Source: Chthoniobacterales bacterium (lineage in GTDB: Bacteria > Verrucomicrobiota > Verrucomicrobiia > Chthoniobacterales > UBA10450). From it: a stretch of 64,000 nt of DNA. Below, one piece after another: positions 1 to 64,000 of the stretch. The DNA is taken from positions 527,088 to 591,087 of the forward strand of contig CBDCJI010000001.1 of assembly GCA_965217815.1 (NCBI GenBank). Reading direction: 5' to 3'. The stretch's first letter is position 1, and every line of letters starts with the position of its first letter. The notes beneath the pieces were generated by a model, which saw nothing but the letters and a program-made list of their open reading frames with translations, was not told the origin of the DNA and did no database searches. The position numbers were made by a program, and so were the translations under genes.

Positions 1-67
1 TGGCGCCAAACGTTAGCGCTCCCTTTGGAGCAACGTGCGACGGACGTTGCGCTACGAGTCGAGCCGG

Positions 68-2854
68 ATGCTTTCGCCCAAGACGCAAACCAATCTCAAG
101 AACGCGCAGTCATACTTCGCGGAACACCTCGCGGTCGGGGATTACTACGCGGAATCAAATCGAGTCCTGGGCGAATGGATCGGTAAAGGAGCCGAGGCGC
201 TTGGTCTCGCTGGCACGGTCGAGCAAACAGAATTCGTCCGACTTTGCGAGAATGCTCACCCGCACACTGGTGAACGGCTCACGCTGCGGTTGAAGCACAC
301 GAGAAAAGAAAGCGACGAACGCGAGGTCGCGAACCGTCGGGTCTTTTTCGACTTTACGTTTTCACCGCCGAAATCGGTCTCGATCGCCGCGCTAGTTGGC
401 GGCGACGAACGAATTGTCGCGGCGCATAAAGAAGCCGTGAGGATCGCGGTGCGAGAGCTGGAACAGTTCGCTGCCACTCGCATCCGACAGGCGGGTAGCA
501 ACGCAGACCGCCCAACCAGAAACATTGTCGCCGCGCTCTTCGAGCACGAAACCTCGCGCGCGCTCGACCCGCATCTGCACACCCACTGCATTATCTTCAA
601 TGCCACGCATGACGCGGAGGAGGACCGCTGGAAGGCGTTACAAAACTACCAGATGCTGACTGCGCAGAAATACGTCGAGAACGTCTATTATCATGAGCTG
701 GCGCGTGCGCTGCGGACGTGCGGGTACACGATCGAGAATTCGGTGCGTGGTGATTTCCATCTCACCGAAATCAGTTCCGAACTGTGTGAGCGATTCTCCA
801 AACGGCATCGCGAGATTGATAAGCAAACGCGTGCATTTCTTGTCGCCAATCCCGACAAAGCTGAAGGCAATGTGCGCGACATTCGCGAACACCTGGCGCA
901 TCGACTTCGCTCCCGGAAAATTCGCGAACTGCCGCCAGGGCGTCTGCATGCGCTTTGGCAGGAGCAGCTGAGTTCCGAGGACCACACTCTTCTAAGGAGG
1001 CGTGCAAACCTTTCTGAGATCGATGGCAAAGACAGCGTCGCGGCGGTCTCTTGGGCGGAAGATCATCTCTTTGATCGGCGATCAATCGTTCATGAACACG
1101 AGCTGTGGCGACACGCGCTGGAGGCCGCGCGAGGTGCGCCGCTTTCGCTGGCAGAGTTGAAACGTGAAACCGGATCGCGGGACTACATCCGCGAACCGGA
1201 CGGTCGATTGACTCGCAAAGATGTGCTCGGACGGGAGTGGGCAATTGTGCAGATGGCGGCGAAAGGCGCCGGGCAATTCTCAGCGCTCGGCAGGCCAAGC
1301 GCGGATGCGGCGGAATCCTTGGCCGATGATCAACGGCGGGCTTATCAACAAATTCTCGGATCGCGCGATCTGGTGACGCTCTTTCGTGGAGGCGCCGGCA
1401 CGGGCAAGAGCTTCGTGCTCCGAAACATTCAGTCCGCCCTGGAGCGAAGCGGCCGAACTACGATCGTGCTCGCGCCACAAAGGCAGCAAGTGATCGAACT
1501 GGCAAAGGACGGGCTCCACGAGACCAAGACAGTTGCGGAGTTTCTGCAAAGCGAATTGATGCGCGAAGGCGCGGTCGTGATCGTGGACGAAGCCGGTCAG
1601 ATTGGCGGACGCCAGATGCTCTCGCTTCTCGAAACGATCCAGGCGCATCATGGTCGCGTTATCCTTTCGGGCGATACGCGCCAGCATGGTCCGGTCGAAG
1701 CATCGGATGCGTTGCGCGCCATCGAGCGCTACTCCGGTCTCTATGCGGCGGAGCTGAATCTCATTCGGCGACAGAATCCAGAACGCGCCAAAGTGAAGGA
1801 AGAGCGTGAGAAGATTCGGCGCTACCGCGACGCGGTGAAGGCGGCTGCGAATGGCGAAATCAGCAAGTCATTCGCAGGCTTGGAGGATTCGGGTGCGGTT
1901 ATCGAATGCGGATTGGACGACCTGCGCGAGGGGCTCGTCGCCGCCTATCTCGAACTCAAGGCTCGAAAGGAGAGCGCGCTGATCGTCTCTCAAACGCGCG
2001 CCGAAGTGCGTGCGCTAAATGATTCCATTCGCAAGCGACTGCTGACAACAGGGCAAATCGCCACAGCGGAACATCTCGTCACCGCGCTCGATGCGGTCGA
2101 TGCAACATCCGCGCAGAAACTCGACGCTCGCTTTTATCCGACAGATCACGTGCTCGTATTCAATCGAAGAGTCGCGGGCTGGGATCGCGGAGCGACCGGG
2201 CGCATGCTCGCTGCGACAGATGCCGGAATTTTTGTCGAGGGCGGCGGTAAAGTTCGGATCGTCAGACCAAAGTATGCGGACCGCCTGACCATCTGTGTTC
2301 CTCGCGCGCTGCCACTAAGCGTTGGCGACCGACTGCAACTTAAGGCTAACGCGAAAGCGGTCGGTGGCGAGCAACTCGCGAATGGCGAAGTGGTGGAGAT
2401 TCGGGCAGTCCGCGCGACCGGAAAGATCGAACTCGCCGACGGCAGGACTCTGCCGGCGTTGTATCGGCAGTTCACGCGCGGCTACGCCGTCACCTCCTAC
2501 GGCTCTCAGGGCAAGACCGTCGATCACGTGCTCCTCGGAGACTCGGCGATTCGGGCCGCCACGAATGCGCAGCAATGGTATGTGAGCATTTCGCGCGGTC
2601 GCAAATCGGTTCGCATTTTTACACCCGACAAAGAAGCGCTCCGTCAGCACATCACTCGCGCTGGCGATCGACCGCTAGCGCTCAGCATGAGCACGCTCGA
2701 ACTCCAACGCCGAGTACTTCGCCGAGGTCTTCGTGGAATTCCCCGCGGACGGCAGCTCGCAAGGGCTGTCTGCCTGATGTTCGCCCGCAAGCGCAATCCA
2801 TTCGCGATCCGACAAAAGCAAACAACCCATGAGCCTCAAACAATCGTCACCTGA
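68..2854 (+). CDS. MobF/TrwC-type conjugative relaxase fused to a RecD/TraA-like P-loop helicase
   Basis: The N-terminus MLSPKTQTNLKNAQSYFAEHLAVGDYY and the histidine triad HETSRALDPHLHTHCIIFN are typical of the TrwC relaxase domain. Walker A GGAGTGKS and VDEAGQ lie in the C-terminal half. The ATG at 68 is preferred over the GTG at 35. Confidence 0.9.
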   Translation: MLSPKTQTNLKNAQSYFAEHLAVGDYYAESNRVLGEWIGKGAEALGLAGTVEQTEFVRLCENAHPHTGERLTLRLKHTRKESDEREVANRRVFFDFTFSPPKSVSIAALVGGDERIVAAHKEAVRIAVRELEQFAATRIRQAGSNADRPTRNIVAALFEHETSRALDPHLHTHCIIFNATHDAEEDRWKALQNYQMLTAQKYVENVYYHELARALRTCGYTIENSVRGDFHLTEISSELCERFSKRHREIDKQTRAFLVANPDKAEGNVRDIREHLAHRLRSRKIRELPPGRLHALWQEQLSSEDHTLLRRRANLSEIDGKDSVAAVSWAEDHLFDRRSIVHEHELWRHALEAARGAPLSLAELKRETGSRDYIREPDGRLTRKDVLGREWAIVQMAAKGAGQFSALGRPSADAAESLADDQRRAYQQILGSRDLVTLFRGGAGTGKSFVLRNIQSALERSGRTTIVLAPQRQQVIELAKDGLHETKTVAEFLQSELMREGAVVIVDEAGQIGGRQMLSLLETIQAHHGRVILSGDTRQHGPVEASDALRAIERYSGLYAAELNLIRRQNPERAKVKEEREKIRRYRDAVKAAANGEISKSFAGLEDSGAVIECGLDDLREGLVAAYLELKARKESALIVSQTRAEVRALNDSIRKRLLTTGQIATAEHLVTALDAVDATSAQKLDARFYPTDHVLVFNRRVAGWDRGATGRMLAATDAGIFVEGGGKVRIVRPKYADRLTICVPRALPLSVGDRLQLKANAKAVGGEQLANGEVVEIRAVRATGKIELADGRTLPALYRQFTRGYAVTSYGSQGKTVDHVLLGDSAIRAATNAQQWYVSISRGRKSVRIFTPDKEALRQHITRAGDRPLALSMSTLELQRRVLRRGLRGIPRGRQLARAVCLMFARKRNPFAIRQKQTTHEPQTIVT

Positions 2855-3200
2855 TTCAACGCGGCAGCACTCGATCGCCACAGAGGGACGCTCGCCTTGT
2901 TGGCATCGCGGCCGTGAACTTCCGTGCCTGCGAGTCCTGACTACCCCCGAAGTGTTCATCCTGCCGTATTCACAGTTTCATTGCGCTCGCCATACACAGC
3001 AAAATGATTGCGAGACGTTGAGCATTTCGTTCTCCACTCACGAGATCGTCGTCTCAGGCCAGCAACTTCATGAAGTGGCGCTGGCGCTGCAGGAACTGTC
3101 GATCGATTGGATCAAAGCCATTTCCGCCCGATATCGCGCGGCACCGGGAAACGATGGCGCGTGGATCACGCGGATCGAGTTGAAGGCAAACGATCAATAA
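2829..3200 (+). CDS. Small hypothetical protein of the mobile element (start uncertain)
   Basis: ORF directly downstream of and overlapping the relaxase 3' end. The C-terminal half (ETLSISFSTHEIVVSGQQLHEVALALQELSIDWIKAI) looks protein-like. I recognise no family. Confidence 0.3.
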   Translation: MSLKQSSPDSTRQHSIATEGRSPCWHRGRELPCLRVLTTPEVFILPYSQFHCARHTQQNDCETLSISFSTHEIVVSGQQLHEVALALQELSIDWIKAISARYRAAPGNDGAWITRIELKANDQ

Positions 3201-3256
3201 ATCTGCACTCCAGGGTTTTTGCTCCCACCGGCCTAATCGATTGATAATGTATTCCT

Positions 3257-3583
3257 GTGAGCAACCTGGTCTGTCCACACTGCCAAAGTGTCGTCAATCC
3301 AAACGCTTCAGTCTGCACAGGCTGTAGTGCCGAAATCGTCCGCGGTGCCTCGCGTAAAGAGAAAGCCACGGCCGGATGCCTCTCCAGCATCATCGGCCTG
3401 CTGATTGCCTTCGCGGTGCTCGGCTTCGTTCTTCAATCCGTCGGTGCATCCAACAAATTCGGCCTTCCGGTCTTGCTTGCCATTCTGCTTTCAGCGGTCG
3501 TTTTCAACCTGCTTGGGCGTTTGCTTGTTGGACTCTTGTTCCGGTCGCGGCACCGCTTTTTTCGCGCCTATCATCACCGATAA
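3257..3583 (+). CDS. Zinc-ribbon membrane protein, hypothetical
   Basis: N-terminal CPHC...CTGC zinc-ribbon pattern followed by two hydrophobic helices (LSSIIGLLIAFAVLGFVL, LPVLLAILLSAVVFNLLGRLLVGLLF). Confidence 0.5.
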   Translation: MSNLVCPHCQSVVNPNASVCTGCSAEIVRGASRKEKATAGCLSSIIGLLIAFAVLGFVLQSVGASNKFGLPVLLAILLSAVVFNLLGRLLVGLLFRSRHRFFRAYHHR

Positions 3584-3675
3584 CCTGGCCGTGTATCGAG
3601 GGCGCGCGTTCGGCGCGGTTGCTCCGCAGCCTGCGCATCCGCGGAGTCGGTTGATGGCAGATTCATTTTCAACAA

Positions 3676-4023
3676 TTGGTTATGAACTGCGCGCGCTTTC
3701 GCTTAAATGCCGATACCACGACAATTTTTGTTCGTGACGGATGGCTCGTGATTGAGACCGCGGAAGGCGCAGCTCTCGACGAGCAATTGCGCAGTGCAGA
3801 GGGAAGCCGCCTTCTGACCGTGGCGGAGGTAAGCCAACGAACCGGTTTCACGCCCGGCGCGGTGCGCGATTGGATCAAACGCTCGTTGTTGAATGCTGCG
3901 CGAGTTGGCAAGGAATACAGAATCCGCGAGGACGATTTGCAAAAACTTATCGACGGTAAATCAGTCGACGCAGTTTCTGTCTCCAAACGAATCGGTCGCA
4001 GACGCAAACCCGTTATCTCGTGA
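3676..4023 (+). CDS. Excisionase/MerR-like helix-turn-helix DNA-binding protein
   Basis: LLTVAEVSQRTGFTPGAVRDWIKRSLLNAARVGKEYRIREDDLQKLI matches the excisionase-family HTH pattern. It sits convergent with and adjacent to the integrase. Confidence 0.7.
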   Translation: MVMNCARFRLNADTTTIFVRDGWLVIETAEGAALDEQLRSAEGSRLLTVAEVSQRTGFTPGAVRDWIKRSLLNAARVGKEYRIREDDLQKLIDGKSVDAVSVSKRIGRRRKPVIS

Positions 4024-4046
4024 GCGTGGAGCGAATTCCGCCGCGA

Positions 4047-5237
4047 TCACGAGACTGCCGCAACCCAGCGCAGGAAAGGATCGCTGGCGCGCTTCTTCGC
4101 CGGCGCGGGCCAGGAAACCTGAAACCAACGAAGGCCTTCTTCGAACGTTTTGGCTTCCAGATAATGGCGTTTCACCATCCCAACGGAATTCCCCATCTCC
4201 AGCGCCACCTGCGGGACATTCTGAGTCAGCGCCGTCCGGTAACTTCCATAGGCGTGCCGGAGTGCGTTGTGCTTCCACCGGAAGTCAGGTCGAACCGCTT
4301 TCACTTTCGCGAGGATCTGTTCGATCTCGCGCTGCGGAACCTTGTCTTCGCAAACCGGCCCGCTCGCATCGCGCCATGGCGCGAGCTTTCGCAGCAACGC
4401 GTCGCACATCGGAATAATTCGGCGCTCGTTGACCTTCGTGACCTCAGGCGGCAGGTCGATCAACTTTTGTTCCCACCGCACGCTCGACCAATCCATGCGC
4501 AGAACCTCAAACGTTCGCACGCCCGCGAATGCGCTGATTAGCACCCATGGGAGCCAGATTTTGCGCGTATTCGAGACGACCAAATGAAGCTCCTCTGGCG
4601 TGAACATCGACACCGTCTTCCGTGCGACTTTCAGCTTCGTCACGTCCTCAGCTTCGGTTGTGCGATCTTTCGGCAAATAACGCTCCGAACGCGCGAAACG
4701 GAAAAGCGTCACGATCTGATCCCGCAGATTGTTCCAACGGCGGGAGCCTACTTTGCATCCATTCAAGAACTCTTTGATGTGCGGCGCATGAATTTTCTCG
4801 ATCTCGTCGGGCACCGCGGTCGCAAACGATTTCAAATCGTCCTCCAAACGATTGACGTAAAGAGCGGAAAGGTGCTCACGACGCTTGGCCGCAATCAGCT
4901 CCGCGATCACTTCGGCGGTTTTCTTGCCGCGGTACGGCGCCTTCGTTCGCTCCCATTCTCGAACCGCCTGAAGCACGGTGTATCCGAACGGTTCTACAAG
5001 ATCGCGAGCGAGGTTGTACGCCTGGCGATCGTCAAGCGTCATTGCGCCGTTCACCTTGTCGCGGAGCGCCTCGGAGATTTCGCGCGCCAGTTCATCCGCT
5101 TCCTTCAACGTGGCTCGCGAACGGCGCTGCCGTTCACCGTCGGAGTCGTACCAAACCGTCATGTACCTTCCCGACGAAAGTCGGTAGGTGGAGATATCGT
5201 GTCCCTTGACCGCCGTGACCCGAAGAGGCTCTTTCAC
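4047..5237 (-). CDS. Tyrosine recombinase / phage-type integrase
   Basis: C-terminal catalytic region RWKHNALRHAYGSYRTALTQNVPQVALEMGNSVGMVKRHY (R..H..R..Y signature). It lies immediately downstream of the ssrA 3' end. Confidence 0.9.
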   Translation of the reverse strand: MKEPLRVTAVKGHDISTYRLSSGRYMTVWYDSDGERQRRSRATLKEADELAREISEALRDKVNGAMTLDDRQAYNLARDLVEPFGYTVLQAVREWERTKAPYRGKKTAEVIAELIAAKRREHLSALYVNRLEDDLKSFATAVPDEIEKIHAPHIKEFLNGCKVGSRRWNNLRDQIVTLFRFARSERYLPKDRTTEAEDVTKLKVARKTVSMFTPEELHLVVSNTRKIWLPWVLISAFAGVRTFEVLRMDWSSVRWEQKLIDLPPEVTKVNERRIIPMCDALLRKLAPWRDASGPVCEDKVPQREIEQILAKVKAVRPDFRWKHNALRHAYGSYRTALTQNVPQVALEMGNSVGMVKRHYLEAKTFEEGLRWFQVSWPAPAKKRASDPFLRWVAAVS

Positions 5238-5303
5238 GCCCTCACTTTGTCACAAACTGTCACAAAGAGGCAAGCCAATTCGATTTACTATCGTAAAATA
5301 TTT

Positions 5304-5657
5304 GGAGGCGAGGGGAGTTGAACCCCTGTCCTGATCGCTGTCCCCGCGAGCTTCTACATGTGTAGCCGATGAGGATTTTTAGGGAGCGACAACAGCACCG
5401 GCACGTCGCCGTCTCCCGAGCCACCACGAAATTCCTTCACCGTCCGGCGCGGTCACTCCGCCGTCCGATTAGCCTGCTGTCCATGTCCCGAGCCGTAGCA
5501 GGCGTCCAGCCCGGGACATCGCAGTCAATTAAGCCGCGAGAGCGAGATCTTGGTGATCTGCATTTATTTTTTTTGGTCCGGATTTTAACGAGGCCAACGA
5601 ACCATCCTCGACATGCCGCCTGCGCTTCAAACAATCAGTCGAAACCAGTACGCCCCC
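5304..5657 (-). ncRNA. ssrA: tmRNA (transfer-messenger RNA)
   Basis: The minus strand starts GGGGGCGTACTGGTTTCGAC and ends GGGGTTCAACTCCCCTCGCCTCCA. The acceptor stem GGGGGCG/CGCCTCC includes the G3:U identity pair, and a T-arm is present. The internal segment GGCCTCGTTAAAATCCGGACCAAAAAAAATAAAT is followed by the tag frame GCA GAT CAC CAA GAT CTC GCT CTC GCG GCT TAA (ADHQDLALAA), parallel to the E. coli ssrA layout. The CCA end is not encoded. Confidence 0.92.
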
Positions 5658-5711
5658 GTTTTTCGGAGGAGGCAACGATAGCGCAAAGACAGATTCCTTC
5701 AACCCGCGTGA

Positions 5712-6506
5712 TCAAGGCTGCACCACCGGCCAGGCCCCGCCCACGGCGCCGCGATGGCGTATTAGCTGGGCAAAGCCGGGCGCGGCCGGATCGGGTTCGG
5801 CAGGCTGGCGCGAGACCGGATCGAGGTAAGCAACGCCCAACTCCTCCGCCGGAAGTGCCTCGACCAAACGCCGGGCGTGATCGAGAGCTTCGATCCACTT
5901 CATCTTCAGCTCGGGCAGGCTGAGGGGCGCCCTGAGATGGAGGGCATCGATCTCGGCCTGTCGATGGCGCGCGAGGCGGTTGGACAGTTCGAGAATGAGT
6001 TGGGGATTCAGTCCCTCGTCTTTCCCGGCTGCTGCCCAGGCAAGTGCGCCAAGGGAGAGATAATGATCATTCAGATAGAGCGCATCGACGAAATCCCGCG
6101 CTTCGGAACGGGCGCACAGGGCAAGCAGCTTGTTCGTCGCAGCATCGAAGCGGTGAAGGCGGTAGCCGAGTTGATCATCGGGCTCGACGGGGAAGAAGCG
6201 GAACGCGGAATCGTGCACCCATTCGAGCTTGACGGCTTCTTCACCACGGGTGACCTCCGCCCGCTGAAAAGTGGGCAGGCGCAGAGACCAGTGCATGGAG
6301 TAGCCCGCCTCCCGAAGCGCGGCCTCATCCAAGGCGGCGCTCTCCGCCACCGCGCGCTCGACGTCATGCGCAAGGTCGATGTCTTGCGAATAGCGGGGCG
6401 TCTCCGGTCCGGCATTGAGCACGGTCGCGCCGAAGACGAAGCTGTCCGGGCTGCGACTGCGGCGCAGAGTGAGGAAGACTTCGCGCTGAAAATCCGTTAG
6501 TGGCAC
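5712..6506 (-). CDS. Nucleotidyltransferase, AbiEii/AbiGii-like toxin family
   Basis: 264 aa. Its N-terminal region, with PRYSQDIDLAHD, resembles the DUF1814/AbiEii nucleotidyltransferase fold signature. It overlaps the upstream small ORF by 10 nt. Confidence 0.7.
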   Translation of the reverse strand: MPLTDFQREVFLTLRRSRSPDSFVFGATVLNAGPETPRYSQDIDLAHDVERAVAESAALDEAALREAGYSMHWSLRLPTFQRAEVTRGEEAVKLEWVHDSAFRFFPVEPDDQLGYRLHRFDAATNKLLALCARSEARDFVDALYLNDHYLSLGALAWAAAGKDEGLNPQLILELSNRLARHRQAEIDALHLRAPLSLPELKMKWIEALDHARRLVEALPAEELGVAYLDPVSRQPAEPDPAAPGFAQLIRHRGAVGGAWPVVQP

Positions 6507-6715
6507 AAGCGATCCGCGAGGAGGAAGGCGGCGCGGTCGCCATGGCGCCGGAGACCCGCGATGACCAACGGAAGCGTTTCCTCAGTGACAACAAAACCGG
6601 GCGCCAGGGACCAAAAGCAGCGCGTGCGATAAGTCTCAAGGGCTTTGCGGGCGAGCGCGATCCGAGCGGCGGAATCGGATGCAGCAGCTGTCTTCGGCGA
6701 CGCCATGATTTTCAA
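6497..6715 (-). CDS. Small putative cognate antitoxin (hypothetical)
   Basis: 72-aa ORF immediately upstream of and overlapping the nucleotidyltransferase gene, which is a typical type II/IV TA arrangement. It is much shorter than canonical AbiEi and I recognise no family. Confidence 0.4.
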   Translation of the reverse strand: MKIMASPKTAAASDSAARIALARKALETYRTRCFWSLAPGFVVTEETLPLVIAGLRRHGDRAAFLLADRLCH

Positions 6716-6849
6716 ACTACTTCTTTGCCTCGCCGCGGTAAAGCCTGAGCGCGCATCCCGGTAAGCGGGCCGGCGGCGGCCAAAACGGTGAGCACCCGAT
6801 AGCCTCGGCGCTCAAACCTTCAGCCCCATGTCCACGCTGAGCCTGTTGC

Positions 6850-6926
6850 GATTTTAACGAGGCCAACGAACCATCCTCGACCTGCCGCCTGCGCTTCAAA
6901 CTATCAGTCGAAACCAGTCCGCCCCC
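6850..6926 (-). repeat. Duplicated 5' fragment of ssrA (tmRNA nt 1 to ~77), direct repeat of 5581-5657
   Basis: gattttaacgaggccaacgaaccatcctcgacCtgccgcctgcgcttcaaacTatcagtcgaaaccagtCcgccccc aligns with 5581-5657 with 3 mismatches. About 15 further nt upstream of the RNA 5' end are also similar (gttttt..ggagg). Confidence 0.9.
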
Positions 6927-6990
6927 GTTTTTTTTGGAGGCTTCCAAGATCCCCAGCATTCACGAGCAACTGGAAGTTGCGGCCTGGCCG

Positions 6991-8889
6991 TCAGGCAGAG
7001 GCTTTGGCCAGCTCGGGGCGCGGCGCTGGTTTGACCGGACCGAGCGGGCTCCGCCAGGTGTGGAGCGGAAGCATGCCGATGAGCATCAGTAATACCTGGC
7101 TGAGGGCAAAGCCGATGAGCCAGGGGAAAGCGCTTTCCATGAAGCCGTAGGAGTGCAGACCGATCCCGAGCATGTTCACGCCAAACCAGGACCAGCTCGT
7201 GACGATGTTGCCGAAGATGGCCATGACCATGAGGCCGCGTTGCCGCACCAGTCCGCCCCAGCGGGCGTGCAGGATGATGGCGTTCCAGAGAACGATGAGG
7301 GCCGCGCCGTTTTCCTTCGGGTCCCAACCCCAGAAACGGCCCCAGGATTGATCGGCCCAGATGCCGCCGAGAATGGTGCCGACGAAGCTGAAGAGCGTGG
7401 CGAAACAAACGATCCCGTAAACCATGCGGCTGAGCGAACTCGCGGTCGCGCGATCGAGTGAGGGCGTGAAAGCGCCGCGCACGACGAAGGTGAGGGCGAG
7501 AAAACCGGCCAGGAAGGTGGAGGCATAACCAAGCGTGACCATGACGACGTGGGTGGCCAGCCAGACGTTGGTATCGAGGACGGCGCGCATCATTTCCATG
7601 GTGTCGCCGTCCATGGAGAGATGATGCGCGATGAGAAGGGTGAGGAAACCGATGGCCGCGGCGGTGGCGCTGCCGATGCCGTTGCGGAAGAATCGTTCGA
7701 GGAAAATCCCGAGGAGGACCGCGCCCCAGCCGATGAAGACGGCGGAGGAATAGAGATTGGTCACGGGCGGCCGGCCTTCCAGGTACATACGGGTGCCGAG
7801 CCCGGCGGTGTGGATGACGAAGGTGACGACGAGCAGGACGAAGGCGTAGCGGCCTAAGGTTTGTGGCCAGATGAGCCAGGAGGCGCAGGCGAGGAGAAAG
7901 ATCAGGACGTAGAGCACCATCGCGCTGTAAAAGGGCGCCAATTGGTTAAAGACGGTCTCGACCCGGGCCTTGCGCAGGCGGAGGGAGAAATGCTCCTGCA
8001 GCCAGTCGGTATAGCGCGCGACCGTTTTATTGAAAGTGGCGGGATCGTGAGCGGAGTAAGCCGTCGCCATCGTCGCCCAGGCGGAGACGGCCGGATGCAG
8101 ATTCCCCACGGTGATAAATTGCAAGACGCTCTCGCCCATCTTTCGCCACTGCAGTGGATCGTCGTTAGGCGGGACGGGCGGGATGGGGAAGAAATAACCG
8201 GTCTCAGCGAGAAAGGCGAGACTCTGCAAGGCCTCCGCGGTGATGCCGCTATTCATCGGCGTGGGCGAGGGATGGATGTTCGCGAGCAGGTCGTCGACCT
8301 GCGCTTGGAAGTTCTCCGTGCCGGCGACTTCGAGGCTGTTCTCGAGCCGATGATAAAGGGTCAGCCGCTCGAAGAGCTTGATGATGTCGCGCTGGAAAGG
8401 CGAGCGCAGTGGCGCCTCCACTTTTTGCGCGAGCTCGGCCTGTTGCTCGATCTCAGGCAAGTGGGCGGAAAGATCCAGGAAGGACCAATATTTATCCGGA
8501 TCGGGCAGCAGGCCGAGTGAGCCGAGGAAAGAACTGCCCGCGGCCTTGGTCGGAGCCCGGCCTAACGACGCGCGCAGGAGCGGGCTGCGAATGACAAAAA
8601 GTTTCCGCCGATCCGCTTCGCCCGACTTCATCATCACCTCCGCGAGCCAGTCGATCGGGGTCATCTCGCCGTGCTCGAGCCGGAGGGTCTGGTTGCCGTG
8701 GATGATGAGGAGGGAATTGCGCGCGATCGTGTCGAGCGGCTTGATCCGGCCATTCAAGAGCACCGGCAGGCGGCCGAAATTTTGCATCGCGAAACCGCCT
8801 CGCGTGTCGCGCTGCCCGAGCGGCGCGAGAACGTAGGCGAGCGTGAGGGCGACGATCAGCCAGATGACCCAAGCGCGTGTTTTCTTCAT
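6991..8889 (-). CDS. ccsA: Cytochrome c biogenesis protein CcsA/ResC (System II heme handling), long form
   Basis: Tryptophan-rich WWD motif WGRFWGWDPKENGAALIVLWN, many TM segments, and a 4-nt overlap with the upstream ccsB stop. Confidence 0.9.
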   Translation of the reverse strand: MKKTRAWVIWLIVALTLAYVLAPLGQRDTRGGFAMQNFGRLPVLLNGRIKPLDTIARNSLLIIHGNQTLRLEHGEMTPIDWLAEVMMKSGEADRRKLFVIRSPLLRASLGRAPTKAAGSSFLGSLGLLPDPDKYWSFLDLSAHLPEIEQQAELAQKVEAPLRSPFQRDIIKLFERLTLYHRLENSLEVAGTENFQAQVDDLLANIHPSPTPMNSGITAEALQSLAFLAETGYFFPIPPVPPNDDPLQWRKMGESVLQFITVGNLHPAVSAWATMATAYSAHDPATFNKTVARYTDWLQEHFSLRLRKARVETVFNQLAPFYSAMVLYVLIFLLACASWLIWPQTLGRYAFVLLVVTFVIHTAGLGTRMYLEGRPPVTNLYSSAVFIGWGAVLLGIFLERFFRNGIGSATAAAIGFLTLLIAHHLSMDGDTMEMMRAVLDTNVWLATHVVMVTLGYASTFLAGFLALTFVVRGAFTPSLDRATASSLSRMVYGIVCFATLFSFVGTILGGIWADQSWGRFWGWDPKENGAALIVLWNAIILHARWGGLVRQRGLMVMAIFGNIVTSWSWFGVNMLGIGLHSYGFMESAFPWLIGFALSQVLLMLIGMLPLHTWRSPLGPVKPAPRPELAKASA

Positions 8890-10058
8890 CGGCTTCGCTT
8901 TCTGAGAAAGCCAAACAAGTGCATCGAGAACTGCACGAGCAACCCGAGCCCGACCAGCGCGCAGGCGATATAGGGCAGGAGCATGGCCGGGTTTTTCACC
9001 ACCTGAAGAATGGTCGTCTGATCGTTGTTGTCGAAGCCGGACTGATAAAAAGTGAAGCCGCGATAGCGCAGCGGATCGTTCATGGAGATGAGGACCTCAC
9101 GGTTTTCGCCGCGCTCGAGATCGACCAGGCGGACGCGGCTGGAGAAGTTTTTCGGGATGTCGGTGCCGGCATAACGATCGTGCGAGAAGTGGATCAGGCT
9201 GAGCGCGAATTGCTTGTAGAAACGCCGTTGCCGCATGATCAGCTGGAAGGTGCGATCCCCCACCGCGAGCGGCTGCGGCTGCTCGATCGCGTTCGAGACG
9301 AGCCAGGTGCCTAACGAACCTTGGATGCCGTCGAGCTCGACGAAAGCCGCGCTCAAATCGCGCTCGTCATCCTTGACCGTGCGCGGGATTTCCGCGGCCA
9401 CCACACTCGTGCCGAAGCCGGTGGTGGCGGGCGAGGGCGGCGCCTCCGGTTCCTGCGCGCGCATGGCGAGGTGCGCGTTCGGGAGGAAACGGCGGATTTT
9501 GAGAGTGAAAGGCAGAGCCGGGTTTTGCAGCGTGCCGCCCTCGGCCAGGCGATCTTCGGGAATCGAGACCACCTGGTCGTAGTCGGGGTGAGTCGTCTCG
9601 ATGACGGCCAGCTCGACTTCACGCGGCGCTTCCGAGTAAGCGGAGGTCTGGCCATTATCGAGCCGCATTTGCGTTTCCCGAGCGAAGAGGCCGGTGAGCA
9701 ACTGGCCGATCAACAAAAGGACCACGCCGAGATGGAGCAGAAAGATGCCGATCTTCTTGCGCGAGAGTTGGAAACGGGTGGCATGGGCCGCGAGCAGGTT
9801 GAGGAGGAGGACCGTGCCTAACAAATAACCGCCGGGCAAAACCGGAATCTTCCAGTTCGCTCCGGCGGGCGACCAGAAAACGAAGAGGCTCTGAAAATAA
9901 CGCGCCTGCACCGCATGAATGCCGAGATGGACCTGCGAGAGCGTGCCAAAAAAAATCAGGAGCATTCCGATCCCGAGGCAGACGACGGTGAGCCGGAGGG
10001 AGGCGAGAAAGCGCAGCGGCCCCAGGAATTCGTTAGGCGAAGCGGTCGTCGCGGACAT
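8886..10058 (-). CDS. ccsB: Cytochrome c biogenesis protein CcsB/ResB
   Basis: ResB-like N-terminus LASLRLTVVCLGIGMLLIFFGTLSQV, a large soluble loop and a C-terminal TM (VKNPAMLLPYIACALVGLGLL). It is translationally coupled to ccsA. Confidence 0.85.
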   Translation of the reverse strand: MSATTASPNEFLGPLRFLASLRLTVVCLGIGMLLIFFGTLSQVHLGIHAVQARYFQSLFVFWSPAGANWKIPVLPGGYLLGTVLLLNLLAAHATRFQLSRKKIGIFLLHLGVVLLLIGQLLTGLFARETQMRLDNGQTSAYSEAPREVELAVIETTHPDYDQVVSIPEDRLAEGGTLQNPALPFTLKIRRFLPNAHLAMRAQEPEAPPSPATTGFGTSVVAAEIPRTVKDDERDLSAAFVELDGIQGSLGTWLVSNAIEQPQPLAVGDRTFQLIMRQRRFYKQFALSLIHFSHDRYAGTDIPKNFSSRVRLVDLERGENREVLISMNDPLRYRGFTFYQSGFDNNDQTTILQVVKNPAMLLPYIACALVGLGLLVQFSMHLFGFLRKRSR

Positions 10059-10185
10059 GATCAGGAAAATGACGAAGTGCGAAGTCCGAAATCCGAAGCA
10101 AACCCCAAACCCGAAAGACCAAACAAAAGCAGGCGCGGGGGGTGAATCCTTCGGGCTTCGCGCTTCGTTATTGTTTCGGGCTTCG

Positions 10186-11346
10186 TCATTCGGATTTAGT
10201 CATTTCCCTCGGAAGTTTCAAGCTGCGCAGAAAATCGAGAAAGGCGCTTTTTTGCGCCGCCACGGCAACGTCTTCGCCTGTCATTTTGATAAACCAGGAG
10301 CGCTCGTTCTCGTCCAAAATGGCGGCGAGAATGCGTTGCGAGCCGCCCGCCAGATCGACCACGAGGAAGTCGTGCCCGTTGGCGTTTACATGCTCGGCCG
10401 ACTTCGCCAGCGTATCCTCGTCGATCGGCGGCAGCTTCACCTGCCCGCGCCAGCGATTGACGTTGGCCAGGTCGCCGCCGGCGATTCCGGCGAGGCTGAC
10501 CACGGAGACGTCCGCCTTTTTTCCGTTGGGCGCGACGGCGTCGAAGCTGGCCAGGCGCATGGTCGAGAGCGGTTTCTCTTGCCAGCCGGCCGGCAACTGG
10601 TAGGCCAGCGGGGCGCCAGCCGCGGGTGCAATCGGGGGCGGAGTGGGGGCGTTCGTGCTCCCACTGTCGGCCGTCATCGGCGAGATGCTCGCCCCGGACT
10701 CTTCGGGATGGACGCTCCCGAGGAATTGCCGGAAAGCGTTCCGCTGCGCTTCCACGAGCTGATCCGGCCCCATCATTTTGAAAAACCAGGTCTCGCCCGG
10801 GAGCGGAAAAATCCCGCCGAGGATGCGCGACTTCGCTCCGTCCGGCGTGATCGCCTGCGCGCTCACCAGATCGACGAAAAACAGGTCGCGCCCCGCCACC
10901 GGCATGGGAGTGCCGACTTCGGCTTCGTTGCCAATCGGCGGAAGCTTGAGCTGATCGCGCCAGCGATTCACGTTCGCGAGCAGACCGCCCGCCTGCTCCG
11001 GAAACGAAATCACCGAGACGTCCGCCGTTTTTCCGTCGGGCCCTTTGACTTTGAAGCTGCCTTTACGAAAACCGCTGGCCGGTTGTTCTTCCCAAGCGGC
11101 GGGCGCGGTCCAATGGACTGCCGGCGCGGCCGCGGAATTGAGCGCGGGCGGGGCCGGAGGCGTCTCCTTGGGGATGCGGTAAACCGTAATCTTGTCGTCC
11201 CCGCCGCGGTCACAGCCGGCGCAGAAGAGAAGCGCGGCCAGGAGCGGCGACAGCCTAACGAGTTTGTGCGGAACGATAAACAACGGCTTCACGGGCAGGT
11301 TGCGAAGTACCTGCCAGCGGCGACGGAAGTCAAGAGCAAGGGGCAT
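10186..11346 (-). CDS. Lipoprotein with two tandem homologous domains, function unknown
   Basis: Lipobox LLFCAGC. Two internal repeats each contain K(T/K)ADVSV(I/V)S...ANVNRWR(D/G)Q(L/V)KLPPI ... FFK/FIKMTG. The true start may be an internal GTG. Confidence 0.7.
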   Translation of the reverse strand: MPLALDFRRRWQVLRNLPVKPLFIVPHKLVRLSPLLAALLFCAGCDRGGDDKITVYRIPKETPPAPPALNSAAAPAVHWTAPAAWEEQPASGFRKGSFKVKGPDGKTADVSVISFPEQAGGLLANVNRWRDQLKLPPIGNEAEVGTPMPVAGRDLFFVDLVSAQAITPDGAKSRILGGIFPLPGETWFFKMMGPDQLVEAQRNAFRQFLGSVHPEESGASISPMTADSGSTNAPTPPPIAPAAGAPLAYQLPAGWQEKPLSTMRLASFDAVAPNGKKADVSVVSLAGIAGGDLANVNRWRGQVKLPPIDEDTLAKSAEHVNANGHDFLVVDLAGGSQRILAAILDENERSWFIKMTGEDVAVAAQKSAFLDFLRSLKLPREMTKSE

Positions 11347-11403
11347 GGCGTCGAGGAATCCCGCCAGCTCTGGCGTTCAAGAAAAACGGGCTGGAAGCGA
11401 TCG

Positions 11404-12654
11404 TTAGGCGTCGAGGACGACATCGCTCTTGGGAGCTCCGATGCAGGTTAAACGTGTCCCGGGTTCGGTCTGGAAATCGGATTTTTCGATGTAATCGACT
11501 TCGCCCGAGAAGACCGCGACCTGGCAGGTGCCGCAACTGCCGGCGCGGCAGCCGCTCGGGATGCTGACGCCATTCGCTTCAGCCAAATCGAGCAGGCTGG
11601 TGACGTCGCCGCACCATTGCGCGGTCTTGCCGCTTTTCTTGAATTGCACGGAGTAGCCGGTGGCGATTTTCGCTTCGGGCGAGACGACGGCGGCGACCTT
11701 TTTCACGCTGGAGGGGCCGAAAGTTTCGTAGTGGATGTTCTTCTCGGGAACGTTCCATTCCTTCAGGCCTTCGGTCACATCCTGCATCATCGGCCCCGGG
11801 CCGCAGAGGTAGTAATCGAAGTTATTCGAGGGCAGCACTTTTTTGAAAAGCTCGACCGAGATGCGCGCTTCGTGATGGTAATCGCGCCCCAACTCGTAAT
11901 CCGGGTCGGGCTTACTCGCGCAGACTTGCAGGTGCACGTTCGGATGCTCGCGCGCGATCGCTTCGAGGTGCTCCTTCATGATGTGTTCGGAGCGGTTGCG
12001 AATGCCGTGGAAGAACCAGATCTCGCGCCGCGAACCCTGGGCGACGAGCGTGTTAAGCATGGCGAGGACGGGGGTGAGGCCGATGCCGCTGCCGATGAGG
12101 ACGACGCCGCCGGTGCCCGCCGGGTCGAGGTAAAATTGGCCGGACGGCGCTTTGACATCGAGGATGTCGCCTTCCTTGACCTGGTCGTAGAAGAAGGTAG
12201 AGGCGAGCCCCGGCGGATGGTCCTTATCGCGCGGCGGGATGCGTTTGATGGTGACGCGATAACTATCGGGCCGCGGGCCGTCGGAGAGGCTGTAGCAACG
12301 GACGATCGGCTTGGTTTGGCCGGGGATGTCGAGGTGAAAAGTGAGGTATTGGCCGGGCAGAAAACCGGGAAGGGCTTTCTTATCGTGCGGCGCGAGGTGG
12401 AAGGAGCAGATGTCTTCGCACTCGACGACTTTGCGACCGACGAGGAATTTGCGCCAGCCGTTCCAGGGCAAACCGCTCTCGGCTTTTTGCCGGCGCAGGT
12501 CGCGCATCATTTCGAGCTCGGTTTTGAGCAGCTCGAGGGAAAGTTCGGCCTGCCGATTTTGGCCGCTGAGCCGGCGCAGATTCGCCGCCGTCACCAGCCC
12601 GAGCTGGATCAGTCCGCCGCCGACAAGAAGGCCGCCAAGTGCTTCCGGGATCAT
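11404..12654 (-). CDS. Membrane-anchored FAD/NAD(P)-binding oxidoreductase with a C-terminal plant-type 2Fe-2S ferredoxin domain
   Basis: N-terminal TM helix, RCYSLSD (RxYS FAD motif), GSGIGLTPVLAML (NAD(P) site), CGPGPMM, and the C-terminal CRAGSCGTCQVAV 2Fe-2S motif. Confidence 0.85.
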   Translation of the reverse strand: MIPEALGGLLVGGGLIQLGLVTAANLRRLSGQNRQAELSLELLKTELEMMRDLRRQKAESGLPWNGWRKFLVGRKVVECEDICSFHLAPHDKKALPGFLPGQYLTFHLDIPGQTKPIVRCYSLSDGPRPDSYRVTIKRIPPRDKDHPPGLASTFFYDQVKEGDILDVKAPSGQFYLDPAGTGGVVLIGSGIGLTPVLAMLNTLVAQGSRREIWFFHGIRNRSEHIMKEHLEAIAREHPNVHLQVCASKPDPDYELGRDYHHEARISVELFKKVLPSNNFDYYLCGPGPMMQDVTEGLKEWNVPEKNIHYETFGPSSVKKVAAVVSPEAKIATGYSVQFKKSGKTAQWCGDVTSLLDLAEANGVSIPSGCRAGSCGTCQVAVFSGEVDYIEKSDFQTEPGTRLTCIGAPKSDVVLDA

Positions 12655-12664
12655 GCGCGAAATG

Positions 12665-14323
12665 CTAAAACTTCAGGAGGAGTTCGGAACGCAAACCGTA
12701 GGCGGTATCCCGGTCCTCCGGGGCGCCGATGAAGGCATCAAAGACGAGCACGAGATGCTGATTCAACTTCATCTGATAGCGCACGGCGGTGGCGATCTCG
12801 TTCGGCTGGGTGGGGCCAAAAAAATCAGGATCTCGCGTCCTCACCCGGCCGCCCACTTCAAAGACCAGCTGTTTATCGGTCGTGCCCAGAAAAATCTGGT
12901 AACCGAGGGCGAGGCCGACGGCGTCGTTGGCCCGATTGCCGAGAGGCGCGCCATAAGAGCCGAGACCCTGAGCGGCGAAAAGAATACCGGTCTGCCCAAG
13001 CGGGCCGCCCCGGTCGCCCCCGCGGGCGGCGGAGGAGTAATTGTCGATCCCCCAAAAGGCGTTGAGAAAGGCGATGTTTTTGCTTTCCGGCACGGTGATG
13101 GAGAACTGCTGGAAAAGGAGCACACCATTGCTCACGGCCGCCGTCTCGCGATCGAGCGCAAAGGAGGCATTTATCCGCGTGGTCGAGTTAAAAAGTCCGA
13201 TCCGCCGGGTATCGCCCACCCCGAGATATACGCCATCGCCGCCCGTCGGGTCGTCGGCGTTCACGTAGGCAAAATCGAGATCGATCGTGTCTTCGGCGTA
13301 GTCGGCGGTGCTGAAGAGACCGAAGAGCTTGGCGCTGCTGTCCCTCAAGTTGTCGTTCCGGTTGAGCTCGTTCCAGGCGAAGATGCCGGTCGTACGAAAT
13401 GAGGAGGAGCCGAGGAAAAACTCTGACGTTTTCGTGATGCCGATGGCGTCGATCACATCCTCATTGATCATGATGCCGTCCTGGAAGCTGAGGGGCTGCC
13501 GCCCGATCGAGAATTGGTAGTCGAGCCTCTTGGTGTCGTTCGGATCGAGGTTCGGAAAGAGTTCGCCGAAATCACCCTGGAAGAAGAGAGTGGTGACGTA
13601 GCTGTTGAGCGCGTTCTGCGGGCCGTCCCGCGGCTGAAAGCGGTAGCCGCTGTAGGCTTTCCCGTTGCGATCGAGCGGGCGAATGCCGATGAGCAGCCGC
13701 TCCGTCGGGGTGAGGTAGAGGTTGCCGTAAAGATCGAGCCGATTCGCGAACTCGGTGATCTGTCGCCCGTTGCCGTTGTCGAAAGTTTGCAGAGCGGTGC
13801 GCGCGGTCCCGAAAACGAGAAAGACCGGCTGCCAGACGGCGCCGGTCGGGATCTTGAACCCGGGCGCGATGGGGCCTTTGCCCAGAAAAGGATTTTGCCC
13901 GATCTCGATGATCGGTTTCGGGCGATCGGGAAATCCGGCAAGCTTGAGCGGAATCGCCTGGTCGCTCAGGGCGCTGCTCCCGCGCTGGGCGGGCGAGCCG
14001 CTGCGGGTGCGGAAGAGATTGAAGAGGCCGGGTTTTCTTTCCGGCGGGTGCGCCGTGGCGCTCTCGTTCGGCGAGGCGAACCCGGTCTTGCCCGGGGCGG
14101 TCGGGCTGGCTGGGTTCGTCTCTGGCGCACCGCTGGCAGCGCGCGGGACGTTTTCCAGATTGGTCCCGCAGTTGCTGCAAAAGTTAAAGCTCGCCGGCAT
14201 GGAGTGCCCGCAGGTCGGGCAGACGACGGTCTCGCCGGCCGCGGCGGGCTCGGCCAGGGCGCACGGCAGCGGGTTCGCGAAGGCGAAAAGACAGAGCAGC
14301 AGCGTCGTTAAGCTGGAGCGCAT
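12665..14323 (-). CDS. Putative outer-membrane beta-barrel (porin-like) protein with an N-terminal zinc-ribbon-like CxxC..CxxC segment
   Basis: Signal peptide; alternating beta-strand-like composition rich in G/Y/F/N; C-terminal beta-signal LRSELLLKF with a terminal Phe; CPTCGH...CSNCG follows the signal peptide. Confidence 0.6.
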   Translation of the reverse strand: MRSSLTTLLLCLFAFANPLPCALAEPAAAGETVVCPTCGHSMPASFNFCSNCGTNLENVPRAASGAPETNPASPTAPGKTGFASPNESATAHPPERKPGLFNLFRTRSGSPAQRGSSALSDQAIPLKLAGFPDRPKPIIEIGQNPFLGKGPIAPGFKIPTGAVWQPVFLVFGTARTALQTFDNGNGRQITEFANRLDLYGNLYLTPTERLLIGIRPLDRNGKAYSGYRFQPRDGPQNALNSYVTTLFFQGDFGELFPNLDPNDTKRLDYQFSIGRQPLSFQDGIMINEDVIDAIGITKTSEFFLGSSSFRTTGIFAWNELNRNDNLRDSSAKLFGLFSTADYAEDTIDLDFAYVNADDPTGGDGVYLGVGDTRRIGLFNSTTRINASFALDRETAAVSNGVLLFQQFSITVPESKNIAFLNAFWGIDNYSSAARGGDRGGPLGQTGILFAAQGLGSYGAPLGNRANDAVGLALGYQIFLGTTDKQLVFEVGGRVRTRDPDFFGPTQPNEIATAVRYQMKLNQHLVLVFDAFIGAPEDRDTAYGLRSELLLKF

Positions 14324-14333
14324 AAGTGGGCGG

Positions 14334-16547
14334 TCAGGGTTCGGCGAGGCGGGTGGCGGCGGCCACTTTTTCCGGAGCGGCGGCCGCGGCGACTTTGTTT
14401 TCGCGAAGTTTGCGCAGCGCTTCTTCCGACTCCGGCAGGAAGGGCTTGGTCGGCGGCGCCATGATCTCTCGCTCGGTCGGCCGCAAATCGATCACAGCCG
14501 GACCGGGCGGGAGGACGACGGTGCGATTCCAAAGGGTCTGCGAACGTTCCACCACCCGATCGGCGATCGATTTAGGCGACATGAAATAATCGAAGCCCAC
14601 TTCCGCGATGTCGCCGACCAGATTTACCGGCACCATCTGGGTGATGAACTTGACGTTCACCCGGTAAGGCGGAGCGCCGGTCAACTGCCTCGCGGTCACC
14701 TTATAGGGCGCCCAGCGGAATCCGTTAGGCGGGAGGACGATGCTCTGTTTGCGCGCGCCCATCGGCCGGGCGAGCAGGGCGTCGGCGTTGGTCGCCGGCC
14801 GCACGTAAGGCAGCGGATCGACGCTTTTGTTCGTCGGCAAAATCTGCACCCGCTCGCCGCCGCGCAGGAGGGTGACGAGGAATTTCGATTGCAGGCTGAA
14901 GAGGTACTTATCGAGCGGCAGCTTAAGATCGTGGACGTAGGCGGACTCGATGTCGCGGACGTCGCCATTCGGGTCGCGATCGCCGGAGACAAAGACAGCG
15001 CGGCCATGGCGATCGGTCACCACGACCTGGAGAAAGTTGGCCCGCTCCGCGTCGAAACCGGTCGGGGCGCCGTGCCCATCGGTGCCGTTGGCCACTTTGA
15101 TCTTAAATTTAATGCCGCGGGGGTCGTTCTGTTCGACGACCAAATCCTGCAGGCGAAATCCGCGGCGGAGAAGCTGGTAACGCTGCTGACTCGCCTCCTC
15201 CAGTTTGGCGAATTGATCGTCGAGAATGGCGCGGGCGTCGTAGCGATCGTCGATCGATTGCCAGCGCGGCGGGAATTTATAATCGGCCGGCGCCTTTTTC
15301 TCGAAAGCATCCGCGCCCCAGCCGGCGCGATAGTCGAATTGCAACCACTCCCGCATCGTCGCGGTCTGCTGCGCCTTCACGTTGAAGGGGAAAAGTCCCG
15401 GGTGAATGACGGAATAATCCGGCCCGGCGAAGCGATGATCGGTCAGCTTGCGCGGCGGGGTCGGCTGGTCGCCGACCATAGCGGCCGGGCCGAAAGCGTA
15501 ACCCGATTTGATGCCGGGGATTTTGCCCATATGGCAATCCTGGCAGGTCTCGCCGCGGGCGTTGGCGGGGGAGTTTTTAAACTGCGAAAAGGCCTCTTCA
15601 AGTCGGAAGCCGTTAAGCAAATTGACGTCGTGGCAGGTGCCGCAGAAGCCGGATTTTTCCAGCGGATCGAACTTGATGACGTTGGTGTGAATCGCACGCC
15701 CGACCTCGCCGCGCTTGGTCACGACCTGGAATTTATCCGGCTGGTTGAGCACCTGTTTGAGGATTTTATTTCCCTTCGGACCGAAGACCGGCTCGAAAAG
15801 ATCGCCTTCCTGGATGGCGGTGCGGCCGCTCACTTTGCCGTAATTATTTTTCACCCGATGGCAGACGATGCAGCTGATGCCTTCACGCGAAGTCGGGTTG
15901 CGATCCATGTTGCTGGCGAAGATCGGTTCCTGCAGCTGCATGCCTACCTGGGTATGGCAGCGAATGCAGAAGTCGCCGTTCGTGCCCGAGGTGCGCTTGT
16001 CGATCGTCGCCTGCATGGTGTTAAAGATCGGGCTGATCTGCGCGTAGGCGTGCTGGGAGACGGACCATTGCCGGAACTGCGTCGGATGGCAGGTCGCGCA
16101 AGTGGAGGCGGAGGGGAACTTGTTCTCCACCAAAAGCTTGGCGTGAGCCGCGGCGGCGTTGCCTTCGGTAGCGGCGCCCGTCGCGGTTTTGGGCGGTGGC
16201 GGGGGCGCGTTGCCCGGCAGGAGAAGTTGATCGGGCATCGGCTCATTGGTCGTAGGCGCGCCGGGAGGAAGCAGCAGATCGTCGTCGGAGGAGGGAGCCG
16301 CGGGTTGCGTCCCGGGAGCGGAGGGAGCGAGCAGATCATCGTCGGTCGAAGTGGCCGCCGCAGCCGGGGCCGGCGGGCTCGGGACGAGCAGATCATCCGC
16401 TTCCTTCGAAGCAGGCGTGGTCAGGGGCGCCGGAGCGCTTGGTGCAGGCGTCGGAGTCGTCGGCGTTTGCGCCCGGAGGTGCCCCGGGGCGGCCCAAGCC
16501 AGGCCGAAAATGGTTAACCTCACGAATTGCCGATCCCACCATCTCAT
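14334..16547 (-). CDS. Pentaheme c-type cytochrome with an N-terminal Pro/Ala/Thr-rich linker
   Basis: Signal peptide and five CXXCH motifs (CATCH, CIRCH, CIVCH, CGTCH, CQDCH). Confidence 0.9.
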   Translation of the reverse strand: MRWWDRQFVRLTIFGLAWAAPGHLRAQTPTTPTPAPSAPAPLTTPASKEADDLLVPSPPAPAAAATSTDDDLLAPSAPGTQPAAPSSDDDLLLPPGAPTTNEPMPDQLLLPGNAPPPPPKTATGAATEGNAAAAHAKLLVENKFPSASTCATCHPTQFRQWSVSQHAYAQISPIFNTMQATIDKRTSGTNGDFCIRCHTQVGMQLQEPIFASNMDRNPTSREGISCIVCHRVKNNYGKVSGRTAIQEGDLFEPVFGPKGNKILKQVLNQPDKFQVVTKRGEVGRAIHTNVIKFDPLEKSGFCGTCHDVNLLNGFRLEEAFSQFKNSPANARGETCQDCHMGKIPGIKSGYAFGPAAMVGDQPTPPRKLTDHRFAGPDYSVIHPGLFPFNVKAQQTATMREWLQFDYRAGWGADAFEKKAPADYKFPPRWQSIDDRYDARAILDDQFAKLEEASQQRYQLLRRGFRLQDLVVEQNDPRGIKFKIKVANGTDGHGAPTGFDAERANFLQVVVTDRHGRAVFVSGDRDPNGDVRDIESAYVHDLKLPLDKYLFSLQSKFLVTLLRGGERVQILPTNKSVDPLPYVRPATNADALLARPMGARKQSIVLPPNGFRWAPYKVTARQLTGAPPYRVNVKFITQMVPVNLVGDIAEVGFDYFMSPKSIADRVVERSQTLWNRTVVLPPGPAVIDLRPTEREIMAPPTKPFLPESEEALRKLRENKVAAAAAPEKVAAATRLAEP

Positions 16548-16689
16548 AAGCGGCTGATCTTTTTTCTCTTAACCCCTTCGCGTCAATCGAAATATGATTT
16601 TTTTGGGAGAAAAATGCTTGCTGCCGAAGAGAAAGATCGTTTAAAAAAATCGAACACCGTTTCACGAACCTGGGAAACCGCCTTTCGAT
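16548..16689. promoter_or_regulatory. AT-rich divergent intergenic region between the two cytochrome operons (probable bidirectional promoter region)
   Basis: 142 bp markedly AT-richer than its surroundings, lying between divergently oriented first genes. No specific operator could be assigned. Confidence 0.3.
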
Positions 16690-17685
16690 ATGATAAATCT
16701 ACGCCAGCCCCTTCTCCTTTTTGCTCTCACTTTCGGCCTCGGCGTCTCGCTCTCTTTGGGGGCACAGGTGCACGAACTGGATCCCGCCAAAGTGGTGGGG
16801 TCGCAGAAGTGCGGCGAATGTCACAAATACGAATTGGAAGCGTGGAAAGGCACGCCCCACTTTGCCACTTTCGACTCCATGCATCGCAGCCCGGCGGGCC
16901 AGAAGATCGCCGGCGCGCTCGGCATTAAACGGATCAAATCGGAAAGCCTGTGCCTGACCTGCCACTACACCGTGCAGATGAAAGGCGGCGCGGCCGAGCC
17001 GATCTCGGGCGTCTCCTGTGAGTCCTGCCACGGCGCGGCGGCCGACTGGGTGAACATTCACAACGACAAAAAACTCTCGAAAGAGGAGCGGCGCACGAAA
17101 TCGGCGGCGGCCGGCATGATTCGTCCCGACGACCTCGCGGCGGTCGCGGCCAACTGTTACCAATGCCATCTCGTGCCTAACGAAAAGCTGGTGAACACCG
17201 GCGGGCACGCCGCGGGCAGCGCCGGCTTTGAATTGGTCGCCTGGTCGCAAGGGATGGTGCGGCACAACTTCCTCACGTCCGATGGCAGCGAAGGCAAAGT
17301 GAATAAAGAAGACGACCAGAACCGCCTGCGCATGATTTTCGCGACCGGCGCCATTCTCGATCTGGAATACAGCCTGCGCGGCGTGGCCAGCGCGACCGAG
17401 AAAGCGACTTATGGCATCACCATGGCGCAACGGGCGAACGCGCTCCGCAAGAAAGTGGCCGCGATCCAGCAAGCCGCGCCGACCGACGAGATGGCGCAGA
17501 TCCTGACCGTGGCCAACGGCGCCGCCCTCAAGTTGAACAACAAAGCGCCGCTCGAAGAAGCCGCCGATAAGGTGGCCGAGCTGGGCAAGAAATTTTCCGC
17601 GAGTGAGACCGGCGACAAACTCGCGGGCCTCGATCCGATGCTTCCAAAGCCGGCTGATTACCGCGGGAAAATTTACCAACCCTAA
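16690..17685 (+). CDS. Tetraheme c-type cytochrome
   Basis: Signal peptide and four CXXCH motifs (CGECH, CLTCH, CESCH, CYQCH). Confidence 0.9.
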   Translation: MINLRQPLLLFALTFGLGVSLSLGAQVHELDPAKVVGSQKCGECHKYELEAWKGTPHFATFDSMHRSPAGQKIAGALGIKRIKSESLCLTCHYTVQMKGGAAEPISGVSCESCHGAAADWVNIHNDKKLSKEERRTKSAAAGMIRPDDLAAVAANCYQCHLVPNEKLVNTGGHAAGSAGFELVAWSQGMVRHNFLTSDGSEGKVNKEDDQNRLRMIFATGAILDLEYSLRGVASATEKATYGITMAQRANALRKKVAAIQQAAPTDEMAQILTVANGAALKLNNKAPLEEAADKVAELGKKFSASETGDKLAGLDPMLPKPADYRGKIYQP

Positions 17686-17748
17686 CGCCTCGCGACCGCA
17701 TGACCGTCGTCGCCTGATCCTGCGCGCGCCGGCCCGGTCGTCTTCGCC

Positions 17749-19485
17749 ATGGCCGATTTCCTGACCCGCATTTCCCGGCCACAGCGGTGGGACGTTCCCT
17801 TCGACCTCGCCATGGGCGAAGCCGAAGTCGCGCGGCTCCTCGAGCTCGCGCCGCTCTCGACTTTCGACGAGACGCGTTTCCCGTCGACGATTCCGTTGCG
17901 CGGGATTTTGCGCAACGACACGCGCCTGCGCCATTTCGAGCCGGGCGACATCATCGTGCGGGAAGGCGATTACGGGAGCTCCGCCTTTCTCATTCTGAGC
18001 GGGAGCGTCCGCGTCATGCTCGACTCTCTGCCCGCGGGACAACTCGGCCGGCGGCCGCCGCAAAAGAAAGGGTTTCTCGAATCGATCGCCCAGCTTTGGT
18101 CCCAGCCGAAATATCCGGAAGTGCGTGATTATGCGGGCGGCAAACTCATGAGCAGCGCTGACGCCGGGAGCATTCGCTCGCGCCAGTCGACCGGCGCGGA
18201 AGTGCGCGTTTTTCTCCAGGATGTCCCCGGCGTTCTGGAAAAAAATCACACCGCGCAACTGGGCGAGGGCGAACTTTTCGGCGAAATCGCGGCCCTCGCC
18301 CGCACCCCGCGCACAGCGACGGTGATCGCGGAAAGTCCGGCCGAGCTCCTCGAACTGCGCTGGCAAGGGCTGCGCGACATCCGCAAATACGCGCCGGAAT
18401 GGAAGGCGCATATCGATCGGCTCTATCGCGAACGCAGTCTGGCCAAGCATTTGCAGGAAACGCCACTGCTAAAAAACCTCTCCGCGGAAGATTTGCGGGA
18501 AGTCGTCGTGCACACCCAGTTTGAGAGTTACGGCGATTTCGAGTGGAATGCTTCCTACCGCACCCTCCGTGAAGCGTCCGCCCAAGAGCGTCTCGCCAAA
18601 GAACCAGTCATCGCGCGGGAAGGCGATTACCCGAATGGGTTAATTCTTATCCGCAGCGGCTTCGCCCGGCTCAGCCGCAAATACAATCATGGCGAACGCA
18701 CCGTCAGTTACCTCGGCAAAGGCGAATACTTCGGGCTTTCCTCGCTCCTGTGCGACGCGGCCTTCGAGGAGCCGGCCGGACTTCAATTTTCCCTGCGCGC
18801 CATCGGTTACGTAGACATTCTCGTCATCCCGACGCCCATTTTCGACCAATACATCGCCCCGCATTTTCGCCCGGAGGAGATTCTGGAATTACGGCAGCGC
18901 GTCCGGCGCGAGAGCGAGATCAATCTCGGGCGCGAGGCCGAGGCGACCTTCGGCCCGGAGATGATCGAGTTCCTGGTCGAGGAACGTTACGTCAACGGCA
19001 CCGCGACCATGTTGATCGATCTCGACCGCTGCACGCGTTGCGACGATTGCGTGCGCGCCTGCGCCGCGAGCCACGATAACAATCCGAAATTCCTCCGCCA
19101 CGGCCGCGTCCAGAATGGGATCATGGTGGCCAACGCCTGCATGCATTGTGTCGATCCGGTCTGCATGATCGGCTGCCCCACGGGAGCGATTCACCGCGAG
19201 TCGATCGAGGGCCAGGTCGTGATCAACGACCTCACCTGCGTGGGCTGCGCGACCTGCGCCAACAGTTGCCCCTACGACAACATTCAGATGGTCGAAATTC
19301 GCGATGCCGGCGGTCGCTTCATCCTCGATGAAGCGACCCGGACGCCCATCCTCAAGGCGACGAAATGCGACCTCTGCGTCGATCAACTCGGCGGCCCGGC
19401 CTGTGTCCGCGCCTGCCCACACGATGCCCTCATCCGCGCGAACATGCAGGACACCGCAAAACTGGCGAGGTGGCTCGACCGGTGA
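17749..19485 (+). CDS. Fusion protein: two cyclic-nucleotide-binding domains plus an NrfC/DmsB-like four-cluster 4Fe-4S ferredoxin domain
   Basis: cNMP-binding signatures: GEGELFGEIAALARTPRTATV, and a second domain with GKGEYFG. Cys clusters: CTRCDDCVRAC, CMHCVDPVCMIGCP, CVGCATCANSCP, CDLCVD..CVRACP. No Tat or Sec signal is visible. Confidence 0.9.
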   Translation: MADFLTRISRPQRWDVPFDLAMGEAEVARLLELAPLSTFDETRFPSTIPLRGILRNDTRLRHFEPGDIIVREGDYGSSAFLILSGSVRVMLDSLPAGQLGRRPPQKKGFLESIAQLWSQPKYPEVRDYAGGKLMSSADAGSIRSRQSTGAEVRVFLQDVPGVLEKNHTAQLGEGELFGEIAALARTPRTATVIAESPAELLELRWQGLRDIRKYAPEWKAHIDRLYRERSLAKHLQETPLLKNLSAEDLREVVVHTQFESYGDFEWNASYRTLREASAQERLAKEPVIAREGDYPNGLILIRSGFARLSRKYNHGERTVSYLGKGEYFGLSSLLCDAAFEEPAGLQFSLRAIGYVDILVIPTPIFDQYIAPHFRPEEILELRQRVRRESEINLGREAEATFGPEMIEFLVEERYVNGTATMLIDLDRCTRCDDCVRACAASHDNNPKFLRHGRVQNGIMVANACMHCVDPVCMIGCPTGAIHRESIEGQVVINDLTCVGCATCANSCPYDNIQMVEIRDAGGRFILDEATRTPILKATKCDLCVDQLGGPACVRACPHDALIRANMQDTAKLARWLDR

Positions 19486-20303
19486 GTCCGCTTCTCGTTA
19501 GGCGAATTGGTCTCTCCCTCGGGCTCGTCCTCCTCTCCGCCGCGGTCTTTTTCGTCTGGCGCGTGGGGCGCGCGGCTTTGCGGCCGGATGGCATTTACAC
19601 CGGATTACTCCTCTTTTTCCTGATCCTCGGGCTGACCCTTTTTAACGCCCGCAAAAAGCTTCCTTTCCTTCCGCTGATCCGCGCCTCGGTCTGGCTGCAA
19701 ATTCACATCTACGCCGGCTGGTTTTGCCTTTTTGTTTTTCTCCTGCACGTTCGCTTTCGCCTTCCCCAAGGCGCTTTCGAGAGCACGCTCGCGCTCGTTT
19801 TTTGGGTCGTTATGCTGAGCGGGTTCTTCGGGCTCTTCATCAGTCGCGACCTCCCTCCGCGGATGGCGCGTTCCGGCGAACCGCTCCTCTACGAGCGCAT
19901 TCCCGGATTCCGTCTCCGGATTCAGCGCGAGGTCGAGGAACTGGTGCGGCAAGCCGAGCGCGAGACGGAATCTTCCACCCTGGGAACGTTTTATGTGCAA
20001 TACCTGCGCGATTTTTTTGTCCATCGCCCGAGCGCCTTTTCGGCCCTGCGCCGGGGCGAGCGGAAGTGGCACGCCCTGCTCGCCGAAACCAACGCGCTCG
20101 ACCGCTATTTGAACGACCGGGAAAAGGCGATCGCGCTCGAGCTGCGCGATTGGATCGAGACCAAGCAAAATCTCGATTTCCAGGACGCAGCCCAACGCCT
20201 CCTAAAATTCTGGCTCTTCGTGCACATTCCTTTTACCTACAGCCTGATTCTACTCGGCCTCGCCCACGGGATCGTGGCGACGCTTTACGCGGGGAGGTGG
20301 TGA
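19482..20303 (+). CDS. Polytopic membrane protein with conserved-looking intramembrane histidines, function unknown
   Basis: The GTG start overlaps the upstream stop (GTGA). About 5 hydrophobic helices carry His residues within them (LQIHIYAG, FLLHVRF, FVHIPF, LAHGIV). The track ORF start at 19365 overlaps the preceding gene and was rejected. Confidence 0.65.
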   Translation: MSPLLVRRIGLSLGLVLLSAAVFFVWRVGRAALRPDGIYTGLLLFFLILGLTLFNARKKLPFLPLIRASVWLQIHIYAGWFCLFVFLLHVRFRLPQGAFESTLALVFWVVMLSGFFGLFISRDLPPRMARSGEPLLYERIPGFRLRIQREVEELVRQAERETESSTLGTFYVQYLRDFFVHRPSAFSALRRGERKWHALLAETNALDRYLNDREKAIALELRDWIETKQNLDFQDAAQRLLKFWLFVHIPFTYSLILLGLAHGIVATLYAGRW

Positions 20304-20304
20304 A

Positions 20305-22644
20305 ATGCAGCGACCGCTCGACCCGCTCCGCTTTAAACAAAACCGCTACGAACGGCCCAATCAGGATTGGGTTTGCGGCCACGCCGCGGAAGGGCACGCC
20401 TGCCCGCTCGGGCCCGATGAGCGCGGCCACTGCCGCCCGACCGGCGAATGCCTTCCCGCCAAAAAAGGCGATCGCTGGATGTGCATGCGGAGCGACGCCG
20501 CCGGCGGCAAGTGCAGCGAAGGTCCGCTGCCTAACGGCGCTTGCGCGCACCCGATCCCGCCCTGCCAGCCGCTGCCGTCGCTCCGCCGGTCGCGCGCGAG
20601 CCTGGTCTGGCTGGCCGTCGCCCTCACGCTCGGGGCGCTCCTTATTTTGCTCGGGAGCACGCGCCTGCGCGAGAGCTGGGCCGATCCCGGTCCGCTCACC
20701 CGGGCCCACGCCACCTCCGCTTCGCAATGCCGCGATTGCCACGCGGTCGACGGGGCCGGCTCCGTCCAGCTCGCGGCCTTTACTTCCCTCGAGGCGAAGC
20801 GACGGGCGGACGGCCAGCTTTGTTTGAAATGTCACGCCCTCGGCGAGCAACCCTTCGCGCCGCACAGCGTCACGCCCATCCGCCTGGTCGCGTTGGAAAA
20901 GAAAATCGCGGCCCTGCCTAACGAGTCGCGCAAAAGCTCCCCGCTCCTGCGGGCCAGCCATGGACTGAACCCGAGCGCGGCGGGCGACGGCCAGCTTGCC
21001 TGCCTGACCTGCCATCAGGAACATCACGGCCGCAACTTCGATCTAAAAAAACTCTCCGACGCACAATGCCAGAGTTGCCACGCGCTCCAGTTCGCCAGTT
21101 TTGCCCATGGGCATCCGGAGTTTTCCCAGTATCCGTACAGCCGGCGCACGCCGATTTTTTTCGATCACGCGAGCCATTTGGGCGAACACTTTTCCGCCAT
21201 GAAATCGAAGGCGCCCGACTCCTGCCAAGGCTGCCATCTGCCCGATGCGGCCGGACGTTTCATGAAGGTGAAAAGTTTCAGCCAAACCTGCGCTGCCTGC
21301 CACGAAGCACAGATCGAAGGCGAAGGCATGACGACCAAAGGCGTGGCCTTTTTCACCGTCCCGGGAATCGATGTGGAGACGCTTGCGGGCAAGGGAATCA
21401 GCGTGGGCGAATGGCCAAAATTTGCCGATCAGAAGATCACGCCCTTCATGGAGCTGCTCCTGCGGCGGCAGGCGGGTCTGGGCGCGGTCCTCGACCAGTT
21501 GCAAGGGGTCGACCTGCTTGACCTGACCAAAGCAACGCCGGACCAGCTCGCGGCCGCGGAAAAATTTGCCTGGGGCGTGAAGGAGTTGCTTTTCCACCTC
21601 GTCGTCGACGGGCAATCTTATCTGCGCACCGAGTTGAAAGGCGGGATCGTACCCGCCGGCATCGAAGTCCCGCGCTCCGCCCTGCTCGCGGCCCAGCGCG
21701 ATTGGATGCCGAATCTGCTGAAGGACGTGCCGAACCACGAACAGGGCCTCGCTCCCCCGCTGCCCGAGCGCACCGCGACGCCCGCACCGGCCGCTTCGCC
21801 TAACGAAAAGCAGGCGGACGGCGACTCGTCTTTGCTTGGCGGCGAAGACCTCGCGGCCACGCCTGCGCCCGCGCCGGCGGGCGGGGGGAACTTGTTAGCC
21901 GGAGGAGACGACGATCTCACGGCGCCTCCTTCCTCGCCCAGCCCGGCACCGGCCTCTGATGACCTCACGAGCGGGGGCGATCTGCTCGACGCAGCCGCCC
22001 CTCCCGCCCCCTCCGTCACGCCCGTCCCCACCCCGGCGGCGGAACCAAAACCGGCCGAAGAATGGGTCACGGCCGGCGGTTGGTATCGGCCACAGGACAG
22101 CTTTTCGCTTTATTACCGGCCAAGTGGCCATAGCGATCCCTTTCTCGTCGCGTGGCTGACGACGGCGGCGAAATGCACGAGCGACTCCGCGGCGCCGGCC
22201 GCGCGCGTCGTTTTCCGCCGGATGGCCGATCCGCAAACGGCTGGTCTTTGTCTGAAATGTCACACCGTCACGGTCCGGGGCGAGGCTTTGCAGGTGAATT
22301 GGTTGCCTAACGAAGCGCTGCCGAAAAAGAAAGGTTTCACCACCTTCCGCCACACCACGCATCTCAGCCTCTTCGGCAATACGGCCTGCGAAACCTGTCA
22401 CGCCCTCAATCCCAAGGCGGAGTATGCGAAATATTTTTCGGGCGAGAGCGGCGCGCTGGCCGAGCGCGAGCCGAGCCATTTCCAGAGCAACTTCGCCCCT
22501 CTCTCGAAGACGCTCTGCCTCCAATGCCACCAGCCGAAAGTGGCCGGCGACTCGTGCCTTCTTTGTCATCGCTATCACGCCGAAGCGACCGATGGCGAAA
22601 TCGCGGGCCGGAATCGATTGCGGCCATTGTTAGGCCAGAAATAA
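20305..22644 (+). CDS. Membrane-anchored decaheme c-type cytochrome with an N-terminal Cys/His-rich segment
   Basis: Ten CXXCH motifs (CRDCH, CLKCH, CLTCH, CQSCH, CQGCH, CAACH, CLKCH, CETCH, CLQCH, CLLCH). About 95 aa of Cys/His-rich N-terminus precede RRSRAS and the single TM LVWLAVALTLGALLILLG. The gene starts 1 nt after the upstream stop. Confidence 0.9.
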   Translation: MQRPLDPLRFKQNRYERPNQDWVCGHAAEGHACPLGPDERGHCRPTGECLPAKKGDRWMCMRSDAAGGKCSEGPLPNGACAHPIPPCQPLPSLRRSRASLVWLAVALTLGALLILLGSTRLRESWADPGPLTRAHATSASQCRDCHAVDGAGSVQLAAFTSLEAKRRADGQLCLKCHALGEQPFAPHSVTPIRLVALEKKIAALPNESRKSSPLLRASHGLNPSAAGDGQLACLTCHQEHHGRNFDLKKLSDAQCQSCHALQFASFAHGHPEFSQYPYSRRTPIFFDHASHLGEHFSAMKSKAPDSCQGCHLPDAAGRFMKVKSFSQTCAACHEAQIEGEGMTTKGVAFFTVPGIDVETLAGKGISVGEWPKFADQKITPFMELLLRRQAGLGAVLDQLQGVDLLDLTKATPDQLAAAEKFAWGVKELLFHLVVDGQSYLRTELKGGIVPAGIEVPRSALLAAQRDWMPNLLKDVPNHEQGLAPPLPERTATPAPAASPNEKQADGDSSLLGGEDLAATPAPAPAGGGNLLAGGDDDLTAPPSSPSPAPASDDLTSGGDLLDAAAPPAPSVTPVPTPAAEPKPAEEWVTAGGWYRPQDSFSLYYRPSGHSDPFLVAWLTTAAKCTSDSAAPAARVVFRRMADPQTAGLCLKCHTVTVRGEALQVNWLPNEALPKKKGFTTFRHTTHLSLFGNTACETCHALNPKAEYAKYFSGESGALAEREPSHFQSNFAPLSKTLCLQCHQPKVAGDSCLLCHRYHAEATDGEIAGRNRLRPLLGQK

Positions 22645-22766
22645 GTTCGAGTTTTGGCGCGGCCGCCGGCGGAGGCGCGATGGGCCGACGACCGGCGCCC
22701 GAAGTAAAGTAAAGCTTCCCAACGAAGCAGCTGGCGTGCTATAACCGTCATAAATCTGATAAAAAT

Positions 22767-23222
22767 ATGCGCGCACCTCTTTTTCTTCGCCGATCGCTCA
22801 CTTTCCTCATCTTAACGGGCTGCGCGGCGGCTCTCACGCTGACTGGTTGCCAGCAAAAAGTGACGCTCGTGCCGGCCGATGACGATCTCGTGGTCCTCAA
22901 TGGCTGCGTTATTTCCGCCTGTAATTACCTCGCGCTGGTCAAGACGCAGCACAGCCTCGACCAGAATTTCTGGGCGAAGATTTTGCTCGTGCGTTACCAA
23001 AATCATCCCGCCGGCCATGCCTACTGCGTTTGGGAGACGGATGGGACGATTTACGGCTACGATCGGAACGCCGGCTCATTCCCGATTCCGATCTACACCA
23101 AGGAACCGAAGGTGATCGCCTCGGTCCTGGCGGAAGGATTATCGAAGGTGCTGAAAGAGCCGTTGCGCGTGGCCCAGGCGGATTTCGTCGAGCCGAGCAC
23201 GGCGCAGCTCTACAAGTTTTAA
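22767..23222 (+). CDS. Hypothetical lipoprotein
   Basis: Signal peptide with lipobox (LILTGC / LTLTGC). I recognise no family. Confidence 0.55.
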   Translation: MRAPLFLRRSLTFLILTGCAAALTLTGCQQKVTLVPADDDLVVLNGCVISACNYLALVKTQHSLDQNFWAKILLVRYQNHPAGHAYCVWETDGTIYGYDRNAGSFPIPIYTKEPKVIASVLAEGLSKVLKEPLRVAQADFVEPSTAQLYKF

Positions 23223-23276
23223 CGGGTTCGCGCAGCGCTCGCGGCGCGCGGTCAATGAGGCCTGCCGACTCATCGT

Positions 23277-23383
23277 TGTCATCCCGAGCAAAGCGAGGGA
23301 TCTCACGGATTCCGGTCGACGCGGATTGCAAAAGAAGGCCCGTGGTTATCCGTGAGATCCTCGCTGCGCTCGGCATGACAACG
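23277..23383. repeat. Palindromic intergenic repeat, family 1, copy A (arms GTTGTCATCCCGAGC.AGCGAGGGATCTC.CGGA)
   Basis: The left arm 23277-23310 and right arm 23350-23383 are near-perfect reverse complements. The same element recurs at 30487-30595, with a diverged copy at 63675-63802. Confidence 0.85.
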
Positions 23384-23444
23384 GTGTGACGGGGAGCAGA
23401 CTCGGGGTGCGCCGAGAGAGTGAACGCGGGCAAGGAAACGGCGC

Positions 23445-23474
23445 AAAAAAAAGCGCGACCATTACTGGCCGCGC
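23445..23474 (-). terminator. Candidate rho-independent terminator reading on the minus strand (orphan)
   Basis: On the minus strand, GCGCGGCC-AGTAAT-GGTCGCGC (8-bp stem with one G:U pair) is followed by TTTTTTTT. No annotated minus-strand gene ends nearby. Confidence 0.35.
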
Positions 23475-23660
23475 GGCAGAGCTGAAGAAAGGATTATATT
23501 GTGAATGGCTTCCTAGCTTGCACCCTCTTTAAAGCAGCGGACGTGCCAACCTCGGCTGAGCTCCGAAAAACTTGGCCTAACGAATAGAAAGCCTGCGGCT
23601 TTTGCTCGACCGGCTCCGGTTTTACTTGATAAAAGCCGCCGTCCGTCGCTTCATGTTTTC

Positions 23661-23939
23661 ATGAAGCTGATCTTTCTCGCGGTCTTCTCCTCTTTGCTCT
23701 CCTGCGCGGTCCTGACGGCGAGCCCGCTCGATCCAAAGGGGAACGCTAAAATCACCAAGAACGAAGCGGAGCACATCGCCTTGAAGGGCTATCCGGGAGC
23801 GCGGGTGACCGCCGCGAACCTGCAGAAAATGGACGGAAAACTGGTCTGGCTGATCGCGATCGCGCAGCCCGACGCCCAGCCCATCGCGCCCGTGGCGGTC
23901 GATGCGATGACCGGCCGGATCGCGGCGAAAACCCCCTGA
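23661..23939 (+). CDS. Small secreted PepSY-like domain protein
   Basis: Signal peptide, then ITKNEAEHIALKGYPGARVTAANLQKMDGKLVWLIAI...AVDAMTGRI, which resembles the PepSY fold pattern. Confidence 0.55.
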   Translation: MKLIFLAVFSSLLSCAVLTASPLDPKGNAKITKNEAEHIALKGYPGARVTAANLQKMDGKLVWLIAIAQPDAQPIAPVAVDAMTGRIAAKTP

Positions 23940-23960
23940 AGCGGACCCGCGCCTAACGAC

Positions 23961-24554
23961 TCAGGGTTGACCCCAGATCTTCGCGAGGTAACCGACGCGC
24001 CCCGAGCCGACGTGATATGCTTCGAAGGCCGCGGGATTTTTCAGGTAATACTTCTGGTGATACTCCTCCGCGGGATAGAACGGTTGCCGCGGCAAAATCT
24101 CGGTCACGATCGGCCGGTCGAACTTGCCTGATTTCCCCAGCTTTTCCTTGGATGCTTCAGCCGCTTTTTTTTCCTCGTCGTTCCCGTAGTAAATGGCCGC
24201 CTGATAGGAAAGGCCAAGGTCGTGGAACTGGCCGTCGGCCTGGGTGGGATTGATGTTATGCCAGAAAATATCGAGCAGCTGAGCGTAGGAAATCTGAGCG
24301 GGATCGTAGCTCACTTCGATCGCTTCGCGATGCTGAGTTTGGTGGGCGGAGACGAGGTTGTAATTGGCTGTTTCCTTCTTCCCGCCGGTGTAGCCGACGA
24401 CGGTTTGGGTGACGCCTTGGGCGTGATCGTAAGGGGGTTGCATGCACCAGAAACAGCCCCCGGCGAAGATGGCCGTTTTCGTTTCCGCTTCGGCGGTGAC
24501 GGCGAGGCTGGCGGAGATGAGAGCGAGGATGAGAAGGGCGAAAATCTTTTGCAT
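23961..24554 (-). CDS. msrA: Peptide-methionine (S)-S-oxide reductase
   Basis: GGCFWCMQPPYD active-site motif and overall MsrA-like sequence, preceded by a signal peptide. Confidence 0.92.
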   Translation of the reverse strand: MQKIFALLILALISASLAVTAEAETKTAIFAGGCFWCMQPPYDHAQGVTQTVVGYTGGKKETANYNLVSAHQTQHREAIEVSYDPAQISYAQLLDIFWHNINPTQADGQFHDLGLSYQAAIYYGNDEEKKAAEASKEKLGKSGKFDRPIVTEILPRQPFYPAEEYHQKYYLKNPAAFEAYHVGSGRVGYLAKIWGQP

Positions 24555-24573
24555 AGGACGTAGATAAGAGTCG

Positions 24574-25161
24574 ATGGTCGCCGCAATTATTCCAGAGCTG
24601 ATCCCGGCCGATTACTTTGCCCCGCTGCCGCTGGCGGAAATTTTTTCGCGCTCCGCACCTCTCGAAGTCGATCTCGGTTGCGGCGATGGCACTTTTCTGG
24701 TGGCGCTGGCGGCGCGCTTTCCGCAGCGCAATTTTCTCGGGATCGAGCGGCTCCTCGGCCGGGTGCGGACCGCTTGCAAAAAAGCGGCTCGAGCGGAGCT
24801 GGCGAACGTTCGGGTCCTGCGGGTGGAATTAATTTACGCGATCCAATATCTGATCCCCCCTGCGTCCGTTGAGGTCGCGCATTTGCTCTTTCCCGATCCG
24901 TGGCCGAAAAGCCGCCATCGCCGCCGGCGCATCGTGACTCCGGAGTTTCTGGCGGCGGTTCATCGCTTCCTCGCGCCAGGCGGATTGCTGCGGATTGCGA
25001 CCGACCGGGAGAGCTATTTCCAGACGATCGAGGAGATCGTCCCGCCGGAGCTGTTTCGACCGGAAAAGATCGAGGCAGATTTTCCCCGGACGAGGTTCGA
25101 AGAGCATTTTATCGCGGCGGGGAAAGCCATTCATCGGCTCGAGCTGCGGAAGGTTTCGTGA
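24574..25161 (+). CDS. trmB: tRNA (guanine-N7)-methyltransferase
   Basis: LEVDLGCGDGTFL SAM site and the LFPDPWPKSRHRRRR signature of TrmB. Confidence 0.9.
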   Translation: MVAAIIPELIPADYFAPLPLAEIFSRSAPLEVDLGCGDGTFLVALAARFPQRNFLGIERLLGRVRTACKKAARAELANVRVLRVELIYAIQYLIPPASVEVAHLLFPDPWPKSRHRRRRIVTPEFLAAVHRFLAPGGLLRIATDRESYFQTIEEIVPPELFRPEKIEADFPRTRFEEHFIAAGKAIHRLELRKVS

Positions 25162-27413
25162 GGCTTGAGAAACGGCCTGGCGCGCCAATTTTGCGGAAAG
25201 AATTCCAGCCGCACCGCGCCGGTTTCGTCCTGGCGAAAAAGGGTGACGCCGCGCGCTCGCACCCACTCCGCCCAATCGTCTGCGACTCGCTCGCGCGCCG
25301 GGAAAGCGACCGACGTGGCGATGAGAAGATGAGGCCGCACCGCTTCGAGCAACTGCTCAGAACCCGAGCGACCGGAAAGGTGTTGGCCTTTGATCAGAAT
25401 CGCGCTCGTCAATTCGTTAGGGTGAAGGAGGAGCGCGTCCTCGGTGAGGGGGCCACTGTCGGAGAGCAGGAGCACGCGAAAGCGCTGCTCGATCTCCAAT
25501 TGCAAGACGAGGGTTTTGTCATCGGCGGCCGGCGTCTCGATTCCAGGCGGCGGGTAGAGGACGCGAACGACAACGTCGGGCGAAATCTCGATCGTATCTC
25601 CGCGGGCGACCAGTTCTCGCTTGGGCAGGCGTTCTATCAACGAGCGATGCACGCGCGATTTGTCGGGGGCCGCATTGTCGAGCAGGCGGCGCGGGCGAAA
25701 CTCCTGCGCGAGCGCCGGCGCGCCGCCGATGTGCAGGGAATCGCCGTGACTCAGGACGAGGCCATCGAGCCGGTCGATGCCGCGCGAGTGCAGATAATCG
25801 CGCAGAAGGGTCTGGTAATCGCGCGCGCTCCCGCAGTCGAAGAGCCAGTCCTGCCCGCGCGTGCGCAAATGGACGGCCGCGCCGGCGCCGGCGTCGAGCA
25901 CGGTCATTTCCACCTTCGCGCCCGTCGGCCAATGCGGGCGCTCGACGTAAGCATGGCCGCCGGGGACGAGCGAAAAGAGGTGGACCAGCCAGAGAACGAT
26001 GTGGGCCAGGCTCCAGTTCGCATTATTGAAAACGATCGAGAGCCAAAGCGAAAAGGGCGCCGCGAGGAGCGACATCAAGCTGGTCGCGAGGATGGCGAAG
26101 GCCACCGGCACGACGGCGAGATTGGCGAGCAAGGAGATCGGCGTGACCAGGTAAAAGTACCAGACGATGAGCAAGAGCGACCCGGCCCAAGCCGCCGCCG
26201 AAACCGAAATCCCGCGAGCCACCCACCGGTAGCCGCGTTCGAAAACGAGGCGGCCTGGCCTGACCAGACTGCGGGGTAGAAATGGATCGGTCGCGCTCAG
26301 TTTCTGGAGCGGACGGAAAAGAGCGTTTTGGCCGAGGATGATCGCGCCGACCACGGCAAAGGAGAGTTGGAATCCGGCGGAGAAAAGTTGATTCGAAGCG
26401 CAGGCCAGGATGAGGACGGCCGCGGCGGCGAGGCTGTTCAAGGCGAAGACACGGCGTTCGAAATAAATTCCGCCTAACAATACCGCCGCCATGGTCGCCG
26501 CCCGCCAACTGGAGACATGCCCGCCGGTGACCGCGGCGTAGAAAAAGAGAAAGGGAATGATGAGCGTGGCCGCCCATTTGCGCGGCAGCCGCAGGAGGCG
26601 CGCCACGATCCAGAGTAATTGCGCGATGATGCCGACGTGGAGGCCGGCCACGGCGAATAAGTGCAGGGTGCCGGTTTGCTGGAAAGGCTCCTCGATGTCG
26701 TCCTTCGTTTCGTGGCGTAAGCCGAGGGTCATCCCGCTCAGGAGCGCGCCCACGGCGGGGGAATCTTCCAGTCCGCGCGTGAGCGTGGCCTGCATCCAGG
26801 CGCGCGATTTGGCGGCAAATTTGAGCAGGAAATTTCCCCGATCGCTGGCCAGGATGGCGCCGTTTTCCCGATAACGCGCGAAGAGCGATTGGTGCACGTC
26901 GAGTCGGGCGAAATAAGCGGCCTGATCGAAAACGCCCGGGTTGCGCGTGGGTGGAATCGTCTCGAGGATTCCCTGGAGGCGAATGTCGTCGCCAAGTTGC
27001 GGTTGTCCTTTCCAGCGCGCCCGAACGGTCGCGCCAGAGCGTTCGCGCCGGCCGTTCACCTCCAGCGCATCGAGCTGGAGGAGGAAGGTCGCATAACCGT
27101 TCCCGCTGATTTTTGGCTCGCTCTCGACGGCGCCCGTTACGCTGACGAAGCGCGGCGTGCGGCCCAGGCGGCGCAGCAGCTCGCGCCCGGGCGCATCGCT
27201 TGTTTGCAGCAGATGCAGGGCGCAAAAAGCCGCCGCGACGAGCAGGTAAACGAGGAGCGTGCGGCCCCGCCAAGCCAGCACGCTGGCGCCAGCCAAAACC
27301 AGCGCGCTGACCAGCCCGCCAGGGAGCGGCACGACCTCAGCGACGAGGATTCCCACCGTCGCGGCGAGGCCGATTCCGACCATCGGTTGCCGGGGCGTTT
27401 GGGCTGGGTTCAC
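25131..27413 (-). CDS. comEC: DNA internalization-related competence protein ComEC/Rec2
   Basis: Polytopic competence domain (GTLHLFAVAGLHVGII) plus a C-terminal metallo-beta-lactamase domain (VLDAGAGAAVHL..., LVLSHGDSLHIGG). Confidence 0.9.
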   Translation of the reverse strand: MNPAQTPRQPMVGIGLAATVGILVAEVVPLPGGLVSALVLAGASVLAWRGRTLLVYLLVAAAFCALHLLQTSDAPGRELLRRLGRTPRFVSVTGAVESEPKISGNGYATFLLQLDALEVNGRRERSGATVRARWKGQPQLGDDIRLQGILETIPPTRNPGVFDQAAYFARLDVHQSLFARYRENGAILASDRGNFLLKFAAKSRAWMQATLTRGLEDSPAVGALLSGMTLGLRHETKDDIEEPFQQTGTLHLFAVAGLHVGIIAQLLWIVARLLRLPRKWAATLIIPFLFFYAAVTGGHVSSWRAATMAAVLLGGIYFERRVFALNSLAAAAVLILACASNQLFSAGFQLSFAVVGAIILGQNALFRPLQKLSATDPFLPRSLVRPGRLVFERGYRWVARGISVSAAAWAGSLLLIVWYFYLVTPISLLANLAVVPVAFAILATSLMSLLAAPFSLWLSIVFNNANWSLAHIVLWLVHLFSLVPGGHAYVERPHWPTGAKVEMTVLDAGAGAAVHLRTRGQDWLFDCGSARDYQTLLRDYLHSRGIDRLDGLVLSHGDSLHIGGAPALAQEFRPRRLLDNAAPDKSRVHRSLIERLPKRELVARGDTIEISPDVVVRVLYPPPGIETPAADDKTLVLQLEIEQRFRVLLLSDSGPLTEDALLLHPNELTSAILIKGQHLSGRSGSEQLLEAVRPHLLIATSVAFPARERVADDWAEWVRARGVTLFRQDETGAVRLEFFPQNWRARPFLKPHETFRSSSR

Positions 27414-27499
27414 GGGGGGAGGAAGTTGCTCGTTAGGCTGAGGCTGAGGCGCGGTAAATCGATTGCTTCACCAAGGTTAGTTTATATGCTTGGCCGACC

Positions 27500-28462
27500 G
27501 TGCCGACTCCTTTTTCGCGCAAAACGCGCACCCGTGTGGTGCGGCCGCCTTCCCCCAACGGCGCGGAAAAAAAAACCGCGGCCACGCGCGTCAGTCTGAA
27601 GCCTGGGACCGACTGGCATAAGCGCAACTTCCTCACCGAAGTCCTCATCCCGTCGCTCTTCACCAAGCGCCTCGGGCTGCGGGCCAAGCCGATCTTTTTC
27701 CCCAAGGTCGGCCCCGGCGAAATCGGCATCACCTGGATTGGGCACGCCTCCTTTCTCATTCAGATCGAGGGGATGAACGTCCTGATCGACCCGAATTGGT
27801 CGATGTGGCTAAAAGTGATCAAGCGGCTGAAGCGTCCCGGTGTGCGGATCGACAGCCTGCCTTCGATCGATTTCGTCCTGGTGACTCACGCCCATTTCGA
27901 TCATCTTGATCGGCGGACGCTGCGGCGGGTCGCGGCCGATCAGCCGATCGTGGTCCCGACCGGGGTGGGGAATCTGGTGCACGATCTGGGTTTCAAGACG
28001 GTGCACGAATTGAACGAATGGGAGCAGGTGCAACTCGGGCCGTTGTGCGTCTCGCTCACGCCTTGTCATCACTGGGGCGCGCGCATGTTGCACGACCAAC
28101 ATCGCGGCTTTGGCGGCTTCGTCATCGAAGCGCAGGGGCGCTCGATTTTTCATTGTGGCGACAGCGCTTATTTCTCCGGGTTTGGAGAAATCGGGAAACG
28201 CTTGCCGATCGAGATCGCGCTCCTGCCCATCGGCGCCTACGACACGCCGAGCCGGCGGGAAGTGCACATGAATCCGGAGGAAGCCATCCAGGCCTTTCTC
28301 GAGCTGGGCGCACAGAAGCTGGTCCCGATGCATTATGGTACCTTCCGCCTCGGCTACGAACCGATGGATGAACCGCCGGAGCGTTTGCTCTCGAGTGCGC
28401 GCAGCCACGGAGTCGAGGATAAGGTGCTGGTCATGACCGAAGGCCAGTCCGTGGTGCTGTGA
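27500..28462 (+). CDS. MBL-fold metallo-hydrolase
   Basis: ITWIGHASFLIQ and VLVTHAHFDHLD (HxHxDH) motifs. The exact start is uncertain. Confidence 0.8.
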   Translation: MPTPFSRKTRTRVVRPPSPNGAEKKTAATRVSLKPGTDWHKRNFLTEVLIPSLFTKRLGLRAKPIFFPKVGPGEIGITWIGHASFLIQIEGMNVLIDPNWSMWLKVIKRLKRPGVRIDSLPSIDFVLVTHAHFDHLDRRTLRRVAADQPIVVPTGVGNLVHDLGFKTVHELNEWEQVQLGPLCVSLTPCHHWGARMLHDQHRGFGGFVIEAQGRSIFHCGDSAYFSGFGEIGKRLPIEIALLPIGAYDTPSRREVHMNPEEAIQAFLELGAQKLVPMHYGTFRLGYEPMDEPPERLLSSARSHGVEDKVLVMTEGQSVVL

Positions 28463-28475
28463 TCTCCTTTCCTCG

Positions 28476-30455
28476 GTGAAAATTCGCGTCTCGCCGGGGC
28501 GAAACTTCTGCGGTGCCCTCGGAGCGGGCGCGCTCGTGCTGGGATTTTGCGGGCTCCTTCTTTGGCATAATCCGGGGCTTTTCTGGAATGACGATTACGA
28601 GATTTCCATTCTCCCCGTCTTCGCCGATGTCGCGCGGAGTTGGTCGGAAGGCCACCTCCCCTTGCTCAGCCCCTACTCGTGGGTTTGCAGCAATCTGGCA
28701 GGGGAATTTCAATACGGGACTTTCTCGATTTTCATCAACGCGGCCGTGGTCCTTATCTGGAAGCTGCCGCTGGCCTTTGCCGGCCAGGCCGCGGCTCTTT
28801 CCCTGGTGCATCTCTTCGTGCTCGCAGCCGGCGCGTTCTTGCTCGCGCGCGACCGCGGCCTAACGAGTTCGCTGGCTACGATGGTCGCGCTGGTGGCGGC
28901 CTTAAACGGCTGGATCATGGCCTGGGGCGCGACCGATTGGTTCGGCGCGCTGGCCGCGTTTGCCTGGCTCCCTTGGGCCTGGTGGGGGATGGAGCGGGCG
29001 CTCGATCGGGACCGGACGAATGGGCGATTCCTCTGGCCCGCGCCTTTCGTTTACCTCCTCATGACCGGTGGTTTTCCCTACACGGTGGTGATGCTCCTGC
29101 TGGTCGCCGGCTGGCTGGCCGTGAAGTCGTTAGGGCAAACCGGGCGGCTGTCCTCGCTTTGGCCGCTGCTCCTCGGTCTCGCGCTCGGCGCCGGCCTGGC
29201 CGCGCCGGCCTGGCTTGCGCTCTTCGATTACGTGCACGGCTCGGCCCGGGGCGAACAGGCCAACGCCGGCGCGCACTGGCAATGGCTCGTCCCGCCCGCC
29301 GCGCTCCCCGGTTTTCTCTGGCCGGGCTGGTCGGTCACCTGGACCGATTTTTCGAATCGCGCGCTGGCGCGTCCGGCGCTCGAGCTGGCTTGCGGGACGG
29401 TGCCGCCGCTCGCGCTCTGCGCCGGCTTCATCGGGGGCGGATGGGCATTCGTTAGGCGAATGAAATGGGAGCTGGCTTTGCTCCTCGCCCTCCTCCTCCT
29501 CGCCCTGCTCCCGAGCGCGAACGTCTTCCGTTGGAGTTTCCGCTGGTTGCCCTTGCTCCATCTCGTCCTCGCCCTCGTCGCGGCTGAAGCGATCGCCCAA
29601 TTCCGCCTCGCCTCGGCCTGGCGCTGGCTGCTCACGCTCGTCGTTTTTGTTTCGCTCCTGATTACTTATCTCGTCCTGCCGACGAATAGCGGGGTGCCGA
29701 AATATCACTTTGCTCCCAGCCTAACGAGTCCGCCACCGCTCGACCCGGCCCGGCTTTACCTGAGCGTTTATCCGCCGCCGGAGACGGCTTACCGGTGGAA
29801 GAATCATCCGCAACCCGTCGGGCAGGTGACGCGACCAGGGAGCACCTCGATGTGGGCCGGGCTGCGCTTGATCAATGGCTACAGCCCGATCCGCGCCGCC
29901 GGGGTGGGGCCGGCCTGGACTTTTTACACGCATGGGGAAATCGATTTGGGCATGGCCGAATACTTACTCGGCTGGCAGAGCGGGCCGGAGGGCTGGCTCC
30001 CGGAACTCGGAGTCGATGGCGTCATTGTGGCCCGAGAAATTGCCTTGGCCCCGAAGCCGGCGGCCGCCTGGAAGCTCGTGCATGAAGATGCGGAAGGCCG
30101 CGTCTATCACCGGGTGGGGGGACCGATCCCGCGGGTCCGCGCCCTGCGGGGACAGGCAACGGTGCGGCTGCTCGAGGATTCCCGCCAAAAAGTGGTCGCG
30201 GATGTGATCGCGCCGGCGGGAGCGACGCTGATTTTTTCCCGGCCGTTTTTCGATGGCTACCAAGCGACCCTGGAAGGGAAAAAGATCGCGGTAAATGCGT
30301 ATCGAGGTTGGGCGCCGGAGGTGACGATCCCAGCCGGCGGGTCAGGTCGCCTAACGATGGTTTATCGGCCTTGGTGGCTGCTCTGGGGCGGCGCGATCGC
30401 CGGGGTGAGTTTGCTCATTTTTTGTTTGGGCCTCGGGCGGGCTCTCCGCCGCTAA
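28476..30455 (+). CDS. Large polytopic membrane protein, possibly a YfhO/PMT-like glycosyltransferase
   Basis: More than 10 predicted TM helices followed by a soluble C-terminal domain and a final TM. The functional call is a guess from architecture only. Confidence 0.55.
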   Translation: MKIRVSPGRNFCGALGAGALVLGFCGLLLWHNPGLFWNDDYEISILPVFADVARSWSEGHLPLLSPYSWVCSNLAGEFQYGTFSIFINAAVVLIWKLPLAFAGQAAALSLVHLFVLAAGAFLLARDRGLTSSLATMVALVAALNGWIMAWGATDWFGALAAFAWLPWAWWGMERALDRDRTNGRFLWPAPFVYLLMTGGFPYTVVMLLLVAGWLAVKSLGQTGRLSSLWPLLLGLALGAGLAAPAWLALFDYVHGSARGEQANAGAHWQWLVPPAALPGFLWPGWSVTWTDFSNRALARPALELACGTVPPLALCAGFIGGGWAFVRRMKWELALLLALLLLALLPSANVFRWSFRWLPLLHLVLALVAAEAIAQFRLASAWRWLLTLVVFVSLLITYLVLPTNSGVPKYHFAPSLTSPPPLDPARLYLSVYPPPETAYRWKNHPQPVGQVTRPGSTSMWAGLRLINGYSPIRAAGVGPAWTFYTHGEIDLGMAEYLLGWQSGPEGWLPELGVDGVIVAREIALAPKPAAAWKLVHEDAEGRVYHRVGGPIPRVRALRGQATVRLLEDSRQKVVADVIAPAGATLIFSRPFFDGYQATLEGKKIAVNAYRGWAPEVTIPAGGSGRLTMVYRPWWLLWGGAIAGVSLLIFCLGLGRALRR

Positions 30456-30486
30456 GAGCCGCTCCATCGCCTTCTTCGCCGCCGCT

Positions 30487-30595
30487 GTTGTCATCCCGAG
30501 CGCAGCGAGGGATCTCGCGGATCACCCCGGGCGTCAAGAACACTCGCCTTCCCAAGCCAGTCCGTGAGATCCCTCGCTGCGCTCGGGATGACAAC
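30487..30595. repeat. Palindromic intergenic repeat, family 1, copy B
   Basis: Arms gttgtcatcccgagcgcagcgagggatctcgcgga (30487-30521) and tccgtgagatccctcgctgcgctcgggatgacaac (30561-30595). It lies between convergent genes. Confidence 0.85.
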
Positions 30596-30702
30596 GCAGA
30601 CGCCTGATCGCCGAATGGTCGGGCGGGCTCCGCCTGCCTCGGTTCAAGCTGCGGCAGAAATTGGGCAACAGAAGCGGTCGCCCTACAATTCGCTTTGCGC
30701 CT

Positions 30703-31839
30703 TTAGTAGACGTCGCGCTTGTAGCGCTTTTCGGTCTTCAGTTTCTCGAGATACTCGTTCGCTTCTTCGACGCTCAGACCTCCCTGTTGCTCGACGATTT
30801 TGCGGAGGGCGGCGTCGACATCTTTGGCCATGCGTTTGGCGTCGCCGCAGACGTAAAAGCAGGCGCCCTCCTCGAGCCATTGCCAAAGCTCGCCCGACGC
30901 TCCCATCATCCGGTCTTGCACATAAACTTTGTGCTGCTGATCGCGCGAGAAAGCGGTGTCGATGCGCGTGAGAATCCCGTCCGCGAGGAATTTCTCGAAT
31001 TCGTCCTGGTAATAATAATCGCTCTGGGCGCGCTGCGCGCCGAAGAAGAGCCAGGTTTTCCCGCGCGCACCGAGGGCCTGGCGTTCCTGCAGGAACGCCC
31101 GGAAGGGGGCGACGCCCGTGCCCGGGCCGACCATGATAATGGGGATGTCGCCCTCTTCGGGAAGATGGAATTTCGATTTGCTCGGATAAACCGGCGCGGG
31201 GGAATCGCTGCAGCGCTCGGCCAGGAAAGTGGAGCAAACGCCTTTGCGTTTGCGGCCGTGGCTTTCGTAAGTCACGACGTCGATGATGAAGTGGACCGCC
31301 TCCGGGAAAGCTTTCAAACTCGAAGCGACCGAGTAAAGGCGCGGCTGCAATTTGGAGAGGAGGCCGACGAACTCGGCCGGCTCGAATTTGGCCGACGGAT
31401 GCTCGATCAGGAAATCGATGATCTCCATGCCCCAGAGATAAGTGTCGAGATCCTGTCGGCGTGCCGGCTCGAGCAATTCCTTGAGGAGCGGCGCGGCGGA
31501 GGCGCGTTCGACGATGGCGTGGAGCATTTTCGGGGTGGGATGGGTGATGCTGTAGTCGCGCAGGAGGGCTTCGCGGAAGGTGGTGGCGCCCGTCTTGGTC
31601 GGGACGGTTTCGTCGCCTTTGGCATCGAGCGCCTGGAGGATTTCGCCGACCAGATCGGGGCTATTAGTGGGGTAAACCGCGACCGATTCCCCGACCTCGT
31701 AAGTCAGGCCGGAGCCGGCCAGGGAGAGCTCGAAGTGCCGGGTGTTTTTCTCCGAGTCGGGCGCGTTGAGCCGGCGGTTGACCAGGACCTTGGCCGGAAA
31801 CGGATGGGCTCGGGAATAAGCAGCGGTGTCGTTAGGCAT
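30703..31839 (-). CDS. CysJ/CPR-like FAD- and NADPH-binding flavoprotein (no flavodoxin domain)
   Basis: RLYSVASS, GPGTGVAPFRAFLQER, YVCGDAKRMAKDV and the C-terminal RYKRDVY. The start was reset to the ATG at 31839 (MPNDTAAY); the upstream 63 codons of the track ORF were rejected. Confidence 0.85.
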   Translation of the reverse strand: MPNDTAAYSRAHPFPAKVLVNRRLNAPDSEKNTRHFELSLAGSGLTYEVGESVAVYPTNSPDLVGEILQALDAKGDETVPTKTGATTFREALLRDYSITHPTPKMLHAIVERASAAPLLKELLEPARRQDLDTYLWGMEIIDFLIEHPSAKFEPAEFVGLLSKLQPRLYSVASSLKAFPEAVHFIIDVVTYESHGRKRKGVCSTFLAERCSDSPAPVYPSKSKFHLPEEGDIPIIMVGPGTGVAPFRAFLQERQALGARGKTWLFFGAQRAQSDYYYQDEFEKFLADGILTRIDTAFSRDQQHKVYVQDRMMGASGELWQWLEEGACFYVCGDAKRMAKDVDAALRKIVEQQGGLSVEEANEYLEKLKTEKRYKRDVY

Positions 31840-31908
31840 GAGGAGAAAATCTCCGCGCGAGCGCCCGCCGAGGCAAACGCGGCCTCTGCCTGGTGCGATT
31901 TCCAGACG

Positions 31909-32334
31909 ATGCCTGATGATGCGGTTAATTTTTCCCTGGCCCACGCGCTCCTTCGCCTCGGCCTGGGGTTGAATCTTTTCACCCATGGGCTGGTGCGCCT
32001 GCCGGAGCTGGCCGGGTTCGCCGGGCACGTCGAGCAGATGATGGCGAAAAGTTGGCTCCCTTGGTGGCTGGTCTCGGCGACCGGATTTGCCATTCCCTTC
32101 GTCGAGCTGACGGTCGGCGCGCTTCTCGTCCTCGGGTTCGGGCTGCGCTTGGCGCTGGTCCTCGGGTCGCTCCTTATGCTTGTGCTGACGTTAGGCGTTT
32201 GCCTGGCCCAGAACTGGACGGTGGCGGCCGAGCAATTGATTTACCTGCTCGTCTTCGCGGTCCTTCTCGCCATGGCCCGGCACGATCGCTACTCACTCGA
32301 CGGCTGGCGCAGTCGTGAGGCGGAGCGGGGTTAA
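31909..32334 (+). CDS. DoxX-family membrane protein
   Basis: The last 141 aa of track ORF 30661-32334 (MPDDAVNFSLAHALLRLGLGLNLFTHG...) has four TM helices in the DoxX style. The remainder of that ORF is antisense to the CysJ-like gene. Confidence 0.65.
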   Translation: MPDDAVNFSLAHALLRLGLGLNLFTHGLVRLPELAGFAGHVEQMMAKSWLPWWLVSATGFAIPFVELTVGALLVLGFGLRLALVLGSLLMLVLTLGVCLAQNWTVAAEQLIYLLVFAVLLAMARHDRYSLDGWRSREAERG

Positions 32335-33473
32335 CTGAGGAACTCGGCGAGCGGCTCCATCGGCTCGATGTGCGAGCAGAAAATCTTGAAGGCGGCCAGA
32401 ATCGGCACCGCCAGGATGACGCCGACGATGCCCCACATCCAACCCCAAAAGGTGAGGGAAAGGAGGACCAGAACTGGATTTAAGGTAAGCGAACGGCCCA
32501 TCACCCAGGGCGTGATGAAATTTCCTTCCAAGCTCGCGAGCACGAAGTAGGCCGCCGGAAAAACCAGGGCGAAGCTGAAGCTGTCGAAGCTCAGGACCGC
32601 GCCCAGAGTCATGCACACGATCCCGGTCAAGGCGCCGAGATAGGGGATGAAGTTGAGAAGGGCGACCATCGCGCCCCACATCGCCGGGTTGGGCAAACCG
32701 AGGAAGCCGACGGTGACGCCGACGGCCAGCCCCAGGCAGCAGTTGATCAGGGTGACGGTGAAGAGGTAACGGGAGACCTGGGTTTCGATCTCATGCGCGA
32801 TCGAGACGGCGCGCTTTTTATCCGAGAGCGTGGGCATGAGGCGGATCAACTTGGCCAGGAAGACGCCGTCGTAAGCGAGCAGGAAATAGAGCAAAATCAG
32901 CATCGTAAGGGTGCCGATGAGAATTTCCGGCGTGCCGAACATCAGTTTATCGGTCAGAGCATGTTGCTTCACTTCGACGGTGGGAGTCTTGGCCTGGGTG
33001 GCGGCGGTTGGCGCGGTCAGATTCTCGATCGCTCCGCTGGCTTGGGCGACCTTCTCCATCGGCTTGCGGAAGGGCATCAATTTCTCTTGCAGTTGGTGTA
33101 TGCTGTAGGGCGCTTTCTCGATCCAACCGGCCGCTGGCGCGGCCAGGAAAGAAGCGCCGTAACCAAACAGGCCGACCAGGGAAAGGAGCAGAAGAGCCGC
33201 GCCGAAATAAGGGGTGATCTTAATCCTGGCCAGCCCCCGCACGATCGGGCGCAGCAAGTAGCTCAAGAGCAGCGCCAGGACCATGGGGAGGAGAAGCGAG
33301 CGCACGAAGTAAATGGTGTAAAAGATGGCGAGGAGGAAAAGCCCGCTCAGCGCGACCGAGCGCACGTCGAACGGCCGCTGGAGCACGTCGTGCATTCTGA
33401 GGCGCGGCTTGACCACTGTTTCTTCGGAAGTTTCCGACTTTTCAGCCGGCGCTTCTGCGAGTTCGATTTTCAC
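32331..33473 (-). CDS. AI-2E family transporter (PerM/YhhT-like permease)
   Basis: Topology and motifs (NFIPYLGA, GWMWGIVGVILAVPI) are typical of the AI-2E/UPF0118 family. Confidence 0.85.
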   Translation of the reverse strand: MKIELAEAPAEKSETSEETVVKPRLRMHDVLQRPFDVRSVALSGLFLLAIFYTIYFVRSLLLPMVLALLLSYLLRPIVRGLARIKITPYFGAALLLLSLVGLFGYGASFLAAPAAGWIEKAPYSIHQLQEKLMPFRKPMEKVAQASGAIENLTAPTAATQAKTPTVEVKQHALTDKLMFGTPEILIGTLTMLILLYFLLAYDGVFLAKLIRLMPTLSDKKRAVSIAHEIETQVSRYLFTVTLINCCLGLAVGVTVGFLGLPNPAMWGAMVALLNFIPYLGALTGIVCMTLGAVLSFDSFSFALVFPAAYFVLASLEGNFITPWVMGRSLTLNPVLVLLSLTFWGWMWGIVGVILAVPILAAFKIFCSHIEPMEPLAEFLS

Positions 33474-33563
33474 CTCTTCGATTCGTCGCTCCCACCCCCT
33501 TCACGCGCCTTTCGCGGCGAACCGCCGGCTTGACGGGAACTCTGATCGCGCCGTTCAGTTCCC

Positions 33564-34436
33564 ATGCCCGCCGCTTCCTTACGCGCCTTGCTTACGCAGG
33601 CGATCGATTACGCGGGACTCTTCCCGCCCGCCGATCTCGCGCTCGAGCCGGCCCTGGAAAATCAGGCGGCCTATGTGCGTTCGGCCGATCGCTGGATGCT
33701 CGGCGCGTTCATCCTGCCGGTGGCCAGGTTCGAAGCAGCCCATGCGCAGTTAGAGCGATTTTCCCCGGAATATCCGCTGCACATCTCCGCCCTGGGGCCG
33801 AAAGGAGTGGCCGCCTCCGATTTCGCCGCGGTCATGGAAAGCCTGTCCGCCGCGCTCGCAAAATTCTCGGCCACGCGATCGGGCGCCTTCTCGACGACGC
33901 AATTTGAAATGCCCCTGCCAGTGGGTGTCGCGCCCCAGTCGTTAGGCGATTTGTCCGTCTTTTGGGAAGCGCCGGCCGAGGAAGCCCCCGCCGCCATCGC
34001 AGCGCTGGCCGGGACCGGCGCCGGTTTCAAACTCCGCACCGGCGGCGTAACCGCGGACGCCTTCCCGAGCGACGCCCAGATCGCGCAGGCGCTCGTCGCC
34101 GCCGCTCGCCAGCGCGTTCCGATCAAGTTCACCGCGGGCCTGCATCATCCGTTGAAAAAATTTCACGAGAGCGTCGGGACCAAAATGCACGGCTTTCTCA
34201 ACGTCCTCGGCGCGGGTGTGCTCGCGGCCGAGCACGAGTGGGATGAAGCGCAGACCGCGGAAATGCTGGCCGATGAAAACTCCCAGTCGTTCACCTTCGA
34301 CGAAGACAGTTTCGGCTGGCGGGAGTGGAAAATCAGCACCGCCCAAATCAAAACGCGCCGCCAGTTTGTGACCTCGTTAGGCAGTTGCAGCTTCGACGAG
34401 CCGCGCGCAGACCTGCGCGCGCTCGGCTGGTTGTAG
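33564..34436 (+). CDS. Conserved-looking hypothetical protein
   Basis: 290-aa ORF with coding-like composition (FKLRTGGVTADAFP, KFTAGLHHPL). I recognise no family. Confidence 0.55.
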   Translation: MPAASLRALLTQAIDYAGLFPPADLALEPALENQAAYVRSADRWMLGAFILPVARFEAAHAQLERFSPEYPLHISALGPKGVAASDFAAVMESLSAALAKFSATRSGAFSTTQFEMPLPVGVAPQSLGDLSVFWEAPAEEAPAAIAALAGTGAGFKLRTGGVTADAFPSDAQIAQALVAAARQRVPIKFTAGLHHPLKKFHESVGTKMHGFLNVLGAGVLAAEHEWDEAQTAEMLADENSQSFTFDEDSFGWREWKISTAQIKTRRQFVTSLGSCSFDEPRADLRALGWL

Positions 34437-34515
34437 GGCGGGCGCTTCGCCTGCCCAGTTTCGCCTTTCGCGTCCTACAGAACAAACTAGGCAGGCGAAG
34501 CGCCCGCCCTACAAT
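34432..34515. repeat. Palindromic intergenic repeat, family 2: perfect 25-bp inverted repeat TTGTAGGGCGGGCGCTTCGCCTGCC / GGCAGGCGAAGCGCCCGCCCTACAA
   Basis: Arms at 34432-34456 and 34491-34515 with a 34-bp spacer. The left arm contains the upstream stop codon; the right arm ends at or overlaps the fahA start region. Solo half-copies occur at 60628-60652 and, degenerate, at 30669-30688. Confidence 0.9.
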
Positions 34516-34522
34516 GAGAGCT

Positions 34523-35785
34523 ATGCCCACTCCACTCCGCTCCTTTCTCGAGATCGCCGCCGACTCCCATTTTCCTCTCGAAAACCTGCCCTATGGCATC
34601 TTTCGGCCTAACGACGAACCGGCCCGCGCCGGCGTGGCCGTGGGCGATCTCGTGCTCGATCTGGCCGTCTTCGAAGAAGCCGGCCATTTCCGCGCCGCCG
34701 GTTTGGGCGAACAGCCAATCTTCAACCGCACTTCGCTTAACGCCTTCCTCGCCCTCGGCCGTCCGGTTTGGGGCAAGGTGCGTGAAACCCTGCAGCACTT
34801 GCTCGCGGCCGAGACCGCCACCTTGCGCGACGACGAAGCGCTCCGGCAGCGCGCTTTCCATCGTCAGGACGCCGTCGCCATGCAGTTGCCCGCGCGGATC
34901 GGCGATTACACCGATTTCTATTCCTCCTACCACCACGCCTTCAACGTGGGAACCATGTTTCGCGGCCCGGAGAACGCCATCATGCCCAACTGGAAATGGC
35001 TCCCCATCGCCTATCACGGCCGGGCCAGCTCGATCGTGCCGAGCGGCGCCGAGGTCCGCCGGCCGCAGGGCCAGACGAAAGCGAAAGAGGCGGACGCGCC
35101 CACTTTCGGGCCGAGCAAAATGCTCGACTTCGAATTGGAAACCGCCTTCCTGATCGGTCCGCCTAACGAACTCGGCGAGCCTGTCCCGATTGCGCAAGCG
35201 CACGACCATATTTTCGGCGTCGTCCTCATGAACGACTGGAGCGCACGCGACATCCAGACCTGGGAATACCAGCCGCTCGGACCTTTCCTGGCCAAGAATT
35301 TTTGCACCAGCATCTCCCCCTGGGTCGTGACCATGGAAGCGCTCGAACCGTTTCGGAAACCGTTGCCGGCGCAAGATCCGGCGCCGCTGCCCTACTTGCG
35401 CGCGGCTCAGGATTTCGTTTTCGACGTGCAACTCGAAGTGCAATTGCAGACCGCGCAAATGAGCGCGCCCGCGACCATCACCCGCAGCAATTTGCGGAAT
35501 CTCTACTGGAGCATGGCGCAACAACTGGCCCACCACACCGTCGGCGGTTGCAACCTCCAGCCGGGCGACCTCCTGGCCAGCGGAACGATCAGCGGCCCGT
35601 CGGAAGAGGCCCGCGGCAGCATGCTCGAGCTCACCTGGCGCGGGGCGCAGCCACTCCAGCTGCCCGGCGGCGAGACCCGCCAGTGGCTCGAGGATGGCGA
35701 CCGCCTAACGATCACGGGCTGGGCCCAGGGCGACGGCTACCGGGTCGGTTTTGGCGAGGTCACGGGCCGGATTCGTTCGACCTAA
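34523..35785 (+). CDS. fahA: Fumarylacetoacetase
   Basis: MPTPLRSFLEIAADSHFPLENLPYGIFRP and overall FAH-family sequence. The start is the ATG at 34523 (or 34514); the track start at 34325 was rejected. Confidence 0.9.
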   Translation: MPTPLRSFLEIAADSHFPLENLPYGIFRPNDEPARAGVAVGDLVLDLAVFEEAGHFRAAGLGEQPIFNRTSLNAFLALGRPVWGKVRETLQHLLAAETATLRDDEALRQRAFHRQDAVAMQLPARIGDYTDFYSSYHHAFNVGTMFRGPENAIMPNWKWLPIAYHGRASSIVPSGAEVRRPQGQTKAKEADAPTFGPSKMLDFELETAFLIGPPNELGEPVPIAQAHDHIFGVVLMNDWSARDIQTWEYQPLGPFLAKNFCTSISPWVVTMEALEPFRKPLPAQDPAPLPYLRAAQDFVFDVQLEVQLQTAQMSAPATITRSNLRNLYWSMAQQLAHHTVGGCNLQPGDLLASGTISGPSEEARGSMLELTWRGAQPLQLPGGETRQWLEDGDRLTITGWAQGDGYRVGFGEVTGRIRST

Positions 35786-35871
35786 CGAAAACAGCCGGAC
35801 CGCAAAAAATTTCACTCTCCGCACTTTTTTGGTTGCATGCGGGAAAGGGAGCCAGCATAAAGAACGCTCTC

Positions 35872-36441
35872 GTGCATCGCTTTTCGCTTTTCCTTTCTCT
35901 CACCATCGGGCTTTCCGCCCTCGCCCTAACGAACGTGCGCGCGGCCGGGGAAGATAAATCCGTCACCCGATTTATTTTCAAAAATTCCGACGGCAAGATC
36001 GAGTCGGCCAAGGTGATTAGCGCTTATTCCGGCAAAGCGAGCTTTTTCCCCTTTGCCGTCCATCCGAGACTTTTTTCCCACGTCGATCCGAAGCTGGTGC
36101 GGGCGGCGACGATCGCCGACGAACGGGCCAACGCCCACTCCAAATCGCGCTGCTGGCGTTACGTCAAGCAGGCGCTGGTCGCCTCGGGCGCCGTCAGCTC
36201 TTATCCGAAAACGGAGTATGCGCGGCAGGCCGGTGACGAGCTGGTGCACAGCTTCGGCTGGACGCGGCTCTCGGTCCGCGATCCCTATCTGGCTCCGATC
36301 GGTTCGGTGCTCGTTTACGGTTCCGGCCGGGCCCCCGGCCATGTGGAGATTCGCACGGCGCGCGGGTTCGTGAGCGATTTTCGCGCCTCGACCCCTTCGA
36401 AGCGCCCGCTCATTGGCGTCTTCGCGAAGATTTCGGGTTAA
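35872..36441 (+). CDS. Secreted hypothetical protein with a Cys...His pair (possible papain-like/CHAP-like fold)
   Basis: A signal-peptide-like start (VHRFSLFLSLTIGLSALALTNVRA) at the GTG at 35872. SRCWRYVKQAL ... GHVEIR suggests a Cys/His hydrolase. The functional call is weak. Confidence 0.45.
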   Translation: MHRFSLFLSLTIGLSALALTNVRAAGEDKSVTRFIFKNSDGKIESAKVISAYSGKASFFPFAVHPRLFSHVDPKLVRAATIADERANAHSKSRCWRYVKQALVASGAVSSYPKTEYARQAGDELVHSFGWTRLSVRDPYLAPIGSVLVYGSGRAPGHVEIRTARGFVSDFRASTPSKRPLIGVFAKISG

Positions 36442-36451
36442 ACCCGGTGCG

Positions 36452-37060
36452 CTAAAACGGCGCTGGGGCGGCGACCAGGAACCAGCTCACCATCGTAAAG
36501 GCGATCACGAGCTTGCCGAGCAAGGCGCCGAGGTTGCCTAACAATGCTCCCCAACTGGCCCGGCCAGCGGCGATCAACCGTTTCCCGGCGATCAACTCCC
36601 CGGCGAGCGTGCCGATGATCGGGCCGAGCAGGAGCCCGGGCAGCCCGAAAAAGAGGCCAATGAGCGCGCCCAAAAAGGCTCCCAACATGCCCCAGCGGGT
36701 CGCGCCGAACCGCCGCGCGCCGGCCCAGCCGGCCACGAATTCGATCGCGTAGGAGGCGGCGGTGAGGAGAACAAGGATGGCGAGGGTCGGCCAGCCAATG
36801 CTTTTCTCCGGGCCGAGCATGGAGCGGTGCAGAATGGCCGCGCCCAGAATGATCGCGGTCCCGGGAAAAACCGGCAGGACCGTGCCGATGATGCCGAGCG
36901 CCATGAGGATGATTGTGACCATCCACCAGAAAAGCTCCACGCGGGGAATATAGCCGAGGCGGTTCGCGCAGCCCGACCCAAATTGCGATGGCGCGCGCGC
37001 CCTCAGGTCGCCCTGCGCCGCGGATGGAATCGCGCTCATGCCGAGCCCGCTCCTTGACAA
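36452..37060 (-). CDS. DUF456-like small membrane protein
   Basis: Four TM helices and a pattern (GTVLPVFPGTAIILGAAILH ... ARRFGATRWG) typical of DUF456. Confidence 0.65.
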   Translation of the reverse strand: MSRSGLGMSAIPSAAQGDLRARAPSQFGSGCANRLGYIPRVELFWWMVTIILMALGIIGTVLPVFPGTAIILGAAILHRSMLGPEKSIGWPTLAILVLLTAASYAIEFVAGWAGARRFGATRWGMLGAFLGALIGLFFGLPGLLLGPIIGTLAGELIAGKRLIAAGRASWGALLGNLGALLGKLVIAFTMVSWFLVAAPAPF

Positions 37061-37104
37061 GGCAGGGCGTGTCCGCGAGCCTGCCCGTCCACAAAATCCG
37101 ACTC

Positions 37105-37356
37105 ATGGCCAACTCTAAATCCGCCGCCAAGCGCGCCCGTCAAAATCCCAACCGCACCTTGCGCAATCGCAGCGTGACCACCCACTTGCGTTCGCTGGGC
37201 AAGCGCCACGCCGCCGGCGGGGGGAAGACGGAGGACAAGCAGGCCCTCATTTCCGCGCTCGACCGGGCTGCCAAGCGGGGAGTCATCCACAAAAATGCGG
37301 CCAATCGCCACAAATCGCGCCTCAACAAAGCGGCTGCGAAAGCGCCGGCCGCCTAA
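37105..37356 (+). CDS. rpsT: 30S ribosomal protein S20
   Basis: MANSKSAAKRARQNPNRTLRNRSV is the canonical S20 N-terminus. The ATG at 37105 is used. Confidence 0.92.
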   Translation: MANSKSAAKRARQNPNRTLRNRSVTTHLRSLGKRHAAGGGKTEDKQALISALDRAAKRGVIHKNAANRHKSRLNKAAAKAPAA

Positions 37357-37425
37357 CGCTTCTCTCTGTTCTCGGGCAGAGACCGGGAAACAAGCGTTGC
37401 CATCTCGCGCAGAAGAGTTGAAGTT

Positions 37426-38022
37426 TTGCCCATGATTCCTGCGCTCTTTTTGATCCTGGCCGCCGTTATTTACCGGGTCGCGGCCGCTCTTGTGGTCCAA
37501 AATGGCGGGGCCAGTTGGCTCTCGAATTTCGCCCCGCTCGCGGCCCTTGCTCTCTGCGGCGCGATCTATTTCCCGAAGAAATATAAATTTACCGTTCCCT
37601 TCGCGGCCCTCCTTTTTTCCGATATCGCGCTCAATCTTTACTACGGTGCTTCCCTCTTCGATCCGCTCATTCTCTGCCGTTATTTTGCCTTTGCGCTGGT
37701 CGGTTTACTCGGCTGGGCCATCAGCCGGCGCGCCTCGCTCAAGACCATCCTGCCCGCCGCCTTCGTCGGTTCGACCTTCTTCTACCTCGTGACCAATTTC
37801 TTTTCCTGGCTGACCGATCCCGGCTACCTCAAGAATTTCGCCGGCTTGATCCAGGCGCTGACCGTCGGTCTGCCGCAATACGGGGCCACGCCGACCTGGA
37901 TGTTTTTCCGTAACTCGCTCGTGAGCGATCTTCTTTTCACCCTTCTCTTCGTCGCCTGCATGCATTGGAGCGCGTCCCCCCGGCGTCGCCCGGTGGCCGT
38001 TTCGCGCCCGCTGCCCAGTTAA
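37426..38022 (+). CDS. Polytopic membrane protein, hypothetical
   Basis: 198 aa with about 6 hydrophobic helices. I recognise no family confidently. Confidence 0.55.
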   Translation: MPMIPALFLILAAVIYRVAAALVVQNGGASWLSNFAPLAALALCGAIYFPKKYKFTVPFAALLFSDIALNLYYGASLFDPLILCRYFAFALVGLLGWAISRRASLKTILPAAFVGSTFFYLVTNFFSWLTDPGYLKNFAGLIQALTVGLPQYGATPTWMFFRNSLVSDLLFTLLFVACMHWSASPRRRPVAVSRPLPS

Positions 38023-38027
38023 TCTCG

Positions 38028-39056
38028 ATGGCGCAGCCGGAGCAACGCGACGAGGTCGAGATGCTCGCGACGATGCTGTTGATTCGCCGCTTCGAGGAGC
38101 GCGCGAGCCAGCAGTATCAAGCGCAGAAAATCGGCGGGTTCTGTCATCTTTACATCGGCCAGGAAGCGGTCGTGACCGGCGCCGTCGCCGCCACCCGGCC
38201 GGACGATTATCTCATCACGGCCTATCGCGACCATGCCCACGCCCTGGCCCGCGGGACGAGCGCCGACGCCTGCATGGCGGAGCTTTTCGGCAAAGCGACC
38301 GGCTGCTCGCGCGGCCTCGGTGGGTCGATGCATTATTTCGACAAAGAGCACCACATGTACGGCGGCCACGCCATCGTCGGCGCGCATGTTCCGCTCGCGG
38401 CGGGAATGGCTTTTGCCTCAAAATATCGGAAGGAAGATCGCGTCACCCTCTGCTTCTTCGGCGACGGCGCGATTAATCAAGGCAGCTTCCACGAAGCGCT
38501 CAATCTGGCCGGGCTTTTCAAGCTGCCGGTGATTTTTATCTGCGAAAATAACTTCTTCGCCATGGGCACATCCACGAAACGCTCGACCTCGCTCGAGCAG
38601 ATCGCCGATCGCGCGGAGGGCTACGACATGCCGAGCGTGATCCTCGATGGCATGAGCTTCCGCGAGGTGCGCGACAAACTAAGCGAGCTGATCGCCTCCA
38701 TTCGCAAAGATCCGCATCCCGCTTTTGTCGAGGCGCGGACTTATCGCTATCGCGGGCATTCCATGTCGGACCCGGCGAGCTATCGGACGAAGGAAGAGCT
38801 GGAAAAATATCGGCTCGAGGATCCGATCACGCGCTTGCGCGCGCAGCTCACCCGGGAGGAGAAATTGACCAACGAGCAGTTCGATAAAATGGACAAGGCG
38901 GCCAAAGAGGCAGCCATGAGCAGTGTAAAATTTGCCGAGAAAAGTCCGGAGCCGCCGCTCGACCAACTCTACGATTACACCTTCGCCAACGACGTCCCCG
39001 AAGCGCCCAAAGTCTCCTCGAAAAAAGTCCGCCAGACCGTTTCAAAAAAATCGTGA
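38028..39056 (+). CDS. pdhA: Pyruvate dehydrogenase E1 component, alpha subunit
   Basis: RRFEERASQQYQAQKIGGFCHLYIGQEA, the GDGAINQG TPP motif, and YRYRGHSMSDP. Confidence 0.92.
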   Translation: MAQPEQRDEVEMLATMLLIRRFEERASQQYQAQKIGGFCHLYIGQEAVVTGAVAATRPDDYLITAYRDHAHALARGTSADACMAELFGKATGCSRGLGGSMHYFDKEHHMYGGHAIVGAHVPLAAGMAFASKYRKEDRVTLCFFGDGAINQGSFHEALNLAGLFKLPVIFICENNFFAMGTSTKRSTSLEQIADRAEGYDMPSVILDGMSFREVRDKLSELIASIRKDPHPAFVEARTYRYRGHSMSDPASYRTKEELEKYRLEDPITRLRAQLTREEKLTNEQFDKMDKAAKEAAMSSVKFAEKSPEPPLDQLYDYTFANDVPEAPKVSSKKVRQTVSKKS

Positions 39057-40030
39057 GGGAAATAACCTACCGCCAGGCCCTCAACGAAGCGCTCGCCGAG
39101 GAGATCGAGCGCGACCCGAATGTCTTCCTCATCGGCGAAGAAGTCGCCGAGTACAACGGCGCTTACAAAGTCAGCCAGGGGCTGCTCGACCGCTTCGGGC
39201 CCAATCGCATCATCGACACCCCGATCAGCGAGAACGGTTTTGCCGGGCTCGGCATCGGCGCGGCCATGGTTGGGCTGCGGCCCATCGTTGAGTTCATGAC
39301 CTTCAGCTTTTCGTTGGTCGCCTTCGACCAGATCGTGAACAACGCGCCCAACATGCTCACCATGTCGGGCGGGCAGTTCAACGTCCCGATCACTTTCCGC
39401 GGACCGAACGGCCCGGCCCATCAGCTCGGCGCGACTCATTCGCACGCCACCGAGTGCCTTTACGCGAACGTCCCGGGCCTAAAAATCTGCACCCCGGCGA
39501 CCCCGCGCGACGCCAAGGGATTGCTCAAGACCGCCGTGCGCGACAACAACCCCGTCCTCGTCCTCGAGTGCGAACTTTTTTACAGCCATAAAGGCATGGT
39601 CGAAGACGAAGACGAGGAACTCCTGATTCCGTTAGGCGAGGCCGAGCTCAAGCAGGAAGGAAGCGACGTCACGATTATCTGCTACGCCCAAACCGTGCCC
39701 CTGGCCCTGGTCGCGGCGGAGCAGCTGGCCGAGAAAAAAATCAGCGCCGAAGTCCTCGACCTGCGCTCGATCAAGCCGCTCGATTGGGCGGCGGTTTTCG
39801 CTTCCGTCAGCAAAACCCATCGCGTCGTCATCGCCGAGCAGGATCGCCCCTTCTGCGGGGTCGGCTCCGAGATCGCCTACCGCATCCAGGAGGAAATCTT
39901 CGACGAACTCGACGCCCCCATCCAGCGCGTCGCCCAAGAAGAAGTTCCCATGCCCTATAACGAAGCGCTCGAAAAAGCCGTCCTCCCGAGCGCCGAGAAA
40001 ATCGTCGCCGCGGTCCAGAAGATTTGTTAG
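39053..40030 (+). CDS. pdhB: Pyruvate dehydrogenase E1 component, beta subunit
   Basis: ITYRQALNEALAEEIERDPNVFLIGEEVAEYNGAYKVS and overall E1-beta sequence. It overlaps the pdhA stop. Confidence 0.95.
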   Translation: MREITYRQALNEALAEEIERDPNVFLIGEEVAEYNGAYKVSQGLLDRFGPNRIIDTPISENGFAGLGIGAAMVGLRPIVEFMTFSFSLVAFDQIVNNAPNMLTMSGGQFNVPITFRGPNGPAHQLGATHSHATECLYANVPGLKICTPATPRDAKGLLKTAVRDNNPVLVLECELFYSHKGMVEDEDEELLIPLGEAELKQEGSDVTIICYAQTVPLALVAAEQLAEKKISAEVLDLRSIKPLDWAAVFASVSKTHRVVIAEQDRPFCGVGSEIAYRIQEEIFDELDAPIQRVAQEEVPMPYNEALEKAVLPSAEKIVAAVQKIC

Positions 40031-40040
40031 GCCCTAACGA
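40024..40040. repeat. Inverted pair of the dispersed word (TTGTTAGG-CC-CTAACGA) at the pdhB stop codon
   Basis: ttgttaggccctaacga: the pdhB TAG stop (40028-40030) lies inside the left half. Confidence 0.8.
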
Positions 40041-40055
40041 AGGAGATTTTCCGTC

Positions 40056-41372
40056 ATGCCTGAGATTCAAATGCCGAAACTGAGCGACACCATGACCGAA
40101 GGGACGCTCGTGAGTTGGAAGAAAAAAGTGGGCGACAAAGTCGCGGCTGGCGAAATCCTGGCCGAGATCGAGACCGACAAGGCGACCATGGAATGGGAAG
40201 CGACCGACGAAGGCGTCCTCAAAGAAATTTACGTCGAGGAAGGCGGGAAAGTGAACGTGGGCGACCGGATCGCGTTCGTCGGCGGCGAAGATGAAGAAGC
40301 GCCCGCAGCTGGCGACCAAGCAGCAGAAAAGAAAGCGCCCGCCGCTGACGAGGAAGAGCCGGTGGCTGACGACGAAGGCACGGAAAAGGAAGAACCCGCC
40401 GAAGAACCTCAAAAAGCGCCCGCCAAAAAGAAAGCGAAGCCCGCCCCTCCCGCGAAAGAGGAAGCAGCGCCCCAGGCCGAGAAATCCGCAGCCACCCGCA
40501 TCAAAGCCTCCCCGCTCGCGCGCAAAGTCGCCGAAGAAAAAGGCATCGACCTGACCACGCTAAAAGGCAGCGGTCCCGGCGGACGGATCGTCGAAAAGGA
40601 CCTTGTAGAGTCGGCTGTCTCAGCCGAAAAAAGCCCGGCGAAACCGAGCAAAGCGCCCGCGCCCGAAATCGCCGCCGGCGAAACCGCCCGGATCAATCTC
40701 ACCGGCATGCGCAAAGTCATCGCCGAACGCCTTGTTTCCAGCCTCGGCCCGGTCCCGCATTTTTACCTCAACATCGAGATCGACGCCGACGCCCTCATGC
40801 GCGTCCGCGCCGAATTGAAATCGGGCGCCGAAGAAGACGACGCCAGCAAAATTACGGTCAACGATTTCATCCTCAAAGGCGCGGTCGTGGCCGCTTTACG
40901 CGAGCCCAAAGTCAATGCCGCCTTCGACGGCGACGCCATCATCCACTATGGCGACGTCAACCTCGCCGTCGCCGTGGCCATCGACGAAGGCCTGGTCACC
41001 CCAGTCATCCGCGGCGCCCAAAACAAGTCGCTCCGCGAGATCAGCGCCGCGGTCAAAGACCTCGCCCACCGCGCGCGCAACAAGCGGATGAAGCCGGAAG
41101 AATTCCAGGGCGGCACCCTGACCGTCTCAAACCTTGGCAGCTACGGCATCGATTCCTTCTCCGCCATCATCAACCCGCCCCAGGCCATCATCCTCTCCAT
41201 CGGCGCCATCGTTAGGCAGCCGGTCGTGAACAAAGACGACGAGATCGTCCCCGGATACCGGATGAAGATCGGGATGAGTTGCGACCACCGCGTGGTCGAT
41301 GGCGCCATCGGCGCGAATTACTTGAAAGTCCTCCGCCAGCTCTTGGAAAATCCATCGCTTCTTCTTTTGTAG
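40056..41372 (+). CDS. pdhC: Dihydrolipoamide acetyltransferase (E2) of the pyruvate dehydrogenase complex
   Basis: N-terminal lipoyl domain ([10 protein letters not shown]), an Ala/Pro/Glu linker, a subunit-binding domain ([16 protein letters not shown]) and the catalytic DHRVVDGA motif. Confidence 0.93.
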
Positions 41373-41804
41373 CCGCCCGCTCCGCAATATATACATCGAC
41401 CAGCCCAACATACAGGGCGGCCCAGTCATCCTCCCCAGCTCTGATGAAAGTAACTCATGGGCAAAGGAATCCCGGCCTTGACGATATAATGCAGCGAGGG
41501 TGGTTCACTTGAAGCTGGCGAAGCGATCGTTTCGTAGCTGGAGGCCCAAGTTTAGTCTATCCGTGCAACCGTTCCTAATTTCGCGCTGCCTGCTGCTACC
41601 ATGCTCGCATGCGACTCAGATCGAATTGTCTTAGGTAAACATTCCTTTCCGGGAGGCTGCCCCTAATATAGCCCCTAATATTGCCGAAAGCACCGCGCCG
41701 CCTGGCCCGCTCACCCCTAACATCAACGGCGTGGTCAGGCGAAGCTCGATGTTCGACAGTCTGGCGATCTCAGTTACTTTTCCGTCGACTCCCCGCCCAA
41801 CGAG

Positions 41805-42770
41805 ATGAAGAAGAAAACAAGATCGAAGCCGAATGCCGACCTCGTTCCGAAACGGCCGAGGGCGCGAGATTGGCCGAAAGCAGAGCTAAGAAAATTTAAA
41901 GCGAATTTATTCCAACCCGTCGATCCTCTGCCCTTGGGAATCTTCCGTTTCCTCTTTGGCCTTTTGTTATGTATCGAGTTTTTCGTCGTCAGCCGGGAGA
42001 CTTTTCCTTCGGATTATATCAAGCCCGTCTTCCATTTTACTTATCCGCTGTTCGACTTATTTGGGCTAAAGCCCCTTTCTAAGTCCTATCTATGGGTGAT
42101 TTTCCACGTCCTGCGCATCTCGACGGTTGGAATTATGCTGGGCCTCTTTACGCGAATCTCGCTGATCGTCTTTACTTCGGCCTTCGGATATTTCTTCTTC
42201 ATGGAAAGCGCTGTTTACAGCAACCATTACTATCTCATTTTCCTCCTCTCCTTTTTAATGTGCTTCGGCCATGCTGGCTCCATATTTTCTTTCGACAGTT
42301 TAATCTATAAAAAGTCTCGAAGGGAACAGGTCGATTACTGGGAGTTATTTTTGTTACGTTTCCAAATTTGTATCGTGTTTTTTTTCGGGGCCCTGGCAAA
42401 ATTGAATGCGGATTGGCTAATCTACGCCGCGCCCCTTTATTTGAATCTAATCAAGCATTTTTCGTTGCTGGGCTATGCCCTGCAAGAAAAATGGATGGCG
42501 GTTGTCCTAAGCTGGGGAGGGATGCTATCGGACCTTGGGTTAGGGACATTGTTATTGGTCAATCGCTGGCACAAGTTAACCTTTATTTGGCTTTGCCTGT
42601 TCAACGGCGTGAATGTTCTGTTCTTCGGTCTAGGAATCAAAACGTTCCCCTATTTAATGATCTCCAGTTACGTCTTGTTCCTACCCGCCCCTATGGTAAG
42701 AGAATCGATTGGGCGTTTCTTGAACGGCAGCTTATCGAAATATGTATCTTCGAGATTGGATAAGGCATGA
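41805..42770 (+). CDS. HTTM-domain protein (vitamin K-dependent gamma-carboxylase-like membrane domain), N-terminal part
   Basis: VDPLPLGIFRFLFGLLLCIEFF and a multi-TM architecture typical of HTTM. AT-richer composition than its flanks. Confidence 0.8.
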   Translation: MKKKTRSKPNADLVPKRPRARDWPKAELRKFKANLFQPVDPLPLGIFRFLFGLLLCIEFFVVSRETFPSDYIKPVFHFTYPLFDLFGLKPLSKSYLWVIFHVLRISTVGIMLGLFTRISLIVFTSAFGYFFFMESAVYSNHYYLIFLLSFLMCFGHAGSIFSFDSLIYKKSRREQVDYWELFLLRFQICIVFFFGALAKLNADWLIYAAPLYLNLIKHFSLLGYALQEKWMAVVLSWGGMLSDLGLGTLLLVNRWHKLTFIWLCLFNGVNVLFFGLGIKTFPYLMISSYVLFLPAPMVRESIGRFLNGSLSKYVSSRLDKA

Positions 42771-43267
42771 CGGGAATGATGACCCATAGTGAAGGCAAGC
42801 CCAGAAAGGGATCGCCTTGGGTTCTCGGATTTGTCGTCGTCTACACATCTCTACAAATCCTCATCCCATTACGGCATTTCCTCTATAAGAGAGACCTGCA
42901 GTGGACGCACGAAGGAAGCAACTTTTCTTGGCGGATGATGGCGGATCACCACGAAACTAATGGGAGCATCACCATTGAAGATCCTCGGACAAGGAATGTT
43001 TATCTTCATTCTCCCGAGAGATTATTGAGCGATAAACAGTTAGTCATGGTGAACTCTCCCTACATGCTGCTTCAATACATCCAATTCTTGAAGCCCTTCT
43101 TGAAAGAACAAGCGGATATTACAGATCCCATTATCAGGGCCGACATTCAGGCCTCTGTAAATGGCAAGCCGTTCCAATCTCTGTATGACCCGGCTTGCGA
43201 TCTAGCAAAGGTCACGTATTCGCCCTTTAAGGACTTAAAATGGATCGTACCCTTAAAGAAAGAGTGA
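42767..43267 (+). CDS. C-terminal continuation of the HTTM/gamma-carboxylase-like protein, encoded in a different frame
   Basis: It contains a last TM (SPWVLGFVVVYTSLQILIPLRHFLY) and the WTHEGSNFSWRMM segment that in single-chain HTTM proteins follows the membrane domain. It overlaps the upstream ORF by ATGA. Confidence 0.6.
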   Translation: MTGMMTHSEGKPRKGSPWVLGFVVVYTSLQILIPLRHFLYKRDLQWTHEGSNFSWRMMADHHETNGSITIEDPRTRNVYLHSPERLLSDKQLVMVNSPYMLLQYIQFLKPFLKEQADITDPIIRADIQASVNGKPFQSLYDPACDLAKVTYSPFKDLKWIVPLKKE

Positions 43268-43567
43268 TGATCAAAGCTTTTTCCTAGCCTTGGCGCCTTG
43301 GTGCAAGAGCGGTCGCAGTGTTGCTTCTTCGTTTGCGGGTGATCTTTTAGCCCGCTTATGACACAGTATCCGCAATTAAAACCCCGGCACGATCATGAGC
43401 ATTTTTCCCGACCGAGAGGTCAGTGAAGTTCTGATCCAAACCGCCATCGGCGACGTGGCTTCGGTCATTACCACGCACTCGGTTGAGATAATGAAGCGAA
43501 AGGTGGGCGACAAAGCCTTCGCCGTTACGGAGAAACGATTAAACACGACCGTCAAACCCATTCGCAA

Positions 43568-44311
43568 ATGAAAATATTTTCCATCCTGCTAAGTCTTAGT
43601 TTGGCGCTCAGCGCCCAGGCGGCCCAGCTCACCGTCCACGCCGCCGCCAGCCTTACGGATGCGATAAAGCAAATTAGCGCGACCTATGAGAAACAAAGCG
43701 GCGACCAGTTGCGCTTGAACTTTGATGCCTCCAGCATCCTCGCCCGGCAAATCGAGGAGGGTGCCCCAGGCGATATCTTTCTCTCCGCGGACGAAGCGAA
43801 GATGGACCAACTGGAGAAAGCGCACCGGCTCGCGCCGGGCACGCGGAAGAGTCTGCTGAGTAACACGCTCGTCATCGTGGTGCCGACGGAGGGGGGTTTG
43901 CCGATTCACTCCGCCGCCGACTTGGCGGAAGGACAAATCAAGAAAATCGCGCTGGCGCAACCGAGCACGGTGCCGGCCGGCATCTACGCCAAAGAATATC
44001 TCACTGCGCAACGACTCTGGGACAAGGTTTCCGCCAAAGTCATCCCGACCCAGAACGTGCGCGCGGCGCTCGCCGCGGTCGAGAGCGGGAATGTGGAAGC
44101 CGGGTTCGTTTATAAGACCGACGCTCTCATTTCAAAGAAGGTGAAGATAGCCTGGGAGATCCCGGCGGCGGCGGGGCCGAAGATCAGTTATCCGGTGGCC
44201 GCCCTGGCCGGATCATCTGACCTCCCGGCCTCGAAGAAGTTCCTGGTCTATCTTGAAAGTGAGCCGGCCTTGGCGGTCTTCCGCAAATTCGGTTTCACCG
44301 TCGCGAGATAG
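43568..44311 (+). CDS. modA: Molybdate ABC transporter substrate-binding protein
   Basis: Signal peptide, LTVHAAASLTDA, and DIFLSADEAKMD, which are typical of ModA. No modB/modC follows. Confidence 0.88.
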   Translation: MKIFSILLSLSLALSAQAAQLTVHAAASLTDAIKQISATYEKQSGDQLRLNFDASSILARQIEEGAPGDIFLSADEAKMDQLEKAHRLAPGTRKSLLSNTLVIVVPTEGGLPIHSAADLAEGQIKKIALAQPSTVPAGIYAKEYLTAQRLWDKVSAKVIPTQNVRAALAAVESGNVEAGFVYKTDALISKKVKIAWEIPAAAGPKISYPVAALAGSSDLPASKKFLVYLESEPALAVFRKFGFTVAR

Positions 44312-44333
44312 CCGGCGCGGAGAGTGTTCGGCG

Positions 44334-44565
44334 GGGCTTAACGCTTTGCCCCGACGGTTACGAGCACGACCTGGCGCAGCGGCTCCCCGTTGCCGAAACG
44401 CTGCACGGCGTCCAGGATTTCAATGCCCGCTAAATGGCCTTCCGCGTCGAACTCCAGCGCGACGCCCGCGGCGCCCCGCTGGCTCGTCGCCGTGGTCTCC
44501 CTTAAAGGTGCTCAGCGCATCGCATTCTTCTTCGTAGCCGATCATCTCGATCAAGCCGCCTGTGG
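44334..44565 (-). pseudogene. Frameshifted DUF2283-like remnant
   Basis: One minus-strand frame gives IGYEEECDALSTFKGDHGDEPAG. A second frame, with no start codon, gives GVALEFDAEGHLAGIEILDAVQRFG. Together they resemble one DUF2283 domain broken by a frameshift. Confidence 0.4.
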
Positions 44566-44574
44566 CATCTCGTT

Positions 44575-44990
44575 GTAAGTCCGGCCGCCCAGCTCACGCC
44601 CGGTGCCCAGTTGCGCGACGATGCGTCGGCTTCGTCGTGCATGTCCCGCGCGAGAGCGTCGCGCTGGTCGTCCCGCAGGCGTTCGAATTGGCGCTCGCTC
44701 AGTTTGGCTTTGGCGAGCAGGGTGTTGTTGCTGTTCGCGCTGGCGTAGGCCATGAGGGCGCCCGCGGTACGTATGGCGTAGGCGACCATTTGGTCCTGAA
44801 AGCCTTTCTTGTCGACGGTGATACCGGTAGTCACTCCGCTTTGCGCCTGCGCGAGGGAGTCGATCAGCGCAATGCTGTCGAGCAGGTTTTGTGTTGGGTG
44901 ACCATCGCCGGCACGGCGGCGAAGGGGGCGGCGTGGTCGGTGGGGGCCCGGCCGGTGGCGCGGTCCCTGCCGAGTTTGTTTTCCTGTCGG
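44575..44990 (-). pseudogene. Start-less, frameshifted ORF fragment of unknown family
   Basis: The minus-strand frame reads ..NLLDSIALIDSLAQAQSGVTTGITVDKKGFQDQMVAYAIRTAGALMAYASANSNNTLLAKAKLSERQFERLRDDQRDALARDMHDEADA. It has no canonical upstream start, and its 3' end continues more plausibly in another frame (RIVAQLGTGRELGGRTYNEMPQAA). Confidence 0.3.
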
Positions 44991-45185
44991 TCGTTCACAA
45001 CGACTTTTCCCTTTGTCGTTTTTGAGTTGGCGTGGAGTGGTGGGGAAGCTCGCGGGGCGGGGTGAATTAAGCGCGATTGAATCGAGTTTGCGCGCGGGTG
45101 GTGGTCAAAGGAAAACTTTTGGCCCGCAGCGTTTCTCTTCCAGGCGCGGCCGCAGGTTTGCGTTCCCGCAAGCGAACGTCGAACT

Positions 45186-45214
45186 TGTTAGGCAGGAATG
45201 AATTTGCCTAACGA
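45186..45214. repeat. Inverted pair of the dispersed word forming a hairpin (TTGTTAGGCA-loop-TGCCTAACGA)
   Basis: gttaggca (45187-45194) and tgcctaac (45205-45212) are complementary around a 10-nt loop. The loop contains the ATG at 45198 of the next ORF. Confidence 0.8.
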
Positions 45215-45560
45215 CGAGCCGCCGCCGCCCCAGAAGAAGCTGCGCTCCGCTTCTTTCGCGGTCCATGCGACCCGGGGCGTGCTCCGCGATCAGACGATGC
45301 GGCGGAAGGCGATGTTCGCGATCACCCTGGTCGCGGTGGTGCTGCTTTTTTGTGGGGCGACTTTTTTGGCGCCCGCGCTCGATCCGCACGCGCGGCCGGG
45401 GTGGTTTCTTTTTTACTGGGCGGTCTGTGCCTGGATCACGATGACGGCGGTGCTGCTGGCCATTTTCGATCTGCTGGTGGTGCGGGCGCAGGGCCGAGCG
45501 GCGCGGCGGACCCTGGCGCAAAAGTACGCGGAAGCGGCGGAAGGGAAGGATGCGGACTAA
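45198..45560 (+). CDS. Small two-TM membrane protein, hypothetical
   Basis: 120 aa with two hydrophobic helices. It overlaps the dgt start by 11 nt. Confidence 0.5.
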   Translation: MNLPNDEPPPPQKKLRSASFAVHATRGVLRDQTMRRKAMFAITLVAVVLLFCGATFLAPALDPHARPGWFLFYWAVCAWITMTAVLLAIFDLLVVRAQGRAARRTLAQKYAEAAEGKDAD

Positions 45561-46716
45561 CGATTTCGCGGAGGGGGCGGAGTTGCCGGCGGCGGGCTGG
45601 AAACGACGCGAAGAGATGGAGGCCGACGAACGCCGGACGCTGGCGCCTTTCGCGCAGAAGTCGGGCGATTCGCGGGGCCGGAAGTTTGCCGAGCCGCGGC
45701 ATGCCTACCGGACGGAGTTTCAGCGCGATCGGGCGCGGATCATTCATTCGCGGGCCTTTCGCCGGCTGGAATATAAGACGCAGGTTTTCCTGAATGGGAC
45801 GGCGGATCATTTGCGGACGCGGCTCACGCACACCTTCGAGGTGGCGTCAGTGAGCCGGACGATCGCGCGCGCGCTTGGGTTGAATGAGGATCTGACGGAG
45901 GCGATCGCGCTGGCGCATGATCTGGGGCATTCGCCGTTTGGGCATTCCGGGGAGGAGATGCTGGCGGAGTGCATGCGCGAGCAGGGCGGGTTTGAGCATA
46001 ATCGGCAGAGCTTGCGGGTGGTGGAGTTGCTGGAGGAGGTCTACCCGGCCTTCCCGGGGCTGAATCTGACCGGTGAGGTGCTGGAGGGTTTGCGGAAACA
46101 GGGCGCGCCTAACGACGAGGAGAGGCGCTGGCCGGCGCTGGAAGCGCAGGTCGCTGACCTCGCGGATGAGATCACTTATTACAGTCACGATCTCGATGAC
46201 GCGCTCGACTTTGCGATTCTCGATGCGGATCAACTGGACGAGAGCGCGATCTGGCGGCGGAGCCACGAGCGGGTGGCGGCGCGCCATCCGGAGTTGTTAG
46301 GCGCGGAGCTGCACAAGAACATCATTCGCGACATCATCGATCTGCAGGTGCGCGACGTGGTGGCGACGAGCGCGGCGAAGATTGCGGCGGCGGCGCCGGA
46401 AAATGCCGACGCGGTGCGGCGGCAGGCGGAAAAGCTGATCGGTTACAGCGACGAGTTGGGGACGGCGAATCGGGAGCTGCGGAAGTTTCTTTACGCGCAT
46501 GTTTATTATCATCCGCGGGTGGCGGAGGTGAATCGGCGGGCTTGCGAAATGTTGCGGGTGGTTTTCGAGGCTTATGTGCGCGGGCCGGAACGGCTGGGGG
46601 ATGCGGCGGCCCGCCGGATCGAGGCGGAAGGTTTGCACCGGACGGTGTGCGATTATCTCGCGGGCATGACGGATCGGTATTTGCTCGAGGAGCATTCCCG
46701 GCTCGTGGCGGGCTAA
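45550..46716 (+). CDS. dgt: dGTPase-like deoxyguanosinetriphosphate triphosphohydrolase (HD domain)
   Basis: FQRDRARIIHSRAFRRLEYKTQVF, RLTHTFEVASVSR and AHDLGHSPFGH. Confidence 0.9.
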   Translation: MRTNDFAEGAELPAAGWKRREEMEADERRTLAPFAQKSGDSRGRKFAEPRHAYRTEFQRDRARIIHSRAFRRLEYKTQVFLNGTADHLRTRLTHTFEVASVSRTIARALGLNEDLTEAIALAHDLGHSPFGHSGEEMLAECMREQGGFEHNRQSLRVVELLEEVYPAFPGLNLTGEVLEGLRKQGAPNDEERRWPALEAQVADLADEITYYSHDLDDALDFAILDADQLDESAIWRRSHERVAARHPELLGAELHKNIIRDIIDLQVRDVVATSAAKIAAAAPENADAVRRQAEKLIGYSDELGTANRELRKFLYAHVYYHPRVAEVNRRACEMLRVVFEAYVRGPERLGDAAARRIEAEGLHRTVCDYLAGMTDRYLLEEHSRLVAG

Positions 46717-46819
46717 ATTCCTGCTTGTGCTCCTAATCGCGCTCGCGCTCGATCCCGCCTAACGAAGAGACGGGGACGCCACGGAGGGCGTCCCTCCAGG
46801 CGATTAGAAATTACGGGGC

Positions 46820-47449
46820 TCAGGCGGCGGCGCTGCCGCCTTCCTCGCGCAGGTATTGGATGAGTAAGCGGAGGCGCTCGTTCAGATCGAGTTCTTCAAG
46901 CAGTTGCTGTTTCCGCGCGGCGTCGCTGATGAAGGTGCTGGCGATGAGGTCGGCGAGCATCTCCGGGTTGCTCATTTCGCTCAGGTATCGATCGATTTTC
47001 TCGGGGAGCTCGCGGCCCTGGCCTTTGAGTTGGGCGTAGAATTCCAGTACTTTGACGGCGAGGGCGTCGGTCTCGACGCTGAGCTGGGCGCGGGGCTCGA
47101 GGCGCTTGAGGCGTGCGATCGGGTAGGGGGTTTCCTGGTCGAACCCGCTGAATTTTACCCGCTCGATGCCCTGGAGGATGAGATCGGAGGTGCCGTCGGG
47201 TCTTTCGACACAGGCGCGGATGAGCCCAACGGTGCTGACCGGGAAAAAATCCGCGCTGGTGCGCCAATGCCCACGCTCCGGCCGGACGAGGGCGACGCAG
47301 AGCATGCGATCGGCTTGGAGGGCATGGGCGAGCATTTGGCGGAAGCGCGGCTCGAAGATGTGGAGGGGAAGAAGGGCATAGGGAAAGAGGAGGACGCCCG
47401 GGAGGGGCATGACGGGAACGGTGGCGGGAAGGGTGACGTGGTCGGACAT
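46820..47449 (-). CDS. LON substrate-binding (N-terminal) domain protein
   Basis: PVMPLPGVLLFPYALLPLHIFEPRFRQML is the typical Lon N-domain start; 209 aa. Confidence 0.85.
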   Translation of the reverse strand: MSDHVTLPATVPVMPLPGVLLFPYALLPLHIFEPRFRQMLAHALQADRMLCVALVRPERGHWRTSADFFPVSTVGLIRACVERPDGTSDLILQGIERVKFSGFDQETPYPIARLKRLEPRAQLSVETDALAVKVLEFYAQLKGQGRELPEKIDRYLSEMSNPEMLADLIASTFISDAARKQQLLEELDLNERLRLLIQYLREEGGSAAA

Positions 47450-47473
47450 GGCGGTCGGAGGCGGATCCTCTCT

Positions 47474-48220
47474 CTATATAGTATACGCGCGGTGGGCGCG
47501 CCGGAGTTGGCGCAGCGTGGGTTGGCCAAGGGCATTGGGCCGGCCGAGGGCGACGTAGCTGAGGGCCGGGGCGAACGGGAGAAGACGTCGGCGGGATTCG
47601 GCGCCGCGGGCGCCCATGCCCATGGCCGCGATGGGGAAGGTGTGCTGGTGCTCTGCGACGAAGGCGAGGAGCCGGCTGAGTTGCCGCGGGTCGTCGGTGC
47701 GGGTGGCGATTTTAAAAATATCGGCGCCGAGGGCGATGGCGCGAGCAAGGGCGCGGTGTAGGGCAGCGGGCGCTGGAGTATCGTGGAAGTCGTGCCAGGA
47801 AAGAATGAGGCCGATTTTCCGCTGACGGACAGCGGTGATGAGGGGCTGCATTTGCGCGGCGGAGCGTAGTTCGAGATCGAGCCAGGCGGCGGCGGGCAGG
47901 AAGCGCCGGAGGAGGTTGCGCCGGGCCGCGGCGGAGAGAGCGTGGCAACCGCCCTCGGCCGGATGCCGCGCCGTCAGAATGAGCGGGGCGGGCAAAGCGG
48001 GAAGGACCCGCTCGATTTCGTCGAGATCGTCGCGGAGGGCATCGAGGCGCAGCTCGAGGAGGTCGGGCGGCCGGCGGAGGCGCGAGGCGGTGAGGAGAGC
48101 GGCCCGATCGGCGATAACGCCAACAATCCGGCCGTGGACGTTGCCCGATCTTTGGGTGCCTCTATCTTGCGCAACGGCGCGAAAGTTGCGATGGGCAGAA
48201 GCGTTCGGTTGCGAATTCAT
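47474..48220 (-). CDS. aroD: 3-dehydroquinate dehydratase, type I
   Basis: DLLELRLDAL, LILSWHDFHDTP and DIFKIATR (catalytic His/Lys contexts). The start is placed at the ATG at 48220; the longer track ORF to 48367 is less likely. Confidence 0.8.
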   Translation of the reverse strand: MNSQPNASAHRNFRAVAQDRGTQRSGNVHGRIVGVIADRAALLTASRLRRPPDLLELRLDALRDDLDEIERVLPALPAPLILTARHPAEGGCHALSAAARRNLLRRFLPAAAWLDLELRSAAQMQPLITAVRQRKIGLILSWHDFHDTPAPAALHRALARAIALGADIFKIATRTDDPRQLSRLLAFVAEHQHTFPIAAMGMGARGAESRRRLLPFAPALSYVALGRPNALGQPTLRQLRRAHRAYTI

Positions 48221-48225
48221 TGACG

Positions 48226-49617
48226 ATGCTGGCTCGAAGACAGGAATTAAACACGCAGTTCCACCAATTGGTGGACTCGTTGCTGATGGCGTTGGCTCTC
48301 TTCGCGGCGCACGCCCTCCGTTTCTATAGCACGGAGTGGTTTCACCTTTCCTATTCGATCGACCCATTCCGGAACTATCAGTGGCTCCTCCTCGTGATCA
48401 TGCCCTTCGCTCCGATCTTTCTCGATCTGCAGGGCTTTTACCGCTCGCCGCTTACGAAGACGCCCTGGAAGTCGTTCGTCCAGATTCTGCGGACAATGAT
48501 TTACCTGGGCATCATGGTGAGCGCCTGCGTCATTTTTTTGCGTCTAGAGCTGACGAGCCGGGCGGTCCCGCTGCTCTTCATCGTGGTGGCAACCGTGATG
48601 CTGCTGGGGAAAGAGCAGTTTCTCTTGCGCCGGAGCCGGCGGCGGGCGGCGCGGGGCGAATTGCGCGAGCGGGTGCTGCTGGCCGGAGTGCCGGAGGATA
48701 TCGCGGCGCTGGAACGCTCGCTGAGCCCAGATGAGGCGATTCGGCTCGAGGTGGCAGGCCGGATCGATATCGAGAACCAGCCGATCTCCGATCTGGTCGA
48801 GGCGATGCATCGGCACGCGGTGGCGCGGGTGATTTTCGCCGCCAGCCACGGCCAGCTCAATCGGGTCGAGCAGGCCATCGGGGCGTGTGAAGTGGAAGGG
48901 GTGCCGGCCTGGTTGGTGGCAAATTTCATCCACACCTCGATCGCGAAACCGGATTTCGACGCCTTCGGAGGCCGGCCAATGCTGGTCTTCCGCTCGACCC
49001 CGGATGTGTCTTGGGCCTTGCTGGTCAAGCGGCTGGTCGACGCTTTCGGTTCGTTCGTCGGGCTGCTCATTTTCGCCCTGCCCATGCTGGTGGTGGCGAT
49101 CGGGATCAAGCTCACTTCTCCGGGTCCCGTTATTTTCCGGCAGTTGCGCGCGGGCAAATATGGGAAGCCGTTTGTCATGTACAAATTCCGCTCGATGTCG
49201 AGCGACGCGGAGATGCGGCGGGCGGAACTGCTGCCCTTCAACCAGATGCGGGGACCGGTCTTCAAAGTCGACGCCGATCCTCGGATCACCAGGCTGGGAC
49301 GCTGGCTGCGGCGCACGAGCATGGATGAAATCCCGCAGCTCGTGAACGTGCTCGCCGGAGACATGAGCCTGGTCGGGCCGCGCCCGTTGCCGATCTACGA
49401 AGTGGAAAATTTCGAACACACGGCGCAGCGGCGGCGGCTCAGCGTGAAGCCCGGCCTAACCTGTTTCTGGCAAATCAGCGGCCGCAATCAGGTCCAGGAT
49501 TTTTCCGATTGGGTGAAGCTCGATCTCGATTACATCGATCATTGGTCGTTAGGCTTGGATTTTAAAATCCTCCTGCGCACCATCCCCGCGGTCCTCTTTG
49601 GATTCGGCGCGAAGTAA
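48226..49617 (+). CDS. Polyprenyl-phosphate glycosyl-1-phosphate transferase (WbaP/EPS priming sugar transferase)
   Basis: N-terminal TM helices and a C-terminal bacterial sugar transferase domain (PGPVIFRQLRAGKYGKPFVMYKFRSM, DEIPQLVNVLAGDMSLVGPRP). The start is uncertain (48220, 48226 or later). Confidence 0.85.
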   Translation: MLARRQELNTQFHQLVDSLLMALALFAAHALRFYSTEWFHLSYSIDPFRNYQWLLLVIMPFAPIFLDLQGFYRSPLTKTPWKSFVQILRTMIYLGIMVSACVIFLRLELTSRAVPLLFIVVATVMLLGKEQFLLRRSRRRAARGELRERVLLAGVPEDIAALERSLSPDEAIRLEVAGRIDIENQPISDLVEAMHRHAVARVIFAASHGQLNRVEQAIGACEVEGVPAWLVANFIHTSIAKPDFDAFGGRPMLVFRSTPDVSWALLVKRLVDAFGSFVGLLIFALPMLVVAIGIKLTSPGPVIFRQLRAGKYGKPFVMYKFRSMSSDAEMRRAELLPFNQMRGPVFKVDADPRITRLGRWLRRTSMDEIPQLVNVLAGDMSLVGPRPLPIYEVENFEHTAQRRRLSVKPGLTCFWQISGRNQVQDFSDWVKLDLDYIDHWSLGLDFKILLRTIPAVLFGFGAK

Positions 49618-49622
49618 GAGGG

Positions 49623-50231
49623 CTATTCCGCGCGGGCCGGTGTCTCCCGCGGGAGCAGGCGCTCAACGTATTTGGCCAGGATGTCGAACTCGACATTGAG
49701 GAGATCGCCGGCCTGGAGGGTTTCGAAATTCGTTTTCCGGCGCGTCTGCGGGATGATCCAGAGGACGACGCTGGCGGGGAGCACTTCCGCGATCGTTAGG
49801 CTGACACCGTTCAGGGCGAGCGAACCTTTAAAGGCGGCGTAGTGGGCGAACGCTAGCGGCAATTCCACTTCGAGCCGGTGATCCGCTCCGCTCTGGGCAA
49901 AGCTGAGCACCCGAATCGCGCAGTCGATGTGCCCCTGAACGAAGTGGCCGCCGAGCCGGCCGCCGGCCGCGAGCGCGCGCTCCAGGTTGATCGGGCTGTC
50001 GCGGCGCAGGTTGCGCAGGTTGGTGCGCTCGAGTGTTTCCGCGAGCAGATCGAAAGTGATCTGGCCGTCACGAATGGCGCGCGCGGTCAGGCAACAGCCA
50101 TTCACGGCCACGCTGTCGCCCTTGCGCAAATCCTGCGCGATGAAAGGCGCGGCCAACTGCAATTGCGTGCCGCGCTCGGTCGCGCGAATCCAGCGCAGCG
50201 CGCCCACTTCTTCGACCAGGCCGGTGAACAT
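49623..50231 (-). CDS. ribE: Riboflavin synthase
   Basis: MFTGLVEEVG N-terminus and duplicated lumazine-binding repeats (GDSVAVNGCCLT / SLALNGVSLT). Confidence 0.92.
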   Translation of the reverse strand: MFTGLVEEVGALRWIRATERGTQLQLAAPFIAQDLRKGDSVAVNGCCLTARAIRDGQITFDLLAETLERTNLRNLRRDSPINLERALAAGGRLGGHFVQGHIDCAIRVLSFAQSGADHRLEVELPLAFAHYAAFKGSLALNGVSLTIAEVLPASVVLWIIPQTRRKTNFETLQAGDLLNVEFDILAKYVERLLPRETPARAE

Positions 50232-50244
50232 GAGTGCTCTTAGC

Positions 50245-51531
50245 CTAACGACGGAAAAAAATCCAGCCGACGAGGGCGAGCAGCGGAAGGAGGACAGGGA
50301 CGGCGAATTTCAAGACGTAGCCGAAAAAGCCCGGCGTGTTCAGCTTGGAGTGGTCGGCGATCGCTTTCACCATCAGGTTCGGGCCGTTGCCAATGTAGGT
50401 GAGCGCGCCGAAAAAGGTCGCGCCTAACGAGATCGCGATAAGGTAATGGGTGTGGAGGCGGGCGAACTGCTCGACCTCGGCCGGCTGCATGAGGCTTAAC
50501 TTTTCGAGGCCGAGCGCCCCGGCCAGGAAGGTCAGGTAGGTCGGCGCATTATCGAGCACACCGGAAAGAATCCCGGTGAACCAGAAAAATTGCAGGTCGG
50601 AATGCAGGCCCAGATCGGCCGCGTGCGACTCCATGTAATCGAGCACCGGCGCCATCGTCCCGAAGATGCCGAAGAAGAGCCAACCGAGTTCCTTGATCGG
50701 GGCAAAGGTAAAATCGTTGCCCTGGTAGATCGGCCCCGGCGTCCAGAGATACGCCACCGTCGCCGCGGCGATCATGACCAGCTCGCGCCAGCCCGAGGGG
50801 ATCACAATGAGCGCGAAAAGGATCACCAGCATCAGCCAGATATTGCGCAGCCCGTCGAAGCACCACTCTTCCGAGGCGGTTGCGGCATGGCGGACGTCCT
50901 TCGGCGCCCGCCGGTAATTGTGGCGATCGACCAGGTAAAAAATGGCCAGAAGCATCGCAAAGGTGATGAGCCAGGGCAGCCAGCAGGTCTGCAAGCCCCA
51001 CCAGAAGGGAACTCCGCGCAGGTAGCCGAGGAAAAGGGGGGGGCCGGTCGGAAGAAGCGCCCCGCCGACGTTGCTCACGAGAAAAATAAAGAAGGCGATG
51101 TGCAGGCCGGTAAAGCGGTAGCGGTTCATCCGGATCCAGGGCCGGATGAGGAGCATGGAAGCGCCCGTCGTCCCGATGAAATTAGCGAGCAAGCCGCCGA
51201 GGAAGAGGAAGAGCGTGTTCACCGACGGCTTCGCCTCCCCCTTGACCACGATGTGAATGCCGCCGGTCACGACGAAGAGAGAGCCGACCACCGCCATGAA
51301 GCTGAAATATTCAAAGCCGACATGGAGCATGCGAGCGCCGCTCTGGAGCACGAAGATGTAGTAGAAAGCGGTGACGGCGGCGAGGCCAGCGCAGATTTTA
51401 TGATAATGGCGCTCCCAATGATGCTTCAGAATGAGGGGCGCAATCGCGATGCAAAGGAGGAGAGCTGCGAAAGGCAGCATGATCAACGGGGTCGGTTCCC
51501 GCAGCGGAGCGATGACAGCAAGAGAGAGCAT
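50245..51531 (-). CDS. ArsB/NhaD-superfamily ion transporter (annotated in relatives as sodium:proton antiporter)
   Basis: 428 aa, about 11 TM helices, family-like segments (GTTGASMLLIRPW, GVLDNAPTYLTF). Confidence 0.75.
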   Translation of the reverse strand: MLSLAVIAPLREPTPLIMLPFAALLLCIAIAPLILKHHWERHYHKICAGLAAVTAFYYIFVLQSGARMLHVGFEYFSFMAVVGSLFVVTGGIHIVVKGEAKPSVNTLFLFLGGLLANFIGTTGASMLLIRPWIRMNRYRFTGLHIAFFIFLVSNVGGALLPTGPPLFLGYLRGVPFWWGLQTCWLPWLITFAMLLAIFYLVDRHNYRRAPKDVRHAATASEEWCFDGLRNIWLMLVILFALIVIPSGWRELVMIAAATVAYLWTPGPIYQGNDFTFAPIKELGWLFFGIFGTMAPVLDYMESHAADLGLHSDLQFFWFTGILSGVLDNAPTYLTFLAGALGLEKLSLMQPAEVEQFARLHTHYLIAISLGATFFGALTYIGNGPNLMVKAIADHSKLNTPGFFGYVLKFAVPVLLPLLALVGWIFFRR

Positions 51532-51688
51532 GGGCGGCGAGGTCCGACGGGAAAACCAAACGCCGATTGAGTCAAGCTGAATCCGCCGCCCGCGTCCGGG
51601 AGCACGGAAACCAGCTCGTCGGCGGGATCGTTAGGCGAGAAAATGGCCGAGGGGGAAGGCCGCTCGGCGGCGACGCGAAACATCTTCG

Positions 51689-51721
51689 CCTAACGATGAA
51701 GCGACGCTTTTCGCCTAACGA
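51689..51721 (+). repeat. Two direct copies of TTCGCCTAACGAT 25 nt apart in an intergenic region (a third, inverted copy is at 51628-51635)
   Basis: cttcgcctaacgatgaagcgacgcttttcgcctaacgataag. Confidence 0.85.
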
Positions 51722-51900
51722 TAAGAAGGAGGCCCGCCGAGTTGAAGGCAGCCAATCTTCAACCGGTTGAGGAAACCGGGAGCGCCACTAACGACACGGG
51801 AGCGGCGGCGGCCGTTCAAAAATAATTCAAAAAAAATGAAAAAAACGCTTGTCAGGATCGCAATTCTTCTTTAATCGTCCGGCCAAACCTAACCAAACCA

Positions 51901-54900
51901 ATGGAGAAACAAATGATTAGAACTGTATTCACGAAGTTGGGATTCGTTCGCTCGGCGCTGGTGGCCGGGGTCGGAATCCCATTCCTCATCGCGAGCGCTT
52001 ATGCTCAAACTGCCTCCCCCACGCCGCCGATTACCAGCCAAGCCTCCGACGTGCCGGTGCAGGCCAGCGGCAATCAAGCGAGCGGGGCTGACCAGGCCGC
52101 CGCATCCACCGAACGAATTATCGTTACCGGTTCTTACATTCCAACCGCGGAAACCGAGTCGGCTTTGCCGGTTACGGTTTACACCGCCGAGACTCTGATC
52201 AAGCAAGGTGCCCAGACCCCCGTGGAAGGTCTGCGCCAGTTGCCTTCCTTTGTCGGCAACACGATCACCGAGAATGATTCCAATGCTGGCGACGGAGCCG
52301 CCTCGGTCAATTTGCGTGGTCTCGGAGCAGAGAACACCCTCACCCTCGTCAACGGTCGCCGCGCCTTTCTCGGCGACGGGACGGAGGGGGCAGCAAACAT
52401 CAACTTGCTCGGCCTCGGTGAGCTTTCCCGCACAGAGGTTCTGAAAGATGGTGCCTCTTCCATTTACGGCTCCGACGCCGTCGCAGGCGTGGTGAACTTT
52501 CTTCTCCTCGATGCCCCCGGCCAGGAGCCATACCAGGGCGCTGAGCTCTTTCTCCTCTACGGGAATACCACTGAGAAAGACGCGCACGTGCGGCAGGTTT
52601 ACCTGAAGGGCGGCGTCGTCGGTCTCGACGGTAAGCTCGCCATCGCGGCGGCTGCCGAGTACTATTCTCGCGCCACGCTTCGGTCTTCCGACCGCTTGAT
52701 CGCCCAGACGGGCGATCTTTCTAACGACGCCCTTGGTTTGGGCTTGGGCGGCCAAAACACCAACAGCCCGACTTTCGGCGGTCATATCGCGGTGGCTCCT
52801 GGCACCCCGGGATTGCCGGCCGGATTTAACGGCCAGCTGGTGTTGACCGATCTGACGAATGCGACTCCGACCGGCTTCGGCGATTATCGCCAGTTCGATG
52901 CCATTCCCGGAACGGATCCGTCTCGCTTTAACTTTCGCTCGGTCACCCCGGCGATCCCCGGGCAGGAAAGATTCAGTTACTATGTCGCGGGAAGTTACAA
53001 GATCTTCGGCGATGGTCTCCAAGCCTACGGCGATGTTCTTTATACCCACGACACCCAGGATAACGGCTTGGCCGGTGCTCCTTTCCTTATCGCCAACTTC
53101 ACCGGCAGTGTCGCTTTCCCGCAGGGTGATCTGGGCATCTTTCAGAATTCGCCCTTCAACCCCTTCGGCGCTAATCTGACCCAGCTCCGGTATCGCCTCC
53201 AGAATGAGCTGGGCAACCGTCGCTCCTTCTTCGACCGGGATCTTTACCGTTACGAGGCGGGTGTCCGTGGTGATTTTAATTTCCAGGATAACCCTTTCAT
53301 CAGCCACTTCGGCTATGACTCCGGTTTCGTTTACAGCCGATACGATCTCACCCGGACCGACAGCGGCGATGCGACGGAAAGCGGCATTGATCTCGCCACC
53401 CAAGGCCTCGACACCACCGGTAATGGCGTGGCGAACCTCTATTTTGATCCGTTCATCGGCATCAATGCGCCTCAGAGCGGCTTGGCTCCCACCTTTGTGA
53501 ATGGCGTGCCCACGGGTAACTTCCTGCCCTACAACAACACGGCAGCGGCGCAAACTGCGGCCTTCATTGCCACGACGCACTTCTACGAGCGCGACTATCT
53601 GGCCGACGTAAAGCTTAATGCGCACCTCTTCCCGAATCTCTACAACGGCGGTATCGATATCGCCGGCGGTTATGAGCATCGCGAGATCCGGACGCAAACG
53701 CTGGCCGATCCGACGCAGGCCGCAAACGACCAGCTCGGTTTCAACGGCGGAGCCGATGCCAAGTTCACTCAATCAGTCGATTCGGTCTTTGGCGAGTTGA
53801 GTATCCCGTTCGTGACCTCGACTTTGAACATTCCGGGGGTCCGTTCCTTCGAGATTTCTCTGGCTTATCGTTACGAGAAATTCGACGACACGAACAACTT
53901 CAACAACACCGCGATCAACAGCGCATCGTTTGATAACGCGAACCCCAATGAAGATTTCGGAGGAAGTCCCCGGCTCACCATCCGCTATCAGCCGATTGCT
54001 GACGTGACCCTGCGCGCGACCGCTTCCCAGTCGTTCCTGGCGCCTACTCCTAATCAATTATTTGCGCCGGTCGTCCAGGACTTCACGGTCCTTTTTGATC
54101 CTGCCATTGGAACGACCCTGCAGCCGCCTCTCGGAGAGTTTGAAGGCTCGAATGCAGGCCTGAGCCCGGAAAAAACGGACAGCTACACGGCGGGCATCGT
54201 TTACTCGCCCAGCTTTGTCCGGGGACTCACCCTTACCGCCGATTACTATCAGTTGTTTACCACTGATCTTGTCATCGGCGCGGCCGCCTTCGCTCAGGTT
54301 CTTCTCACCAATGGCGTGGTCGACCCGGACGGTCCGGGCGCAGGCAGTACTGCCTTCATTGGTGTCAATGGTGGCCCCGGGCTCGGCGTCACCCGTGACG
54401 CTCAAGGCAACGTCCTCGCGGTCGACTCCGCTGCCGGCAACGCCGGCCGGCGTAACGTCCAGGGGTTGGATCTGACCGCGATCTACCAAATCCCGACGCA
54501 GAATCTGGGCACCTTCACGGTCTCCGGGGGCTTGAACCACTTCTTCACTTACAAAGTGGAAGCGACTCCAGGTGCTGGCTTCAGCAACTTCCTCGGCGAC
54601 TTCAGCGCTTCCTTGCCGCTTGCGCCGGGTGCGATCCCGTTCAACAAGGCCTTCCTGCGCACGGAATGGGAATGGAAGGGCTTCGATTTCCTCGTGACGG
54701 AAAACTACATCGGTGACTACGAGGATGATCCTAACTTCATCCTTGAAAGGGGCGGAGTATTCCAGGATTTCGTCCCCGGGAATCCTGGCACCGGCGCCAA
54801 TCCTAACTTCATCCTGCATCGCCGTGTCTCATCGTACTTCACGACAGACGCGCAGTTGAGCTACACCTTCCCCAAGCCGCCTCCTGTGGAAGCGGCTCCC

Positions 54901-55149
54901 GAGGCTGGCTACTCCAAAGATGCCAAGGATGGCAAGGGCATGGTGCAGCAGACAGCGGTAAGCACCGCCGCGCCGTCGGCCAATATCTTCCAGCGGATTC
55001 TCTGGGATACGACACTGACGGTGGGTGTGAACAACGCCTTCGATCGGCAACCGCCGACGACCCTTGGTGCGTTCAACGACAACTACGACACCTCACTCTA
55101 CAACATTCGTAACCGCTACTACTACCTCAGCCTCACGAAGAAATTCTAA
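51901..55149 (+). CDS. TonB-dependent outer-membrane receptor
   Basis: Signal peptide, a TonB-box/plug region (ERIIVTGSYIPT...RGLGAENTLTLVNGRR...VLKDGASSIYGSDAVAGVVNF), and a C-terminal beta-signal YYYLSLTKKF. Confidence 0.9.
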   Translation: MEKQMIRTVFTKLGFVRSALVAGVGIPFLIASAYAQTASPTPPITSQASDVPVQASGNQASGADQAAASTERIIVTGSYIPTAETESALPVTVYTAETLIKQGAQTPVEGLRQLPSFVGNTITENDSNAGDGAASVNLRGLGAENTLTLVNGRRAFLGDGTEGAANINLLGLGELSRTEVLKDGASSIYGSDAVAGVVNFLLLDAPGQEPYQGAELFLLYGNTTEKDAHVRQVYLKGGVVGLDGKLAIAAAAEYYSRATLRSSDRLIAQTGDLSNDALGLGLGGQNTNSPTFGGHIAVAPGTPGLPAGFNGQLVLTDLTNATPTGFGDYRQFDAIPGTDPSRFNFRSVTPAIPGQERFSYYVAGSYKIFGDGLQAYGDVLYTHDTQDNGLAGAPFLIANFTGSVAFPQGDLGIFQNSPFNPFGANLTQLRYRLQNELGNRRSFFDRDLYRYEAGVRGDFNFQDNPFISHFGYDSGFVYSRYDLTRTDSGDATESGIDLATQGLDTTGNGVANLYFDPFIGINAPQSGLAPTFVNGVPTGNFLPYNNTAAAQTAAFIATTHFYERDYLADVKLNAHLFPNLYNGGIDIAGGYEHREIRTQTLADPTQAANDQLGFNGGADAKFTQSVDSVFGELSIPFVTSTLNIPGVRSFEISLAYRYEKFDDTNNFNNTAINSASFDNANPNEDFGGSPRLTIRYQPIADVTLRATASQSFLAPTPNQLFAPVVQDFTVLFDPAIGTTLQPPLGEFEGSNAGLSPEKTDSYTAGIVYSPSFVRGLTLTADYYQLFTTDLVIGAAAFAQVLLTNGVVDPDGPGAGSTAFIGVNGGPGLGVTRDAQGNVLAVDSAAGNAGRRNVQGLDLTAIYQIPTQNLGTFTVSGGLNHFFTYKVEATPGAGFSNFLGDFSASLPLAPGAIPFNKAFLRTEWEWKGFDFLVTENYIGDYEDDPNFILERGGVFQDFVPGNPGTGANPNFILHRRVSSYFTTDAQLSYTFPKPPPVEAAPEAGYSKDAKDGKGMVQQTAVSTAAPSANIFQRILWDTTLTVGVNNAFDRQPPTTLGAFNDNYDTSLYNIRNRYYYLSLTKKF

Positions 55150-55187
55150 GCAGACTGAGATAGAGTAGAAATTCTAGTTCCTTGCGA

Positions 55188-55228
55188 CAGGCGGGTGGCG
55201 AAATGCCACCCGCCTGATTCGTTTTCTG
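55188..55228 (+). terminator. Rho-independent terminator of the TonB-dependent receptor gene
   Basis: Perfect 12-bp stem CAGGCGGGTGGC / GCCACCCGCCTG with a 5-nt loop, followed by ATTCGTTTTCT. Confidence 0.7.
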
Positions 55229-55819
55229 GGGGAGCTCGGGATAGAAATTCCTGGTGCAATCTCTCGGAACCCGCCCTTCGCTCTCAAGGCCAAACTGGCG
55301 CTTCAGGATACCGAGTGAGAGGATCGCGACTGGTTCCCTTTCGACTTTTTGTCTCAATATCCACTCGCACCGAGCATCTTCCCTGTAATCTGGGGACCGT
55401 CGTCATGGCCATTCGCATCTCCTGACACTCTGCTCTCCCTTCCGCCCCATCGTGGGTATGGCCCCAGCTTTGTCGACAAAGCCAGGTAATCACTTCTGGC
55501 CCCGCCTTTTCGGGCATAACCGCTCGCTTAAACCTCCCGGAAGCGTAGTCGGTCAACCGGTGGCGGTGGGGATACGCATTAACCCTTTGACCGTAGCCGC
55601 TAAGTCCCGATTCGGAACGCCTGAGCCATTTCCCACTTGGGACCGAATTGGATTTAGATCGACCTGACCTGGAGCTGAGACATTTCGCTCCTCGGAAGCC
55701 TTCTCTGAAGCGAGGCGCGCTTAGGGGACTGAGGCGCGTTGGATCCGCCGGGCGCGCGTCGCTAGTGGAGGTTTTATGTTAGGGGGACTTGGCCAATTTA
55801 TCTCCTACTGTGGAGACAC

Positions 55820-56665
55820 CTAGGTGACGACGTTAAATGTCGCGTGGCGGCCACGAAGGGTGCTCCGAACGCTGGCCAGATCCGTCTCTCGCTCTAAGCA
55901 GACAAATAGGTGCTTGCCGGTTAGGATGCGCAGATCGCAATTCCACCGCATCAGCTCCCGGTAAACGGTTTCATAACGGGATCCCGGTATCCGGTCATAT
56001 CTCCGGACGTGATTTTTGTAGGTCCACCAGTTCGTGAGAAGGATGAGGGGATACGCGAAAGGCAGCAGGAGCAGGGAGGTGGTCGAACTGGTTGTGTAGA
56101 TGAGAGACTTGATTTTGAAACCGGAAAGCTTGGCGAGCAGGCGAAGCTTTTGAATGCCCAGGAGAAAGAGATGACCCAAATAGATCTCTTCGCTTTGGCC
56201 AGTCATCCAAATGGAGTCGAGCTCGTTCGGCGGCATCATCTTTAGGTGATATTCCGTTTCGAAAAGCGCGTAGCTCAGTTTCGACTGAAGGTTGGAATAG
56301 TTTGGGGTGGTGATGAATAAGGTCCCGTTCTTTTTTAGGACGCGATTGAACTCCTGGAAGGCCCAGTATTGGTCTCTAAAATGTTCCATCCCTTCCTGGC
56401 AAAAAACCACGTCAGCGAAGCCGTCAGGAAGGGGAAGGCCCTCCATGATGTTTACCTGCTCACAATTTAGCCCTTCCGTTTTGAAGTATTGCGGAAAAAG
56501 GTCATAGGGATGAACGACGGCGCCCGCCGCCTCGAGGATCTTGGAAGTGATGCCGGAGCCGGCCGGCAGGTCGATGACGACTTTGTTCTCGAACTCCTTC
56601 TGGTGCTGGAGGATATAGCGTCGGACGTGATACTTGATGCTAACGGGATTATTCTCGTAGGGCAT
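55820..56665 (-). CDS. Class I SAM-dependent methyltransferase
   Basis: VVIDLPAGSGITSKILEAAGAVVHPYDL (motif I plus an acidic post-I residue) and DVVFCQEGMEHF, NGTLFITTP. The start is probably the ATG at 56665 (the track start is 56725). Confidence 0.75.
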   Translation of the reverse strand: MPYENNPVSIKYHVRRYILQHQKEFENKVVIDLPAGSGITSKILEAAGAVVHPYDLFPQYFKTEGLNCEQVNIMEGLPLPDGFADVVFCQEGMEHFRDQYWAFQEFNRVLKKNGTLFITTPNYSNLQSKLSYALFETEYHLKMMPPNELDSIWMTGQSEEIYLGHLFLLGIQKLRLLAKLSGFKIKSLIYTTSSTTSLLLLPFAYPLILLTNWWTYKNHVRRYDRIPGSRYETVYRELMRWNCDLRILTGKHLFVCLERETDLASVRSTLRGRHATFNVVT

Positions 56666-56909
56666 GGGCTGCGCGCATTCAGCGCCGCAACAGAGAATTC
56701 GGAAACTGACGATGCTCGCTCCCATCGTATCCCAGTCGGGCGACCCGTAAAGAGGGAATTCGACCGCGGCCCGGCCGAGGTTGGCCGGCGGCTGGAGAAA
56801 TAGAGGGCGTTATCAGCGGGGATCCCTTTCCTGCGTTTGCCCCCGGGCCGGTCGGCTAGAGAATGTCTCGCACTTGAAACGTCTATCAGGGCGCAACGGC
56901 CGTTCGGGG

Positions 56910-57043
56910 GAGCGCACGCGCCTCGCGTGCTGGCGAGGGTGCCTCGCCCTCGCGAACTTTTCTTCCGCGCTTCGAGACCAAAGAGCGGCCTCAAAGTTCG
57001 TTTTGGCGAGGCGCCAAAACCAGCACGCGAGGCGCGCGCGCTC
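56910..57043. repeat. 134-bp element bounded by 24-bp inverted repeats (GAGCGCACGCGCCTCGCGTGCTGG / CCAGCACGCGAGGCGCGCGCGCTC)
   Basis: 23 of 24 positions are complementary. The interior holds further small palindromes (cgagggtgcctcgccctcg, ttttggcgaggcgccaaaa). It sits in a gene-less stretch. Confidence 0.6.
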
Positions 57044-57934
57044 CTCAGAGAAAGTCCACCTCCATCGCGCCATCCAAGTTCATGACGCCCTCTAGGTAGG
57101 CATGATAGCTTTCGGGCAGCACGGAGTCCGCCACGGCTTCCTCGGATGATGCGGACTGGGAAGCGCGAGCCCACGCTGTCGGATGAGTCGGAGACCACGC
57201 CTCATTGGCGCCTAACATCCCACTCTTGTCCGTTTGGGCTCACCCCTAAGAATGGTCCGTTAAAGCAGTAGCGGATCCGCTCCACACCTCGATTGGGCGG
57301 CTCAGAGTGGAACGGGTCCGGGCTTTGCGTCACCTCGCTGTACCCGTACAGGCAGCTGAATCCCAGAAAGGGCTGTTGGTGTTCGCAACCTCGAGCGGAA
57401 AGGGGGGTCGAAGCGAGGCGCGGAGGGACGCACAGGCTAGAACAGCGTCCCCTGCGCCCTCCTCACGGCGCGATGCGACGGAAGGTGATGCGTGCGGCGT
57501 GAAGACTCCCTCCCGTAAGAGGGCGTCTGAAAAGTCGGTTTCTGTGGGGTGAACTATAGGACGACACCTCGGTCGCCCAGTTTCTGCCGCAGCAGGAACC
57601 GCGGCGTGCGTAGCGCCCGCCGCTACGATTCGTCTATCAACAACTTTAGACGCCTTTAAGATCGGCAGTCCAGTCCGCCTTCGCTCTGATCGCGCAGAGA
57701 ATTCCGGCGCGGCAGACGCCACGGAAACCAAGGACTTGGTACCCGGGAAGTTGCTCCCCCTGCGGCCGGTGCGCCCGTGTCGGCCGTTAGCGAGAATAGG
57801 TATCCGCCCGCGAAACTGACGAACGCAAGGCAAATGGAATATCAGATCGAAGTATCTGTCCCTCTGCCATTTATAACGAAGTCCTCCCGCCCAGGCTCGC
57901 TCTAACCGTTTCCTGAGGTTATCTGGCATACCTG

Positions 57935-58540
57935 ATGCTTATAGTAATTATATATATTATGATTCTTGTAAGCCTCAATCCATTCGCCCTTAAACGTTTC
58001 GTCTTCGTTCTTCTCGCCCTCCTCGGGCTCTCCTGTATCTCCGCCTACGCCGAGCCGCTCTTCTTAAGCGTCAAATCCACCCCTTACGATCACCAAATGA
58101 GCCGAATCCGTCCAGTTCTCCTCACTGCGAGCGAATCCGCTAATAAAGACGGCGTCTCGATGCGGATTGTGAACCACTGGATCGGCGATCTGCGTTCTAT
58201 CCCTTATGGTTTCACCCAGCAGTGGAAGACCCCCGAGGAAACGGCTTCCGGGGCCCCTGCGGATTGCAAAGCCAAGGCAGTGGCCCTCTACCAACGGATG
58301 AGGGACCATGGCGCCGCCAACGTTCGTCTCGTCATTGGCAAGCGCACCCCGTCCAGCCCCTCGACCCACGCGTGGGTCGAATGGGAAACCGCTAATGGAA
58401 ATTACGTGCTCGATCCTACGATCAACTGGATGGCCTATCGTGAAAGCGAACTAGGCTCGCGTTCCTACGTTGCTTATTATGCCTTCTCCGGCGGACGCAA
58501 ATACCGCGCGAGTTCGGCCGCTCTCGTTGCGCAGAACTAA
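57935..58540 (+). CDS. Transglutaminase-like cysteine peptidase (Cys-His-Asp), secreted
   Basis: Signal/TM start. ADCKAKAVALYQRM ... THAWVEWETANGNYVLDPT matches the transglutaminase-like C...H...D spacing. Confidence 0.65.
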   Translation: MLIVIIYIMILVSLNPFALKRFVFVLLALLGLSCISAYAEPLFLSVKSTPYDHQMSRIRPVLLTASESANKDGVSMRIVNHWIGDLRSIPYGFTQQWKTPEETASGAPADCKAKAVALYQRMRDHGAANVRLVIGKRTPSSPSTHAWVEWETANGNYVLDPTINWMAYRESELGSRSYVAYYAFSGGRKYRASSAALVAQN

Positions 58541-58999
58541 GGCGATCGGGGATTCGCAAGGGCCTCCTCGGCCCGACTTCCTGGGTCGATTAGGGGATCA
58601 AGAAAGGGTAAAGCCGACTAAAGTTGCAGCCGCGCCCGATGGAAAATCTCCCTCCGGCGACGCTGCCGTTTAAGCCGATTTTTCAGGAATCAAACCCGCT
58701 CCTCCCCAATTCAAAAAGGGCGCCTGCCCGCAATCGGATTGATTTGGGGGAGCGCTGCTCTCCCCCTGTCCTTCCCGACGGTGACGGCTTGCACGGGTAA
58801 AATGACTGTCCTCGATGTCTTCCCCATGCCTCACTCTGGAACGCTGACGGCTTGCACAAGCGAAAAAATACCCGACTCTCCCCTGCTTCGCGGAGAGGGG
58901 GCGAACGCCGCTCTTTACCGGAGGTGCAAAAAGTTTTGCGTCAATCAAATATTTTTGTTGCCAAACTCCCGCAGTTTTTCTATTCTCGTTTTTGTAGCT

Positions 59000-60406
59000 A
59001 TGGAAATTATGAAGACAAAATCACTCGCATCTCGCACTAAGCTCGTTCTCCTTTGCGCCGCCCTCGCCGCGCCTTCCGTTGGTTTCGCCTCCGATTTGGT
59101 GCTGCAAAAAGCACCTCCTCTGACGGTGGAGCAAGCCCCCGCTTATCCGGAAAACCTGGCGCGCTATCATTTCGGAGCCGAGGTCACCGCTCTCCCGCGA
59201 ACGAATTCCACTGCCAGCCTCCTCCTGAGCTCGAACGGGGAAGACCGCAACACGTCCGCTGCCGCTTTGCTCTGCGACGATCCGACCACCGGCTACGAAT
59301 TGCCGGCGGGCCAATCGAGCGTTCTCGTTTCGCTTGCGAACATCGAGAACATTCAAAGCATCTCGCTGCGCAATGACGGCGCGAAAGGAAATCTCACGAT
59401 CGCCATTTCGAACGCCGACGTTCCCGCCAACAGCCCCGAGTGGCGCCAAGTGCAGCAGCGGCCCATGAGTGAAGGCGCGATCACGGCGAAAGTGGGCCCG
59501 GGCGAGGCGAAGTATGTCAAGCTCACCTTTGATATTACCGCGCCCGGCCGGATCGCTTCCTTCGGCGTTTACGCGACTCCCGCCGTCTCCGACTTCACCA
59601 TGCCCCGGCCCCGGAAGGTCAGTTTTGAGAACGACTCGCCCAGCTTCGCGCTCATCAACTATAACTTCACCGATCTCCATGTCCGGGCTCGCGCGCTCTA
59701 TGCCAGCTCGGGGGACGTGAAACAGCTCAACCAGATGATCGACGATCAACCGGGCACCGCCTACCAATTCGCCGCGGGCGATGGTTCGCCTACCGCCGTG
59801 ATCGATCTGGGCCGGGAACGCACCCTGACCCGTCTCTCTGCCGTCTACGCGGCGCAGGCGGGCAGCGTCGACTTTTACGTCCTCCAGAGCCTTCCGGCGG
59901 GCGTGCCTAACGACTCCGAGATGCAAAAGATTTCCAACCCCCCGCAAACCGCCGATCTTCCTGGCAGCCTGAAAATTAACGAGCAGACCCTGGCTGGGCT
60001 GAAACCGGTTGGCTCTGTCGTCAGCACCGAGGCAGGCCGCGCCGCGGTCGATTTCCCGGCGACCACGGGACGCTACGTGATGTTAAAGTGGCATCCGGCC
60101 ACCGTGCAGGGAGGAGCTTTCTCGGTCGCGCAAGTGGCTGCCTTTGGCCGGCGCAAGAGTTCCCAAGATGCCGGGGCGGACCAGGTGAGCGACAATGATT
60201 CGACCGACGGCAAGCAAGTCGCTGATGGCAAAGATTTGATGGACGGAAAGCAAATTGCCGATGGCAAGAGTATCCTCGACAACAAGGACATTCCCGCCGA
60301 AGGGCCCCTCTCGGAAGCTCAGCCGCCCGCCGAAGGCCCACCGCCCGCTTTGCCTCAAGTCCCGCCGTTCACCTTCATCCCGCAGGTCGGCCCGACCAGC
60401 CCCTAA
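59000..60406 (+). CDS. Secreted protein with two discoidin/F5-8 type C-like domains and a C-terminal DGK-repeat, Pro-rich tail
   Basis: Signal peptide MEIMKTKSLASRTKLVLLCAALAAPSVGFA begins at the ATG at 59000. Two galactose-binding-like modules (..LLCDDPTTGYELPAG..ISLRNDG.., ..MIDDQPGTAYQF..VIDLGRERTL..GRYVMLKW). The track start at 58739 was rejected. Confidence 0.7.
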   Translation: MEIMKTKSLASRTKLVLLCAALAAPSVGFASDLVLQKAPPLTVEQAPAYPENLARYHFGAEVTALPRTNSTASLLLSSNGEDRNTSAAALLCDDPTTGYELPAGQSSVLVSLANIENIQSISLRNDGAKGNLTIAISNADVPANSPEWRQVQQRPMSEGAITAKVGPGEAKYVKLTFDITAPGRIASFGVYATPAVSDFTMPRPRKVSFENDSPSFALINYNFTDLHVRARALYASSGDVKQLNQMIDDQPGTAYQFAAGDGSPTAVIDLGRERTLTRLSAVYAAQAGSVDFYVLQSLPAGVPNDSEMQKISNPPQTADLPGSLKINEQTLAGLKPVGSVVSTEAGRAAVDFPATTGRYVMLKWHPATVQGGAFSVAQVAAFGRRKSSQDAGADQVSDNDSTDGKQVADGKDLMDGKQIADGKSILDNKDIPAEGPLSEAQPPAEGPPPALPQVPPFTFIPQVGPTSP

Positions 60407-60568
60407 CGTAAACAACTTCGACTGCGAGTGCCCGTTCGCCGGTCCCCGTGACCAGCGGACGGGTTTCGCTTTTTCAAGCTAGAGGGCGTTTTAGCCCTAA
60501 CGATGCAATTGGAAGTGGAAGGAGGGGGCGTCGGTGTAGCGGCGACGCCCTCGTCGCCTGGAAGTGGA

Positions 60569-60592
60569 GGCGGCGCCCCTCGCCGCCTTTTC
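60569..60592 (+). terminator. Candidate rho-independent terminator
   Basis: GGCGGCG-CCCCT-CGCCGCC followed by TTTTC, preceded by a second small hairpin (GGCGACG..CGTCGCC at 60541-60558). It lies between convergent genes. Confidence 0.4.
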
Positions 60593-60685
60593 GGGCGCAC
60601 CGGATGTTGAGCGCTGGGGAATCGCGAGGCAGGCGAAGCGCCCGGCCTACAATTCGGCCATCAACCCGAATTTCTGGACTCCGGC

Positions 60686-61942
60686 TTAGAGTTGGTCCCG
60701 AATGATCTGGAAGATGATCGTATTATCGAGAAAGCCATGGAGCTTCTCACTGCCCGGCCCGCTTCCGGCCGCCAACACATCGGTCGCCGTCGTCCGGGCC
60801 AGAGGCGAGAAGATTGCGGCCGGCTCCTGATTGGCGTTCTCCCGAGGAAATCCTTCCCCGCTGGCGATCGTGGAGGGAGGCGGCTCCCGGGGTCCGTTCG
60901 GACCGCTCGCCCAGGTCAAGGCGGGTTCTCCCGCGGCATTGATTCCCAGCAGGGCGATGCCGCGATCACGACGAAAAGGAGCGCCGCTTAAGGTAAGGCC
61001 GCCGATTCCCAGATTGCCCGTGACCAGAATGGTGGAATTTTCGCCTGCATAGCTGCCTGCGACTGCCACGGCCCGATCCAGTCTAACGGTTTCAGTCAAA
61101 GTTTGCTCCCCGTGATTTTGCCGCGCCGCCAGTCCCATCAGGCCAGCATCGACGATTAATAAATAACCTCCTGGGTTCCATTGCAGGAGTTCGATTGCGC
61201 GCCGGGTCATATCCGGCAAACTGGGTTGCTCTCCGCCTGCCGCTCTCGGATTGGCCAGGACGGTTTCGCCGCTGGGGAAGAGGCCGAGTAAACGCGGCCG
61301 GCGCCAGCGCGGGACATTCTCCAGTTCGGCCTTGCTGCGCACGAGCTCAAAGCCATTTCGACGCAGTTCGAGGAGCAGATCGCGACCATCGTTGCGCTGA
61401 CCGCCTTTCGCTTCCGGAAGGAATTCGCCACCCGCACCGCCGAGCGCGAGGTCGATTTTCCGCCCCTCTGCAAACTGCCGGGCATTATCCTCCACCCCTC
61501 CCTCGCTCTGCGCATAAAAGGCTGCCGCCGTCGGGTTCGTTAGGTTGGCGTCCGTGACCAAGCCGATGGCTCGGCCTTTGGCGCGGGCCAGATCGATCAT
61601 GGTGGCGAGCGCCTTGCCTTTCGGATCGCGGCCGAGAACGCCGTTATTTACCTTCTGCCCCGTGGCCAGCGTAGTGGCCGCCGCGCTCTCGTCTGGCGTC
61701 GCGAAGTCGGCCGAAGCATTGGCCAGCGAGGCCATAGCGGGAAGCGACTCGATGGCTAGGCGCGAGTTGGCGCCCCCCGCGTAGAGACGCGCCGCGGCGA
61801 GCCGGCCCGGCGTGAGCCCCTCCCCGATGAAGAGCACGATGCCGAAAGGCTTTTGCACCACCCAGTGGCGGAAATAAAGCACGCCCAAGGCGCCGAAAAT
61901 CGTGAGGCAAAGCAGAGCCAGGATCTGATTGCGCCAGCGCAT
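60686..61942 (-). CDS. Alkaline phosphatase (PhoA family)
   Basis: TPDESAAATTLATGQK (active-site Ser context), plus GLVTDANLTNPTAAAFYA and overall PhoA-like sequence. Confidence 0.85.
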   Translation of the reverse strand: MRWRNQILALLCLTIFGALGVLYFRHWVVQKPFGIVLFIGEGLTPGRLAAARLYAGGANSRLAIESLPAMASLANASADFATPDESAAATTLATGQKVNNGVLGRDPKGKALATMIDLARAKGRAIGLVTDANLTNPTAAAFYAQSEGGVEDNARQFAEGRKIDLALGGAGGEFLPEAKGGQRNDGRDLLLELRRNGFELVRSKAELENVPRWRRPRLLGLFPSGETVLANPRAAGGEQPSLPDMTRRAIELLQWNPGGYLLIVDAGLMGLAARQNHGEQTLTETVRLDRAVAVAGSYAGENSTILVTGNLGIGGLTLSGAPFRRDRGIALLGINAAGEPALTWASGPNGPREPPPSTIASGEGFPRENANQEPAAIFSPLARTTATDVLAAGSGPGSEKLHGFLDNTIIFQIIRDQL

Positions 61943-62034
61943 CCCTCGATAGAGCGAGTGGCGCGGGCCTTGTCAATCCCGCAGGCGCGGGAAACCGCTT
62001 GAGCGTCGGCCAGCTCCCCGGCAAAGTGCCCTCT

Positions 62035-63567
62035 ATGGCGAAACCGGTGCTTCTCGTGATTCGCGACGGCTGGGGAATCAATCCGGGCGGTCGGGCCGCG
62101 CGCGAGCAAAATGGCGACGCCACCCTGCTCGCGCAGACTCCCTTCCACGACCAGCTTTACCGCGACTATCCCACGTCCACCTTGCGGGCCAGCGGCCGGG
62201 ACGTCGGCCTCCCGGATGGACAGATGGGAAATTCCGAAGTCGGCCATCTCAATCTGGGCGCGGGCCGGATCGTTTATCAGGATCTCACTCGGATCAACAA
62301 AGCCATCGCCGACGGCGACTTGAGGCGGAATCAGGTTTTACAGGATGCCTTCGCTCAGGCCCGCACCGGACGGCTCCATTTTATCGGGCTCGTCTCGGAC
62401 GGAGGCGTGCACAGTCATTACCGCCATCTCTTCGCCTTGGCCGAGGCCGCGCGCGAGGCCGGCGTGGGTGAGATTCTCGTCCACGCGATTACGGATGGCC
62501 GCGATGCTTCGCCCACTGGCGGGGCCGCTTACCTCACGACCTGTGCGGCGGAGCTTGCCCGGAGCGGCGCGCGTCTGCTTACCGTGGTCGGCCGTTATTT
62601 TGCGATGGACCGGGACCGGCGCTGGGACCGGACCAAGCTGGCCTGGGACGCCATCGTTCTCGGGCGCGGCGAACTTTGCTCCGAAACGCCCGCGGCCGCC
62701 GTCCGCCGGCATTACGAGGCGGGCAAAACGGACGAGTTCATGCCGCCCTTGATCTTTTCCGAGCCTAACGAACAACGGATTCGGGACGGCGACACCATCC
62801 TCTTCTTTAACTTTCGCGCCGATCGCGCGCGGCAGCTCTCCCAGGCTTTCCTTTTGCCGGATTTCGAGGGTTTCGACCGCGAGGTTTGGCCGCGGATTCA
62901 TTACGTCACCCTGACCGAGTTTGATGCCACTTACGACTGTTCGGTCGTCTTCGGGCCGCAGTCTTTGCCAAATATTCTCGGCCAAGTCGTGAGCGCCGCG
63001 GGCCGCACGCAATTGCGCATCGCGGAGACGGAGAAATATCCGCATGTCACTTATTTCTTTAACGGAGGGGTGGAAGAGCCCTGGCCGGGAGAAGAACGCA
63101 AAATCATCCCGTCCCCCAAAGTCGCCACTTACGATTTGCAGCCGGAGATGAGCGCAGGGCAGGTGACCGACGAGGTGCTTAGCCAGTTGGCGCAGTACGA
63201 TCTGATAATTTTGAATTACGCCAACCCGGACATGGTTGGGCATACCGGCGTGGTGCCGGCGGGCGTGCACGCGGTCGAGACAATCGACGCTGCGGTGGCG
63301 CGGCTCGTCGCGGCCGCCTTGTCGTTAGGCGGGAAACTTCTCCTCACCGCCGATCACGGCAATTGCGAACAGATGCGCAATCCAGACGGCTCGCCGAACA
63401 CAGCGCATACGACGAATTTGGTGCACTTAATTTACGTGGCGGACAATGCGAAAAGCTTCCGGCTGGAGGACGGCATTCTGGCCGATATTGCGCCGACGCT
63501 GCTTTTCCTTCTCGGCCTGCCGCAGCCTCCGGAAATGACGGGTCACAATTTACTCGTCGCCCTGTAG
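62035..63567 (+). CDS. gpmI: 2,3-bisphosphoglycerate-independent phosphoglycerate mutase
   Basis: MAKPVLLVIRDGWG, MGNSEVGHLNLGAGR, SDGGVHSH and ADHGN motifs. The ATG at 62035 is used. Confidence 0.93.
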   Translation: MAKPVLLVIRDGWGINPGGRAAREQNGDATLLAQTPFHDQLYRDYPTSTLRASGRDVGLPDGQMGNSEVGHLNLGAGRIVYQDLTRINKAIADGDLRRNQVLQDAFAQARTGRLHFIGLVSDGGVHSHYRHLFALAEAAREAGVGEILVHAITDGRDASPTGGAAYLTTCAAELARSGARLLTVVGRYFAMDRDRRWDRTKLAWDAIVLGRGELCSETPAAAVRRHYEAGKTDEFMPPLIFSEPNEQRIRDGDTILFFNFRADRARQLSQAFLLPDFEGFDREVWPRIHYVTLTEFDATYDCSVVFGPQSLPNILGQVVSAAGRTQLRIAETEKYPHVTYFFNGGVEEPWPGEERKIIPSPKVATYDLQPEMSAGQVTDEVLSQLAQYDLIILNYANPDMVGHTGVVPAGVHAVETIDAAVARLVAAALSLGGKLLLTADHGNCEQMRNPDGSPNTAHTTNLVHLIYVADNAKSFRLEDGILADIAPTLLFLLGLPQPPEMTGHNLLVAL

Positions 63568-63674
63568 ACGCTTCGCTCTGCCAAGCGCGGGGGGTGGCGT
63601 TCGTCGTTAGGGGAGGCGCAAATTATTTCCCGCCGCCCAGGTATCTGTTTAGTCCAACGAGGAGCCTGGCGCTC

Positions 63675-63802
63675 TGTCATCCCTGAGGCCGGCGCAGCGC
63701 GCCGAGGGATCTCGCGGTTGCTCTGATGGGTCCATCTGTCCTAAAGAACGACGCCGAGACCTTGCGCGAGATCCCTCGCCGTCTGTGCGGGCTCGGATGA
63801 CA
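63675..63802. repeat. Palindromic intergenic repeat, family 1, diverged copy C
   Basis: tgtcatccctgag..gcgcagcgcgccgagggatctcgcgg and cgcgagatccctcgcc..gggctcggatgaca are inverted. The arms carry small insertions relative to copies A and B. Confidence 0.6.
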
Positions 63803-64000
63803 AAATGAAGCGGGCGAGTAAACGCAAGACACCTCCAGGAGTGAACGCTAAACAGATACGTGGCGGAGCGGGAATGACTCGCGGCCCTAACGAACAACGC
63901 AATCCTCGCGCTCGCGGAGCGAAGCGTCTAGAGGAGCGCCCCAACCTAACGAAGTCGACTGGTTAGCTAGACCGAAGCGGTCGTCGCGGGCTCCCGGCTG

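What the first reader, a model, noticed from the sequence alone, without database searches (positions are those of the whole stretch)
8162..63952. Hyper-abundant dispersed word GCCTAACGA (core CCTAACGA): candidate DNA-uptake-signal-like genome signature
Reading the window by eye, I found 48 exact copies of the 8-mer core. There are 30 copies as CCTAACGA on the + strand, starting at 8561, 9310, 11254, 17176, 20917, 21799, 22306, 23576, 23952, 28859, 29720, 30350, 34607, 35162, 35704, 35781, 35925, 40033, 45207, 46108, 46758, 50244, 50423, 51689, 51714, 59906, 60496, 62764, 63886 and 63945. There are 18 copies as TCGTTAGG, starting at 8162, 10030, 11401, 19495, 25413, 27430, 29127, 29449, 31829, 33939, 34374, 41209, 49546, 49792, 51628, 61537, 63322 and 63604. 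One-mismatch variants also occur, for example at 9817, 14722, 17681, 20530, 22627, 26472, 32188, 36536, 37351, 39629, 40024, 45186, 46294, 49454 and 60402. Most copies are preceded by G. An 8-mer containing four A/T bases in GC-rich DNA should occur only about once or twice by chance in 2 x 64 kb. The word sits inside genes in several reading frames relative to the host gene, being translated as PNE/PND, SLG or VR(R), and it appears in both orientations. It also occurs in intergenic DNA and as inverted pairs. Selection therefore seems to act on the DNA, not on a peptide. Its density in host-like segments, roughly one per 1-1.5 kb, is similar to the known densities of Neisseria DUS and Pasteurellaceae USS. 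A comEC gene is present in the same window. The orientation bias is only moderate (30:18), which argues against a strictly polar KOPS/Chi-type signal but does not exclude one. I know of no described uptake signal with this sequence.
Basis: partly seen in the sequence, partly recalled or inferred. Interest (0 to 1): 0.85.

Follow-up and report, generated by a model that had tools for sequence, protein, structure and literature searches.

The report
Uptake-signal-like 9-mer in soil Verrucomicrobia
A nine-base DNA word, GCCTAACGA, occurs about once per kilobase in this uncultured soil bacterium (order Chthoniobacterales) and in its relatives; its statistics match the DNA-uptake tags that Neisseria and Haemophilus use to recognise their own DNA, which have been described in only those two families.

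Summary
CCTAACGA occurs 48 times in the window (30 +, 18 -) against about 1 expected. The real unit is the 9-mer GCCTAACGA, with 38 copies against 0.7 expected. Flanks are unique, so it is not part of a larger repeat.

The window comes from an uncultured Chthoniobacterales bacterium (Verrucomicrobiota). Four other genomes of this clade (76-84% identity in one enzyme) carry the word at 0.7-1.2 copies per kb.

Selection acts on the DNA:
- All four stop-free reading frames are used, and the other two frames supply stop codons.
- 42 of 48 Pro-Asn-Asp/Glu tripeptides are spelled CCT-AAC (3 expected).
- Copies arise by point substitution and are kept at orthologous sites 3.3 times more often than control 8-mers.
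- Perfect copies outnumber all single-mismatch copies (109 vs 86).
- Three foreign-looking segments have none.
- Orientation follows the gene strand, whereas GGCGCTGG in the same DNA is truly strand-polar (26:2).

A sister clade lacks this word and has an unrelated one, AAGATCGACA, at the same density.

The best reading is a DUS/USS-type DNA-uptake signal, at about 50% confidence. The function is untested, no receptor is known, and the word does not associate with terminators as DUS and USS do.

The parts
8162..8169 (-). word copy, in CDS (ccsB-like gene), same strand as the gene, read as Pro-Asn-Asp
8561..8568 (+). word copy, in CDS, antisense to the gene (Ser-Leu-Gly)
9310..9317 (+). word copy, in CDS, antisense (Ser-Leu-Gly)
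10030..10037 (-). word copy, in CDS, same strand (Pro-Asn-Glu)
11254..11261 (+). word copy, in CDS, antisense (Val-Arg frame)
11401..11408 (-). word copy whose TAA is the stop codon of gene 11404-12654 (-)
17176..17183 (+). word copy, in CDS (multihaem cytochrome), same strand (Pro-Asn-Glu)
19495..19502 (-). word copy, in CDS 19482-20303 (+), antisense
20917..20924 (+). word copy, in CDS, same strand (Pro-Asn-Glu)
21799..21806 (+). word copy, in CDS, same strand (Pro-Asn-Glu)
22306..22313 (+). word copy, in CDS, same strand (Pro-Asn-Glu)
23576..23583 (+). word copy, intergenic
23952..23959 (+). word copy, intergenic, between convergent genes
25414..25421 (-). word copy inside comEC, same strand (Pro-Asn-Glu)
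27430..27437 (-). word copy, intergenic, 16 nt upstream of the comEC start
28859..28866 (+). word copy, in CDS 28476-30455, same strand (Leu-Thr frame)
29127..29134 (-). word copy, in CDS, antisense; shared with L083 at the orthologous site
29449..29456 (-). word copy, in CDS, antisense; shared with L083
29720..29727 (+). word copy, in CDS, same strand; shared with L083
30350..30357 (+). word copy, in CDS, same strand; shared with L081
31829..31836 (-). word copy, in CDS (cysJ-like gene), same strand
33939..33946 (-). word copy, in CDS 33588-34436 (+), antisense
34374..34381 (-). word copy, in CDS 33588-34436 (+), antisense; conserved in all five genomes
34607..34614 (+). word copy in the fumarylacetoacetase gene; conserved in 4 of 5 genomes
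35162..35169 (+). word copy in the fumarylacetoacetase gene; conserved in 3 of 5 genomes, with CCTAACAA in a fourth
35704..35711 (+). word copy in the fumarylacetoacetase gene (Leu-Thr frame); shared with L083 and L084
35781..35788 (+). word copy whose TAA (35783-35785) is the stop codon of the fumarylacetoacetase gene
35925..35932 (+). word copy, in CDS 35872-36441, same strand
40033..40040 (+). word copy, intergenic between PDH E1-beta and E2. It forms an inverted pair with the variant TTGTTAGG at 40024, whose TAG is the E1-beta stop codon.
41209..41216 (-). word copy in the PDH E2 gene, antisense; shared with L083 and L084
45207..45214 (+). word copy at codons 4-6 of gene 45198-45560. Together with the variant at 45185 it forms an inverted pair that brackets the ribosome-binding site and ATG; the pair is conserved in L081 and L083.
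46108..46115 (+). word copy in the dGTPase gene, same strand; shared with L081
46758..46765 (+). word copy, intergenic (convergent genes)
49546..49553 (-). word copy, in CDS (sugar transferase), antisense
49793..49800 (-). word copy in the riboflavin synthase gene, same strand
50244..50251 (+). word copy whose complement supplies the TAG stop codon of gene 50245-51531 (-)
50423..50430 (+). word copy, in CDS, antisense
51628..51635 (-). word copy, intergenic (divergent region)
51689..51696 (+). word copy, intergenic; first of a direct pair 17 nt apart
51714..51721 (+). word copy, intergenic; second of the direct pair
59906..59913 (+). word copy, in CDS, same strand
60496..60503 (+). word copy, intergenic
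61537..61544 (-). word copy, in CDS, same strand
62764..62771 (+). word copy in gpmI, same strand
63322..63329 (-). word copy in gpmI, antisense
63604..63611 (-). word copy, downstream of gpmI
63886..63893 (+). word copy near the window end (no gene called)
63945..63952 (+). word copy near the window end (no gene called)
25131..27413 (-). Full-length comEC (DUF4131, Competence and metallo-beta-lactamase domains). It is the only competence gene visible in the window.
1..5301 (.). Word-free segment. It is an integrated mobile element carrying a TrwC/MobF relaxase-helicase and a tyrosine integrase, and it abuts the tmRNA gene at 5302-5657.
41373..45197 (.). Word-free segment that includes a low-GC island (GC 0.49; HTTM/VKGC-like genes) and modA. 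It is not syntenic with relatives.
51722..59905 (.). Word-free segment of lower GC (0.57-0.59) carrying a TonB-dependent receptor and a methyltransferase. It is not syntenic with relatives.

Best explanation
GCCTAACGA is a lineage-specific 'self' tag of a Chthoniobacterales clade and is of the same kind as the DNA uptake sequences of Neisseriaceae (DUS) and Pasteurellaceae (USS).

Proposed mechanism, all inferred: a surface DNA receptor of the competence machinery, most plausibly a type IV pilus or pseudopilus minor pilin, binds double-stranded DNA carrying the 9-mer preferentially. Such fragments pass the outer membrane and enter the cytoplasm as single strands through ComEC, then recombine with the chromosome. 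Because alleles that carry the word are imported more often than alleles that lack it, any point mutation creating the word is over-transmitted. This is molecular drive, possibly reinforced by selection for taking up conspecific DNA. The word therefore accumulates wherever the genome tolerates it.

What is shown here is the accumulation pattern. The word sits in every open reading frame, in stop codons and in spacers. It distorts codon choice and the proteome. It is kept at orthologous sites and also arises anew by substitution. It is missing from recently acquired DNA. What is not shown is biased uptake, or transformation at all, in these uncultured bacteria.
For: 1. Density and excess. The window has 48 copies against 0.95 expected. 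Pooled over five genomes (149 kb), the 9-mer occurs 109 times against 1.8 expected, about one per kb. This is the order of density reported for USS and DUS (PMC1626085, read).

2. Flanks are unique, so the word is not part of a mobile repeat.

3. The consensus is anomalously sharp. There are 109 perfect copies against 86 singly mismatched copies, although 27 different single-mismatch sequences are possible. The control word GGCGCTGG has 28 perfect against 408. PMC1626085 singles out this pattern as peculiar to USS and DUS, in contrast to ordinary protein-binding sites.

4. Selection is on the DNA. All four stop-free frames are used, and the two frames with stops serve as stop codons. 42 of 48 Pro-Asn-Asp/Glu tripeptides are spelled CCT-AAC (3.1 expected), and 24 of 40 Ser-Leu-Gly tripeptides are spelled TCG-TTA (0.35 expected).

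5. Copies arise by point substitution, some of it non-synonymous, at aligned positions of orthologous genes. Copies are shared between genome pairs at 45% of sites, against 13.6% for control 8-mers in the same alignments.

6. The word is conserved across a clade with 76-84% fumarylacetoacetase identity and GC of 0.57-0.63. It is absent from more distant relatives. A sister clade carries an unrelated word, AAGATCGACA, at the same density, in both orientations and in all six frames, with 47 perfect against 30 single-mismatch copies. This resembles the distinct uptake-sequence types of different lineages.

7. Three foreign-looking segments of the window (a relaxase/integrase element at the tmRNA gene, a low-GC island, and a non-syntenic lower-GC block) have no copies in 5.3, 3.8 and 8.2 kb.

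8. There is no replication-type polarity. Orientation follows the gene strand: 48:28 (+:-) in + genes and 10:15 in - genes. In the same DNA, GGCGCTGG is 26:2 on one strand whatever the gene strand.

9. A full-length comEC is present.
Against: No uptake or transformation data exist for any Chthoniobacterales, and no paper linking the order to competence was found. comEC alone is weak evidence because it is widespread; pilus, ComEA, DprA and receptor genes could not be examined.

Several DUS/USS features were tested and not met:
- The word is not built into terminator-like hairpins.
- Close inverted pairs are rare.
- It is not clearly enriched in non-coding DNA: 4 of 79 copies are intergenic in relatives with 8.4% noncoding.
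- Its spacing is clustered rather than even, with a coefficient of variation of 1.32.

It also shows a 63:38 preference for the coding strand. I attribute this to codon cost, but a transcription-linked role would produce the same bias.
Confidence: 0.5

Rival explanations
1. The word is an intracellular 'self' signal read by a recombination, repair or defence enzyme. It would be a Chi-like site for a RecBCD/AddAB-type nuclease-helicase, or a marker that spares host DNA from a defence nuclease. It would be kept dense by selection for chromosome survival.
For: The word is dense in native DNA and absent from foreign segments. It is conserved across a clade and arises by point mutation. Known Chi sites share these properties (my own knowledge). 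No viral contig with host-like density was found, so the word does look host-specific.
Against: Known Chi sites are co-oriented with replication. This word follows the gene strand and shows no residual strand bias, while a separate G-rich word, GGCGCTGG, is 26:2 polar in the same DNA and fits that role better. The excess, about 60-fold for a 9-mer, and the excess of perfect over single-mismatch copies (109 vs 86) are far beyond what is known for Chi; the Chi comparison rests on my own knowledge.
Confidence: 0.17
2. The word is a by-product of a sequence-specific mutation or repair bias. Examples are a methyltransferase paired with a very-short-patch-type nickase, or biased gene conversion, that converts near-cognate sequences into the word. 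This is the kind of drive proposed for the cyanobacterial HIP1 palindrome. No cellular function of the word itself would be needed.
For: The consensus is very sharp, with single-mismatch variants at background in core positions 3-7. New copies appear by substitution. The only enriched variant, GCCTAACAA, is a CpG-to-CpA change (17 against 0.7 expected).
Against: A contiguous, asymmetric 9-bp specificity is unusual for methyltransferase and repair systems (my own knowledge). No such gene pair is seen in the window. Known repair-driven word biases are a few-fold, not about 60-fold (my own knowledge). The model does not by itself explain why recently acquired DNA living in the same cell is still free of the word, unless the conversion is slow.
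Confidence: 0.13
3. The word is the binding site of an abundant chromosome-organising or transcription-associated protein, such as a nucleoid-associated protein or an elongation/pausing factor that reads the non-template strand. Selection for genome-wide coverage would keep it dense.
For: The density is genome-wide, and there is a modest but significant preference for the coding strand (63:38). All five copies lying between co-directional genes point in the direction of transcription.
Against: Sites of ordinary DNA-binding proteins have relaxed consensus sequences, whereas here perfect copies exceed single-mismatch copies (argument from PMC1626085). A third of in-gene copies are antisense and still far above expectation. 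The strand preference is explained by codon cost: the antisense frames need the very rare TTA and AGG codons, which are 2.8% and 2.9% of Leu and Arg codons.
Confidence: 0.1
4. The word is not a real signal. It could be a fragment of a dispersed mobile repeat, a consequence of a favoured peptide or codon pair, compositional chance, or a systematic long-read basecalling artefact.
For: Several of the related contigs come from long-read metagenome assemblies.
Against: Flanks are unique. Six reading contexts are used, and synonymous codon choice is distorted toward the word. No shuffle comes near the observed count. The word is present in independent assemblies from different projects and at orthologous protein positions.
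Confidence: 0.02

Closest known systems
Uptake signal sequences (USS) of Pasteurellaceae: AAGTGCGGT (Hin type) and ACAAGCGGT (Apl type)
   Same: Both are asymmetric 9-bp cores at about one copy per kb in both orientations. In both, perfect copies outnumber single-mismatch copies. Both arise by point mutation within coding sequences and impose particular tripeptides on proteins. Both are shared across a family-level clade, with a different type in a sister clade, and both are absent from foreign DNA. USS properties are from PMC1626085; the properties of this word are.
   Different: The sequence is unrelated and the phylum is different (Verrucomicrobiota rather than Gammaproteobacteria). No AT-rich flanking motif is seen. 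There is no preference for non-coding DNA or terminators, and spacing is clustered. Uptake bias is undemonstrated. The two Chthoniobacterales words are unrelated to each other, whereas the USS types differ at 3 positions.
DNA uptake sequences (DUS) of Neisseriaceae (GCCGTCTGAA and dialects), bound by the minor pilin ComP
   Same: Both are hyper-abundant, lineage-specific, non-palindromic words of about 10 bp that mark native DNA and are missing from integrated mobile elements. PMC7371117 uses the absence of DUS to find integrative conjugative elements. Here the relaxase/integrase element at the tmRNA gene is word-free.
   Different: About half of DUS copies lie in terminators, often as inverted pairs (10.1101/2025.10.24.684340). 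That is not the case here. No ComP-like receptor has been identified, and no experimental uptake data exist.
Chi sites (RecBCD/AddAB) and KOPS (FtsK-orienting polar sequences)
   Same: These are also short chromosomal words that are enriched in native DNA and conserved among relatives.
   Different: Chi and KOPS are strand-polar with respect to replication, and this word is not. The polar word in this DNA is GGCGCTGG, at 26:2. The excess and the sharpness of consensus here are also much greater.
HIP1 (GCGATCGC) of cyanobacteria
   Same: HIP1 is also a hyper-abundant 8-mer at about one per kb. It lies inside genes in several frames, is lineage-specific, and has no settled function.
   Different: HIP1 is a palindrome tied to a cognate methyltransferase site (my own knowledge). 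GCCTAACGA is asymmetric.

Membership tests
DUS/USS-type DNA uptake sequences | A short word present at about one copy per kb, orders of magnitude above compositional expectation | tested here: met
   The window has 48 copies against 0.95 expected. Over 149 kb from five genomes the 9-mer occurs 109 times against 1.8 expected.
DUS/USS-type DNA uptake sequences | More perfect copies than singly mismatched copies (anomalously strong consensus) | tested here: met
   There are 109 perfect copies against 86 single-mismatch copies; the control word GGCGCTGG has 28 against 408. The criterion is taken from PMC1626085.
DUS/USS-type DNA uptake sequences | Copies arise by point mutation in pre-existing sequence, not by insertion of an element | tested here: met
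   Flanks are unique. Codon alignments show substitution series at aligned positions, for example gCTcAgGA / CCTgACGA / CCggAgGA / CCTAACGA.
DUS/USS-type DNA uptake sequences | No significant orientation bias with respect to replication | tested here: met
   Orientation follows the gene strand (48:28 in + genes, 10:15 in - genes). An internal polar control word is 26:2. Only about 150 kb of one syntenic region was available; no whole genome was tested.
DUS/USS-type DNA uptake sequences | Shared by related genomes, with a different type in other lineages | tested here: met
   Four further clade genomes carry the word at 0.7-1.2 copies per kb. The sister clade has AAGATCGACA instead.
DUS/USS-type DNA uptake sequences | Under-represented in horizontally acquired DNA | tested here: met
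   There are no copies in the relaxase/integrase element (5.3 kb), the low-GC island segment (3.8 kb) or the non-syntenic lower-GC block (8.2 kb), against about 1 per kb elsewhere.
DUS/USS-type DNA uptake sequences | Preferential location in non-coding DNA and terminators, often as close inverted pairs | tested here: not met
   In relatives, 4 of 79 copies are intergenic with 8.4% of bases noncoding. No terminator-like stem is built from the word. Only two exact-plus-variant inverted pairs occur in the window.
DUS/USS-type DNA uptake sequences | More even spacing than random | tested here: not met
   The coefficient of variation of inter-copy distances is 1.32 pooled, which means clustering, with gaps over the most conserved genes. 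The sample is small.
DUS/USS-type DNA uptake sequences | Competent cells take up DNA carrying the word preferentially | not testable with these tools
   This needs an uptake or transformation assay. The organisms are uncultured.
DUS/USS-type DNA uptake sequences | Complete competence machinery and a sequence-specific receptor (ComP-type minor pilin) | tested here: inconclusive
   A full-length comEC is present. Pilus, comEA, dprA and receptor genes lie outside the DNA available.
Chi / KOPS polar chromosomal signals | Strong strand skew co-oriented with replication, independent of gene strand | tested here: not met
   One search shows no such skew for the word. Searches show that skew for GGCGCTGG in the same DNA.
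REP/MITE-type dispersed repeats | A conserved element longer than the core, usually palindromic and intergenic | tested here: not met
   Nothing is conserved beyond position -1. Most copies (69% in the window, 86% in relatives) are inside coding sequence.
HIP1-type iterated palindromes | A palindromic word matching a methyltransferase site | tested here: not met
   The word is asymmetric, as the sequence shows. Methylation status cannot be tested here.

The most novel reading that the evidence does not exclude
Chthoniobacterales are among the most abundant uncultured soil bacteria. On this reading they practise sequence-specific natural transformation, and different clades use unrelated uptake words: GCCTAACGA in this one and AAGATCGACA in a sister clade. 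These would be the third and fourth independent origins of DNA uptake sequences, and the first outside Proteobacteria and in free-living soil organisms. The clade-to-clade switch of word would give a direct handle for finding the receptor by phylogenetic profiling.
Probability: 0.45. Interest if true: 0.9.

Novelty: new variant of a known kind. Interest (0 to 1): 0.8.

Why it matters
Uptake sequences have been described in only two proteobacterial families, both mostly animal-associated (PMC1626085; 10.1101/2025.10.24.684340). A signature with the same statistics in soil Verrucomicrobiota would show three things:
- Self-preferring DNA uptake, or whatever process produces such words, is not a peculiarity of those two families.
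- Homologous recombination by transformation may shape the populations of a dominant, uncultured soil lineage.
- Proteomes there are measurably bent by a DNA-level signal, since nearly all Pro-Asn-Asp/Glu tripeptides are spelled by the word.

There are practical uses too. The word is a ready marker for native versus acquired DNA and for binning these genomes. It is also an obvious element to add to DNA when attempting genetic transformation of Chthoniobacterales. The existence of two unrelated words in sister clades makes the receptor question testable by comparative genomics. If the word turns out not to be an uptake signal, it is a hyper-abundant motif with no known mechanism, which would be equally interesting.

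Tried and rejected
1. Larger repeat: rejected, because the flanks are unique.

2. Peptide or codon-usage origin: rejected, because six reading contexts are used and codon choice is strongly non-random.

3. Intergenic enrichment: my first crude gene calls suggested 18 of 48 copies were intergenic. Better calls reduce this to 12 of 48 in the window and 4 of 79 in relatives, so I dropped the claim.

4. Terminator role: rejected.

5. Even spacing: not seen.

6. KOPS/Chi polarity: rejected for this word. A different word, GGCGCTGG, has that property.

7. A CCTAACAA 'dialect' in a Verrucomicrobiaceae metagenome-assembled genome (L007; 6 copies against 0.16 expected in 15 kb): not confirmed in three relatives with 85-92% gpmI identity (L166-L168). 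I treat it as unproven.

8. Apparent strand polarity of AAGATCGACA in L001: not general, since other loci are 9:7 and 10:8.

9. Exact-protein look-ups of window proteins, to recover the source contig, failed. Cluster members carry no organism names. The source can therefore be named only as an uncultured Chthoniobacterales bacterium, from the best matches.

10. A viral-contig scan for two copies within 30 nt gave 34 hits. All were chance pairs or tandem repeats, and none had host-like density. The sensitivity of this scan is moderate.

11. Full-text literature searches for the 9-mer found only primers and oligonucleotides. Searches for uptake sequences or competence in Verrucomicrobia, Chthoniobacterales or Udaeobacter found nothing relevant.

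Full report
**1. Observation**

CCTAACGA occurs exactly 48 times in the window, 30 on the + strand and 18 on the - strand. Dinucleotide-preserving shuffles give a mean of 0.95 and a maximum of 5.

The base before the core is G in 38 of 48 copies. Beyond that position the flanks are unique, with only a weak pyrimidine preference at -5 to -3. GCCTAACGA is the most over-represented 9-mer in the window, with 38 copies against 0.67 expected under an order-3 Markov model. One-mismatch variants of the 8-mer are not enriched as a class (46 observed, 39.6 expected). The exception is CCTAACAA, with 7 copies against 0.75.

**2. Source organism**

The window encodes:
- multihaem cytochromes and cytochrome c biogenesis proteins;
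- a full-length ComEC (25131-27413, - strand; DUF4131, Competence and metallo-beta-lactamase domains);
- fumarylacetoacetase;
- the pyruvate dehydrogenase E1-alpha, E1-beta and E2 genes;
- a dGTPase, riboflavin synthase and gpmI;
- a tmRNA gene at 5302-5657.

The best matches for gpmI among species-representative genomes are Chthoniobacterales metagenome-assembled genomes at 72-73% identity. The fumarylacetoacetase has a 100% identical database entry on a 996-kb contig, and its closest named relatives are all Chthoniobacterales. The source is therefore an uncultured member of Chthoniobacterales (Verrucomicrobiota).

**3. Selection acts on the DNA**

With refined gene calls, 33 copies lie in coding sequence, 3 overlap a stop codon and 12 are intergenic. 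Within genes, all four reading frames that contain no stop codon are used. These read Pro-Asn-Asp/Glu, x-Leu-Thr, Ser-Leu-Gly and x-Val-Arg. The two remaining frames contain TAA or TAG, and they are used as stop codons. Examples are the fumarylacetoacetase stop at 35783-35785 and the stops of genes 11404-12654 and 50245-51531. In four relatives, 7 of 79 copies overlap a stop codon.

Synonymous codon choice is overridden. In the five genomes pooled, 42 of 48 Pro-Asn-Asp/Glu tripeptides are spelled CCT-AAC, against 3.1 expected from codon usage. Likewise, 24 of 40 Ser-Leu-Gly tripeptides are spelled TCG-TTA, against 0.35 expected, although TTA makes up only 2.8% of Leu codons.

**4. Conservation in relatives**

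I fetched four related genomes through their fumarylacetoacetase proteins: L081 and L082 (84% identity), L083 (80%) and L084 (76%; GCA_036494545.1). L081, L083 and L084 are largely syntenic with the window; L082 is rearranged around the shared genes.

Per roughly 21 kb they carry 26, 15, 16 and 22 copies, against 0.4-1.2 expected. Their GC content ranges from 0.57 to 0.63. Pooled over 149 kb, the 9-mer occurs 109 times against 1.8 expected. Positions 3-7 (CTAAC) tolerate essentially no change. Positions 1, 2, 8 and 9 tolerate a few variants, chiefly G8 to A.

Perfect copies (109) outnumber all singly mismatched copies together (86). For the control word GGCGCTGG the figures are 28 and 408. Codon alignments of orthologous genes show that copies appear and disappear by point substitution, some of it non-synonymous, at aligned positions. 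One example is column 1080 of fumarylacetoacetase, which reads gCTcAgGA, CCTgACGA, CCggAgGA, tCggAtGA and CCTAACGA in the five genomes. A site that carries the word in one genome carries it in another in 45% of pairwise comparisons. Control 8-mers in the same alignments are identical in 13.6% of comparisons.

**5. Where the word is missing**

Three stretches of the window have no copy:
- 1-5301 is an integrated element carrying a TrwC/MobF relaxase-helicase and a tyrosine integrase, next to the tmRNA gene. An AbiEii toxin gene lies just beyond the tmRNA gene.
- 41373-45197 includes a GC 0.49 island with HTTM/VKGC-like genes.
- 51722-59905 has GC 0.57-0.59 and carries a TonB-dependent receptor.

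The last two stretches are not syntenic with relatives. At about 1 copy per kb elsewhere, zero copies in 5.3, 3.8 and 8.2 kb is unlikely by chance; a Poisson model gives about 0.005, 0.02 and 0.0003.

**6. Orientation**

Over the five genomes there are 75 copies on + and 52 on -. Inside genes, the word lies on the coding strand in 63 cases and on the other strand in 38 (p = 0.017). The bias follows the gene: 48:28 (+:-) in + genes and 10:15 in - genes.

The same DNA contains a good internal control. GGCGCTGG is 26:2 on the + strand, including 7:1 inside - strand genes, and 13:1 in the window alone, without being over-represented. That is the behaviour expected of a replication-polar signal of the KOPS or Chi kind. 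GCCTAACGA does not behave this way.

Codon cost explains the mild coding-strand preference. The antisense frames need the very rare TTA and AGG codons.

**7. DUS/USS features that are not seen**

- No terminator-like hairpin is built from the word.
- Close inverted pairs are few and involve a variant copy (40024/40033 and 45185/45207 in the window; one exact pair in L081).
- Spacing is clustered rather than even, with a coefficient of variation of 1.32 and long gaps over the most conserved genes such as PDH E1.
- In relatives with independent gene calls, only 4 of 79 copies are intergenic, with 8.4% of bases noncoding.

**8. Phylogenetic limits and a second word**

None of 80 loci around gpmI from species-representative genomes has the word enriched. 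This includes 19 Verrucomicrobiota, among them two Chthoniobacterales at 72-73% gpmI identity.

Eighty soil-metagenome loci around more distant ComEC homologues (51-58% identity, one short locus at 77%; GC about 0.55; 711 kb) carry it at only 0.075 per kb. One locus, L136, is intermediate at 0.4 per kb.

Many of those loci, and the genome L001, instead carry an unrelated word, AAGATCGACA followed by A or T. Examples are 16 copies in 11.8 kb (L086) and 18 in 15.5 kb (L154). This word has unique flanks, occurs in both orientations and in all six frames, and has 47 perfect against 30 single-mismatch copies. It is at background in the window clade. Some sister loci have neither word. Sister lineages of one order therefore carry different, mutually exclusive hyper-abundant words.

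**9. Interpretation**

PMC1626085 lists the hallmarks of USS and DUS: about one copy per kb, no orientation bias, many copies in coding sequence, origin by point mutation, sharing within a family with different types in sub-clades, and the 'puzzling' excess of perfect over singly mismatched copies, which distinguishes them from ordinary protein-binding sites.

All of these are met here. The exclusion from mobile and foreign DNA, which is exploited in Neisseria (PMC7371117), is met too. I therefore consider a DUS/USS-type uptake tag, accumulated by biased uptake plus homologous recombination, the best explanation, at about 50% confidence.

The steps that are shown are the accumulation pattern, its action at the DNA level, its conservation and turnover, and the lack of polarity. 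The steps that are inferred are the receptor, the uptake bias and transformation itself.

The rivals and my estimates are:
- a non-polar intracellular self signal for a recombination or defence enzyme (about 0.17);
- a repair or methylation-driven conversion bias like that proposed for HIP1 (about 0.13);
- sites for an abundant chromosomal or transcription-associated protein (about 0.10);
- an artefact, a mobile repeat or a peptide effect (about 0.02, effectively excluded).

**10. Novelty**

Full-text searches found the 9-mer only in primers and oligonucleotides. They found nothing on uptake sequences or competence in Verrucomicrobia, Chthoniobacterales or Udaeobacter. Both a 2006 paper and a 2025 preprint treat uptake sequences as confined to Pasteurellaceae and Neisseriaceae.

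I rate the finding as a new variant of a known kind. It has the same genomic signature as uptake sequences but occurs in a new phylum with new words, and it lacks the terminator association.

Noticed in passing
L086, L100, L149, L154, L148, L152, L001 (for example L086:751-10921): A second, unrelated hyper-abundant word, AAGATCGACA followed by A or T, occurs at about 1 per kb in a sister clade of Chthoniobacterales (GC about 0.55). It occurs in both orientations and in all six frames, has unique flanks, and has more perfect than single-mismatch copies. It is at background in the window clade.
   Followed up: partly
window 3077, 7022, 24702, 29620, 32151, 36171, 36459, 46124, 46134, 47769, 48705, 51954, 62618 (+) and 4199 (-): GGCGCTGG is strongly strand-polar: 13:1 in the window, and 26:2 over five genomes, including 7:1 inside - strand genes. 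It is not over-represented. It is a candidate KOPS- or Chi-type polar signal for this lineage, and it marks + as the probable leading strand.
   Followed up: partly
window 1-6715: An integrated mobile element with a TrwC/MobF relaxase-helicase (47-2854) and a tyrosine integrase (4047-5108, - strand) abuts the tmRNA gene (5302-5657, - strand; tag ADHQDLALAA). An AbiEii toxin gene (5712-6506) with a small upstream partner ORF lies on the other side of the tmRNA gene. No copy of the word occurs before 8162.
   Followed up: partly
window 45185-45214; L081:19267-19296; L083:18886-18921: A conserved inverted pair, TTGTTAGGC-N14-20-GCCTAACGA, brackets the ribosome-binding site and ATG of a 120-aa gene upstream of the dGTPase gene. 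As RNA it could form a 9-bp stem (with one G-U pair) that sequesters the start site.
   Followed up: no
window 41934-43267: A low-GC island (GC about 0.49) encodes an HTTM-domain protein and a protein with the lumenal domain of vitamin K-dependent gamma-carboxylase. It is absent from the syntenic relatives.
   Followed up: no
L007:288-14230: CCTAACAA, one mismatch away from the window word, occurs 6 times in 15 kb (0.16 expected) in a Verrucomicrobiaceae metagenome-assembled genome. Three relatives with 85-92% gpmI identity (L166-L168) do not show it, so a 'dialect' is unproven.
   Followed up: yes
L136:1-22286: A more distant ComEC-bearing soil contig (GC 0.58) has an intermediate density of CCTAACGA (9 copies in 22 kb), usually without the preceding G, and 27 copies of the shorter TAACGA. 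This could be an emerging, decaying or looser form of the word.
   Followed up: no
L011:1-21527 (Haloferula sargassicola): GGCGATCGC occurs 11 times against 1.6 expected, and CGATCGCC 16 times in 21.5 kb. This is a HIP1-like palindrome enriched in another verrucomicrobial genome.
   Followed up: no
window 27536-28462 and 28476-30455: A stand-alone metallo-beta-lactamase-fold hydrolase is transcribed divergently from comEC. It is followed by a 659-aa protein with no Pfam match that carries five copies of the word. The arrangement is conserved in L081 and L083.
   Followed up: no

Follow-up and report, generated by a model that had tools for sequence, protein, structure and literature searches.

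Six tightly spaced minus-strand genes in a verrucomicrobial genome encode a pentaheme cytochrome, a putative outer-membrane protein, an NAD(P)H-type reductase, a lipoprotein and a CcsBA pair for cytochrome c maturation, which raises the question of whether they form one envelope-spanning system and where its electrons would go. The genes occupy positions 6991-16547 of the window, by which we mean the whole stretch of 64,000 nt that was analyzed (Chthoniobacterales bacterium, GCA_965217815.1, CBDCJI010000001.1, 527,088 to 591,087 of the forward strand). The original prediction, whose six ORFs we confirmed, proposed an undescribed six-gene operon with dedicated CcsBA and a barrel into which a cytochrome might insert. 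Our reading differs. We favor, with a probability of roughly 0.55, a copy of the ptd cluster in two divergent operons abutting a general ccs module, in which electrons would pass from NAD(P)H to PtdA acting as a terminal reductase.

Table 1. Features of the ptd region (window positions) and the evidence on which each call is based.
Feature	Description	Coordinates	Strand	Evidence
ccsA/resC	System II synthase subunit, ~330-aa N-terminal periplasmic extension	6991..8889	-	Pfam Cytochrom_C_asm; TIGR03144, E 7.6e-35
ccsB/resB	System II cytochrome c synthase subunit	8886..10058	-	Pfam ResB; colinear with ptd-less relatives
lipoprotein gene	386 aa, two tandem ~140-aa domains	10186..11346	-	lipobox Cys45, internal repeat
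ptdC	membrane-anchored NAD(P)H flavoprotein, 416 aa	11404..12654	-	Pfam FAD_binding_6, NAD_binding_1, Fer2
ptdB	outer-membrane beta-barrel, 552 aa	12665..14323	-	AlphaFold2 and Foldseek, leader, ends ...LLLKF
ptdA	periplasmic pentaheme cytochrome c, 737 aa	14334..16547	-	five CXXCH, Pfam Cytochrome_C554
ptdA/ptdD intergenic region	AT-rich, divergent	16548..16689	.	42% GC versus ~62% around
ptdD	periplasmic tetraheme cytochrome, c554-like	16690..17685	+	Pfam Cytochrome_C554, E 2.6e-16
ptdE	cytoplasmic cNMP-binding and four-cluster [4Fe-4S] ferredoxin	17749..19485	+	Pfam cNMP_binding (three stretches), Fer4 families
ptdF	five-TM inner-membrane protein, putative di-heme b carrier	19365..20303 (true start probably near 19470)	+	TM segments, His pairs
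ptdG	inner-membrane-anchored decaheme cytochrome (6+4 hemes)	20305..22644	+	ten CXXCH, TM helix aa 96-121

Far from being undescribed, this system has already been named ptdABCDEFG by Elbon et al. (bioRxiv 10.1101/2023.11.21.568154), who reported it from marine Alpha- and Gammaproteobacteria, Nitrospirales, Planctomycetes and others. At the sequence level, the region can be assigned to that cluster as its version in Chthoniobacterales (Verrucomicrobiota), since it displays the published heme counts (5/4/10) and domain set, and since homologous colinear loci are available for comparison. All seven proteins match the colinear ptdA-G of two Roseibium loci (L070 and L073; Table S7 of that preprint includes the genus) with 33-54% identity, the highest value being that of PtdA, and they also match loci of Nitrospinae, SAR324, Binatia and Planctomycetes. 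The published make-up of PtdC-G is recovered here in Pfam domains, heme counts (4 and 10) and conserved Cys and His residues. The window copy nevertheless departs from published ptd in its division into a minus-strand operon (ptdCBA) and a divergent plus-strand operon (ptdDEFG), in having a PtdB with an extra zinc-ribbon and a PtdE with four rather than two [4Fe-4S] sites by Cys count, in adjoining a lipoprotein-ccsBA module, and in its soil-type host, the published habitat being saline. The plus-strand operon (16690-22644), part of this conserved system, was missing from the originally predicted gene set. The intergenic region between ptdA and ptdD contains the only sigma-70-like match of the region and two sequence blocks conserved in 10 Chthoniobacterales loci, and is probably a bidirectional promoter.

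Could all six minus-strand genes nonetheless constitute one functional operon, in which the lipoprotein is a Ptd subunit and CcsBA serves an unusual Ptd heme site, as NrfI or CcsA1 do? The genes share a strand, their gaps are short (-4, 127, 57, 10 and 10 nt from ccsA to ptdA) and hold no terminator-like site, and three orders of Verrucomicrobiota show the arrangement ptdC-lipoprotein-resB-ccsA. Against this, the trio of lipoprotein, ResB and CcsA is intact without ptd in three loci (L083, L084 and L085), two of which (L083 and L085) match the gene order of the window to either side, placing the trio at the same chromosomal site; L085 even keeps a ~110-bp remnant of the 3' end of ptdC. Conversely, the trio is absent from the ptd loci compared outside Verrucomicrobiota. 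Immediately upstream of the lipoprotein gene lies a conserved stretch of DNA that is shared by loci with ptd and loci lacking it, suggesting that this gene has its own promoter. Moreover, a motif scan found all 19 heme sites to be canonical CXXCH, with no CXXCK or CXnCH among them, in contrast to the special non-canonical motifs of dedicated System II synthases, whose counterpart here also occurs without its supposed substrate cluster. The six-gene reading is thus largely refuted and very unlikely to hold. Because it persists at the same site without ptd, next to a ptdC remnant in one case, and is absent from the ptd loci of other phyla, we regard the trio as a separate conserved Verrucomicrobiota module that, by its distribution, is part of general cytochrome c maturation in this lineage and not dedicated to ptd. 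Its synthase is of System II, CcsA carrying a WWD domain (WGRFWGWD, matching WGxxWGWD). The lipoprotein was correctly called, its lipobox Cys being invariant in 23 orthologues; it consists of an internal repeat (44% identity, E 8e-35), has no Pfam or PDB match and contains no CXXCH heme motif.

The pairing of PtdA and PtdB is of a different order. In every one of the 78 loci that hold both genes, ptdB immediately follows ptdA in the same orientation, so this arrangement is not due to chance, and the expectation that pentaheme cytochrome, barrel and NAD(P)H-type reductase are coupled in a conserved envelope redox module was borne out. An AlphaFold2 model agrees that the 552-aa protein is an outer-membrane barrel, with a pLDDT of 78.9 overall and mostly >90 across residues 160-552, which form the barrel. 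The model consists of about 18-20 strands, and its best Foldseek matches (E about 1e-10) are MOMP, AlgE, chitoporin (ChiP) and OccK/OprD, the top structural neighbors all being 18-strand solute channels. Besides the lineage-specific periplasmic zinc-ribbon (aa 31-57, Pfam Zn_Ribbon_1), PtdB exhibits a conserved, disordered N-terminal segment and a highly conserved 40-residue non-strand loop (aa 428-467). Strand number, solute-channel matches and this loop together argue that PtdB is a channel rather than a sheath.

This bears directly on the idea that a multiheme protein sits inside PtdB and that electrons leave the cell towards insoluble Fe(III)/Mn(IV) oxides, humics or electrodes. The idea, which had already been raised for ptd (bioRxiv 10.1101/2023.11.21.568154), draws on the strict coupling of ptdA and ptdB, 10 nt apart in the window, on the three multiheme cytochromes of the cluster, on weak Pfam similarity to MtrC/MtrF domains II/IV, and on two possible docking elements, the DDLL arrays of PtdA and the N-terminal segment of PtdB. 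As in MtrCAB, PioAB and OmaB-OmbB-OmcB, a barrel gene is paired with multiheme cytochromes. The barrels of those systems, however, have 20-26 strands, MtrB having 26 (PDB 6R2Q), and no Mtr-type barrel appears among the best 50 Foldseek matches of PtdB. Judged by strand count and structural neighbors, the lumen of the modeled PtdB would be too narrow for insertion of an Mtr-type cytochrome. The cluster also lacks an MtrA-type sheathed decaheme, PtdG being held in the inner membrane by its N-terminal TM helix, and a surface lipoprotein cytochrome such as MtrC or OmcB, the only lipoprotein being hemeless and part of the ccs module. PtdA itself, with ~600 aa in two domains, is of the soluble c552/MccSep type, and many ptd carriers (Roseibium, Nitrospinae, Verrucomicrobia) are aerobes. 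We consider such a conduit improbable. Membership in the Mtr/Pcc type is not supported, since neither a 20-26-strand sheathing barrel nor an extracellular lipoprotein multiheme cytochrome is found, in line with the original statement that the families are not those of Mtr or OmaB/OmbB/OmcB. That prediction had also named what would count against it: a 552-aa protein that is not a barrel, genes not syntenic in relatives, or a cytochrome of a soluble family. The barrel holds, while the trio proved separable from ptd and PtdA falls in a soluble group, so that the prediction is refuted in part by its own terms. Overall, its conserved, non-Mtr redox module stands, while its novelty, its six-gene unit and its insertion conduit are not supported.

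PtdA shows a hydrophobic N-terminal leader and an acidic "DDLL"-repeat linker in its N-terminal part, has no Cys outside its five CXXCH motifs, and ends in an Ig-like β-sandwich. Its closest solved structure, both by profile (E 2.5e-10, with the GH..PTG loop included) and by Foldseek, is c552 of Thermochromatium tepidum (5ZE8), the only significant match of a PtdA model of moderate quality (pLDDT 64, C-terminal half β-rich; E 1.9e-5, TM 0.53 on target). Both proteins combine a pentaheme domain with an Ig-like domain bearing an H..PTG loop. However, c552 is a soluble protein of 435 aa, whereas the core of PtdA is ~170 aa longer and PtdA adds the acidic linker and an obligatory barrel partner. 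Similarly, the MccSep (ExtKL) protein of Geobacter ExtHIJKL, a pentaheme cytochrome with a C-terminal Ig-like domain encoded beside a porin (ExtI) and further multiheme cytochromes (PMC13510729, PMC5877670, PMC6148476), shares the five CXXCH motifs, the Ig-like domain and its GH..P.G loop with PtdA, which is colinear with it (9wt8) in an alignment of weak E-value. The profile and model comparisons together place PtdA in the c552/ExtKL(MccSep) fold group; the sole member of that group to be characterized, a polysulfide reductase, is soluble and periplasmic (PMC13510729). The catalytic features of MccSep are different: in the same weak alignment, Sec325 of its D-G-U-P loop, where PtdA has neither Sec nor Cys, faces the invariant Phe498, and the heme-2 ligand Cys239 faces Leu316 within an invariant NGFRLEE motif, PtdA having no free Cys for a His/Cys-ligated catalytic heme 2. 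There are six conserved non-motif His residues in PtdA for five hemes; all hemes may be bis-His ligated, in which case PtdA would lack an open catalytic site and would only pass electrons on.

How would electrons reach PtdA? We infer the mechanism from domain content and topology, and likewise the direction of flow. Cytoplasmic NAD(P)H would reduce PtdC, first its FAD and then the plant-type 2Fe-2S domain at its C terminus (conserved C369/C374/C377/C404); the protein is anchored by an N-terminal TM helix (aa 5-24) followed by basic residues. While PtdC is absent in L001 and in a Rhodothermales locus (L002), a Pyr_redox_2 plus Fer2 flavoprotein is found in these clusters instead, and pyridine-nucleotide coupling therefore looks like a core property of ptd. 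The next carrier would be PtdE, which has 16 conserved Cys in four CxxCxxCxxxC-type groups and neither a leader nor a TM segment in its sequence. Its cNMP-binding domains probably gate electron flow, and cNMP control is also suggested by CHASE2-adenylate/guanylate cyclase genes that adjoin ptd in about 10 loci from several phyla. PtdF would then carry electrons across the inner membrane on two b hemes. Heme b binding is putative, based on a His pattern: 51 orthologues all retain H114/H128 and H287/H301, in pairs 14 residues apart on two TM helices. PtdF, called ferric-reductase-like (FRD) in bioRxiv 10.1101/2023.11.21.568154, has a weak Pfam DUF4405 match, and its profile resembles neither E. 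coli MsrQ (hhalign probability 0.2%) nor YodB to a significant degree. On the periplasmic side, membrane-anchored PtdG (ten hemes in 36 of 37 full-length orthologues, eight invariant Cys in its cytoplasmic N-terminal domain) and soluble PtdD (four CXXCH, four conserved distal His) would form a relay, in which conserved His suffice for bis-His ligation of each heme. The logic is that of NOX/FRE ferric reductases and MsrQ-Fre, in which an NAD(P)H flavoprotein feeds a bis-His di-heme membrane protein and then a periplasmic or extracytoplasmic acceptor, with the difference that Ptd distributes these functions over separate polypeptides and interposes Fe-S and multiheme relays; the likeness is mechanistic only. 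ExtHIJKL, in contrast to the NAD(P)H/Fe-S/b-heme module of ptd, has a Rieske/cytochrome b pair for electron input.

Such a cofactor chain is in principle reversible, and PtdA could instead oxidize a periplasmic donor (hydroxylamine, NO, sulfide/thiosulfate or Fe(II)), with electrons passing through PtdD/G, PtdF, PtdE and PtdC to NAD(P)+, or entering the quinone pool at PtdF. Consistent with this, the relatives of PtdA include the low-potential c552 of a sulfur bacterium, and ptd is present in nitrite oxidizers and highly transcribed in an oxygen-deficient zone (bioRxiv 10.1101/2023.11.21.568154). We nevertheless judge inward flow unlikely, as electrons would move against the membrane potential through the di-heme b protein, NAD(P)+ reduction requires a very low-potential donor (textbook bioenergetics), and most ptd carriers are organoheterotrophs.

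In the outward reading that we prefer, CcsBA would mature the Ptd cytochromes along with every other c-type cytochrome of the cell, and PtdA, with its pentaheme and Ig-like domains, would be the terminal reductase of a small solute entering through PtdB, a substrate-type outer-membrane channel. Candidate substrates are Fe(III) chelates and N-, S-, Se- or O-oxidants.

All six minus-strand ORFs of the original prediction lie where it had placed them, and their domains, leaders and motifs are found in the translations. PtdA, the 737-aa pentaheme cytochrome, has exactly five CXXCH motifs, no further cysteine and a Pfam match to Cytochrome_C554, and PtdB (552 aa) has a leader, a zinc-ribbon and a C terminus ending in LLLKF. 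PtdC (416 aa) combines a TM helix with FAD_binding_6, NAD_binding_1 and Fer2 domains, and is followed by a 386-aa lipoprotein, whose lipobox cysteine is kept in all 23 orthologues, and then by ResB and CcsA. The zinc-ribbon apart, HMM searches (Pfam and NCBIfam) returned no family for PtdB or the lipoprotein, and a PDB sequence search with these two proteins found nothing meaningful. The intergenic gaps from ptdA to ccsA are 10, 10, 57, 127 and -4 nt, with no terminator-like site inside any of them.

The cluster is not limited to these six genes, as had been proposed, since it continues into a divergent plus-strand operon of four genes. The 142-bp spacer between ptdA and ptdD, across which these genes diverge, has 42% GC. 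In the window and nine Chthoniobacterales loci it contains two conserved blocks, GCAAG(C/T)ATTTTTC and TTTTGAATTGACG, which are promoter-like in the intergenic alignment. No Fur or FNR box was recognised in the aligned spacers, and the sole match of an Rfam search was a tmRNA.

Features of the ptd region and its flank (window coordinates)
Feature	Position	Strand
TrwC relaxase/helicase gene	35-2854	
Tyrosine integrase gene	4047-5237	
tmRNA gene	5302-5657	-
AbiEii toxin gene	5712-6506	
CcsA gene	6991-8889	-
ResB gene	8886-10058	-
Lipoprotein gene	10186-11346	-
ptdC	11404-12654	-
ptdB	12665-14323	-
PtdB zinc-ribbon (aa 31-57)	14153-14233	-
ptdA	14334-16547	-
PtdA DDLL-type array (aa ~45-115)	~16200-16415	-
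ptdA/ptdD spacer	16548-16689	
Tetraheme c554-like cytochrome (PtdD)	16690-17685	+
Three cNMP-binding stretches and poly-ferredoxin module (PtdE)	17749-19485	+
Five-TM protein (PtdF)	19365-20303	+
779-aa cytochrome with ten CXXCH (PtdG)	20305-22644	+
PtdG N-terminal domain (aa 1-95)	20305-20590	+

Nor is the cluster undescribed: it belongs to a kind already named, although functionally uncharacterised, the ptdABCDEFG cluster defined in a preprint (bioRxiv 10.1101/2023.11.21.568154) and called after its penta-, tetra- and decaheme cytochromes. There PtdB is a porin, PtdC a FAD/NAD(P) oxidoreductase, PtdD a tetraheme cytochrome, PtdE a cNMP-binding protein with 4Fe-4S clusters, PtdF a ferric-reductase-like membrane protein and PtdG a decaheme cytochrome. 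Its authors mention a porin-cytochrome role, call the function "completely unknown", list loci in eight phyla (Table S7), one of them a marine Verrucomicrobiales MAG, and report high ptd transcription in an ocean oxygen-deficient zone. A literature search found this preprint alone describing the cluster, and no second paper.

As a direct check of whether the window cluster belongs to ptd, the PtdB alignment was scanned against one genome per species, which gave 80 loci, and a synteny table was built by tblastn of ten window proteins against them. In two Roseibium loci (L070 and L073), genes A to G are colinear and their products 33-54% identical to the window proteins, and the same set occurs in Nitrospinae, SAR324, Binatia, Planctomycetes, Opitutales and Verrucomicrobiales. 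A Rhodothermales MAG and a 5.6-Mb ENA contig carry the pentaheme gene, a Pfam-less gene of ~500 aa and the four plus-strand gene kinds, all colinear. In every one of the 78 loci with both genes, ptdB lies immediately 3' of ptdA and on its strand, which bears out the coupling of cytochrome and barrel genes. Of 37 full-length PtdG orthologues, 36 have ten hemes, and a protein search returned more than 2400 relatives of PtdA. Best matches place the host of the window in Chthoniobacterales. Two other sets of loci were rejected as ptd. In the octaheme porin-MHC cluster described from freshwater Verrucomicrobia (He et al. 2017, PMC5615132), the cytochromes carry 8 hemes and the porins are predicted with at least 20 transmembrane motifs, which makes it a different system; the Limisphaera MHC/porin loci (PMC13608581) were set aside as well. 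Six loci in Verrucomicrobiaceae and Limisphaerales (L047, L060, L062, L067, L077 and L080) have a diverged ptdA-ptdB pair (37-43% identity) accompanied only by a divergent ptdD-like gene, with ptdC, ptdE, ptdF and ptdG absent within 10 kb. They may represent a paralogous minimal variant with another electron source; in L047 and L060 a ~1700-aa repeat-rich secreted protein is encoded upstream of the pair.

The lipoprotein-ResB-CcsA trio, which the original prediction had taken to include a dedicated CcsBA, behaves as a module apart from ptd. It adjoins ptdC in Verrucomicrobiota only, no other phylum in the synteny table having it within 10 kb of ptd. The lipoprotein family is commoner than ptd in Chthoniobacterales, and three genomes with close homologues (L083, L084 and L085) have the complete trio and no ptd gene at all. 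On either side, matches to the window at 22847-23221 and 10216-11511 make L083 and L085 colinear with it, and the sole difference is therefore the 11.3 kb of ptd. Upstream of its lipoprotein gene, L085 retains at 9738-9845 ~110 bp corresponding to the last ~37 codons of ptdC, frameshifted but with the same TAA stop, which is the scar of a recent deletion of the 11-kb ptd cluster that spared the maturation genes. The DNA block directly upstream of the lipoprotein gene is kept both with and without ptd, which suggests that this gene has its own promoter. Every one of the 19 heme sites of the cluster is a canonical CXXCH, and a special synthase is thus not needed. These findings mark the trio as a module separate from ptd, with a CcsBA that is probably not dedicated, and a false lead is thereby removed; co-transcription with ptd in the window is possible.

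In the lipoprotein itself, a ~140-aa domain is duplicated in tandem; the two halves are 44% identical and share the signature GG.LANVNRWR.Q..LPP and W.FK..G. None of its His, Met or Cys residues is conserved, and neither Pfam nor the PDB gave a relative. In Verrucomicrobiota the protein always precedes ResB-CcsA, and it may be an as yet uncharacterised accessory protein of System II. Immediately beside ccsA, the stretch from 35 to 6506 resembles a mobile element inserted at ssrA, with the integrase and relaxase genes toward the 3' end of the tmRNA gene and the toxin gene on its opposite flank. In L085, where the tmRNA is 97% identical, kinase genes instead lie between it and ccsA.

Structural modeling bears on whether PtdB could sheathe a cytochrome, as in the insertion-type conduit first envisaged. 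An AlphaFold2 model built from a 40-sequence alignment gives the predicted β-barrel, with a mean pLDDT of 78.9 and values mostly above 90 from residue 160. The barrel region has 19 DSSP strands, which would correspond to 18 or 20 membrane strands, and the top Foldseek matches in the PDB (E ~1e-10, TM 0.55-0.65 on target) are Campylobacter jejuni MOMP, AlgE, chitoporin and the OccK/OprD family, each an 18-strand solute channel. By comparison, MtrA is sheathed by MtrB, a barrel of 26 strands, and an 18-strand barrel of standard geometry has a lumen of ~2 nm before any loop folds in. Such a lumen would be too small for a multiheme domain, and more so for the two-domain PtdA of ~600 aa; PtdB is therefore read as a probable substrate channel. 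The initial interpretation holds in so far as the genes form a conserved redox module of the envelope distinct from Mtr; the evidence favours a channel with a periplasmic reductase over an insertion-type conduit. PtdB also displays a highly conserved 40-residue segment without strands (aa 428-467). Its four-Cys zinc-ribbon (CPTC...CSNC), found only in the Chthoniobacterales clade, lies between signal peptide and barrel and is so presumably periplasmic.

As for PtdA, its profile matches the pentaheme c552 of T. tepidum in the PDB (5ze8, E 2.5e-10) over the first three heme motifs and an Ig-like loop (DGHgvPTG versus QPHAMPTG), and 5ze8 is also the sole significant Foldseek match of a moderate AlphaFold2 model (pLDDT 64). 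The profile reaches MccSep/ExtKL of Geobacter (9wt8) too, in three colinear blocks, each individually weak; phmmer, queried with the PtdA Ig-like region alone or with a peptide of the c552 loop, failed to find MccSep. According to a recent study (PMC13510729), MccSep is a periplasmic polysulfide reductase with a catalytic Sec325 on the Ig-like loop and a His/Cys-ligated heme 2. In these weak blocks, Sec325 aligns with PtdA Phe498, His319 with His492, and Cys239 with Leu316 inside an invariant NGFRLEE, so PtdA falls in the MccSep fold group but without the MccSep active site. PtdA has six conserved non-motif histidines for five hemes. Directly after its signal peptide comes an acidic DDLL-type tandem array (GDDLLGG, DDLLSEP, GDSLLDLVDEE) that is absent from the preprint's account. 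It has three to four copies in the window and up to nine elsewhere, and this type of array is conserved in six or more lineages (also in L070, L024, L032, L071, L079 and L037). Similar motifs occur in an inter-heme linker of PtdG (aa ~500-565). The array may serve in docking or cation binding.

The remaining proteins outline a possible electron path. PtdC has basic residues after its N-terminal TM helix, and its NAD(P)H/FAD/2Fe-2S part is therefore cytoplasmic; in loci that lack PtdC, a different flavoprotein, also with a 2Fe-2S domain, is present. PtdE lacks a leader, and its 16 conserved cysteines form four cluster motifs, compared with two clusters in the preprint. In PtdF, His114/His128 and His287/His301 are invariant in 51 orthologues, one pair per TM helix, the pattern of two putative b hemes stacked across the membrane. 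No significant similarity of its profile to E. coli MsrQ or YodB was detected by hhalign, nor was sequence similarity to FRD or b561 proteins found. PtdD is a soluble tetraheme protein with four conserved distal histidines, and PtdG has a single TM anchor, with its ten hemes on the outer side and an invariant 8-Cys domain on the inner side. The cysteines of the latter (24, 33, 43, 49, 60, 70, 80 and 87) are ~6-10 residues apart without any CxxC, Trp22 and Tyr15 are invariant and there is no Pfam match; it is a candidate metal- or cluster-binding domain on the cytoplasmic side of the decaheme cytochrome.

Genes neighbouring ptd are mainly lineage-specific (sulfatase, CstA, aldehyde dehydrogenase, DUF1501), and the largest "family" of that survey proved to be antisense ORFs of ptd genes, a high-GC artefact. 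Only CHASE2-adenylate/guanylate cyclase genes recur across phyla, adjoining ptd in ~10 loci; the window has none. They occur in Puniceicoccaceae/Opitutaceae, Fuerstiella, SAR324 and Planctomycetaceae (L020 12582-14729, L024 12599-14749; also L049-L058, L079 and L082). Their adjacency would fit a control of PtdE by cNMP.

On the simplest reading, electrons would pass from NAD(P)H through PtdC, PtdE and PtdF to PtdG/PtdD and on to PtdA, where they would serve a periplasmic reaction on a solute let in by PtdB. The logic is similar to that of NOX/FRE and MsrQ-Fre, and the membrane potential favours outward electron movement, not the reverse. A bolder reading, with a probability of about 0.4, is that Ptd would be a non-respiratory reductase machine of a new class, acting in the periplasm and found widely among aerobic bacteria of soil and sea, in at least eight phyla. 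In it, a cNMP-gated, NAD(P)H-powered chain (flavin, 2Fe-2S, four [4Fe-4S], two transmembrane b hemes and 14 relay c hemes) would feed a pentaheme terminal enzyme with its own outer-membrane substrate channel. It might serve to acquire iron reductively or to remove N, S or O oxidants; the PtdA DDLL array and PtdG 8-Cys domain would then represent new modules for assembly or cofactors.

The ptd cluster is among the most widespread multiheme gene clusters without a known function, and it is common in soil Chthoniobacterales, so it is not confined to saline habitats. With a barrel that is argued to be a solute channel and a cytoplasmic side that would be linked to NAD(P)H, the question shifts from which mineral outside the cell to which periplasmic solute is reduced.

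Follow-up and report, generated by a model that had tools for sequence, protein, structure and literature searches.

The region between positions 16690 and 22644 of the window, by which is meant the whole 64-kb stretch of DNA that was analysed, corresponds to ptdDEFG, that half of the widespread seven-gene cluster ptdABCDEFG whose products belong to the inner membrane and periplasm. To the proposal that ptd is a quinone-independent electron-export chain, fed by cytoplasmic NAD(P)H and regulated by cyclic nucleotides, we give about an even chance. The system itself is not new, having been described and named in a 2023-24 preprint that called its function "completely unknown", suggested a role in Fe(III) reduction and already listed the cNMP/Fe-S protein PtdE, a 'ferric reductase-like' PtdF and a porin, PtdB (bioRxiv 10.1101/2023.11.21.568154). 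The genes of the window agree one by one with that description, and the novelty implied by the original prediction was in this respect overstated. What is new is that PtdE is predicted to hold four clusters, not two; that PtdG appears to have a cytoplasmic domain of its own with eight invariant Cys; that PtdC is predicted to be anchored in the membrane; and that class III nucleotide cyclase genes adjoin ptd in 19/80 loci from several phyla.

Organisation of the cluster

Gene content, motifs, topology-determining features, conservation and synteny were established directly. In this Chthoniobacterales-like genome ptd is laid out as two divergent units, ptdD-E-F-G on the plus strand and ptdA-B-C on the minus strand.

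16690-17685, plus: ptdD, periplasmic tetrahaem cytochrome c, 331 aa; signal peptide, 4 CXXCH, Pfam Cytochrome_C554 2.6e-16
17749-19485, plus: ptdE, cytoplasmic CNB-A + CNB-B + four-cluster 16-Cys ferredoxin, 578 aa; Pfam cNMP_binding 1.1e-29, Fer4_11 1.8e-10
18268-18321, plus: CNB-A phosphate-binding cassette of PtdE, residues 174-191, GELFGEIAALARTPRTAT; E179 and R188 invariant
18721-18807, plus: degenerate cassette of CNB-B, PtdE residues 325-353; Glu position is Leu or Phe
19006-19458, plus: predicted four-cluster [4Fe-4S] ferredoxin domain, PtdE residues 420-570; four Cys groups
19482-20303, plus: ptdF, five-TM membrane protein, candidate di-haem cytochrome b, 273 aa; GTGA overlap, four invariant His
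20305-22644, plus: ptdG, decahaem cytochrome, 779 aa; 10 CXXCH arranged 6+4, Cys-rich N-terminus, RRSRAS, one TM
20305-20595, plus: PtdG N-terminal, predicted cytoplasmic Cys8 domain, residues 1-97; eight invariant Cys
20596-20658, plus: single TM anchor of PtdG, residues 98-118; hydropathy 2.51 over residues 98-116, AF2 helix 93-117
20728-22644, plus: periplasmic decahaem part of PtdG; Pfam Paired_CXXCH_1, Cytochrome_C7
16548-16689, no strand: divergent intergenic region ptdA/ptdD, 142 bp, AT-rich, read from sequence
14334-16547, minus: ptdA, pentahaem cytochrome c; signal peptide, Pro/Ala-rich linker, non-haem C-terminal region
12665-14323, minus: ptdB, putative outer-membrane beta-barrel (porin); signal peptide followed by a lineage-specific Zn-ribbon
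11404-12654, minus: ptdC, predicted membrane-anchored NAD(P)H-flavin reductase with C-terminal plant-type [2Fe-2S]; FAD_binding_6, NAD_binding_1, Fer2
6991-11346, minus: lineage-specific accessory genes downstream of ptdC, three genes, as follows
10186-11346, minus: duplicated-domain lipoprotein; lipobox, internal repeat
8886-10058, minus: ccsB/resB-like, system II cytochrome c biogenesis; Pfam ResB
6991-8889, minus: ccsA/resC-like, system II cytochrome c biogenesis; Pfam Cytochrom_C_asm

All four open reading frames of the plus-strand unit were found with the architectures that had been claimed for them. They had also been taken to be translationally coupled, which holds for ptdE-F-G, where the GTG start of ptdF, preceded by GAGGTGG, overlaps the TGA of ptdE by 4 nt in the predicted GTGA and the ptdF/ptdG junction reads TGA-A-ATG, but not for ptdD and ptdE, which lie 63 nt apart. 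Within the ptdA/ptdD intergenic region a single sigma-70-like match is no more than chance expectation, and no inverted repeat was found there. The accessory genes travel with the ptd genes in four Chthoniobacterales loci (L001, L002, L005 and L006), in L001 on the opposite flank of ptd.

Conservation was followed in a synteny set of 80 loci around PtdE homologues, counted as at least eight phyla and found in Verrucomicrobiota, Planctomycetota, Alpha-, Zeta- and Gammaproteobacteria, SAR324, Nitrospinota and Acidobacteriota, with most hosts being heterotrophic PVC bacteria. Here PtdE is flanked by PtdF in 78/80, PtdG in 76/80, PtdD in 73/80, PtdC in 65/80 and PtdA and PtdB in 36/80 each, and the haem counts of PtdA (5), PtdD (4) and PtdG (10) are kept. 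A chance origin of the four-gene architecture is not plausible, since homologues of each protein number in the hundreds to thousands and their genes keep the same order across phyla. The joint conservation of the four genes is borne out, and the suggested joint function with the divergent porin/pentahaem operon, whose ptdA and ptdB are members of the named cluster, is supported. Fe(II) and nitrite oxidisers also occur among the hosts, and what electron export would do there is not obvious.

PtdE and the question of cyclic nucleotide control

PtdE has the predicted combination of two cNMP domains and a ferredoxin domain with 16 Cys in four motifs, Fer4_7 being matched as well as Fer4_11. The cNMP_binding match falls in three stretches that represent two domains, the first of which is split by a conserved insertion of ~75 residues inside its barrel. 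The ferredoxin Cys groups (428/431/434/438, 464/467/472/476, 497/500/503/507 and 540/543/552/556) are each kept in at least 190/191 homologues, and the best solved relatives of this domain are the cytoplasmic polyferredoxins HycB3/HycB4 (7qv7, 5e-16) and HycB (7z0s). The cytoplasmic location, which a cryptic Tat signal would have overturned, stands: no hydrophobic or TM segment, twin-arginine motif or export signal was found in the 578 aa. There are more than 5000 homologues of PtdE, with at least 574 matching stretches in a species-representative genome collection, and some carry an extra N-terminal FHA domain, which fits PtdE as a regulatory hub.

Whether the cNMP domains retain nucleotide-contacting residues has a divided answer. 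In CNB-A, E179, the ribose-binding Glu, R188, the phosphate-binding Arg, and G178 are each present in 191/191 homologues and T191 in 188/191, the cassette (FGE...PRTAT) being invariant across phyla at an overall identity of roughly 50% and aligning in PDB matches with the PKG/PKA cassettes. CNB-B is degenerate, with Leu-Ser-Ser at the expected Glu position in the window, L330 in 146/191 homologues, a loop 8-16 residues longer than the canonical one, and R350-A351 kept. Judged by sequence, the canonical contact residues are thus in CNB-A only.

A second line of evidence is genomic. Class III adenylate/guanylate cyclase genes lie beside ptd in the 19 loci mentioned, 15 of them ≤1.5 kb from a ptd gene, and bear CHASE2, 7TMR-DISM or receiver modules that differ by phylum, which speaks for repeated independent linkage. 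PVC genomes are rich in cyclases and Pirellulales-type loci make up 11/19 cases, so chance or common descent could account for some of this adjacency. The window itself has no cyclase gene, and 61/80 loci have none nearby. The second-messenger idea is independently supported by the cyclase adjacency.

Could the chain be real and its cNMP-like domains serve as a structural or dimerisation scaffold, or bind some other ligand, with no cyclic-nucleotide gating at all? This is unlikely, if a contender to be taken seriously: cNMP binding is absent from many domains of the CNB fold, and the CRP/FNR family, with members that respond to haem, to 2-oxoglutarate or to nothing, provides the comparison. 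The missing ribose-contacting Glu and elongated cassette of CNB-B, the insertion within the CNB-A barrel and the loci that lack a cyclase, this one included, are all in keeping with such a role, but a canonical and invariant CNB-A cassette would hardly be expected if no ligand were contacted, and cyclases of three sensor architectures have been recruited beside ptd in distant lineages. In the original interpretation the architecture, from Fe-S clusters through a membrane di-haem b carrier to 14 periplasmic c haems, holds; cNMP gating of electron flow is what we infer from the evidence above.

The membrane and periplasmic subunits

PtdF was expected to have His in at least four helices; it is a membrane protein with intramembrane His, but in two helices only. 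Four His are invariant in 75/75 orthologues, H75 and H89 (codons 19704 and 19746) in TM3 and H248 and H262 (codons 20223 and 20265) in TM5, giving a His-x13-His pair in each of two parallel helices, while the remaining two are in a loop and not conserved. The ~120 aa of residues 122-240 form a conserved helical loop with a predicted cytoplasmic location, and an invariant RKK and other conserved residues are located in predicted cytoplasmic loops. The AF2 model is all-helical (pLDDT 84.7). PtdF has no significant fold match in the PDB (best E = 0.21); its profile resembles neither E. coli MsrQ nor YodB, a b561 protein; and among 40 members the Pfam matches, to DUF4405 (37/40), Ni_hydr_CYTB (16/40) and Ferric_reduct (8/40), families of one two-haem cytochrome clan in Pfam, are weak and below threshold. 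It is accordingly the His pattern that makes PtdF a candidate for haem b. It may also have a quinone site.

PtdF could then oxidise quinol or reduce quinone, in the role of CymA, CbcL or FdnI, and so link the periplasmic haems of PtdG and PtdD with the quinone pool, with PtdC and PtdE feeding NAD(P)H electrons to the pool or merely modulating the complex, and outward flow would be energy-conserving anaerobic respiration. We consider this improbable. Characterised porin-cytochrome systems do take electrons from quinol, Geobacter CbcL is a parallel in which a b-type membrane protein is combined with multihaem c, and the weak Ni_hydr_CYTB matches point to the quinone-reactive HydC/FdnI b cytochromes. 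The published suggestion of Fe(III) reduction would also agree (bioRxiv 10.1101/2023.11.21.568154). However, no NrfD-, NapC/NirT- or NarI-type quinone-interacting subunit is found among the genes, a quinol oxidase would not need the conserved PtdC reductase and PtdE four-cluster ferredoxin beside it, many hosts are aerobic, and the PtdF matches fall below threshold.

On the periplasmic side, PtdD is the tetrahaem cytochrome that had been predicted, with a c554-like N-terminal half, a weakly conserved non-haem C-terminal half and four haem motifs in 63/70 orthologues. PtdG likewise has its ten CXXCH, RRSRAS and single TM as claimed. In its periplasmic part six haems form a first block (residues 142-333) and four a second (residues 649-755), with a conserved non-haem region and then a Pro/Ala-rich linker between them; ten CXXCH occur in 60/62 full-length orthologues, always as 6+4, with the linker variable. 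The N-terminus, described originally as Cys/His-rich with nine Cys, is Cys-rich with eight (C24, 33, 43, 49, 60, 70, 80 and 87), all invariant in 71/71 orthologues, and its His are not conserved. That it faces the cytoplasm, as proposed, follows from the Arg-rich stretch preceding the single TM and the attachment of c haems on the periplasmic side. This Cys8 domain has no Pfam or PDB fold match and no CxxC or CxxCxxC motifs; a search gave 601 matches among 1.84 billion representatives, and in all 150 matches listed the domain is N-terminal, mostly starting at residue 1 of proteins of 650-1100 aa.

The divergent unit

PtdC, overlooked by the original prediction, is probably where electrons enter the chain. 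Of its orthologues 56/61 have an N-terminal TM segment, the [2Fe-2S] domain has Cys 369/374/377/404, and in the PDB it is related to flavohaemoglobin reductase modules (2e-52) and to phthalate dioxygenase reductase. Its gene usually directly adjoins ptdD or ptdE, lying immediately beside ptdE in Limisphaerales-type loci. PtdB had no porin match in Pfam, the sole match being Zn_Ribbon_1 at residues 35-56, and most orthologues end in a ...KF beta-signal. PtdA has five haem motifs in 35/35 orthologues and is weakly similar to T. tepidum c552 (5ZE8, 7.3e-06) and ExtKL (NF040886, 7.6e-07), both from a family of pentahaem proteins associated with extracellular electron transfer.

PtdA might itself be a periplasmic catalytic reductase of nitrite, NO, hydroxylamine or a sulfur oxyanion, making ptd an NAD(P)H-fed detoxification system and not one of extracellular electron transfer. 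The preprint places PtdA in the NrfA COG (NrfA/octahaem superfamily), finds ptd in nitrite oxidisers and NO-transforming Alphaproteobacteria, and reports high ptdA and ptdB transcription in an oxygen-deficient zone (bioRxiv 10.1101/2023.11.21.568154); there are also weak PtdA matches to NrfH/NapC/TorC-type models. Such a function is nonetheless highly doubtful, as all five PtdA motifs are CXXCH with no CXXCK, its closest relatives, c552 and ExtKL, are considered to be electron carriers, ptdA comes paired with a gene for an outer-membrane barrel, and ptdC to ptdG persist where ptdA and ptdB are missing, in more than half of the loci.

Proposed mechanism

Electron export from NAD(P)H is the reading that we prefer. 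NAD(P)H in the cytoplasm would reduce membrane-tethered PtdC, first at FAD and then at [2Fe-2S], from which electrons would pass to four [4Fe-4S] clusters of PtdE, for which the conserved cytoplasmic face of PtdF may be the docking site. Two b haems, held by H75 and H248 on the inner side and H89 and H262 on the outer, would carry them across the membrane to the ten c haems of anchored PtdG and the four of soluble PtdD. With ptdA and ptdB present, a pentahaem/beta-barrel module could take them on to an acceptor located at the outer membrane or outside it, an extracellular acceptor not being universal because ptdA and ptdB are missing from the flanks of over half of the loci. Binding of cAMP or cGMP to CNB-A would switch the PtdE wire between docked and undocked (autoinhibited) states, and the Cys8 domain of PtdG may bind metal (Zn or Fe-S) and aid assembly of the cytoplasmic module. 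Cofactor occupancy, subunit contacts, ligand binding, gating and acceptor are here all deduced, as is direction, for which the argument is electrostatic, in that the membrane potential aids outward movement of negative charge and opposes inward, together with the NAD(P)H module. Why should such a chain be controlled? If it runs as proposed it would drain both NAD(P)H and the membrane potential, and control therefore makes sense.

The reverse, uptake from an extracellular or periplasmic donor such as Fe(II), reduced humics or sulfur species through PtdF, PtdE and PtdC, with autotrophy supplied in this way with NAD(P)H or reduced ferredoxin, is very improbable: FNR-type modules are reversible, and ptd is present in Zetaproteobacteria (Mariprofundus), Nitrospinota and SAR324 MAGs, lithoautotroph-rich groups in need of reducing power, but on established bioenergetics this route would be uphill twice, as electrons in a simple two-haem wire would have to move inward against the membrane potential and to reach NAD(P)+ at ~-320 mV, far below the Fe(II) or nitrite couples, no coupling device (proton pump, Q-cycle, bifurcating flavin) is visible, and the majority of hosts are heterotrophic PVC bacteria.

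Comparison with known systems

Transmembrane chains that join haem c, haem b and cytoplasmic Fe-S are known in Tmc, Hmc and DsrMKJOP. The logic proposed for ptd would be that of the NADPH oxidase and ferric reductase enzymes, from which ptd differs in being built of separate subunits.

The ptd gene cluster and its spread

The four genes at 16690-22644 are part of a larger gene set that already has a name. A preprint entitled 'Novel Alphaproteobacteria transcribe genes for nitric oxide transformation...' described this set from marine and saline MAGs and called it ptdABCDEFG after its penta-, tetra- and deca-haem proteins, with PtdA as a pentahaem protein with a beta-sandwich, PtdB as a porin, PtdC as an FAD/NAD(P) oxidoreductase, PtdD as a periplasmic tetrahaem protein, PtdE as a cNMP/Fe-S protein with two clusters, PtdF as a transmembrane ferric reductase-like protein and PtdG as a periplasmic decahaem protein. 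The preprint suggests a role in extracellular electron transfer or in the nitrogen cycle, puts forward no mechanism and states that the function 'remains completely unknown' (bioRxiv 10.1101/2023.11.21.568154). A full-text literature search found the ptd names in no other paper. All seven genes are present in the window at 11404-22644 with the expected domains and haem counts.

Genes of the ptd cluster in the window (loci are the 80 best related loci in other genomes, with handles such as L001, out of at least 574 matches to PtdE)
11404-12654, minus strand: ptdC, FAD/NAD/2Fe-2S reductase; neighbour of ptdE in 65/80 loci
12665-14323, minus strand: ptdB, putative barrel protein; neighbour of ptdE in 36/80 loci
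14334-16547, minus strand: ptdA, pentahaem protein; neighbour of ptdE in 36/80 loci
16690-17685, plus strand: ptdD (gene 1), 331 aa; signal peptide; four CXXCH motifs; N-terminal half similar to the cytochrome c554 family (2.6e-16)
17749-19485, plus strand: ptdE (gene 2), 578 aa; two cNMP-binding domains (Pfam PF00027, 1.1e-29) followed by a 16-Cys ferredoxin domain
19482-20303, plus strand: ptdF (gene 3), 273 aa; GTG start overlapping the TGA of gene 2, with GAGGTGG upstream
20305-22644, plus strand: ptdG (gene 4), 779 aa; ten CXXCH motifs; start one base past the stop of gene 3

As the preprint already describes the gene set, the cluster in the window is a further member of a named system. 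The seven products and their haem counts are the same, and in many loci so is the gene order, but the window differs in having two divergent units, a non-marine verrucomicrobial host, a zinc-ribbon on PtdB and an attached lipoprotein with ccsBA. To the published description the present analysis adds the linkage of cyclase genes to the cluster, a count of four clusters (16 Cys) in PtdE rather than two, and a PtdG that is anchored and carries a cytoplasmic N-terminal domain with eight cysteines (residues 1-97, the Cys8 domain) where the preprint has it simply as periplasmic, the domain being absent from the main text (bioRxiv 10.1101/2023.11.21.568154). The novelty implied by the original prediction is thus reduced. 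Its interpretation is supported in part: the architecture that it proposed stands and its cyclic-nucleotide link is now better supported. PtdE is 50-56% identical over its full length to proteins of marine Alphaproteobacteria (L019, L025, L026), of an ETNP Nitrospinota genome (L040) and of Planctomycetota, in loci with syntenic PtdC, PtdD, PtdF and PtdG, plus PtdA and PtdB where present, the match to the preprint's own cluster being made by description. A porin-multihaem cluster with an octahaem cytochrome was earlier reported from freshwater Verrucomicrobia; identity with this cluster of He et al. 2017 is rejected, as it has an octahaem periplasmic cytochrome and differs in composition (PMC5615132).

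The forward genes were recovered by ORF and domain annotation at the positions and with the architectures originally assigned to them. Their proposed translational coupling applies to genes 2, 3 and 4, which are tightly spaced, but not to genes 1 and 2, which lie 63 nt apart. A search of the 80 best loci with the window's proteins places a homologue of PtdF beside ptdE in 78/80 loci, of PtdG in 76/80 and of PtdD in 73/80, such that the four genes are indeed kept together in other genomes. All seven genes are colinear on one strand in many related loci, an order from which the window departs only in its inverted ptdABC block, so that its divergent layout is best seen as a local inversion of one functional unit. 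The CXXCH counts are likewise retained: five in PtdA (35/35), four in PtdD (63/70) and ten in PtdG (60/62). A promoter and terminator scan of 16300-23300 returned sites no more numerous than in shuffled sequence, and a search for an inverted repeat as candidate operator in the ptdA-ptdD divergent intergenic region found none.

The cluster is found in at least eight phyla when one genome per species is scanned, with the at least 574 confirmed matches to PtdE coming from Verrucomicrobiota, Planctomycetota, Alpha-, Zeta-, Gamma- and Betaproteobacteria, SAR324, Nitrospinota and Acidobacteriota. The best matches are Chthoniobacterales MAGs (76-86% identity), and a protein collection holds more than 5000 PtdE homologues, mostly annotated just as 'cyclic nucleotide-binding domain-containing protein'. 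Cultured carriers include Hwanghaeella grinnelliae Gri0909 (L050), which has all seven genes, and Lacunisphaera/Opitutus isolates. Two local variants may be recorded. Limisphaerales-type loci (L054, L056, L060, L068, L070, L074, L076, L077) encode a compact PtdG of 521-568 aa that retains the ten haems and the Cys8 domain, with ptdC directly abutting ptdE and a tetrahaem-like gene on the opposite strand. The cultured planctomycete Bythopirellula polymerisocia Pla144 (L065, 11725-17500) has unrelated genes after ptdE and no ptdF or ptdG within 10 kb; its related MAGs (L066, L073) keep both near ptdE, and the Pla144 cluster is a rearranged or broken one.

PtdE, a ferredoxin with cyclic-nucleotide-binding domains

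The C-terminal part of PtdE (residues 420-570) follows the DmsB/NrfC/HycB four-cluster pattern CxxCxxCxxxC(P), with cysteines at 428/431/434/438, 464/467/472/476, 497/500/503/507 and 540/543/552/556, each of which is kept in at least 190 of 191 homologues. Sixteen cysteines in four classical groups argue for four clusters, as originally proposed, and Fer4_11 matches at 1.8e-10. The nearest solved relatives are HycB3 and HycB4 of the hydrogen-dependent CO2 reductase filament (7qv7; 5e-16 and 1.5e-13), followed by an ArrB-type 4Fe-4S subunit (6cz7, 2.1e-13) and HycB of formate hydrogenlyase (7z0s, 4e-12), while the periplasmic NrfC (2vpw) reaches only 8.3e-08. All NCBIfam matches of this part lie far below the family cut-offs (NrfC, 40 bits against 378), PtdE lacks the features of the periplasmic NrfC/DmsB subfamily, and domain annotation finds no NrfD-like gene in the cluster.

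Both a twin-arginine motif and a hydrophobic segment were sought in PtdE and neither was found, in agreement with the prediction that it carries no export signal. Together with its cytoplasmic polyferredoxin relatives and the occurrence of FHA-bearing homologues, this points to a cytoplasmic protein; a periplasmic, NrfC-like PtdE is rejected on account of the absent Tat signal, the cytoplasmic partners and the FHA-fused variants. The latter (P0025, P0033, P0036 and P0039 of the protein search; 72-74% identity, 691-693 aa) carry an extra N-terminal phosphothreonine-binding FHA domain, a sign that the Fe-S protein may receive a further regulatory signal.

The two cNMP-binding domains predicted for PtdE are both present, and differ in quality. 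The first, CNB-A, is split by some 75 conserved inserted residues and has a phosphate-binding cassette, GELFGEIAALARTPRTATV, of textbook form that aligns with the PKG and PKA cassettes in a PDB search. Gly178, the ribose-binding Glu179 and the phosphate-binding Arg188 are found in 191/191 homologues and Thr191 in 188/191. In the second, CNB-B, the arginine of the Arg-Ala pair (R350) is kept in 189/191, but Leu or Phe occupies the expected Glu position; the cassette loop is 8-16 residues longer and, in the window, Ser-Ser follows instead of the usual Glu-Glu. The nucleotide-contacting residues are thus intact in CNB-A, whereas CNB-B is probably not a canonical cNMP site.

Linkage to cyclic-nucleotide synthesis

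When every ORF of the 80 loci was clustered de novo, one more recurrent neighbour emerged, a class III adenylate/guanylate cyclase. With an HMM built from the cyclase proteins it is found in 19/80 loci, a raw count in which 11 cases are related Pirellulales-type loci; 15 of the 19 lie within 1.5 kb of a ptd gene, one of them 4 nt from ptdC. Examples are L010:1666-3816(-), L017:1302-3446(+), L071:14715-16946(+), L075:13898-16741(-) and L028:5312-7201(-), with 14 further loci. The sensor is CHASE2 in Puniceicoccaceae, Limisphaerales and Phycisphaerales, 7TMR-DISM in SAR324, and a receiver plus phosphoesterase in a zetaproteobacterium; no sensor module was recognised in the Pirellulales ptd-linked cyclases. 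That different architectures accompany the cluster in different phyla argues for repeated recruitment. At the position that determines base specificity the linked cyclases have Lys, Glu, Asp or Ala according to the locus, a variation that allows no call between cAMP and cGMP.

No other computational result supports real cNMP signalling to PtdE as strongly as this linkage. The second-messenger link that had been proposed thereby gains a canonical CNB-A and the cyclases, set against the degenerate CNB-B and a 64-kb window that itself holds no cyclase gene. The likelihood that cNMP regulation of Ptd is genuine lies between an even chance and a modest lean in its favour. An alternative is that the CNB domains do not sense nucleotides; CNB-B would fit such a loss, the invariant contacts of CNB-A and the neighbouring cyclases would not, and we regard this alternative, which would be compatible with the rest of the model, as unlikely.

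PtdF, a putative two-haem membrane protein

PtdF has five hydrophobic helices and, in an alignment of 75 orthologues, four invariant histidines. The third helix holds H75 and H89 and the fifth H248 and H262, both pairs with the spacing His-x13-His in 75/75 orthologues. Conserved His is therefore confined to two helices rather than the four or more first suggested, although its conservation in homologues is borne out. In the NOX family the two haem-b-ligating His pairs likewise lie in the third and fifth helices, and the PtdF pattern matches the NOX/FRD arrangement (TM3 and TM5, spacing of 12-14), making the four histidines predicted haem ligands. The nearly invariant R7-R8 and the invariant loop R57-K58-K59, placed inside, would have both helices run from inside to outside, and such parallel helices can hold one haem between H75 and H248 and another between H89 and H262, near opposite membrane faces. 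Two-haem transmembrane cytochromes, among them NOX/ferric reductases and cytochrome b, have this geometry of one haem per face.

Family assignment is less clear. Among 40 members, below-threshold Pfam matches are to DUF4405 (37), Ni_hydr_CYTB (the prokaryotic cytochrome b561/HydC-FdnI family; 16, best E = 0.0064, below the gathering score) and Ferric_reduct (PF01794; 8, best E = 0.0065, not significant), which we take to belong to a single Pfam two-haem clan. A Foldseek search of the AF2 model (pLDDT 84.7) against the PDB gave nothing significant, the best hits being periplasmic four-helix sensor domains (E ~0.2, 0.21), and hhalign of the PtdF profile gave probabilities of 0.3% for E. coli MsrQ and 0.07% for YodB, a comparison limited by templates of one sequence each and by an alignment of low diversity (Neff 2.4). 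With weak family matches and no fold neighbour, PtdF is filed in no known family. The proposal that gene 3 encodes a di-haem b carrier thus gains invariant His pairs but no significant family or fold match; on its motifs, PtdF appears to work like such a carrier. Between helices 4 and 5 PtdF has a conserved helical stretch (about 120 residues) that is predicted to be cytoplasmic and makes a plausible docking platform for PtdE.

The FAD/NAD(P)H domain that ferric reductases have fused to the haem domain, or as its partner, is not fused to PtdF; a candidate partner is PtdC, a membrane-anchored protein of FNR type encoded separately and in synteny in 65/80 loci. A quinone-linked respiratory role has also to be weighed for PtdF. 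The family matches leave room for it, the conserved PtdC neighbour speaks against it, and such a role is judged improbable.

PtdG and its Cys8 domain

The ten haem motifs of PtdG are arranged as 6+4 around a variable linker throughout the orthologue alignment. Ahead of them, the first 97 residues hold eight cysteines, not the nine initially counted, and these (24, 33, 43, 49, 60, 70, 80 and 87) are invariant in 71/71 orthologues. An Arg-rich stretch and one strongly hydrophobic helix follow. As c-type haems are attached periplasmically and there is a single TM segment, the Cys8 domain has to be cytoplasmic, in keeping with the topology first proposed. Eight invariant cysteines in the cytoplasm imply that it binds a metal or cluster and does not form disulfides. 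Their spacing (x8, x9, x5, x10, x9, x9, x6) is unlike that of zinc ribbons or ferredoxins; the domain has no Pfam match, and a Foldseek search with the PtdG N-terminal model (pLDDT 76.7) returned nothing.

An exhaustive phmmer search of 1.84 billion representatives, which replaced a word-indexed search with the PtdG N-terminus (7 fragments returned), found 601 proteins with the Cys8 domain. In all 150 of the matches listed the domain is N-terminal, mostly from residue 1 of proteins of 650-1100 aa, a placement that indicates a PtdG-specific domain.

The Pro/Ala-rich linkers of PtdA (residues 48-110) and PtdG (500-560) contain repeated acidic D-D-(D)-L-L / G-D-L-L motifs, which could be short linear binding motifs common to both proteins.

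PtdC, PtdA, PtdB and the neighbouring genes

PtdC carries a TM anchor at its N-terminus, seen in 56/61 orthologues. Its FAD/NAD(P)H module is nearest to the reductase domains of flavohaemoglobins (2e-52) and is combined with a plant-type [2Fe-2S] domain at the C-terminus (Cys 369/374/377/404), a layout similar to that of phthalate dioxygenase reductase. This make-up marks PtdC as the obvious candidate for the electron entry point, a possibility that the original prediction did not consider.

PtdA is weakly related to the pentahaem c552 of T. tepidum (5ZE8, 7.3e-06) and to Geobacter ExtKL (7.6e-07), two proteins grouped as a pentahaem family tied to porin-cytochrome clusters and cytochrome nanowires (PMC11976967). 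The ExtKL score is far below its cut-off, as is that of the DmsE family TIGR03508 (28 bits against 192). That PtdA might be a periplasmic reductase for small N- or S-oxides we hold to be quite improbable; its ExtKL-type relatives belong with porin-cytochrome clusters and ptdB lies beside it. PtdB has a signal peptide, and the C-terminus of most of its orthologues bears the aromatic ...KF signature by which outer-membrane barrels are marked. Residues 31-57 form a CPxC...CSNC zinc-ribbon after the signal peptide, an odd place for such a module in a putative barrel; the ribbon is confined to the Chthoniobacterales relatives (L001-L006).

Directly downstream of ptdC, at 6991-11346 (minus strand), are genes for a 386-aa lipoprotein and for ccsB/ccsA system II cytochrome c biogenesis. 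The lipoprotein has an internal duplication with a repeated ...ADVSV.S...GG.LANVNRWR.Q.KLPPI... motif and no Pfam match. The trio accompanies ptd in Chthoniobacterales loci, even on the other side of the cluster (L001), and may be a dedicated haem-attachment set. Its ccsBA end is bordered by mobile-element genes at the left end of the window (35-6506): a TrwC-type relaxase/helicase (35-2854), a phage-integrase-like gene (4047-5237, minus strand) and an AbiEii toxin (5712-6506, minus strand). Downstream of ptdG are a small lipoprotein-like ORF (22767-23222), a PepSY-domain protein (23661-23939) and, at 23961-24554 (minus strand), a methionine sulfoxide reductase MsrA with a signal peptide, a trio that comes after ptdG in L006 as well; an exported MsrA needs a periplasmic reductant, a situation reminiscent of the MsrPQ system. 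In a low-GC island further along the window (41805-43267, plus strand; ~49% against ~62% elsewhere), the gene of an HTTM-domain protein is accompanied by a separate ORF that matches the lumenal domain of vitamin K-dependent gamma-carboxylase; this looks like a split VKGC-like pair, probably horizontally acquired.

A proposed route and its control

Motifs, topology determinants, conservation and synteny are what is directly observed; from them we infer the steps that follow. Electrons would pass from NAD(P)H to PtdC (FAD, 2Fe-2S) and on to PtdE (four 4Fe-4S), from PtdE through PtdF (two haem b) to PtdG (ten haem c) and PtdD (four), and then, where present, to PtdA (five haem c) and the PtdB barrel. 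The whole chain would comprise about 27 redox centres: FAD, one 2Fe-2S, four 4Fe-4S, two haem b and 19 haem c. Tandem-CNB regulators such as PKA-R offer an analogy for its control: a cNMP bound to CNB-A may release the Fe-S domain or enable it to dock. That Ptd is a transmembrane electron-transfer module is very probable, and that its route is NAD(P)H-fed and outward a little better than an even call; the combined statement, in which such a chain is also under cNMP regulation, is evenly balanced.

Outward flow is favoured because PtdF would be a two-haem wire without a coupling device, because the membrane potential aids outward and opposes inward movement of negative charge, and because NAD(P)+ reduction from donors at the level of Fe(II) or nitrite is uphill in redox terms, considerations which make inward electron uptake very unlikely. 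A quinone-independent outward route would drain both reducing power and membrane potential, and herein may lie the rationale for a built-in switch.

Tentatively, and on balance doubtfully, Ptd could be a bacterial multi-subunit counterpart of NADPH oxidases and ferric reductases: a quinone-independent, cAMP/cGMP-switched system by which mostly aerobic hosts pass electrons from NAD(P)H to the cell surface, with cAMP or cGMP coming from environment-sensing cyclases and the Cys8 domain possibly providing extra metal sites. If true, Ptd would be the first demonstrated case of a respiratory-type electron wire with direct second-messenger gating, and a candidate for the enzymes behind extracellular Fe(III) or humic reduction, or superoxide production, by aerobic heterotrophs of soil and ocean. 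More broadly, if the proposed model is right, many aerobes own an NAD(P)H-fed outward electron route that bypasses the quinone pool, cyclic nucleotides can directly control the passage of electrons along an Fe-S wire, which is a kind of regulation not known from respiratory complexes, and there is a testable candidate for extracellular redox chemistry (iron and humic reduction, reactive oxygen production). The cluster is very widespread, and among its hosts are abundant Verrucomicrobiota of soil, Planctomycetota, Alphaproteobacteria from marine oxygen-deficient zones, and nitrite and iron oxidisers. Targets for mutagenesis are E179 and R188 of PtdE, H75, H89, H248 and H262 of PtdF, and the eight cysteines of PtdG.

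Comparison with known systems

The NOX/FRE/SpNOX and MsrQ-Fre systems have the same logic as that proposed for Ptd, in that two b haems stacked across the membrane receive electrons from an NAD(P)H-flavin module in the cytoplasm and pass them towards an acceptor on the outer face, an electrogenic transfer that needs control. Unlike them, Ptd has its modules as separate proteins, has Fe-S clusters (one [2Fe-2S], four [4Fe-4S]) in the step from flavin to haem b, and follows haem b with 14-19 c haems, while PtdF differs in its 5 TM segments and 120-aa loop and in having no significant sequence, profile or fold match.

The TmcABCD, HmcABCDEF and DsrMKJOP complexes of sulfate reducers combine periplasmic multihaem c, membrane di-haem b and a cytoplasmic Fe-S protein, a three-layer design that Ptd has in common with them. 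They carry electrons inward to sulfite reduction, without a flavoprotein, cNMP domain or outer-membrane module, and are built from NarI-type cytochrome b and HdrD-type CCG Fe-S families, from which those of Ptd differ; neither Nitrate_red_gam nor CCG matches any ptd protein in Pfam or NCBIfam. HmcB, DsrO and QrcC match PtdE far below cut-off, matches that reflect the generic four-cluster fold only. HycB/HydN-type polyferredoxins, which are cytoplasmic electron wires, share the 16-Cys four-cluster domain of PtdE 420-570 (5e-16 to 4e-12), but have no cNMP-binding domains and are not encoded with a membrane cytochrome b.

With the MtrCAB, PccOmaB/OmbB/OmcB and ExtHIJKL conduits Ptd shares an outer-membrane barrel gene beside a multihaem cytochrome gene, and PtdA is weakly similar to the pentahaem ExtKL family of ExtHIJKL (PMC11976967). 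PtdB matches neither MtrB_PioB nor any other Pfam porin, and the proposed inner-membrane feed is NAD(P)H/Fe-S/haem b where these conduits have a quinol dehydrogenase. Finally, CNB-A has the canonical FGE...R[TS]A cassette of cyclic-nucleotide regulators (the PKA regulatory subunit, PKG, CRP, SthK/HCN), and its tandem layout with CNB-B recalls PKA-R and PKG. PtdE departs from these in the 75-residue insertion of CNB-A, in its degenerate CNB-B and above all in its output, which is an Fe-S ferredoxin in place of a kinase-binding, DNA-binding or channel module.
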